Shown here: positions 1 through 29,939 of the stretch, piece by piece
Numbering within the stretch: the first letter of the stretch is position 1
Layout of the letters: every line of letters starts with the position of its first letter
NCBI GenBank assembly: GCA_040767965.1
Contig: JAXGNR010000016.1
Coordinates: 1 to 29,939, forward strand
Direction of reading: 5' to 3'
Length of the DNA stretch: 29,939 bases
Source: Atribacterota bacterium
GTDB taxonomy: Bacteria; Atribacterota; Phoenicimicrobiia; Phoenicimicrobiales; Stramentimicrobiaceae
Notes under the pieces: generated by a model
Database searches by the model: none
What the model was told of the DNA's origin: nothing
What the model saw: the letters and a program-made list of their open reading frames with translations, nothing else
Translations under genes and position numbers: made by a program

Positions 1-1
1 G

Positions 2-112
2 GATGAACTGCAATATCAGGCAAAAAAGAAAGGCAAAGACTGTATTGTAGATGATTCAGCAGATAATAATTTAAGCTTGTTTAAAATAGACAAGAACAAA
101 GACAAGATATGA
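2..112 (+). CDS. 3' end of a GGDEF (diguanylate cyclase) domain protein, truncated by the window edge
   Basis: Frame 2 reads DELQYQAKKKGKDCIV...*, matching the GGDEF C-terminal (A)DxxLYxAKxxG(K/R)N/D motif; TGA at 110-112. Confidence 0.75.
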   Translation, partial: DELQYQAKKKGKDCIVDDSADNNLSLFKIDKNKDKI

Positions 113-121
113 TATTTCAAA

Positions 122-248
122 ATTGTGAGAATGGAAAAGTGTAAGATTGGAAGAATGGAATGTTGGAAGATTGGAATAAGAAAAAATCAACAATTGGAAG
201 ATTGGAAAGCTGGGATACTGGAATTATGGAATATTGGAAGAATGCTTG
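122..248 (+). repeat. Two tandem arrays of degenerate 8-bp units (consensus nnTGGAAn)
   Basis: 122-177: attgtgag aatggaaa agtgtaag attggaag aatggaat gttggaag attggaat. 193-248: attggaag attggaaa gctgggat actggaat tatggaat attggaag aatgcttg. Confidence 0.9.
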
Positions 249-299
249 GGAATTTTCTTTTTTTTAATATAATTGTAAAATATTGGAAAGAATTGTAAA

Positions 300-707
300 A
301 TGGAAAGAAGGAATGTAACCAGAGGTTTTAAAAAATTACGAGTATGGAATAATGCAGTTAATCTATATATACTTACCTGCCAAGTTTTAGCTGAATTGCC
401 ATTTGAATTAAAAAGAACAGCTGGTAATTGCATTGACTGTGCTCAAAGTATTAGTCGAAATATTGCTGAAGGTTACTCGAGAAAAGGAGTCAAAGAATAC
501 CTTCGTTTCTTATACTTTGCTCTTGGATCAAGCAGTGAGTACCATTCTTGTATTTTTTGTTTTTATAAAGCAAATCAAATTTCAAAAAAACAATATGAAG
601 AATTGGATAAACTTCACTATCAAATAGAAAATGAATTAATCCAATTAATTAAATCAGTTCAAAATAGAATTAAAGATACAAGTTGGAATGATGGATTATT
701 AGACTAA
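300..707 (+). CDS. Four helix bundle protein (23S rRNA intervening-sequence protein family, Avd-like fold)
   Basis: 135 aa with FKKLRVW...SISRNIAEGYSR...EYLRFLYFALGSSSE, the family's L.VW / S...NIAEG..R / GS..E motifs. Confidence 0.9.
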   Translation: MERRNVTRGFKKLRVWNNAVNLYILTCQVLAELPFELKRTAGNCIDCAQSISRNIAEGYSRKGVKEYLRFLYFALGSSSEYHSCIFCFYKANQISKKQYEELDKLHYQIENELIQLIKSVQNRIKDTSWNDGLLD

Positions 708-785
708 GTATAATAATAATATTGAAAAATTGTAATATCTTGATCGGCTTATTTTTAAGTTGTAATAAATAATTTGATTTATATT

Positions 786-849
786 TACCCAATTTTGCAA
801 AATTCCACCATTCCAATATTCCAATCTTACATTCTTGCAATCTTACCAA
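786..849 (-). repeat. 8-bp tandem array, inverted relative to 122-248
   Basis: tacccaat tttgcaaa attccacc attccaat attccaat cttacatt cttgcaat cttaccaa; the reverse complement gives attggaat/aatgtaag/attgcaag units. Confidence 0.88.
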
Positions 850-862
850 AGGAGTGTGCCAT

Positions 863-1114
863 ATGTCCAAACAAAAAATGATTTCCAAAACAATTCAGTT
901 TCCACCTGAATTAATTTCAGAAGCTAAGCAGGCCAGTCGGGAAATGAACATGAATTTCAGCGAACTGATTAGAACAGCTACCTGTCTTTTTCTAAAACAT
1001 GGGTGTCAGGAGAAAATAAAAAAGCTCCTGGCTGAAGGGTACCAGGAAAAATCAAAGCTGAATAAATGCATCTGTGACGAATTCGGAAGCTCTGACGGGG
1101 AGAATGTCTTATGA
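863..1114 (+). CDS. Ribbon-helix-helix (CopG/NdoAI-like) antitoxin
   Basis: RBS AAGGAG then ATG at 863. KTIQFPPELI...MNFSELIRTA fits an RHH pattern, and the LAEGYQE C-terminus resembles MazF-cognate antitoxins. ATGA overlap with the toxin. Confidence 0.8.
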   Translation: MSKQKMISKTIQFPPELISEAKQASREMNMNFSELIRTATCLFLKHGCQEKIKKLLAEGYQEKSKLNKCICDEFGSSDGENVL

Positions 1115-1467
1115 GCAGCAAAATCAAGAAAGGTGATATTGTCCTGGTGAATTTAAATCCTGTTTTAGGCTCTGAAGCGGGAAAAACCCGTCCATGTATA
1201 ATAATCCAGAATGATGTAGGAAATGAATTTGCCTCTACGACTATCGTTGCAATCGTCACCAGTCAGAAAGATATCTCCCGGGAATATCCAACTGATGTCT
1301 GGATTAGCAAGAGTGAAAGTGCCCTGGATCTGGACAGTATTGTCCAATGTGATCAAATTCGTACTATTGATAAAAACAGGATTTTAAGGAAAATCGGACA
1401 TTTGAATCAGGATATTATCAAAAAAATTAATCGAGCAATCCTGGTCAGCCTTGATTTGAGTTTTTAA
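1111..1467 (+). CDS. mazF: PemK/MazF family mRNA interferase toxin
   Basis: KGDIVLVNLNPVLGSEAGKTRPCIIIQND...CDQIRTIDKNR, classic MazF motifs. Confidence 0.95.
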   Translation: MSSKIKKGDIVLVNLNPVLGSEAGKTRPCIIIQNDVGNEFASTTIVAIVTSQKDISREYPTDVWISKSESALDLDSIVQCDQIRTIDKNRILRKIGHLNQDIIKKINRAILVSLDLSF

Positions 1468-1503
1468 ATAAATAGTATCTCAAAAATCAATTGACAACCT
1501 CAT

Positions 1504-1540
1504 CCCCACCTTAATCCTCCCCCATCAAGGGGGAGGAAAT
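1504..1540 (+). repeat. REP-like GC-rich palindrome (divergent relative of the 47-bp family); may also terminate mazEF
   Basis: ccccaccttaa-TCCTCCCCC-atcaa-GGGGGAGGA, a 9-bp perfect stem with a CCCC-ACC leader like the 17143 and 20405 copies. Confidence 0.7.
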
Positions 1541-1581
1541 TAGAAGAGAGATAATTCTCGCCTCTAGGGATAAGATCATTA

Positions 1582-1722
1582 TGAACCTTCAATTGTGTTT
1601 TATTATAGTCTTATCTAGCTGTCCAGGAAAGCAGGAGGTTCATCTTATCTAATTGTCCAGTAAAATGGGGGGAGGTTCATTTATTATAGTTTTATCTAAT
1701 TGTCCAGTAAAGCGGGGGTTCA
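1582..1722 (-). repeat. Tandem array of three IS3-family left ends (43, 37 and 61 bp) related to the IS at 20449
   Basis: Minus strand: TGAACCCCCGCTTTACTGGACAATTAGATAAAACTATAATAAA | TGAACCTCCCCCCATTTTACTGGACAATTAGATAAGA | TGAACCTCCTGCTTTCCTGGACAGCTAGATAAGACTATAAT...GAAGGTTCA. The IS left end reads TGAACCTCCCCCGCTTTACTGGACAGAAAGATAAGGCTATAAT. Confidence 0.92.
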
Positions 1723-1731
1723 ATTAGAATA

Positions 1732-1752
1732 ATAATGGTCTTCCTTCAATAA
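1732..1752 (-). mobile_element. Collapsed IS3 footprint: IRL tip fused to IRR tip with a 4-bp direct repeat
   Basis: Minus strand TTAT|TGAA-GGAAGACCA|TTAT. TGAA is the first 4 nt and GGAAGACCA the last 9 nt of the IS at 20449-21715. Confidence 0.7.
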
Positions 1753-1792
1753 TTCCCTCTCCCCTCGGAGGGAGAGGGTTGGGGTGAGGGGG
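1746..1792 (-). repeat. 47-bp REP-like palindromic repeat, copy 1
   Basis: Reverse complement CCCCCTCACCCCAACCCTCTCCCTCCGAGGGGAGAGGGAATTATTGA; 2 mismatches to 17143-17189. Confidence 0.95.
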
Positions 1793-1800
1793 ATCTGATT

Positions 1801-3151
1801 TCACTCAAATTTAAATTCTTTTTCCCTGAATAGTTTCACACAGATATCTACTACTTGCGAGTCATACAATATTCCCTGGTGTTTTACTATCTCATCTAAC
1901 GCCGCATCTATTCCCAGAGATTCGCGATAAGGACGATAGGAAGACATAGCTTCCACTACATCCGCAACAGCGATAATTTTCGCCTCTGTTAAGATATCTT
2001 CACTTTTAAGACTTTCCGGGTAACCGGATGAATCCAGCCTTTCGTGATGCTGGAGAACAATTTTGGCAATAGGATAGCCAAAATCAATATCTTTCAGAAT
2101 ATCATATCCTATCCGGGGATGATTCTTGATCAAACTGTATTCGAGATCACTCAGCTTCCCAGGTTTAGTCAAGATCTCAGAGGGAATTCCAATTTTCCCG
2201 ATATCATGGACCAGAGAAGCAATCCTGATACTCTCAATCTTCTCTTCAGGCAATTCTAATTCCCGGGCAATACCAATAGCAAGTTGAGTCACTCTGACCT
2301 GGTGACCGGCAGTATATGGATCCCGAATTTCGCTAATTCTGGCAATGGTTTCGATAGCTCCGTCAATTGTTTTTTGCAGCCTGGACTGGTAAGTTCTCAA
2401 TTCTGTTATATCAATAGAAGCACACGTCACTCCAACTATCTGTCCTTTTTCATCCATCAGGGGTTCTGTAACTAACTGGTAATAAAAAGGCTTCCCTGGA
2501 TAGTTGTTCTGACCTCTTCCCGACTCCCTTCCCTGCTGGCAAGGACCTCTTTTTTATTTCCGTCAAACGTGCCGCTTCCTCGGCAGGTAACATTTCTTCA
2601 TCTGTTTTCCCAATAACTTCTTCTGCATCAAAACCGGGATTTGGGTTATAGATCCAGGTATAGCGTAAATCTTTATCCTGGCTCCAGACAATAATTGGAG
2701 ATTTATTAATCGCTACTCTGAATCTTTCTTCACTTTTTCGCAAAGCATCTGCAATTTCCTCTTTTTCGATTCTGATTTGGTTATGCCGCAAAGCTTCTCT
2801 GACAGCTAATGGCAAACGATGCATATGCTCCTTTATGACATAATCATCTGCACCGGCTTTCATGCATTCCACCGCTGTTTCTTCATTCATAGAACCGGTC
2901 AGCATAATAAAAGGAATATTCTTACCTGCAGACATCAATATTTTTAAGGCGCTCATGCCATCAAAAGAAGGCATAGAATAATCTGAAATGACAATATCCG
3001 GATTAAATTTCTCCAATGCTTTTTTGTAATCGGTCTCATTGTCTATAACCTGATCAGTAAAATCTATCTTCTCTTTTTTCAGTGCTCGTCTGGCCATTTC
3101 TGCATCAGTTTGTAAATCTTCTACAAAAAGGATTTTAATCTTATTGGACAT
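1801..3151 (-). CDS. Response regulator REC-PAS-HD-GYP phosphodiesterase, split by two apparent 1-nt homopolymer deletions
   Basis: REC (VEDLQTD...SDYSMP), PAS, and HD-GYP (HDIGK, HHERLDSSGYP, RPYR). Adding one base in T6 (2550-2555) and one in A5 (2484-2488) restores ...KKEVLASREGSREEVRTTIQGSLFYYQLVTEPLMDEKG and joins ORFs 2450-3151 and 1801-2457. Confidence 0.88.
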
Positions 3152-3218
3152 ATCTACTCCCTAAATGTAAATTTATTATTTTATTAACAAATTTATAGAA
3201 TAGAAATTTTTATTCACT

Positions 3219-3316
3219 TTATTCACGTTTCTGATTTAATAATAACCAGTATAAACCAATATCTCGAACTGCTGCAATAAATTTATCAAAATCTCTACTT
3301 TTTTAACTTTTTCCAT
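3219..3316 (-). pseudogene. Internally deleted Rcp1-type single-domain response regulator
   Basis: RBS GAGGT, then MEKVKKVEIL joined out of frame to DFDKFIAAVRDIGLYWLLLNQKRE*. These are the N- and C-termini of Rcp1-like receivers, in the usual position between kinase and regulator. Confidence 0.8.
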
Positions 3317-3366
3317 GATACCTCTTTATCCTTTTCAGACAATATCCTGCCATGTTTCATGTTCCC

Positions 3367-5599
3367 TTACCCTGGCAATGAGAAATAAAAAGTTGCCCCT
3401 TTATTTTCCTCTCCTTCAGCCCAGACTCTTCCTCCGTGCCGGGAAATAATTCTTTTGACAATTGCCAGCCCTACGCCAGTTCCCTCAAATTCTTCTTCCC
3501 GGTGTAGTCTCTGGAAAACCTGGAAAGCCTTTTCAATATACTTCTGGTTAAATCCCACGCCGAAATCCCTGATAAAAAAGATAATTTCATTATTTTTCCT
3601 CTGGAAGCCAATTTCGATCTTTTTTGTTTGTACACGGGAACTGTATTTTAAGGCATTACCAATCAGATTCTGCCAGACATGTTTCATCAGGTTTGTATCA
3701 CATTTAACCATGGGCATATCCTTGATAACAACATCAAATTCATCTTTCTCCCCGGCAGTAGCAACTTCATGATAAATGGATTTGGCCAGCTCGCCCATTT
3801 CAATCTCCTCCAATTTTACTTCAGTTCGGGAAATTCGAGATAAGTTGAGCAAATCAGTTATAAGCTGATCCATCTTTGCAGCATTATCACGGATAGTATC
3901 AAGATATCTCCTACCCTCATCATCCAATCGGGTAGAATAATCTTCCAGCAAAAATTTGGAGAATCCGTTAATTGCCCGCAGGGGTGCCCGTAAATCATGA
4001 GAGACCGAATAAGTGAAGGCTTCTAATTCCTGATTAACCTCTTCCAGTTTTTTTCGTTCAGCTTTTAATTCATCAGTAATTTCATTCAGGTCCTCTACCA
4101 TATAGAGTAAAGCCTTTTGACTTTTATCCAGTTTTTCTACATGTTTTTCTAACTGCGCTGTCCTTTGGTTAACTTGTAATTCCAGTTCATTTTTAAAATT
4201 CCTTAATTCAGATTCAGTTTTTATCTGATCGGTAACATCAGATTATATTTCCATAAAGGCGTTTTACTTTTCCATTTTCCATTTCAGATTTCCCGATTGT
4301 CCGAACCCATTTTTTTGTTCCATCAGAGGATTTAAATTCCAGCACTAAATCATAAGGTTCACCTGTCTCAAGAGCTTTCTGAAAGGCGATATCCAATTTA
4401 TCCCTTGCTGCCGGCAAATAAAAAGAACTGCTTGCCTCATAGCTAATTAATGGATTTTCTTCCCGGGGAACTCCATATATCTCATAAACCCCGTCAGTGC
4501 AATTTACCGTACCGGTTTTCACATCATACTCCCAGCCACCAATTTTTGATATTTTTTCCATCTCTTTTAAAAGTAACTGCTGCTTTTGCAAAATATCCAG
4601 TGTTTTTTTATGTTCTTTTATCTCTGCTTTCAGGTTACTGGTTCTTTTCTTAATTTGTTTACGCAGGATAAAGATAGAGGCCAGCAGGAAAATAAGAAAT
4701 AAAGGGAAGAATACATGCAGGGCAATAGTCAAAATCCTGTTTAATGGAATTTCTTCCATAGCCTGGGGACCAAACCATTTTAGCCGGATACTGTTATAGG
4801 TACCATCTGCTATGATAATGGAAAGACCTTCGTTTAGACGGGATAACAATTCTTCATCACCTTTCTGCACTGCAAAACAAAAATCCTGACGGAATTCAGG
4901 CAACTGCAAATCCAATACCTTCACAGACTCTATTCCCATTTCATCCAAAAGATGCAACCCCATTACCCTTTGGGTAATGACTGCATCATATTCACCACCC
5001 GCTAATTTTTTAAAAGCTTCTTCAAAAGTATTTGTAGTATGGATTTGATTAGAGATATTCTCTCTTCTGACAAATTCCTCCGCATTATCCCCGCGCATTA
5101 CACCGATTGATTTGTCTTTAAGGTCTTCAATAGATTTAATATACTCGGTTTCCTTTCTCACAAATACAGCACCATGTAATGATAAATAAGGTAAAGTGAA
5201 ATCAAACAATTCTTCTCTTCCAGGAGTTCGACCTACCAATGGGAGAGCATCGATTTTACCTTCAGCAAGATCCTGTTTAATCTCATTCCAGATACCTATC
5301 TTAATCTGGACATCTAAATTGACTCTATTTGCAACTTCTTTGAAAAGCTCGATTGAAAATCCATCAGGATTACCATTCTCATCAACAATACAGTAGGGAG
5401 GATAATCCGGTTCAGAGGCAATAGTAATCGTTTCAGGGGTTCTTTCAGAAAAATCAAAATTTTGCTGTCCTTCTGAAGCAAGACTAAAAATGATAATTAA
5501 ATTTAAGAATAGAAACAGACCTAGGGCAAGCAGAAATATCTTTTTCTTTGGAAAGCAATTAGGTTTTTTCAATAAATTTTTATTATTTACTTCCATCAT
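3367..5599 (-). CDS. Membrane sensor histidine kinase (family-3 substrate-binding domain, TM, PAS, HisKA, HATPase; Cph1-like kinase core), one frameshift near 4240
   Basis: YPPY...GFSIEL PBP3, a TM helix, PAS (GGWEYD), H-box [31 protein letters not shown]. The stop-free linker [12 protein letters not shown]...KSQKALLY joins ORFs 4238-5599 and 3367-4101. Confidence 0.88.
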
Positions 5600-6738
5600 G
5601 GATTCTTTCTTAATTCTTCAACTTCCTGATTCAGTGTCTTGATTTCTTCTTTTAACTCATTAATACGATATTCACGGTTAATTGTGGCTTTTTGATATTC
5701 TTCCAACTCAGCAACTCTGTGTTGTAATTCTCCGGTTTTCTCTTGAACCTCGATTTCCAGCTTCTCTTTTAATTTTTTTAATTCCTCTTCTGCCTCTTTT
5801 CGTCTAGTGATATCCCTTCCCAGACCTATAATTTCAATCACATTGCCTTTTTTATCCAAAATTGCCCTATCATTCCAGGCAAACCAGCGCCAGCCATGCA
5901 CGGTTTTTGCCCGCTGCTCCAAGTAACAGGTATAGGGAGGCTTATAAAGAACTTCCATGGCTTTAGATGTTGATTCTAAATCATCCGGATGGACCAGATG
6001 TAAAAATTCATTTCCAATTAACTCCTCCTCTTTTTTACCAAATGTTTCACAATAAGAAGGACTTACAAAAAGAAATTTTCCATGGATATCAATCTTAACA
6101 AGTAAATCTATCTGATTGGCTATCAAAAGCTTATATTTTTCTTCACTCTCTTTTAACTTTTCACGTGAATCAATAAATTCCTCCCTGTCAATGATTAATT
6201 TAGCAACAAAAACAGTTGCAACAGGATAAATTGCCAGTATGGGAAGTGCCAGATCATAAAGCACGGCCAACCCTGTCTTCCCGGGCAAGGTTAACATCCA
6301 TGATAGCATAATAATATGAAGAATAAATCCAAACAAATATAGATAAAGTGGAGTCCTGGCTTTCTGATAAGGAATCAGGCGTCGGTATAACAGGCCAATG
6401 ACTGCATAGGTTACAATACCGGCTATTCCTGTAAGGGCTGCAAATCCGCCTAGAATATAACGATAGACTGCTGCCATAATGACTATAATAATAGCTGCGA
6501 TAGGGCCACTGAAAAATGCTCCCAGGCTGATAATCACAGATCGACCGTCAAAAATAAGCCCGGGAAGATAATGAATCGGAACCAGCATAGCAACGATAGC
6601 AATCAAGCCAAAAAGTATTCCAGTTAATACCCTATAAACCATCCTGTTCATTTGTTTAAATTTTTGGTAAACAAGGCTGTATAGAAAACTTAAAACAATC
6701 AAAAAAGCGATATTACTGGCTAACCCCTGGATAAACAA
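5596..6738 (-). CDS. LytS/YhcK-type 5TM receptor + PAS + C-terminal coiled coil, no catalytic output domain
   Basis: [15 protein letters not shown] 5TMR-LYT motif, PAS (VHPDD...GRDIT), and a tail ending [23 protein letters not shown]. Confidence 0.85.
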
Positions 6739-6766
6739 TGTATTTTTCCTTCTATTTCATTTAATA

Positions 6767-8136
6767 TTAATCTGGATTATCTTTATTTAAACGTTTGATT
6801 TCCTCTTTCAACGCTTTAATGCGGAATTCTCTATCTACGGCTGCCTTTTGGAATCTTTCCAGCTCTGTAACCCGTTCCTGCAGTTGCCTGGTCTTTTCTT
6901 CCACCTGTTGCTGGAGATAGTCCTTTAATTTTCTCAATTCCTGTTCAGTTTCTTTTAATTCAGTAATATCAGTAGCAATAATTGAAATCAATCCCGGTTT
7001 TGGTGTACTGGCAGTGATATAAAGATGCTTTTGTATTGGTTTTAAAAATGTTTCAAAAGAAGCCGGTTTGCCCGTATCTTACCACCTGGCTGTAGATATC
7101 CAGATAAGGTGCCTCTCCAGTTCTATAAAGTTGAGATGCCAGAGAACCAATTGCCTTTTACGGCTTATCCCATGTAACTCTTCATAAGCAGAGTTCACAT
7201 CAAGAATTCGATAATCAACTATTTTCCCATTATCATAAATAACTTCATCCAGGCACTGGCTGAAGCCATATTTTCAAAGATTGTCCGATATTTAGATTCA
7301 CTCTCCTGCAAGGCTTTTTCAGCTTTTTTCTGTTCACTGGTATCCTCATAAACTGCAACTATTTCTCCGGAAGGCAGTTTATAGACCGTGTTTTCCACCC
7401 ATTGATGAATCCGGTTATCCTGATACATAACAAGGGGCAAATGCATCATTTTCCCGGTTTGTAGACCTTTCTGAAGACCTCAAAGAGGCCACTTTGACCA
7501 TGGGAAAAATCTCTGTCACCTTTTTCCCAACTACCTCTTCCTTTTTAATCTGGCTTAAATTTTCTGCTGACTTATTAATATCTCTGAAGATAAAATCTTG
7601 TCCATCCTGACAGGCTTCATAAATTGCTACACAGCTGCCTATGGTATTAAACAATGCCCGATAACGCTCCTCGCTGATATAAACTTCTTTCTCGATTTTT
7701 TTACGCTGGCTGATATCTCTTGTTACACCCTGAAAACCGATGAATTCACCTTTTTCATCTAACAGGAGCTTGCCCGTTACTTCAAAATCACCTTCCTTAT
7801 TCTGTTTATTGAAAGCCTTTGTTTCAAAACTAATGGTTTTAAGATTTTTATTTTTATAGTCTTTTAAAGCTTGATCTATTTTTTTTAGAGTCTTTCTATA
7901 TTCTTCTTCACTCCATGAGATTTTAGTGATGTTCCAATCCACTCTTCCGGCTTGAAACCAAGTATTCTCACTAAAGAAGGGCTCACATAGGTAAATACGA
8001 GATTTTTATCTGTGGTCCAGATACAGTCAACTGAATTTTCGGCAAGCAGGCGGTATTTTTCCAGAAGCCATTGCTGGTTTTCCAAATTCTGTTCTTTACT
8101 AATTTTATTTGTCTTAGAGTAATTTTTATCTGCCAA
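6767..8136 (-). pseudogene. Triple-PAS protein with C-terminal coiled coil, about 6 frameshifts (decayed or sequencing errors)
   Basis: RBS GGAGGT + TTG at 8136. ORF fragments 7885-8172, 7415-7942, 7219-7449 and 6767-6991 join across shifts near 7914, 7494, 7458, 7255, 7157 and 7080 into three PAS domains ending RDIS, EDTS and TDIT. Confidence 0.8.
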
Positions 8137-8407
8137 AATTACCTCCAAAAATAAAAATAGGATAAGAATCACTTTTTTCTCAAAAGTAATTATTTAAGTG
8201 TTCAAATCTGTATAGGTTTATGAAATTATTATGAATAGAAAGATCTTTAAAGTAGGCTGAACTATGTTAATTATATTTATTTTATCAGAAAACAAGAAAA
8301 TCACTAAAAAATTTAAGTGTATTTTAAGTATATTTTGTATATTTTATTGATTTATCATAATAATATAAAAAAATGCAAGCCAGAAATTATATCAGAATAC
8401 TTTCTGC

Positions 8408-10147
8408 TTAAACTGACAATACTTTTTTAAGAAAAACCTCTACAATTTCAGGGTCAAACTGGCTTCCTGCTCCTTTTTTCAACTGCAGGACAGTCTCTTC
8501 CTTGCTTAAGGCTTTCCGGTAGGGACGGTCATCGGTCATGGCATCATAGGCATCTGCCACCATGATAATCCTGGATTGCAGCGGTATCTCTTCTCCCCGC
8601 AGTCCACCTGGGTAACCTTTGCCATCCCATCTTTCATGATGATAAAGCACAATTTCGGCTATTGGGCCATATTCATTAACTGAGCTTAAAATATTATAGC
8701 TGAGCTCAGGATGTCTTTTGATTTCTTTCCATTCATAATCGGTAAGAGGGCCTCTTTTATTCAAAATATCACTATGAATGGCAATTTTTCCAATATCGTG
8801 GTACTCCCCTGCAACTTTAAGCTCTTTTATTTCTGCTTCACTTAATCCCAGAGCAGAACCGATTGCCACACTGATTTTGCTGACTCTTCTGGCATGATCT
8901 CTTTCCCTGGATTCCTTGTTAAATAAGGTATCGATAATAATCTGAAGAGATTGCTGGCGTTGATCGTCTTTTTTATAGGCTTTTTTGCTATACATATAAT
9001 CTTCAGCTCTTTTAAAAACACTTGCAATATCTTCCTTCTCATTTGCCTTGGTTTCCCAGCCAAAAGAGGCAGAAACCGGCAGATTTCTGATTTTCTTTTT
9101 ATGAATTGCCTCAATCAAACGATCACCCAGAATGGCAACCTGCAAATGGTCTGTTTTTGGCAATAAAATCACAAATTCATCTCCACCAATACGGGCAATA
9201 ATATCATCTGCCCGGCATTCCTCTTTTAAAACCTGAGCAACTTTTTGCAGCAGCTGGTCCCCAGCTTCATGGCCAAAGGCATCATTGGTCAGTTTTAATC
9301 CATTTACATCAACCATGACCAGACTAAGAGGCAGGTTTCTTAAAGTATCCAGTCTTTTCAGTTCTTCTTCAAAAAAACGACGGTTATACAATCCGGTTAA
9401 CTGGTCAGCATAACTTAATTCTTTTACCTCCTGTACCGAGATTCTGATTCTATGTCTCATTTCATTCAGATAATCGACAAGCATCTGCAGCTCATCCTGT
9501 ATTTTTAAACTTCGCTGCAGAATCAATGACTGGCTTTTTTCACCGGGATTGTCTGTCTTGATAAAACGGGCAATCACTATCAGATTTTTCCCGATAACAA
9601 AATAGAAAGCACCTGCTACAATGGATGCTAAAACAAAAGCGAGCAAGGTCTGCAGCAAAAAGAAGGAATAAGCATTGTGAATCACTCCTGATTTTATCAG
9701 GGCTGTATTGGTATAAAAAATAATAGCCCCGATCTCCCGTTCTGTATCCCGATAGGGATAAATGAGCTTATAAGTAACAGGCTCCTGGGACTCCTGGATA
9801 TCTTTTCCGGCAACCCAGAAATGCTGAGCATCATCATATACTTCTACCCGATCGATAAAATCAAATTGAGTAAGCCCTTCAATCTGACTCTGTAAATGTT
9901 CATAATTGGTTATCCATAAGCTGGAAACAATAACAGGGACATGAAGGTCTTTGATATGAACCAAAGTGTTTTTTAAGTGATTTATCTCGTTTCGATGAAG
10001 CACTAAACTATGAATCACCGTCACAACTATAGCCAGAAAAAGAAAGGCAATCAAACAATATAGAAATACTCTCCAGGTAGTAGAATCTTTCCAGTTAAAC
10101 CCTCGGGAAACGTTTGTCATTTTTTTCTTCTCCTCTAATGTTTTCAC
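8408..10147 (-). CDS. Membrane sensor with GGDEF and HD-GYP domains
   Basis: Two TM segments, a HAMP-like linker, DQLTGLYNRR, I-site RADD, GGDEF, HDIGK, HHERWDGKGYP. The start may be the ATG at 10120. Confidence 0.93.
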   Translation of the reverse strand: MKTLEEKKKMTNVSRGFNWKDSTTWRVFLYCLIAFLFLAIVVTVIHSLVLHRNEINHLKNTLVHIKDLHVPVIVSSLWITNYEHLQSQIEGLTQFDFIDRVEVYDDAQHFWVAGKDIQESQEPVTYKLIYPYRDTEREIGAIIFYTNTALIKSGVIHNAYSFFLLQTLLAFVLASIVAGAFYFVIGKNLIVIARFIKTDNPGEKSQSLILQRSLKIQDELQMLVDYLNEMRHRIRISVQEVKELSYADQLTGLYNRRFFEEELKRLDTLRNLPLSLVMVDVNGLKLTNDAFGHEAGDQLLQKVAQVLKEECRADDIIARIGGDEFVILLPKTDHLQVAILGDRLIEAIHKKKIRNLPVSASFGWETKANEKEDIASVFKRAEDYMYSKKAYKKDDQRQQSLQIIIDTLFNKESRERDHARRVSKISVAIGSALGLSEAEIKELKVAGEYHDIGKIAIHSDILNKRGPLTDYEWKEIKRHPELSYNILSSVNEYGPIAEIVLYHHERWDGKGYPGGLRGEEIPLQSRIIMVADAYDAMTDDRPYRKALSKEETVLQLKKGAGSQFDPEIVEVFLKKVLSV

Positions 10148-10157
10148 ATTATGACTA

Positions 10158-10928
10158 TCATCTTACTACTTTATTGCCTTGAATTAAATGACCGGTTGTT
10201 TCCTGGACAATTAAATCATATGTCCCGTCTTCTTTCATATCTCTTAATGCTTCTGCAACTTTATCTATCAAATGTTCATGTTTTTTATTCAGATATAAAT
10301 ACATTTCCCGACTTGCCAGAGGGGGTTCCAGATGATAAATATCACTCAGGCCACGCAGCATAAGCTGCTCATAACCGGCTAATTTGGAATATAAGGCAAT
10401 ATCGAGTCGGTCTTTATCCAGCATATTAAATAATTCGGTTTCAGTGGGCACCAAAGTCACATAGGGAAAACCTGAAGTATTATCCTCAAGGATTTTCCAG
10501 CCCTGGACAACTCCAATATCCAAATTCCTGATGCTCTCCCATCCGTTTATTTTATAATCCTTTTTGGAAAAAGCTACAAAATGCATGACCATATTTGGTT
10601 CAGGAACTCGAATTAAATTCGGATAATTTTCTTCCATGCCTGCAATCCGGTTTATTTCCGCATCAAGAAATCCTTCATTTACATCTTCCAGAGATCTTCC
10701 GGTTGGGTTAAAAACCACTTCAGCATTTATTCCTATTCTATTGAAAGCCTCTTTCACAATCCTGTCCAGCATGCCGGTTTGTTCAGGTGTAGATAAAAGA
10801 CTCTTATAAGATGTACTAATAGTTAAAACAGATGATTTCTCATCAATTTGGCTCTGAGAAAAGGCAGTTAAATTTATAAATCCTAAAAAGATATAAATAC
10901 TCATCACAATGACTGTGAATTTTTTCAT
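10158..10928 (-). CDS. Extracytoplasmic substrate-binding protein (family 3-like), probable sensor partner of the downstream GGDEF/HD-GYP protein
   Basis: AAGGAG RBS, a signal peptide, and a MKEDGTYDLI C-terminal motif. No ABC permease is adjacent; it lies 10 bp from the cyclase gene. Confidence 0.82.
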   Translation of the reverse strand: MKKFTVIVMSIYIFLGFINLTAFSQSQIDEKSSVLTISTSYKSLLSTPEQTGMLDRIVKEAFNRIGINAEVVFNPTGRSLEDVNEGFLDAEINRIAGMEENYPNLIRVPEPNMVMHFVAFSKKDYKINGWESIRNLDIGVVQGWKILEDNTSGFPYVTLVPTETELFNMLDKDRLDIALYSKLAGYEQLMLRGLSDIYHLEPPLASREMYLYLNKKHEHLIDKVAEALRDMKEDGTYDLIVQETTGHLIQGNKVVR

Positions 10929-11555
10929 TTCTTTCTCCTTAATTTTAGTTTGCATTTACAAATAAAGTTAATTACTTTCGTGAAAATCTTATTTTAAGGC
11001 ACTAACAATACACTATTATTATTCCCTAATTTAATAAAAAATCCACAAAAAAGATTTTTGCAAGAGCTTTCAATAAAAACAATAATTGAGTAAAGCTATC
11101 TTTTCAATATAACAAATGCCTTTTATTTTGTCATTCTTTAGATAGTTTTTATATAAAGAAAAGAAACGTGCTTAAGAATTTTTTCTTTAATTATTAAAAT
11201 GGTTTATATTGGCTATGGTTATAATGGTTTTAAAACATTTAATAATCCTTATTGAACATGATTAAATTTTATTTAAATTATATCTTATTCATTATATGAA
11301 TTAAACTAAAATTTATGTTCAATATACTTTATTTTCATTAAGAAAAATGATATAATTTAAAATAAATTGAAAAAATATTTAGTATAATTATTGTTTTATT
11401 ATCTATATAATATAAATCTTAATATTATTTTGGGAATTTAAAAACTGTTGTGATTTATTTTGCTTATTTTTATCAACTCATATTTTCTAAATTTAACAGC
11501 AGGAATTTGATCTGTCTTTTTGCAGATTGAAAAATTAATAGTTCTCTAAAATAAA

Positions 11556-11640
11556 TTGTAAAAAGCAAACTGTCTGAAAAGACAGGACGCAAAGTTATGG
11601 GCCCAAAGCAAACCTTTGCCATGGCTGCCAGACTACCAAT
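11556..11640 (+). ncRNA. GEMM-I cyclic-dinucleotide (c-di-GMP-I class) riboswitch aptamer
   Basis: GCAAAC-TGTCT-GAAA-AGACAG-GACGCAAAG...GGCCCAAAG...CATGGCTGCC...CTACC: P2 with a GAAA tetraloop, the GACGCAAAG junction, and P3 with a receptor-like motif, in the 5' region of a surface-protein gene. Confidence 0.92.
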
Positions 11641-11994
11641 TTATTTTTGTTCGTTACGGTAAAATGAAACGGATGAAAATAACAAAAGCTTCAACTGCCT
11701 CTACCCTTTCATTTTGAAATATTCTGAATATTTCATCCTTTTCTTTATTTCATCTTTTTCCGGATGATAAATATAAATTACTACCAGGAATAATTGGTTT
11801 CTATATTGCAGTTATTTAACTTCTATAATTTATAAAGGAAGGAGTTGGTTATTTGTTTAACTATTACTCTAAGAAATTATTTTGAAGGAGGTGAATCGCT
11901 TAAGCTAGAGAATATTTGTTAAATAAATCATTAAAAAACTTTCATGTTTAACTTAAGAGTGAAATCCAAATGAAAATGAAGGAGTTTAATTTAA

Positions 11995-14900
11995 ATGAAA
12001 TATAATAAGAATATATTTTATTCAGTCTTACTAATAGCATTTTTGATCATGGTTGCTGGCTGCGTCCCACCTGTTCCTCAAATTATTGAAGTAACAGAAG
12101 TCAATATACCACAGGAAGACCAATCATTAGAAGTTGGTAGTATTCTTCAGCTTTCTGCAGTGGTAACTCCAGCCAATGCCACCAATAAGGCAGTGGAATG
12201 GAAATCAAGCAATAGCAACATTGCCACAGTAAGTGAAGAAGGGTTGGTTACAGCAATATCCATCGGTGCGGTAGATATAACAGTCACCACTGATGATGGT
12301 TCGTTTACAGATACAGTTAAAATAAACATTATCGCTCAATATGGTAATGGAGATGAATGTGACACTTGTCCACCATCAGGACCAACAAAATATGCCCTAA
12401 CCATGGCTGTCTCACCTGCAAATAGTGGTACTGCAAACGATACAACCAATAACAGCCCTTATGTAAAAGATGCAGTCGTTAATATACAGGCTACACCTGA
12501 GGACGGATGGGCTTTTGTTGACTGGAGTGCACCCACTGGTGTTTTTGGAGATAAAGATAATCCAAATACAACCTTCACAATGCCAGGTCAGGCCGTTACC
12601 GTTACTGCCAATTTTGAAGAAGTCTATCCGGTTAATTTTGAAATTACCGGTTCACCAGGAATCCCTGATGCGCTTATAGAAATTTTTTCAGATGAAGCTA
12701 TGACTAATAAAGTAACTGAAATTAGTACTGATGGTGATGGTGAAGCATCTGTAGAATTACCGGACGGTGATTATTGGTTTAAAGTAACCAAAGATGGTTA
12801 TGTAGACTATCAAGGTAGTTTTACTGTTAACGGTGGTACTGTTAACCTTGATGTTATAGATATGGATAAAATCCTGCACGTTACTTTCAGTATAGTCAAT
12901 CCCGCAGGTGGAACCCTGATAGCAGAAGTAGATGGAACAGAAATAAGCTCCGGGGATGAGGTAATTGAAGGTAAAGAAGTTATCTTTACTGCTTCTCCGG
13001 TTACTGGCGCCAAGGTTAAGGAATGGAAACTTGATGGATCTGTCGCAGCAGGTGAGACCGGAAATACTTATACTGTTTCTGATCTGCAGGCTGACATTGA
13101 AGTTACTGTGGAATTCGAAAGAAAACCTTGTTTTGAGCCAAGAATAGCTGTCAGTGCAGAAGAAATCAGACCAGGGGATACCTTTACCATTGAATGGTAT
13201 GTAAAAAACAAAGGTTCTGTGGCTGACACCCAGGATGTCCTTCAACAGGTTGTCTTAAAAGATAAAGACGGAAATATTAAACATGAAGGTGCAGGTACAA
13301 CCAATACGGTAACTTTGGCTGCAGGAGAAGAAAAGTTGGTTGCAACTAATAATCCTAACACAGCTGCTGGAAAAGTATGGGCTGCAGAAGATGGCGATTA
13401 CTTTGAATTAACCTTAACCACTGATTGCGGGGATCCGGCCACTCAGAGAGTAGATGTGGTTATTCCTAAATATTTAGTCACTTTTAACCCGACACCTCGT
13501 GGAGGCTCCTTAATTGCAGAAGTGGATGGAACAGAAATAAACTCCGGGGATGAAGTTCCTGAAGGTAAAGACGTGGTCTTTACTGTTACCCCCATCGATG
13601 TGGCTCAGGTTAATCACTGGGAAGTCAACAGCACTGAAGTTCCTGGTGAAAAAGATAACATCTATACCTATTTGGATTTACAAATGGATATAGATGTAGC
13701 TGTTTTCATGGAAAGAATCCCTTCAGTTGTAGACCCTGATAACAGCAGTGCCAGCTTTATGGACAATACAAACGGAACCGGAACTATGACTCTTACTATT
13801 ATGGATCAATTCAATGTTCCAATGGATGGATTTGGTTTAGCTGATATGGAAAGAGAAATAGCCAATTGGGTTAATTTTGAACAAATCAATACAAATGCCA
13901 GCTGGGATGTTTCTCTGGAAAGCGCAGCAAGTGGAATTTATGAAGTACTCTTCACCTATTCTGATAATGGTGGAAATTATGGACCAAGGAACTGGAATAT
14001 CAGGGTAGATAATGTGGTGATAGAGGAAAATTTAAGTGTTCAGATCACCTATATTCCTCCTGCATTCTTTGATGCATCTTTTACCATGAAAATAAATGGT
14101 GAAGAAATTTCTGATGGTGGCAATGTACCTTTAGGATCAACTCTTAATATTCCCTGGTTAGTCGAAAATACCGGTGGAATGGAAGGCACTCAGGACATCT
14201 TCTATGGTATTTTTGCTGAAAATGGTGATCCTATTGGTGTAGGACCTTATCCGACCAATCCGGCAAATGCTGCTAAAACTCTTGCTCCAGGTGCCCAGTG
14301 GTTCTTTGACAGCAATACAAATATTGACAACCGTTTCAGTGCAGGCAATACCTATATGGTTAAAATTGAAACTGAAGATGATACAGAAATCATGTATTTT
14401 GTAGCCGTTGAACCTGCCTGTTTTGAACCGAGAATTGCTGTCAGCGCAGAAGAGATCAGACCTGGAGATATCTTGACTATTGAATGGTATGCTACCAATA
14501 TCGGCGGCATCGAAGATACTCAGGATATCTTGCAAAAGGTTGTCTTAAAAGATAAAGACGGAAATATCAAACATGAAGGTGCAGGGACAACTTATACAGA
14601 AACACTTGCTCCTGAAGATGGTGAAGTATTGCTGGGAACAAGTAATCCTAACACAGCTGCCGGAAAAGTCTGGGCTGCAGAAGATGGCGATTACTTTGAA
14701 TTGACCTTGACTACTGATTGCGGGGATCCGGCTACTCAGACCGTGAATGTGGTTGCCCCCTTCCCAGATGATTTATCCAGCTCAGTTGCCTGGATAGACA
14801 ATGAAGATGGCACCGGCACTATGACTCTCACGATCATTGACCAGGATGGTAACCCAATGGACGGATTTGGATTAATTGATATGGAAAGAGTTGTCACTGG

Positions 14901-15459
14901 TGGAATCAATTGGAGATCATTTGATAATATTAATGGTTTTGCCAGCTGGGATGTAGATCTTCAGGATGTGACAAATGGTGTTTACACTGTTTTGTTTACT
15001 TACTATGATGGTGAATATGGACCGGAAAACATCGATGTCAGAGTTGATGGTTATGTTATTGAAGAAAATCTGGAAGTCGGCATCACTGACCATGTTTCAG
15101 ATGTAGAAGCAGATGTGTCAGCGCTCATTTTGTATATGGAGAGCGGTTTCGCTAGTTCAATTTCGAATCAATCAACCTATCCGTATTCAGCAGCCTTACC
15201 AATAACAGGGCCTAGCGGTACAACTATTAAATGGCAATACATACTCTCATCTGGAGATATTATTTTAGATTCCAGCTTTGAGGATGATGACAATGGTTGG
15301 GATCTTGACCCGGTTGAATGGCAATTTGATGATGGCGCATCTGATGCTGCCTTTACCGCCAGCGTCTCCAAAGGAACCGTTGAAGAATTAATAGACTTCA
15401 CTATATCTGTTACGGGAACAGGCGCAGCTGCAGTGTTTACCATTAACTATATACCATAA
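11995..15459 (+). CDS. Large acidic surface lipoprotein with Big_2 Ig-like, InlB-B/Flg_new-like repeats, carboxypeptidase-regulatory-like and CARDB-like beta-sandwich domains (putative adhesin)
   Basis: Lipobox MVAG-C; PANATNKAVEWKSSN (Big_2); GWAFVDW...TTFTMP; repeated internal modules; RBS AAGGAG. Confidence 0.88.
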   Translation: MKYNKNIFYSVLLIAFLIMVAGCVPPVPQIIEVTEVNIPQEDQSLEVGSILQLSAVVTPANATNKAVEWKSSNSNIATVSEEGLVTAISIGAVDITVTTDDGSFTDTVKINIIAQYGNGDECDTCPPSGPTKYALTMAVSPANSGTANDTTNNSPYVKDAVVNIQATPEDGWAFVDWSAPTGVFGDKDNPNTTFTMPGQAVTVTANFEEVYPVNFEITGSPGIPDALIEIFSDEAMTNKVTEISTDGDGEASVELPDGDYWFKVTKDGYVDYQGSFTVNGGTVNLDVIDMDKILHVTFSIVNPAGGTLIAEVDGTEISSGDEVIEGKEVIFTASPVTGAKVKEWKLDGSVAAGETGNTYTVSDLQADIEVTVEFERKPCFEPRIAVSAEEIRPGDTFTIEWYVKNKGSVADTQDVLQQVVLKDKDGNIKHEGAGTTNTVTLAAGEEKLVATNNPNTAAGKVWAAEDGDYFELTLTTDCGDPATQRVDVVIPKYLVTFNPTPRGGSLIAEVDGTEINSGDEVPEGKDVVFTVTPIDVAQVNHWEVNSTEVPGEKDNIYTYLDLQMDIDVAVFMERIPSVVDPDNSSASFMDNTNGTGTMTLTIMDQFNVPMDGFGLADMEREIANWVNFEQINTNASWDVSLESAASGIYEVLFTYSDNGGNYGPRNWNIRVDNVVIEENLSVQITYIPPAFFDASFTMKINGEEISDGGNVPLGSTLNIPWLVENTGGMEGTQDIFYGIFAENGDPIGVGPYPTNPANAAKTLAPGAQWFFDSNTNIDNRFSAGNTYMVKIETEDDTEIMYFVAVEPACFEPRIAVSAEEIRPGDILTIEWYATNIGGIEDTQDILQKVVLKDKDGNIKHEGAGTTYTETLAPEDGEVLLGTSNPNTAAGKVWAAEDGDYFELTLTTDCGDPATQTVNVVAPFPDDLSSSVAWIDNEDGTGTMTLTIIDQDGNPMDGFGLIDMERVVTGGINWRSFDNINGFASWDVDLQDVTNGVYTVLFTYYDGEYGPENIDVRVDGYVIEENLEVGITDHVSDVEADVSALILYMESGFASSISNQSTYPYSAALPITGPSGTTIKWQYILSSGDIILDSSFEDDDNGWDLDPVEWQFDDGASDAAFTASVSKGTVEELIDFTISVTGTGAAAVFTINYIP
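12907..15090 (+). repeat. Internal domain duplications in the lipoprotein gene (B1-A1-B2-C1-x-A2-C2)
   Basis: A: about 13129-13461 and 14419-14754 (CFEPRIAVSAEEIRPGD...TTDCGDPATQ, near-identical DNA). B: starts 12907 and 13501 (GG.LIAEVDGTEI.SGDEV.EGK). C: about 13745-14050 and 14780-15090 (GTGTMTLTI.DQ...PMDGFGL). Confidence 0.9.
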
Positions 15460-15495
15460 ATTGGATTGTGAATTGATACTCAAAAGATAATTTAG

Positions 15496-15532
15496 AAAAA
15501 ACCTTGCCGGTTAAATCTGGCAAGGTTTTTTT
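15496..15532. terminator. Bidirectional intrinsic terminator
   Basis: AAAAAA-CCTTGCCGG-ttaaat-CTGGCAAGG-TTTTTTT between convergent genes. Confidence 0.9.
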
Positions 15533-15575
15533 AAATCAAACTATCAAAGAAAATCTATATAAAGTACACTAGAAA

Positions 15576-16694
15576 TTATATTCTTATGATTGTATTGTTT
15601 TTTTCCTTCTTCACTTGATACATTCCCTTATCAGCTTTTTTAATTAATTCATCAATATTTACTGCATCCTGGGGAAATCTCGCACATCCAATACTAACGC
15701 CCAGAAAAGGAATATTCATTTCCAGAAAATTAATAATCTTTTTTCTAAAAGTTTTTAAAAATGAGCTTATCTTACTACCCCGATATAGGCAAACAAACTC
15801 ATCTCCTGACATTCGATAAATTGTTCCACTGCTGCCTACTGTAGCAATTGTTGCCTCAGTAAATTTTTTCAGGTACTCATCCCCTTTTGAATGCCCATAG
15901 GTGTCATTAACTTTTTTAAAGTTATCCAGATCCATATAAATAAGAGTAAAAGGAATGGCATTTACAATCATTTCATCACAATCCAGAAAAAGCGCCAGGC
16001 GATTCTTAATACCAGTCAGGTTATCGGTATAAGCTAAGTTCTTCAGCAAACTAATACTTTTAGTATTTTTTACTATTATAAAAATCAGGTGATAATTAAC
16101 CAGGGCAGTTAATGCAACTAGGAGCCCTGTAATAATTTTCCAGATAGAGATCATGGAAGGAAGATAAAAATAGATTATGCATAAAATAAGAAATTCAATC
16201 AATCCCAAAAATACAAGATAATAATTCATCCATGCAGAGATATTTCTCAAGATATAGAGAAACTTATTTCTTACAAACTTTATTACAAGGGGAGTACTAA
16301 CAAGATAGACAATAGTTTGTATTATTAAAGCAGCCTGGAATTGATGGCTGAATCCAAGTATTTCAGATACCTGAATTGAGAAGAAAGTGACAGTCATAGT
16401 GTGAATCCAGGAGAAAAACATAATTGATAAAATCTTATACCAGGCTTCCTGGTAAAGATAATTTAAAGGGAGGAAATAAGTAAGTCCTAATAATATTATC
16501 AAGCTGGGATCAAGATAGGGAATTGTTAATATAAATCTTAATGAAAAAGAAGTCAATAATATAAATAATGTGCATAGCACAAGCATCAATACTGTTTTTC
16601 CCAGGGAAAATTTTCTTCTGGCACTGCGGTCTGCTGTTAACAGATTCACCAGTAACATTTCTAAAAATATAATCGTTCTTGCTAATGTTTCCAT
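15576..16694 (-). CDS. Polytopic membrane diguanylate cyclase (SGDEF variant, no RxxD I-site)
   Basis: Multiple TM helices, DNLTGIKNR, DLDNFKKVNDTYGHSKGD, RMSGDEF. Confidence 0.9.
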   Translation of the reverse strand: METLARTIIFLEMLLVNLLTADRSARRKFSLGKTVLMLVLCTLFILLTSFSLRFILTIPYLDPSLIILLGLTYFLPLNYLYQEAWYKILSIMFFSWIHTMTVTFFSIQVSEILGFSHQFQAALIIQTIVYLVSTPLVIKFVRNKFLYILRNISAWMNYYLVFLGLIEFLILCIIYFYLPSMISIWKIITGLLVALTALVNYHLIFIIVKNTKSISLLKNLAYTDNLTGIKNRLALFLDCDEMIVNAIPFTLIYMDLDNFKKVNDTYGHSKGDEYLKKFTEATIATVGSSGTIYRMSGDEFVCLYRGSKISSFLKTFRKKIINFLEMNIPFLGVSIGCARFPQDAVNIDELIKKADKGMYQVKKEKNNTIIRI

Positions 16695-17028
16695 ACTCTA
16701 TTCCTTATTTCAGTAATTTTTAGATTCAAAAGAATAAATTATTTCTATTTTCACCCTAATTCTTCATTTAAAATTTAACAAATTACTTTTTATCATATTA
16801 AATATTTTGTGTCAATTTTTTTAATTATAGCTCCAACCTTTATAAACCTTCTTGTAGCTTTTTAAATAAATAATACTAAGCAATAGCAGGTAATCCCGTA
16901 AAGGGAAAAACGCGAGCGACATTTGGGATCAATATAGTTGTTAGTAAAATAATTTTCAATTTTTTGTTCATAGTTTTTAGAAAAATATCCTCTTTATCCA
17001 TTCCTGTATTCTGCATTATCCTGTTTTT

Positions 17029-17064
17029 GTCGTTGGTCGTTAGTATTTGGTATTTAGTTAAAAA
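17029..17064 (+). repeat. 7-bp tandem array, inverted partner at 18397-18436
   Basis: gtcgttg gtcgtta gtatttg gtattta gttaaaaa; 17050-17064 is a perfect 15-bp inverted repeat of 18397-18411. Confidence 0.8.
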
Positions 17065-17142
17065 TCATTAAGTATGTCTTGAACTAACACCTTATTCAAA
17101 CTGAATGTTAATAGTATCGTTAATATTTTTTAATCATTACCT

Positions 17143-17189
17143 CCCCCTCACCCTAACCCTCTCCCTCCGCGGGGAGAGGGAATTATTGA
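17143..17189 (+). repeat. 47-bp REP-like palindromic repeat, copy 2 (no IS inserted)
   Basis: CCCCCTCACCCTAACCCTCTCCCTCCGCGGGGAGAGGGAATTATTGA, followed by a partial right arm (gaggagagggattt). Confidence 0.95.
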
Positions 17190-17228
17190 GTAACTTCCGA
17201 GAGGAGAGGGATTTGATAGTATTCGGAC

Positions 17229-17480
17229 TCAATACTATATACTTGATACACGATACATTATTCCATTATTGCAACGTTCCATCGTTCCATAATGCCACTA
17301 TTTATTTCCCTATTCTTCTATTATTGCATTATCTTGGTATTTTAAACTAATTAACCAATTAACTAACACAACTAATTAGCTGGAATTTATTGAATTAAAT
17401 TACCCATTCTTCCAATATTCCATTTTTGCAATGTTCCAGTGTTCCATTATTGCACTTTTTCGCTTTCCCAATCTTACAAG
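17229..17480. repeat. Mosaic of 7-bp and 8-bp tandem arrays
   Basis: Heptamers tcaatac tatatac ttgatac acgatac (17229-56); nTTCCAnn octamers at 17260-99 and ten units at 17401-80; AAC(T/C)AA units of about 8-bp period at 17343-75. Confidence 0.85.
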
Positions 17481-17492
17481 ATAGTTCATTAG

Positions 17493-17521
17493 TGGACATT
17501 TGTGAACATTAATGATAATAT
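17493..17521 (+). promoter_or_regulatory. Putative sigma70 promoter/operator of the Phd-PIN pair
   Basis: TGGACA-17 bp-TAATAT with an extended TGn; direct repeats gtggacatt/gtgaacatt 10 bp apart overlap the -35 region. Confidence 0.4.
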
Positions 17522-17540
17522 ATTATACGAGGTGATTTTA

Positions 17541-17789
17541 ATGAAAACTGTTAATTTAAGAGAAGTCAGAAACAATTTTAATAAAATACTGGAAATGAAT
17601 CAGGAAGTTATTGTAGAAAGCAGAGGGAAACCCTTAGCCAAGATAAAACCATTTACTAAAGCTGATATTGTACAATATTATCTGGAAAAGGCCCAGGAAG
17701 CATCTCTTGAATTAGGTATTACCAAAGAAAAAGGAGATAAGCTTTTAGAGCAGGTGAGAAAGGAATTGCTTGATGAAGGTCGTTATTGA
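17541..17789 (+). CDS. Phd/YefM family antitoxin
   Basis: RBS GAGGTGA; MKTVNLREVRNNFNKIL...VIVESRGKPLAKIKP. Confidence 0.88.
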   Translation: MKTVNLREVRNNFNKILEMNQEVIVESRGKPLAKIKPFTKADIVQYYLEKAQEASLELGITKEKGDKLLEQVRKELLDEGRY

Positions 17790-18177
17790 TACAAATGTTG
17801 TCATCTCAGCTGCTTTAGGTTCTAACACCTGTTCGAAAGTTATACTGTGGACGATTAATAATACAGAAATTATCGAACCCAATATCGTATCAATTGAACT
17901 AGAACATTTTTGTAAGAAAATTGTTTCACAACAGAAATTAAAAAATAATACCAAACATCTGGAAGACTTTTTTAAAGTTTTTCTATCCTTTTGTACAATT
18001 AAAAGTCCTGGCAAGATATTAAATATCAGTACAGACAAACCAGATAATCATTTTTTATCTTTATCCCTTGAGGAAAATGCTATTTTTATTACCGGTGATA
18101 AACTGGCACTTAATTTTGCAAAAAATAATAAGATTAAATCATCTTCTCCAGGTGATTTTTTAAAGAAAATGAAATAA
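17773..18177 (+). CDS. PIN-domain (VapC-like) toxin
   Basis: MKVVIDTNVVISA...DKPDNHFL...FITGDK; overlaps the antitoxin. Confidence 0.9.
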   Translation: MKVVIDTNVVISAALGSNTCSKVILWTINNTEIIEPNIVSIELEHFCKKIVSQQKLKNNTKHLEDFFKVFLSFCTIKSPGKILNISTDKPDNHFLSLSLEENAIFITGDKLALNFAKNNKIKSSSPGDFLKKMK

Positions 18178-18201
18178 TTACAGATATATATTCCATTGTA
18201 A

Positions 18202-18632
18202 TTGATAGTGAGTAGTTTTCAGATTTTAGTTTATAGTTTTCAGAAAAAGAAATCCTGTTTATCTATACTTGAATTCTACAATATACCGTTTTTATTTTTG
18301 AAAAAAAGAAAAGGAAAAGTTGATTACTTAAAGTTTTATAGCCTGGAATAATAGAATATTGGAAAAGTGCAATTTACTTTTTAATGTATTCAATTGTTTT
18401 TAACTAAATACTAACTACCAACTACTATCGACTAATCAGGCAATCTCATGCATTTATAAAAAAGTATCGCGTCGTTAGTATCGTATATGTAGTTGAAAAA
18501 TCGTAATTAGTTAGAAATGTATTCTAATTCTTTAAGCTCTATACTCGGTACATTATTCCAATATTCCAGCATTCTACTCTTGAAGGCTTATATGGTATTT
18601 CCTCTAACAACCAAATACCAACAGCAAATAGC
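18202..18632. repeat. Mosaic of 7-bp and 8-bp tandem arrays between two TA modules
   Basis: ttgatag tgagtag ttttcag attttag tttatag ttttcag (18202-43); TGGAA octamers 18342-73; inverted heptamers 18397-436; gtatcgc gtcgtta gtatcgt at 18464; TTCCA octamers 18547-78; heptamers 18605-32. Confidence 0.82.
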
Positions 18633-18670
18633 TATTCTACTTCATATCTTGGATATTGTGATTTTTATGC

Positions 18671-18724
18671 TTGCAAAAAAATATAATTATAGTATAATAT
18701 TGTTATCATATGATAACAATATTA
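18671..18724 (+). promoter_or_regulatory. Promoter with a perfect 30-bp palindromic operator upstream of the mqsR-like gene
   Basis: TTGCAA (18671)-16 bp-TATAAT (18693); palindrome TAATATTGTTATCAT|ATGATAACAATATTA at 18695-18724. Confidence 0.75.
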
Positions 18725-18742
18725 AATTTGGGGGATAATTAA

Positions 18743-19148
18743 ATTCAGCCAAATATTGAAATTATTAAATTTATCTTATTTAAAATAAAAAACATTATAT
18801 CACAAGGTTACTATGAATTTATGGGTACTCGCAAAGAAAACCTGAAAACATTAATTGAATTAGGTTTAAATTATAAACTAGTAAAAGATGAACTTCTAAG
18901 TCTGCTGCCGCAGGATTACTCAGGAGGGCCTATAAAAGATTTTGATCAAGTATATTATAAAGGCGAATCAATTTGGATATTTGGTAAAAGCATCCAAAAC
19001 AAAATAATATACATTAAATTAAAATAAGGGAAAACAAAAAAACGAAGAAGTAATTTGCATATCTTTCCATATTGCAAAATATCCTATGAAATTTCTAAAT
19101 GAAAGTACCTTTTTCTATCTCCAGGAGGTAATGAAAAATGGTAATTAA
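18743..19148 (+). CDS. MqsR-like (RelE superfamily) toxin, frameshifted near 19020-19045; ends approximate
   Basis: RKENLKTLIELG...DYSGGP...IWIFGK...IYIKLK, then VICISFHIAKYP in a shifted frame. Possible ATT start after GGGGGA. Confidence 0.75.
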
Positions 19149-20141
19149 TAAAAATAATACTAAAATTATTAAAAAAGCTACCTATGAAGTTAAAGGCGAA
19201 CCGATTGAAATAACGGAAAAAGTTCGAATTAATATGGCTAATAATCAAGAGATGATTGACGAAAAGTTGGAAGATGAAAACTTAGAAAAAATTTACAATC
19301 AATATCGCAAGAAAAAGGCCTACTAACACCTGCGCAAATAAGAAATATTAGGGGAAATACGGGTTAAGTCAAAGAGCTTTTTCTCGTATTTTAGGTTGGG
19401 GCGAAATCACCATCCATCGTTATGAAAGTGGGGCTTTACAAGATAGGTCTATAATGATTATCTGTGTTTTATTGCAAAATCCCAATAATATGAAAAAACT
19501 GTTAGAAGAGAATAAAAATAGGATAAACCGAAAGGATTATCTGCAGATTAAAAATAATATTCAAAATATCATGATTAAGGATATAGATAAAAAAATTGAA
19601 GAAAATATTTGAAGAAAAAATATTTTAATGAAGTATTGGACGAATATTGTGGTTTTACTCAGTTTAATTATGAAAAAATGGTAAACATGATTCTATTCTT
19701 CGCCTTAAAATTTAATCGGCTCTTTAAAACAAAAACTTATGAAATTATTATTTTACTGTGACTTTATCCATTTTTCATGACTATACTCTCTCCATAAGCG
19801 GATTAAAATACCTGAAAAACCATTATGGGCCTACGCCAATAAAACATGAACTACTATTAGGAGAATTATTCGATAAATATATTACCTACAAAGTAGATTA
19901 TGTTAATTCTTCTGAGGAATGTATAGAAGAGTATGAAACAATCAAGCCTTTGGAAAAGCCAAATTTATCTATCTTTTCCAAAGAAGAGATAAATAGTATC
20001 AATAAAGTCCTGAAAAGTTTTAAATTTCTTACTTCTGAAAAAATATCTGAATATTCACATCAGGAAAAAGCCTGGAAAGAAACAAAAGTAAAACAATTGA
20101 TCAATTATAAGTATGCAAAAGATATGATGTTATTTAAATAA
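19138..20141 (+). pseudogene. MqsA-like-HTH-Panacea (DUF4065/SocA) antitoxin, several frameshifts
   Basis: YEVKGEPIEI...YNQYRKKK / GLLTPAQIRNIR / YGLSQRAFSRILGWGEITIHRYESG / KLMKLLFYCD / HYGPTP...SEYSHQEKAW, in successive frames. Confidence 0.82.
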
Positions 20142-20330
20142 TTTATCTGCAAAGATATTTTTAAAATTTTTAATTCCATAATCATCAATATTGCTCTTCA
20201 TACATACATGTTCTGGCAATTTTTTCACAATAAAGTATATGAAATTTCTTCGTTGCGTTTCATTCATTTTAATAACGAATGATGTCTGTAGTTTTGTGTC
20301 TATCTTTTAACCTTTTGTGGGAGTAATTGG

Positions 20331-20394
20331 ATGAGATTGCTTCGTCACTGCGCTCCTCGTAATGACAAAAAAAGGAATATGTCTGGCAATGACA
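20331..20394 (+). repeat. Second family of REP/RPE-like element (GAGATTGCTTCG...CTCGTAATGAC) plus a partial copy
   Basis: atgagattgcttcgtcactgcgctcctcgtaatgaca and ctggcaatgaca; a degenerate relative lies near 20241-20277. Confidence 0.6.
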
Positions 20395-20404
20395 AAAGAG
20401 AAAA

Positions 20405-20451
20405 CCCCCTCACCCTAACCCTCTCCCTCCACGGGGAGAGGGAATTATTGA
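20405..20451 (+). repeat. 47-bp REP-like palindromic repeat, copy 3, abutting the IS3 left end
   Basis: One mismatch to 17143-17189; its final TGA is also the first 3 nt of the IS. Confidence 0.95.
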
Positions 20452-20516
20452 ACCTCCCCCGCTTTACTGGACAGAAAGATAAGGCTATAATTTAAACCAT
20501 TGGAGGTTCAAGTATT

Positions 20517-20816
20517 ATGGAAAGAAAATTAAGACAGTATACGCAGGAATTCAAGAAAGAAGCAGTGGAGTATTCCCTGGCATCTGAGAAATCTGTCAAA
20601 GAGGTGGCAAAAGACCTGGGTATATCTTATCATAACTTAGACCGCTGGCGCACCCAGTATCGTAAACGCAAAGAGCTAGCTTTCCCAGGTCATGGCAAGC
20701 AAAAGTTGACTGCCCAGGAAGAAGAAAACCAGAGACTTAAAAAAGAACTTGCCGATATCCAGATTGAGCGTGACATCTTAAAAAAAGCCTTGGCCATCTT
20801 CACGAAAAAACAGTAG
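20517..20816 (+). CDS. IS3 transposase OrfA (HTH + leucine zipper)
   Basis: [12 protein letters not shown]...VAKDLGIS...[22 protein letters not shown]. Confidence 0.95.
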
Positions 20817-21685
20817 ATTACTATCTGTTTATCCGGGAACACACCAAAGAATTTAGTGTTAAGAAGAAGTGCCAGGTACTTTCAGTTTCCCGGTCCGGCT
20901 ATTACTATTGGCTAAGAGAACCCATTAGCCAAAGAAAGATAAAAGATATGCAGTTAAAAGAACAAATACGAATAATCTATTACCAGAGTCATAAGAGATA
21001 TGGCAGTCCCCGTATCTACCAAAAGTTATTACGGCAAGGCTATACTATTGGCAAAAAGCGTGTGGAAAGATTAATGTCCGATATGGGTATACAGGCAGTA
21101 GCCAAAAGAAAATACAAGGCTACCACTGACTCAAGCCATGGTAGACCGGTTGCCGACAATCTCTTAGACCGTCATTTTACACCCGAGAAGCCCAATACAT
21201 CATGGGTGGCTGATATTACCTACATCTGGACATCTGAAGGCTGGCTTTATCTTTCTACCATCATGGATCTGTATTCACGCAGGATTATCGGCTGGTCATT
21301 ACGGGAGAGATTAACCAAGGATTTAGTCATTGCTGCACTTAACATGGCCCTAAAACAGCGCAATCTTTCTTCTGACTTGCTTATCCATTCTGACAGGGGC
21401 AGCCAGTATGCCAGTGAACTTTATCAGTTGCTTTTGTTAAAGAATGGTATACTATGTTCTATGAGTGGCAAAGGTAATTGCTGGGATAATGCCGTGATGG
21501 AAAGTTTTTACCGCAGCCTGAAGGTAGAATTGATTTATCAGAATCATTACCAGACAAGAAGAGAAGCACAAAGAGATATCTTTGAATACATTGAAATTTT
21601 TTACAATAGGGAAAGGTTACATTCCTCTTTAGGATATTACACCCCGGAGGAATATGAAAACTTAATGTTAACAAAAACGTCTTAA
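20780..21685 (+). CDS. IS3 transposase OrfB (DDE), joined to OrfA by -1 frameshift
   Basis: Slippery A7G at 20780-87. The -1 frame is open through [12 protein letters not shown] into [15 protein letters not shown] and DNAVMESF. Confidence 0.93.
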
Positions 21686-21834
21686 CTTGGTGTCCGGATT
21701 ATCGGGGGAAGACCACATTACTGGCTACTTATTATTTATAACTGTACTTAATATGCGATACTAATTACTATTCTGACTGGCAGACTATAGTATTCACCCA
21801 AGCTTGAATTTTTAATATTTCCATTGTAAAAAAT

Positions 21835-21892
21835 TTGACATTTTAAATATGAGATATTAATATATAGTTAGTTAGTTAATTTAATTAATAAA
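21835..21892 (+). promoter_or_regulatory. Putative promoter and ROK-type operator
   Basis: TTGACA-17 bp-TAATAT, followed by the AT-rich near-palindrome TTAGTTAA-T-TTAATTAA. Confidence 0.5.
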
Positions 21893-21988
21893 GATAATGA
21901 AATCTTCAGAAAGCTTAATCCGAATAAAATTTTGAATAACATTACAGAAATATATTTTCTACTTTAAAAAATGAAATGGATTGATTAA

Positions 21989-23131
21989 ATGGATATAAAG
22001 AACATTAATCAAGGTTTAGTTTTAAAGGTTATTGAAAATAACGGTCCTATTTCCAGAGCAGCCATCGGAAAGATAATCGGTTTAACTCCACCTACTATTT
22101 CTGCCATTGTCAGGGATTTAATTAACAGGGGTATTGTCAGCGAAATTGGAAAAGGTGATTCTTCCGGTGGTAAAAAACCAATCTTAATACAGATAAATTC
22201 TGAAAGTGCATATATAATTGCTGTAGATTTAGGAAGCGAAAATGGAATAAGAGTAGCTTTGATGGATTTATCCTGTGATATTGTTAAAGAAAAATCCTAC
22301 CACGAGAAAGACCCTTTCACTATCCAAAATCTTAAAAATACCCTTAGCATTATCATAAATGATTTTTTAGAAGAGATAGAAATTCCACTAAAAAAAATAT
22401 TAAATATCTGTATCGGTGTTCCGGGAATAATAGATTATAATGAAATGAAAATCACCGCTGCTCCATATTTAAATTGGGAAATATCAATTAATGATCTAAG
22501 TTTAAGCGAACCTGATATACCTATTATTCTTGAGAACGATGTTAATCTGATGGCATTAGGGGAAAAAGCGAAGGGAATTGCACAGGAGTTTGATAATTTT
22601 GTATTTGTTGGAGAAAGAACCGGGATAGGTGCTGGCATCATAATTAACGGAAAGCTTCATCAAGGCGCTAACAATGCCGTGGGAGAGATAGGCTATCTTC
22701 TTGTTGATCCTGAATATGCTCCTAAAAATTCCAAAGATTTTGGCTGCCTGGAAAAATTAGCCAGTTCCAGGGTTATTATTGAAAAGGCGCGAAAGAGGAT
22801 AGGGAAGCAGGTTAAGATAATGGAAATATTTAAACTTGCTGCTGAGGGTGACAGTGTTGCAGCTGGTATTATTAAAGAGACATTGAAATTTTTAGCTTAT
22901 GGAATTGGAAATATTTCATGTGTTCTAAATCCGGAGTTAGTTGTTATCGGAGGCGGAATATCAATTTTACCGTCCATTTTTTTAGAAGAAATCAAAACAG
23001 CACTTCAGAACATTGTTCCATTTGTTCCCAGGATAGAATTTTCAAAATTGAGAGAGGATAGTGTTTTAATCGGCGCTGCGGTAAAAGTATTTGCACCTTT
23101 AAAAAAGAACGGGTTAGCACCCATTAATTAA
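21989..23131 (+). CDS. ROK family transcriptional repressor (XylR/NagC-like)
   Basis: N-terminal HTH (GPISRAAI...GLTPPTIS), SSGGKKP, ENDVN, GIGAGII, GEIG, GCLE. Confidence 0.95.
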   Translation: MDIKNINQGLVLKVIENNGPISRAAIGKIIGLTPPTISAIVRDLINRGIVSEIGKGDSSGGKKPILIQINSESAYIIAVDLGSENGIRVALMDLSCDIVKEKSYHEKDPFTIQNLKNTLSIIINDFLEEIEIPLKKILNICIGVPGIIDYNEMKITAAPYLNWEISINDLSLSEPDIPIILENDVNLMALGEKAKGIAQEFDNFVFVGERTGIGAGIIINGKLHQGANNAVGEIGYLLVDPEYAPKNSKDFGCLEKLASSRVIIEKARKRIGKQVKIMEIFKLAAEGDSVAAGIIKETLKFLAYGIGNISCVLNPELVVIGGGISILPSIFLEEIKTALQNIVPFVPRIEFSKLREDSVLIGAAVKVFAPLKKNGLAPIN

Positions 23132-23331
23132 ATTGAAAAAATTGACAAAATTAGGGCCCCAAGGTATGAATCCATTGAGTGGAGAAAGTATTCCTGAAAA
23201 TTAAAAACCTTACTGTCATGAATAAAAAAACATAAATTAATTCTGATAAAGGCGGTGATGTGAATATAAATAGCAAGTGTTTGAAATGTAAATAAGAGGA
23301 AAATATTAAATAAATTCAGGAGGATTTTGTA

Positions 23332-24288
23332 ATGAAAAGATACATAAAATCATTTGTTCTAACCATGTTGCTTTTAGCTTTTGTATTTGCTGTGTTTTCA
23401 GTTTCTTCTGCCCAGGAAGAAAAACCCAATGTAGCAGTATTACTTCCGGGAAGCGTTGAATTTTTTAGTGTCCAGCGTAGAGGTATAGACCAGGCAGCCG
23501 AGGATTATGGTTTAGATATAATATATGCAGATGCTGAATGGGATGCAGGAAAACAGCTTTCCCAGGTCGAAAACTTTATCGTTAGAGGTGTAGATGCAGT
23601 TATGCTCTGTACCGCAGATAATATGGGCTTAATTCCTGCAGTACAACTATGCAATGAAGCAAATATTCCTTTGATAACTTTTACCAATGCCCTTGGCACA
23701 GATCCTGAAGGTAAATTTCCAGGAGTAGTATCTTTTATCGGCAGATCTGAGATTGGGGCAGGGATTATTCAGGCTGAAATGGCTGCACAGCTTTTAGGTG
23801 ACAAAGAAGCAAATATAGTGCTGATTGAAGGCCAACCGGGAACTTTTGCCCAGAGAATGAGGGAAGAAGGCTTTATGAAAGTTGCAGAAGAACATCCAAA
23901 CTGGAATATTGTGGAAAAGAGACCTATTGAAGGCTGGACCAAAGAAGGTTCGCTTGCATTTATGGAAGCTTTTCTCCAGAGCGGTAGACCGGTTGACCTG
24001 GTCAGCTGTCAATGGTGGAGTGGGGCAATCGCTGCAGCAATGGCATTAGAAAACGCAGGTGTCACTGATGTATATGTCACCGGGCTCGAGTATGCAAAAG
24101 AACTAGTTCCATATATTGAAAATGGAAAAGTTACAGCCAGCACTTACTTTTCAGTTGTTGAAGAAGGATACAAAGCTGTTGAGGTTACCGCAAATCATTT
24201 AAAGGGTGAAGAGGTTCCTCAATTTGTAGAAATTAAACACATTATTGTAACTCAGGATAATGTAGATGAGTTTGAACCTGAGATGTAA
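23332..24288 (+). CDS. Sugar ABC transporter substrate-binding protein (RbsB-like fold)
   Basis: Signal peptide; KQLSQVENFI.RGVDA; IEGQPG...REEGF. Confidence 0.92.
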   Translation: MKRYIKSFVLTMLLLAFVFAVFSVSSAQEEKPNVAVLLPGSVEFFSVQRRGIDQAAEDYGLDIIYADAEWDAGKQLSQVENFIVRGVDAVMLCTADNMGLIPAVQLCNEANIPLITFTNALGTDPEGKFPGVVSFIGRSEIGAGIIQAEMAAQLLGDKEANIVLIEGQPGTFAQRMREEGFMKVAEEHPNWNIVEKRPIEGWTKEGSLAFMEAFLQSGRPVDLVSCQWWSGAIAAAMALENAGVTDVYVTGLEYAKELVPYIENGKVTASTYFSVVEEGYKAVEVTANHLKGEEVPQFVEIKHIIVTQDNVDEFEPEM

Positions 24289-24371
24289 TCAGGTGCAAGT
24301 ATCAGTAATATGTAAATATCAATTGTTGTAAGTAATATGATGGGGGCAAATAAATATATTTGTTTTAAATT

Positions 24372-25622
24372 ATGAAAAAAAAGTGGATTAGTTGCCAAAT
24401 TGTTCTAAATAATATTGAGACTGATGCCTTAATAAAAAATGATTATCTAAAGAGGAAAATAGCGATTGCCAAAGAAACGCTTGATCTGGATGCCATAATT
24501 ATATGGCCTGATAATCATAAAAAGAATCTTGCCTTGATCCAGGAAGTCTGTTCAAACTTTAAGATTAAGACTTATCTTTGGTACCCGGTTTTAGCTGACA
24601 TATCTGCCTTTCAAATTAAACCTGAACAGTCTGTGGAAGCATTTAATGGAAAACCTGGTCATGGAAAAATCGGTCGCTGGAAGAAATTAGGGCATGTGGA
24701 GGAAGATTTTTTATTTCTATGTCCAAATGAAGAAAAATATGTAATGGAAGTTTTTAAACACTATCAGAAACAATTATTGGAAGAGGGGTTTGATGGTGTT
24801 CTATTGGACAGGATTCGATTCCCTTCACCTGCCAATGGTTTTGAAACACTTTTTACCTGTTTTTGTCAGGCATGCCAGGATAAGTTTCAAAAAGATTATA
24901 ATGAGGACCTAAACCATTATCGCGATAAGATAAAAGATTTATTGCAAGAATTAAAAGATATGAAAATAAAAGATTTTTCAGGTTACAGAAACCTGTCTGA
25001 TGTAATTATTCGCAATAACCTGACTAAATTTTATAATTTCCGGGAAAACAGTATATTTCAGCTTACAAAAATGTTTGCAGATTATGCAAAACAAAATGGA
25101 AAAACAGTAGGATTAAATTTATTTGCCCCCTCAATTGCATATTTATCAGCCCAGAATTACAAATTATTATCAGGTATTTGTGACTGGATTAAACCCATGT
25201 TGTATTGCCATACTGCAGGACCAGCAGGTCTTCCTCTGGAATTTTCCTGTTTTACTGAAGCCATAATGAACATTAATCCTGATTTAAAAGAACACAAGTT
25301 AATCCGTGAAATTAGCAGGATACTTGGAGTAAATCTACCCGGTTCAATAAATGATATTTTAGAAAAAGGTGTTACTGAGAACATTATTTATCAGGAAATA
25401 AAGCAAATACAGAATTATAACTTAAAAGAAGGTGTAAATATTTATCCAGGTTTGGATTCAGTACAAATTCGCGGGATATCTTATGTAGATAAACAAATTT
25501 TGGAAAAATATTTAAGTTTGATTTTTGAGCTTAATCTAAAAGGTATGATTATGTCCTGGAATCTGTTGAAGATACCAGACGAAAATATAAAATTTGTAGG
25601 TGATTTCTTATTAAAACAGTAA
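24372..25622 (+). CDS. Uncharacterised putative TIM-barrel, glycoside-hydrolase-like protein
   Basis: LCPN...FDGVLLDRIRFP...CFCQAC...DWIKPMLY resembles GHL10/DUF187-like barrels; it lies inside a sugar ABC operon. Confidence 0.6.
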   Translation: MKKKWISCQIVLNNIETDALIKNDYLKRKIAIAKETLDLDAIIIWPDNHKKNLALIQEVCSNFKIKTYLWYPVLADISAFQIKPEQSVEAFNGKPGHGKIGRWKKLGHVEEDFLFLCPNEEKYVMEVFKHYQKQLLEEGFDGVLLDRIRFPSPANGFETLFTCFCQACQDKFQKDYNEDLNHYRDKIKDLLQELKDMKIKDFSGYRNLSDVIIRNNLTKFYNFRENSIFQLTKMFADYAKQNGKTVGLNLFAPSIAYLSAQNYKLLSGICDWIKPMLYCHTAGPAGLPLEFSCFTEAIMNINPDLKEHKLIREISRILGVNLPGSINDILEKGVTENIIYQEIKQIQNYNLKEGVNIYPGLDSVQIRGISYVDKQILEKYLSLIFELNLKGMIMSWNLLKIPDENIKFVGDFLLKQ

Positions 25623-25627
25623 CAGAT

Positions 25628-27133
25628 ATGAAAAAAAATAATCCCTTATTAAAGGTAATAAAATTAAGAAAGACTTTCCCCGGGGTAGTCGCACTGAATA
25701 ATATAGATTTAGAGATAAATGAGGGTGAAGTACATGCCCTGGTAGGAGAAAACGGAGCCGGAAAATCGACATTGATTAAATCAATAGTTGGTGCGTATAA
25801 AAAAGATTCAGGTGAAATCTTTTTTGATAACCAAAAAGTGGACTTTAATTCACCTGCCCAGGCTTTTCAAAGTGGAATCAGCGCGATTTATCAGGAAAAC
25901 AGTCTGATACCACAATTAACTGTTATACAAAACATTTTTTTGGGAGCAGAGCAGTTCACCAGATTAGGCATAATTGATGAAAAAAAGATTTACCAGCAAT
26001 ATTTGGAGATTACCGAACAGTTGGGGTTTGAATTATCTCCTCATGATAAAGTAAGAGATTTGGGAGTAGCAGAACAAAAATTGGTAGAGATTTTAAAAGC
26101 CCTAATTCACAAAGCTAAATTTATTATTATGGACGAGCCGACTGCTTCCTTATCAGCAGATGAAATAGAACATCTTTTTAGAATCATTTCTGAACTAAAA
26201 TCAAATCATATAAGTATTTTATATATCACCCATCTTTTAGGAGAAGTGTTCAGGATTGCAGACCGAATTACAATTTTAAGAGATGGTGAAAAAATAGATA
26301 CTGTTTCTACCAAAGAGGTGGATCAGGAGAAAGTGATTACCATGATGGTCGGAGAGACTTTAAAAGATGCTTATACTTCTAAATTTACCGGACATGAAAA
26401 ATGCCTGGAAACTGTCTTAAAGGTAGAGAACCTGAAGAGAAAACCCAGAGTAAACGGTATTTCATTTAAAGCTTGCGCAGGAGAGGTTCTTGGCATTGCA
26501 GGTCTCAGGGGGGCAGGAAAAACAGAGTTATCCAGGCTTATATTTGGAGCTGATAAGATGGAAAGCGGTCAAATTTTCATTAATGAAAAACCGGTCCAGA
26601 TTCAATCACCCCTTGATGCTGTTAAACAAGGTATCTCACTGGTTCCGGAAGACAGGAAAAAAGATGCCCTTATTCTTATGTTAGAACTATATAAAAATAT
26701 TACTCTTCCTACCCTGAACCAGGTTTTAAACAACGGAATTATTTCACCATCAAAAGAATATGCAATAGCAAAACAGGCGATAGAAAAATTGGACATAAGA
26801 ACTTCCGGTGTTAAGCAGATTACAAGATATTTGAGTGGAGGGAATCAGCAGAAAGTTGCCATCTCTAAATGGTTGCAGACTGAACCCAAAGTTTTAATAA
26901 TGGATGAACCCACTCAGGGAATTGATGTAAAAGCCAAGCTGGAGATTTATAATATTGTCCGTAAGCTTGCTGAAGCAGGTGTTTGTATTATATTTATATC
27001 TTCTGAAGTGCCGGAAGTAATAAAAGTCTCAGACAGGATATTAGTCTTAAGCAATGGTGTAATCACTGATGAATTTCATCAGGGCGTCACCCAGGAAGAA
27101 GTTATGAGAACTATATTGAAGAAAAGTAAATAA
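25628..27133 (+). CDS. Sugar ABC transporter ATP-binding protein (RbsA/MglA type)
   Basis: GENGAGKST, MDEPT twice, LSGGNQQK. Confidence 0.97.
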   Translation: MKKNNPLLKVIKLRKTFPGVVALNNIDLEINEGEVHALVGENGAGKSTLIKSIVGAYKKDSGEIFFDNQKVDFNSPAQAFQSGISAIYQENSLIPQLTVIQNIFLGAEQFTRLGIIDEKKIYQQYLEITEQLGFELSPHDKVRDLGVAEQKLVEILKALIHKAKFIIMDEPTASLSADEIEHLFRIISELKSNHISILYITHLLGEVFRIADRITILRDGEKIDTVSTKEVDQEKVITMMVGETLKDAYTSKFTGHEKCLETVLKVENLKRKPRVNGISFKACAGEVLGIAGLRGAGKTELSRLIFGADKMESGQIFINEKPVQIQSPLDAVKQGISLVPEDRKKDALILMLELYKNITLPTLNQVLNNGIISPSKEYAIAKQAIEKLDIRTSGVKQITRYLSGGNQQKVAISKWLQTEPKVLIMDEPTQGIDVKAKLEIYNIVRKLAEAGVCIIFISSEVPEVIKVSDRILVLSNGVITDEFHQGVTQEEVMRTILKKSK

Positions 27134-27186
27134 ATTTTACAAATTGTGTAAAAAATATTTAAAAAAATACTAATAGAGAAAAGGTT

Positions 27187-28143
27187 ATGAAAAAAAATAC
27201 AAATGAAAATTTAAAAAAATACTGGAATTTAGTAAGTAAAAACGGAATATTATTTATATTCTTATTATTATGCATTCTGTTATCTTTCATTACCCCGGGA
27301 TTTTTGTCCTGGCCTAATATTATCAATGTACTCAGACAAAGCTCTATTATAGGAATAATGGCAATTGGAACAACCTTTGTCATTATCGGAGGAGGATTTG
27401 ATATCTCAGTCGGGTCATTGCTTGCTTTAACAGCAGCTATGAGTGTTGGTCTGCAACACCATATGCACTGGAGCCTGGCTGTATTGCTTGTGTTAATAAT
27501 AGGTGCTATTTTTGGATTTTTTAACGGCTTCTTAACAGCAAAAGTTCACATTCCGGCAATAATTGCCACACTGGGCACCATGACGATTATCAGAGGCCTG
27601 GCATACCTTTATACTGGTGGATATCCTGTTTATGTAGAGGCTCCGGATTTTGCCTATATAGGTACGGGGTACCTGGGACCAATACCATTCCCTATCATTA
27701 TTCTTATTATAATGGTAGTTTTATGGCAATTTATTTTAACAAGAACCAGGTTTGGAAGATATGCCAGTGCACTTGGTGGAAATAAAGAAGCAGCAAGACT
27801 TTCAGGCGTGAAGGTAGATTATTATCATATTCTTACTTTTGTTGTAGGAGGTTTAATGGCTGCTATGGCCGGTATTGTTTATGCTTCACGGCTTTTATCA
27901 GTTACCCCTCTTGCCGGACAGGGTTATGAATTAGATGCCATTGCTTCTACGGTAATTGGCGGAACCAGTGTTTCCGGTGGTGAAGGTTCGGTTGTCAGGA
28001 CACTCATTGGTGTTTTGTTACTGACCATTATTGCTAATGTATTCAATCTTATGGGTATACATATTTATGTTCAGTATGTCGTTAAAGGGGCTATAATCCT
28101 TTCAGCCGTAGGCTTTGATACCTATTCAAAATACCGGCAATAG
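27187..28143 (+). CDS. Sugar ABC transporter permease (RbsC type)
   Basis: GGFDISVG, GGNKEAARLSG, YELDAIASTVIGGTS. Confidence 0.97.
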   Translation: MKKNTNENLKKYWNLVSKNGILFIFLLLCILLSFITPGFLSWPNIINVLRQSSIIGIMAIGTTFVIIGGGFDISVGSLLALTAAMSVGLQHHMHWSLAVLLVLIIGAIFGFFNGFLTAKVHIPAIIATLGTMTIIRGLAYLYTGGYPVYVEAPDFAYIGTGYLGPIPFPIIILIIMVVLWQFILTRTRFGRYASALGGNKEAARLSGVKVDYYHILTFVVGGLMAAMAGIVYASRLLSVTPLAGQGYELDAIASTVIGGTSVSGGEGSVVRTLIGVLLLTIIANVFNLMGIHIYVQYVVKGAIILSAVGFDTYSKYRQ

Positions 28144-28265
28144 TTTTCATATATGCACATTAAATACAATAAGTAAATAGGTAAAAAAAACAATTTCTAT
28201 GCCTGTATGTTTATCTATGTAATATATTTAAGCAATAAAAATTTATATAGAAATAAGGATTTTTA

Positions 28266-29465
28266 ATGAAAAAAAATGCTGTTATTGGTCAGTTAGGTGG
28301 GCCAACCTCTGTAATTAATTCAAGTCTTTACGGGCTCATTCAAGCAGGGCTTAAATCAAAAAAAATAAATCATATTTTGGGAATGAGAGACGGAATTATA
28401 GGTTTACTGGAAGATAAAATTATTGATCTGGGGACAGAAAACCCCGAAGTCCTTCAATCGCTCTGGCAAACCCCTGGCTCAATCCTGGGTTCTTGTAGAT
28501 ATATTCTGAAAAAAGATGATTTTCCTCTCATCCTGAAACAGCTTCAAAAACATAATATTGGTTATGTCTTTCTTATCGGAGGCAATGGAACCATGCAAAT
28601 CAATAAGCAGATTGAACAATATTGTAAAGAAAAAAATTATCAGGTTTGCATAATCGGAATCCCAAAGACAGTAGATAATGATCTTTGTGGCACTGACCAT
28701 GCCCCCGGATTTGCTTCTGCAGCACGATATACTTGTCTTTCGGTACAGCAGGCAGGCAGACTTGCCCGGGATATGCAGAGTGTAGATAAATATGTTGTTT
28801 TCCAGACTGTCGGAAGAGATACCGGCTGGCTGGCTGCTTCAGCAGCACTGGCAAAAAAAAAGGAATCAGATGCTCCTCATCTTATCTATATTCCCGAAAG
28901 ACCTTTCTCCAGAGAAGGATTCCTGTCTGATGTAGAGGATTGTATAAAAAAATACGGATGGGTATATATAGTTTGCGGTGAAGGTATAAAATGGAAAGAT
29001 GATAGATTTGTAGCCAGTCTGCATTCAGAGAATAGCAATAATGATTTTGAATTTGGAGCCATGGGTGGAGGAAGTGCTGCACTTAATTTACACAAGATTA
29101 TCCATCAGGAAACAGATTTCAGAGGTGAATTCCAGATAACTGAGTCTTTATCCATGTGTGCTATAGACAGGGCAAGCAGGGTAGACCTGGAAGAAGCCTA
29201 TGCCTGTGGAGTGAAAGCTATAAAGTTAGCCGAAGAGAGTATATCGGGAGTAATGGTTTCTATTATACGGACTAATTCTTTCCCTTATCAGATAAAATTA
29301 AGTACAGTTCCCTTTGAAGATACAGCCTTAAAAATAAAGCCAGTGGATGATAAATATATTAATGACTGTGGAAACTTTGTAACTAAGGAATACATTGATT
29401 ATATAAAACCACTAGTTGGGAAATTTCCCATATATAGTGAGTTGAATTATATAAAATATAAATAA
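28266..29465 (+). CDS. Phosphofructokinase A family protein (Pfp-like clade, atypical motifs)
   Basis: GGPTSVIN, LGSCR, IGGNGT, PKTVDND, GRDTGWL. Confidence 0.9.
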   Translation: MKKNAVIGQLGGPTSVINSSLYGLIQAGLKSKKINHILGMRDGIIGLLEDKIIDLGTENPEVLQSLWQTPGSILGSCRYILKKDDFPLILKQLQKHNIGYVFLIGGNGTMQINKQIEQYCKEKNYQVCIIGIPKTVDNDLCGTDHAPGFASAARYTCLSVQQAGRLARDMQSVDKYVVFQTVGRDTGWLAASAALAKKKESDAPHLIYIPERPFSREGFLSDVEDCIKKYGWVYIVCGEGIKWKDDRFVASLHSENSNNDFEFGAMGGGSAALNLHKIIHQETDFRGEFQITESLSMCAIDRASRVDLEEAYACGVKAIKLAEESISGVMVSIIRTNSFPYQIKLSTVPFEDTALKIKPVDDKYINDCGNFVTKEYIDYIKPLVGKFPIYSELNYIKYK

Positions 29466-29565
29466 TTAAACCTTATCTTTACTTTTATTTATTCCAAAAT
29501 TAAGTAAATACTTTGAAATATAATTTCATAGTTTCAGGGTGATTTAAATTCAGGAGAGAAGATAT

Positions 29566-29939
29566 ATGAATGTTGTGACTGTCAGAAACTATCACCAACT
29601 CAGTGTTCAAGCGGCTCAGCTGGTTGCCGACCAGATTACACAGAAGAAAAATACCGTCCTGGGTTTGGCTACCGGTCAAACCCCGATTGGAATGTATCAG
29701 GAACTGATTAACATGTTTAATAGAGGCGAAATAGATTTTTCTAAAATCACTACTTTTAACCTGGATGAATACTACGGCTTATCATCCAAACATCCACAGA
29801 GTTATCATTATTATATGTGGAATAACTTTTTAAAACATATCAACATCAAAAAAGAAAATATACACCTACTAAACGGGGTAACTGAAAATATTAAGGAAGA
29901 ATGCAATCAATATGAAAATCTTATTCAAAAAAATGGCGG
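29566..29939 (+). CDS. nagB: Glucosamine-6-phosphate deaminase family, 5' part (truncated by the window edge)
   Basis: RBS AGGAG; VLGLATGQTPIGMY...TFNLDEYYGL...HPQSYHYYM. Confidence 0.93.
   Translation, partial: MNVVTVRNYHQLSVQAAQLVADQITQKKNTVLGLATGQTPIGMYQELINMFNRGEIDFSKITTFNLDEYYGLSSKHPQSYHYYMWNNFLKHINIKKENIHLLNGVTENIKEECNQYENLIQKNG

Follow-up and report, generated by a model that had tools for sequence, protein, structure and literature searches.

TTCCA octamer arrays beside toxin-antitoxin modules of an Atribacterota bacterium look like hairpin arms of a recurring repeat system

Why does the same short tandem repeat stand upstream of three unrelated toxin-antitoxin (TA) modules? The window analysed here is a stretch of 29,939 nucleotides (contig JAXGNR010000016.1, assembly GCA_040767965.1), in which a first-pass annotation noticed arrays of TTCCA octamers and proposed that small selfish genes are captured or shuffled at them, like an integron without attC sites. 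Two long-standing puzzles of function, intergenic heptamer or octamer repeats and the 23S_rRNA_IVP protein family, are physically coupled in this window.

All three octamer arrays were found where they had been placed, on the plus strand upstream of RHH-MazF, Phd-PIN and MqsR/A. The first (786–849) ends 14 nt short of the start codon (ATG at 863) of the antitoxin gene that precedes MazF, the second (17401–17480) ends 63 nt 5' of the Phd-PIN ATG (17542), and the third (18547–18578) lies about 245 nt 5' of an MqsR-like ORF. The common start (TTACCCA.T) and the common last unit (AATCTTAC) of the first two can both be read in the sequence. An alignment of 9 copies from 6 genomes shows this start and end again (...CCATTC-TTGCA ... 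CTTGCAAG), where a core of about 60 nt with fixed ends is kept as a discrete element. Each unit joins a fixed TTSCA core to three variable bases, and the sole self-complementary part of the arrays is the end, (G)CTTGCAAG(C), of 8–10 bp.

Chance is excluded as the origin of these arrays, since TTSCA-N3-TTSCA-N3-TTSCA has 11 matches in the window, where 100 dinucleotide shuffles give a mean of 0.00, and a stricter pattern has 12 matches in the whole genome against 0 for the reversed pattern. This applies to longer arrays only: TTCCA-N3-TTCCA occurs 35 times in the genome, within the range of other spacings (10–37 times), and two-unit matches are therefore not enriched genome-wide. TRF gives period 8 at the window arrays (at score 30 its output is mostly A/T-rich low complexity), and every array lies outside long ORFs. 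A period-7/8 detector returned 43 rows, against 32 in the shuffled genome at equal setting, so only visually coherent arrays were kept and no genome-wide statistic is based on it. No Rfam family was found over the arrays.

Four octamer arrays had been overlooked, three of them inverted: 132–176 (−), 195–239 (−), 17261–17297 (+) and 18344–18372 (−). The same is true of heptamer arrays at 17021–17065, 17222–17260 and 18397–18440. The earlier statement that no arrays accompany the signalling or sugar genes is right for about 1,900–16,900 and beyond 20,600, where there is no array, but not at the GGDEF gene. The left part of the window reads as follows.

119–250, minus strand: left arm of a four-helix-gene cassette, with two TTCCA-type octamer arrays (132–176 and 195–239), starting 9 nt past the GGDEF stop
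300–707, plus strand: four-helix-bundle gene (23S_rRNA_IVP, PF05635, 67.3 bits against a cut-off of 33.8 bits; TIGR02436, 66.8 bits), in the loop between the arms
782–848, plus strand: right arm of the cassette, which is the first array above, with its end at the antitoxin gene's Shine-Dalgarno sequence
863–1467, plus strand: antitoxin (83 aa, no Pfam match) and MazF/PemK toxin (1111–1467; PF02452, 118 bits)
1498–1794 (1498–1570 and 1745–1794), no strand assigned: REP-like hairpin elements, with many copies in the family (many matches in 17 of 22 genomes)

The array at 786–849 belongs to the four-helix cassette, as one of its arms, and not to RHH-MazF. Pairing of 119–250 with 780–855 gives a predicted duplex of −56.1 kcal/mol, compared with −28.7 ± 4.6 for shuffles (z −5.9), the minimum free energy fold of 119–860 contains 48 arm-to-arm pairs, and the two arms are symmetrical as far as the last two units. 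The suspected involvement of the four-helix gene is thus borne out in its position, between two inverted arms, with a promoter-like site (246–273; consensus match only) on its 5' side. The cassette is sited between the GGDEF gene and the TA operon, not in a 23S rRNA helix. The RHH-MazF cassette has 73–74% nucleotide identity to G007:C218 and G008:C11, both without an upstream TTCCA array, and the homology begins only at 845 or 875.

Matched flanks are found at other IVP loci as well. When the upstream flank was compared with the reverse-complemented downstream flank at the 26 loci that have 150 nt or more on each side, 14 loci had at least 6 G/C-containing 7-mers in common, against 74 of 650 cross-locus pairs; at least 10 are shared in 9 of 26 loci and 17 of 650 cross-locus pairs. 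The repeat word varies between IVP loci, and of 28 IVP genes examined a single one has TTCCA arms. Five of the 26 loci carry direct rather than inverted arrays on both sides.

The second and third arrays belong to the right part of the window.

17021–17297, plus strand: mosaic spacer, with heptamer array (17021–17065), REP hairpin (17142–17189), heptamer array (17222–17260) and octamer array (17261–17297)
17301–17478, plus strand: 178-bp block whose 3' end is a solo octamer array (17410–17478, the second array above); found again in G010 between unrelated flanks
17542–18177, plus strand: Phd/YefM-like antitoxin and PIN toxin (profile match)
18344–18576, no strand assigned: gene-less hairpin doublet, with octamer arm 18344–18372 (−), facing heptamer arrays (about 18397–18440 and 18466–18500) and octamer arm 18556–18576 (+)
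18671–20371, plus strand: MqsRA-like/Panacea TA module, with toxin ORF 18821–19027 and the antitoxin in pieces across 19138–20141
20517–21685, plus strand: IS3-family transposase (orfA and orfB; PF01527, PF00665), which closes the island

The third array is the right arm (18556–18576) of the gene-less doublet, in which the octamer arms form a predicted duplex of −24.7 kcal/mol (z −4.2) and the heptamer arms one of −23.4 (z −3.8). REP hairpin copies recur at 17142–17189 and 20405–20452. The label MqsR/A is roughly right: intact relatives encode an antitoxin of 334 aa (MqsA-like plus Panacea domain) and a protein of 95 aa whose match to MqsR stays below threshold (E 0.025), while the window copy is split into several short ORFs, with indels relative to other copies. 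Counterparts of this module in G006, G010 and G013 are 85–97% identical to it, and G007 matches it at 87% over 690 bp. The array at the homologous site has 7–8 units in G013 against 3–4 in the window. The window module carries a conserved 20-bp palindrome (18700–18719) and a promoter-like site (18671–18698), and Phd-PIN also has a promoter-like site (17493–17521) 3' of its array, both sites being consensus matches only, not above shuffles. A Phd-PIN cassette in G014, 75% identical, has no octamer array.

The source genome, an Atribacterota MAG of 2.33 Mb, contains 16 arrays of at least 3 units at 6 loci. Five of these loci hold TA, defence or four-helix genes and the sixth runs off a contig end; the arrays are thus not evenly spread, as the first-pass annotation had expected. 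Its further proposal of enrichment next to GxxExxY (PF13366) and DUF559 (PF04480) genes is empty, with 0 matches to either in the genome. No periodic array is near 4 of the 11 TA toxin genes in this genome. In relatives, arrays also stand beside Lon/MarR, PolX, ECF sigma/anti-sigma, Ldh_2, FeoB and HlyIII genes, at positions partly conserved between genera. The pattern is present in 10 of 86 Atribacterota genomes and is patchy and lineage-bound; in a genome from a different family it matches 58 times, with near-perfect TTCCACAR units. Adjacent opposite-strand arrays no more than 200 nt apart have the (−) then (+) polarity of the IVP cassette in 7 of 8 pairs (two of the 7 being homologous copies), and doublet loops measure 9 to 183 nt. 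The 3' end is directed at the nearer ORF in 21 of 29 arrays flanked by ORFs, by crude ORF calls. Solo arms without a pairing partner also exist, namely 17261–17297, 17410–17478 and four same-strand arrays in G001:C39.

These regularities bear on whether the arrays are simply neutral simple-sequence DNA, functionless slippage products that pile up under weak selection, for instance in accessory islands. Polymerase slippage was proposed for heptamer repeats by Mrazek 2007, as reported in the available part of MacGregor 2015 (PMC4679880). Unit number and sequence do vary between homologous sites, as at the G013 site above, the word type shifts between loci and lineages, and assemblies break at arrays. 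However, neutral slippage accounts poorly for fixed ends and a 60-nt core conserved across genera, for matched words that are far commoner in the two arms of one IVP locus than in cross-locus pairs, for the consistent doublet polarity, and for the tendency of arrays to point toward genes. We regard this explanation as rather unlikely.

The idea of capture and shuffling at arrays was partly borne out, in that sequence blocks are exchanged between genera, at 85–97% identity, and several junctions fall at array edges. The 178-bp block is 93% identical over its 178 bp to G010:C131, in another genus, and its right edge is the last array unit. G000:C11 and G006:C15/C68 part ways directly after a plus-strand array. 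Metagenome contigs include three close relatives of the GGDEF gene (83–92% amino-acid identity), and the only one that reaches the spacer breaks at the REP hairpin, near 17143. Public runs were covered through short Logan contigs at 90% likeness with sides of 20–39 nt, no run containing more than 0.54 of the sampled words of 16700–20500, and only parts with cover were interpreted. Joints fall at 17410 and 17412, the array start; their partners differ, and each joint appears in 3 of 4 runs. As joints of such contigs often come from other organisms or repeats, they are taken as hints only. In a recurrent variant (3 of 4 runs), 18251 to 18634 is swapped for 20 nt, with both breakpoints outside arrays. 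Array-edge breakpoints fit active and passive roles in recombination alike.

A recombinase encoded elsewhere that inserts or shuffles TA cassettes at the arrays, as in an integron, could explain their concentration in TA and defence islands, the edge of the 178-bp block, the divergence just past the array in G000 and G006, the two partners joined at 17410/17412, and the GIY-YIG, HicBA and ThiF genes set apart by same-strand arrays in G001:C39. Such a recombinase was expected outside the window, but in the genome, which is 98% complete, PF00589 has just two matches, at 447 kb and 587 kb of contig C4, far from arrays, and none on C16, C17, C19, C11 or C12. None of three homologous cassettes (RHH-MazF in G007 and G008, Phd-PIN in G014) has an upstream TTCCA array, and this part of the capture idea is not supported. 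Further points against it are the 4 of 11 TA toxin genes without a nearby array, the arrays that adjoin housekeeping genes at partly conserved positions, the modules' apparent own promoters and operator palindrome, the 18251–18634 variant, and the arrays themselves, which are direct tandem octamers without an attC-like fold. The integron-like reading is not supported and appears highly improbable.

The 178-bp block with its two different flanks also raises the possibility of a mobile non-autonomous element, REPIN/RAYT- or MITE-like, with arm doublets and solo arms mobilised in trans by some protein. This might be the four-helix-bundle protein, whose own gene lies between arms of this type. RAYT genes and REPINs likewise combine a gene between inverted arms with dispersed gene-less doublets, and the conserved outer ends and the symmetry of the window arms to the last two units agree with mobility. 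On the other side, neither 119 nor 848 shows an evident target-site duplication, the 178-bp block has only one extra full copy in 22 genomes, and the four-helix family is not known to have catalytic activity. None of the genome's three Y1 transposase genes (PF01797) has TTCCA arrays in the flanks shown, and a RAYT link was rejected on this ground. With TTCCA arms at 1 of 28 IVP genes, most such arms would lack a cognate gene. A mobile element is, in our judgment, quite improbable. The same weight, by analogy with such systems, is given to the doubtful variant in which the arms would be cis-acting sites of a mobilisation or recombination system tied to the IVP protein, with cassettes, doublets and solo arms as putative junctions at which TA and defence genes are swapped between Atribacterota genera.

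We consider it moderately probable that the TTCCA arrays are the local octamer 'word' of a hairpin system of periodic repeats, one that occupies the spacers between genes in Atribacterota. This builds on what was observed in anatomy, arm complementarity, distribution and mosaic exchange. The basic module would be an inverted pair, 5'-(TGGAA)n, loop, (TTCCA)n-3', whose conserved outer ends (…CTTRCA) point toward the neighbouring genes. The loop may be short, as in a gene-less doublet, or hold a four-helix-bundle (IVP) gene, as in window 119–848, and solo arms would be a further form. Arms would stand beside TA modules because TA and defence islands string together short operons and so contain many spacers; these islands are also swapped between genera as mosaic blocks with the arms carried along. 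By analogy with RNase III on rRNA intervening sequences, read-through transcripts could fold arm against arm, and the resulting extended stem would be cleaved or would insulate the neighbouring transcripts. At the DNA level, arrays would change through slippage, and the arrays, being dispersed look-alikes of one another, may act as recombination junctions without a dedicated recombinase.

Some observations weigh against this hairpin-arm reading. Solo arms without a partner, and the direct arrays at 5 of 26 IVP loci, count against stem pairing. Since the promoter-like sites of Phd-PIN and the MqsRA-like module are 3' of the arrays, these arrays would be transcribed only by read-through. Arrays occur at only about a dozen loci in the genome, so most genes need no general spacer function.

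In summary, the TTCCA arrays look like a local variant of a recurring repeat system, and like hairpin arms rather than gene-capture sites. Their fixed ends and the near-identical blocks shared between genera, whose junctions fall at arm edges, give concrete places to ask whether they are RNA processing sites or recombination junctions, and a further question is whether the four-helix protein recognises the arms. Moreover, repeats beside selfish genes need not mean a gene-capture machine. Among the papers listed by a literature search, we found none on IVP genes between periodic arrays or on TTCCA arrays in Atribacterota.

Among known systems, integron gene cassettes line up small genes of unrelated kinds, frequently TA modules, with repeated elements between them. 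The window shows a similar arrangement, but it has neither an IntI-type recombinase nearby nor an attC-like imperfect palindrome, its repeats run in either orientation, and the cassettes appear to have their own promoters (consensus matches, not above shuffles). Type III TA systems have tandem repeats of about 34–36 nt directly upstream of a ToxN-type endoribonuclease toxin; this candidate was rejected because the unit here is 8 nt and the MazF, PIN and MqsR-like modules have protein antitoxins. REP/REPIN sequences are short dispersed intergenic elements, often inverted hairpin doublets, that flank one characteristic gene type (RAYT). Dispersed intergenic inverted doublets and a flanked gene type are found here too, although that gene encodes a four-helix bundle and not a Y1 transposase, and the genome's Y1 genes have other flanks. 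MITEs come in many copies of similar size, with terminal inverted repeats and target-site duplications. The doublets here have inverted arms around loops of 9–183 nt, the 178-bp block has its one full extra copy in 22 genomes, and no duplication was seen at the cassette ends.

Long simple-sequence repeats, such as cyanobacterial STRR, Xanthomonas GGGAATC and marine Beggiatoaceae TAACTGA, are described in the available parts of two papers (PMC4679880, PMC4692102). As far as these parts go, they resemble the TTCCA arrays in their tandem units of 7–8 nt, their nearly always intergenic position near gene ends or starts, their patchiness across lineages and occasional inverted pairs, and in both the function is a puzzle. 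The TTCCA arrays are indeed tandem, intergenic and beyond chance, with units in the 5–11 nt range of such STRR-type arrays. They differ in having period 8 with fixed first and last units, in being rare in this genome (16 arrays) and limited to accessory islands, and in the gene that lies between the arms of one pair. Intervening sequences of 23S rRNA that carry an ORF, in the part of PMC4990558 available, encode the S23p/IVP protein, and their complementary termini form a long stem cut by RNase III. The window cassette shares with them the PF05635 protein and an ORF enclosed by complementary termini; unlike the elements described there, it lies between protein-coding genes instead of in rRNA helix 25 or 45, and its arms are periodic tandem arrays.

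The three plus-strand TTCCA arrays (tandem octamer repeats) that the first-pass annotation placed before RHH-MazF, Phd-PIN and MqsR/A were all found as described. One further plus-strand array and all three inverted ones had not been listed. Seven octamer arrays were defined in the window, sharing their spacers with heptamer arrays and REP-like hairpins.

Octamer arrays (chain detector and inspection), heptamer arrays and REP-like hairpins of the window
132-176, minus strand, octamer array
195-239, minus strand, octamer array
795-848, plus strand, octamer array
17261-17297, plus strand, octamer array, solo arm
17410-17478, plus strand, octamer array, solo arm
18344-18372, minus strand, octamer array
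18556-18576, plus strand, octamer array
17021-17065, heptamer array
17222-17260, heptamer array
18397-18440, heptamer array
1498-1570, REP-like hairpin
1745-1794, REP-like hairpin
17142-17189, REP-like hairpin
20332-20369, REP-like hairpin
20405-20452, REP-like hairpin

Period 8 was reported by Tandem Repeats Finder at 128-244, 789-846, 17256-17332 and 17410-17446, and TTSCA-N3-TTSCA-N3-TTSCA matches the window 11 times, versus 0.00 in 100 dinucleotide shuffles. The REP-like hairpins form two families, a CCCTCTCCC...GGGAGAGGG type and a GAGATTGCTTCG...CGCAATGAC type, both with many copies across the bacterial family and a far wider spread than the octamer arrays.

The first array is upstream of RHH-MazF by place, but belongs to another unit. 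The gene at 300-707 encodes a four-helix-bundle protein (PF05635, TIGR02436) and is enclosed by minus-strand arrays (119-250) and a plus-strand array (782-848). The minimum-energy fold of 119-860 joins the two arms by 48 base pairs, and the arm duplex energy is -56.1 kcal/mol, compared with -28.7 +/- 4.6 for shuffles. Two other genera have homologous RHH-MazF cassettes; the homology starts only at 845 or 875, and no TTCCA array lies upstream of either cassette. Because the arms pair and the MazF homology starts only at those points, the array before RHH-MazF is the right arm of the four-helix cassette, which is squeezed into the space separating the GGDEF stop from the antitoxin's ribosome-binding site. 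The arrays 18344-18372 and 18556-18576 form a gene-less doublet, within which two heptamer arrays face each other as a nested pair. Its polarity, minus then plus, is that of the four-helix cassette and is seen in 7 of the 8 neighbouring opposite-strand pairs with a gap of no more than 200 nt over all fetched loci, two of the seven being homologous copies. The common array starts and ends noted earlier were confirmed and extended, as nine aligned copies from six genomes have in common a core, some 60 nt long, whose ends are fixed (...CCATTC|TTGCA ... CTTGCAAGCATTT.TTCTCTCAGTATTCA). Among arrays flanked by ORFs on both sides, the 3' end points toward the nearer ORF in 21 of 29 (crude ORF calls, non-independent loci).

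Across the family the arm-gene-arm layout is general. Genes of PF05635 are found in 16 of 22 genomes, with three in the source genome, and the flanks of 28 such genes mostly carry a word array upstream and its reverse complement downstream, the word varying from locus to locus; TTCCA surrounds only the window's copy. For the 26 loci whose flanks reach 150 nt or more on each side, we compared the upstream flank with the reverse complement of the downstream one by their G/C-containing 7-mers. At least 6 were shared at 14 of 26 loci versus 74 of 650 cross-locus pairs, and at least 10 at 9 of 26 versus 17 of 650; five of the 26 loci have direct instead of inverted arrays. A broken four-helix-bundle gene with one in-frame stop (contig C4 of the source genome, 670399-670656) adjoins a heptamer array (670811-670864), between a PilQ secretin gene and its neighbour.

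The source genome (2.33 Mb, 30 contigs, 98% completeness rating), of which the window is one entire contig (C16, 29,939 bp), is that of an uncultured Atribacterota bacterium, as its phosphofructokinase has 72-76% identity to counterparts in seven Atribacterota MAGs. It contains 16 arrays of at least three TTCCA/TTGCA units. They fall at six loci: the window has two, and C11, C12, C17 and C19 have one apiece; seven more detector rows on C4 and C5 did not look array-like and were set aside. The C17 locus brackets MazE-YafQ-like, MazF, HicAB, RhuM-fragment and Fic/Doc genes, those on C11 and C19 have AbiEii genes, a DndB-like gene and a type I methylase as neighbours, and that on C12 follows a GGDEF gene. 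At the last site (C12:55896-56237; 74% identity to window 6-233), the end of a paralogous GGDEF gene precedes three TTCCA arrays on the minus strand that extend beyond the contig end; these may form another cassette's left arm. Pfam searches found 11 TA toxin genes (6 PemK, 1 small PIN, 3 HicA and 1 weak ParE), not counting a 383-aa PIN protein. The link between arrays and TA genes is real but not obligate: 7 of 11 have some periodic array within about 2 kb and 4 of 11 adjoin TTCCA arrays, while the inspected flanks of C5:17014, C9:112958, C4:4138 and C10:7 have no periodic array. A different octamer array (ACGTCTAA units) separates a MazF module from a VapB-like module at C24:986-1048.

Some other features of the window were also noted. 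GGDEF and HD-GYP genes are abundant, and a full-length c-di-GMP-I riboswitch (11554-11640, plus strand, 78.9 bits) lies about 350 nt before the start of a surface-protein gene (11995-15459; 1154 aa, Big_2 and InlB-type repeats). Adjoining short ORFs of 76, 175 and 95 aa at 7219-8172 (minus strand), with PAS pieces in the latter two, are probably a single sensor gene split by frameshifts.

A strict array pattern matches the source genome 12 times (0 when reversed) and is present in 8 of 41 relatives' genomes; the counts are 7 for 21 other genomes from its own family and 0 for 19 from the sister family. Phylum-wide, 10 of 86 genomes have it, two of them from another family and both with near-perfect TTCCACAR units. 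One of these two, G049, has 58 matches spread over many contigs, in near-perfect TTCCACAA/TTCCACAG octamer arrays; this word is related to that of the window but far more regular and plentiful. In relatives the arrays adjoin HicBA, MNT/HEPN, AbiEii/Panacea and a small GIY-YIG gene, and also Lon/MarR, PolX, ECF sigma/anti-sigma, Ldh_2, FeoB, HlyIII, MFS transporter and type III restriction enzyme genes; several lie only tens of bases from contig ends. The relative G001 shares a sigma/anti-sigma-array-gene-array layout with G012 and the Ldh_2 array site with G010.

Exchange between genera is mosaic, with several edges at arrays. A 178-bp block (17301-17478) has 93% identity to contig C131 of G010 with unrelated DNA on both flanks, and on the right the block ends with the last array unit. 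It precedes Phd-PIN in the window; in G010 it follows the MqsRA-like module, against a restriction-gene end (via a 99-bp perfect contig overlap). The MqsRA-like/Panacea module (~18564-20371) has 97%, 91% and 85% identity to G006, G010 and G013, and 87% over 690 bp to G007, all of other genera; the module's array in G013 has different, more numerous units. The module pairs an MqsR-like toxin with an MqsA/Panacea fusion antitoxin; the window's copy (18671-20371) contains several frameshifts and is probably dead. C11 of the source genome and C15 of G006 share 284 bp at 93%, doublet included, and diverge directly after the plus arm, the continuing sequence lying on another G006 contig. Parts of the region occur in public landfill, sludge and digester metagenomes. 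Twenty public runs, drawn from 19 studies, contain roughly half of the words sampled across 16700-20500, a proportion near the module's part of that interval. On short contigs with short sides, candidate joints onto 17410 and 17412 (from 20371 and 18462) each appear in 3 of 4 public runs, and one from 17439 to 18398 in one of four; a candidate variant with 18252-18633 swapped for 20 nt (3 of 4 runs, short sides) has its breakpoints outside the arrays.

Integron-like capture of genes at the arrays, as first proposed, is unsupported, for no PF00589 recombinase lies at the arrays, two of the modules may have promoters of their own, and cassette homologues exist without TTCCA arrays. The genome's two PF00589 recombinases are both on C4, its three Y1 transposases have other flanks, and the window's sole transposase, an IS3, lies at the island's end. 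The promoter-like sites of Phd-PIN and the MqsRA-like module, which are consensus matches no better than those in shuffles, lie downstream of the arrays, the latter's palindrome is conserved in four genomes, and cassette homologues elsewhere have heptamer arrays or REP hairpins in place of TTCCA arrays.

The arrays are best read as an octamer variant of a recurring hairpin-arm system. Published work describes intergenic TAACTGA repeats (PMC4679880), heptamer-rich simple-sequence repeats and slippage (Mrazek 2007, as summarised there), and an intervening sequence of rRNA that carries an S23p ORF, has a 28-bp terminal stem and is cleaved by RNase III (PMC4990558). Among the papers listed by our literature searches, none dealt with four-helix genes flanked by periodic arrays. 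In Xanthomonas and Nostoc, G-rich heptamers lie near gene ends, some in inverted-repeat pairs (PMC4692102). Particular here are the restriction of the system to horizontally exchanged TA and defence islands, and the fixed-ended arms at block junctions.
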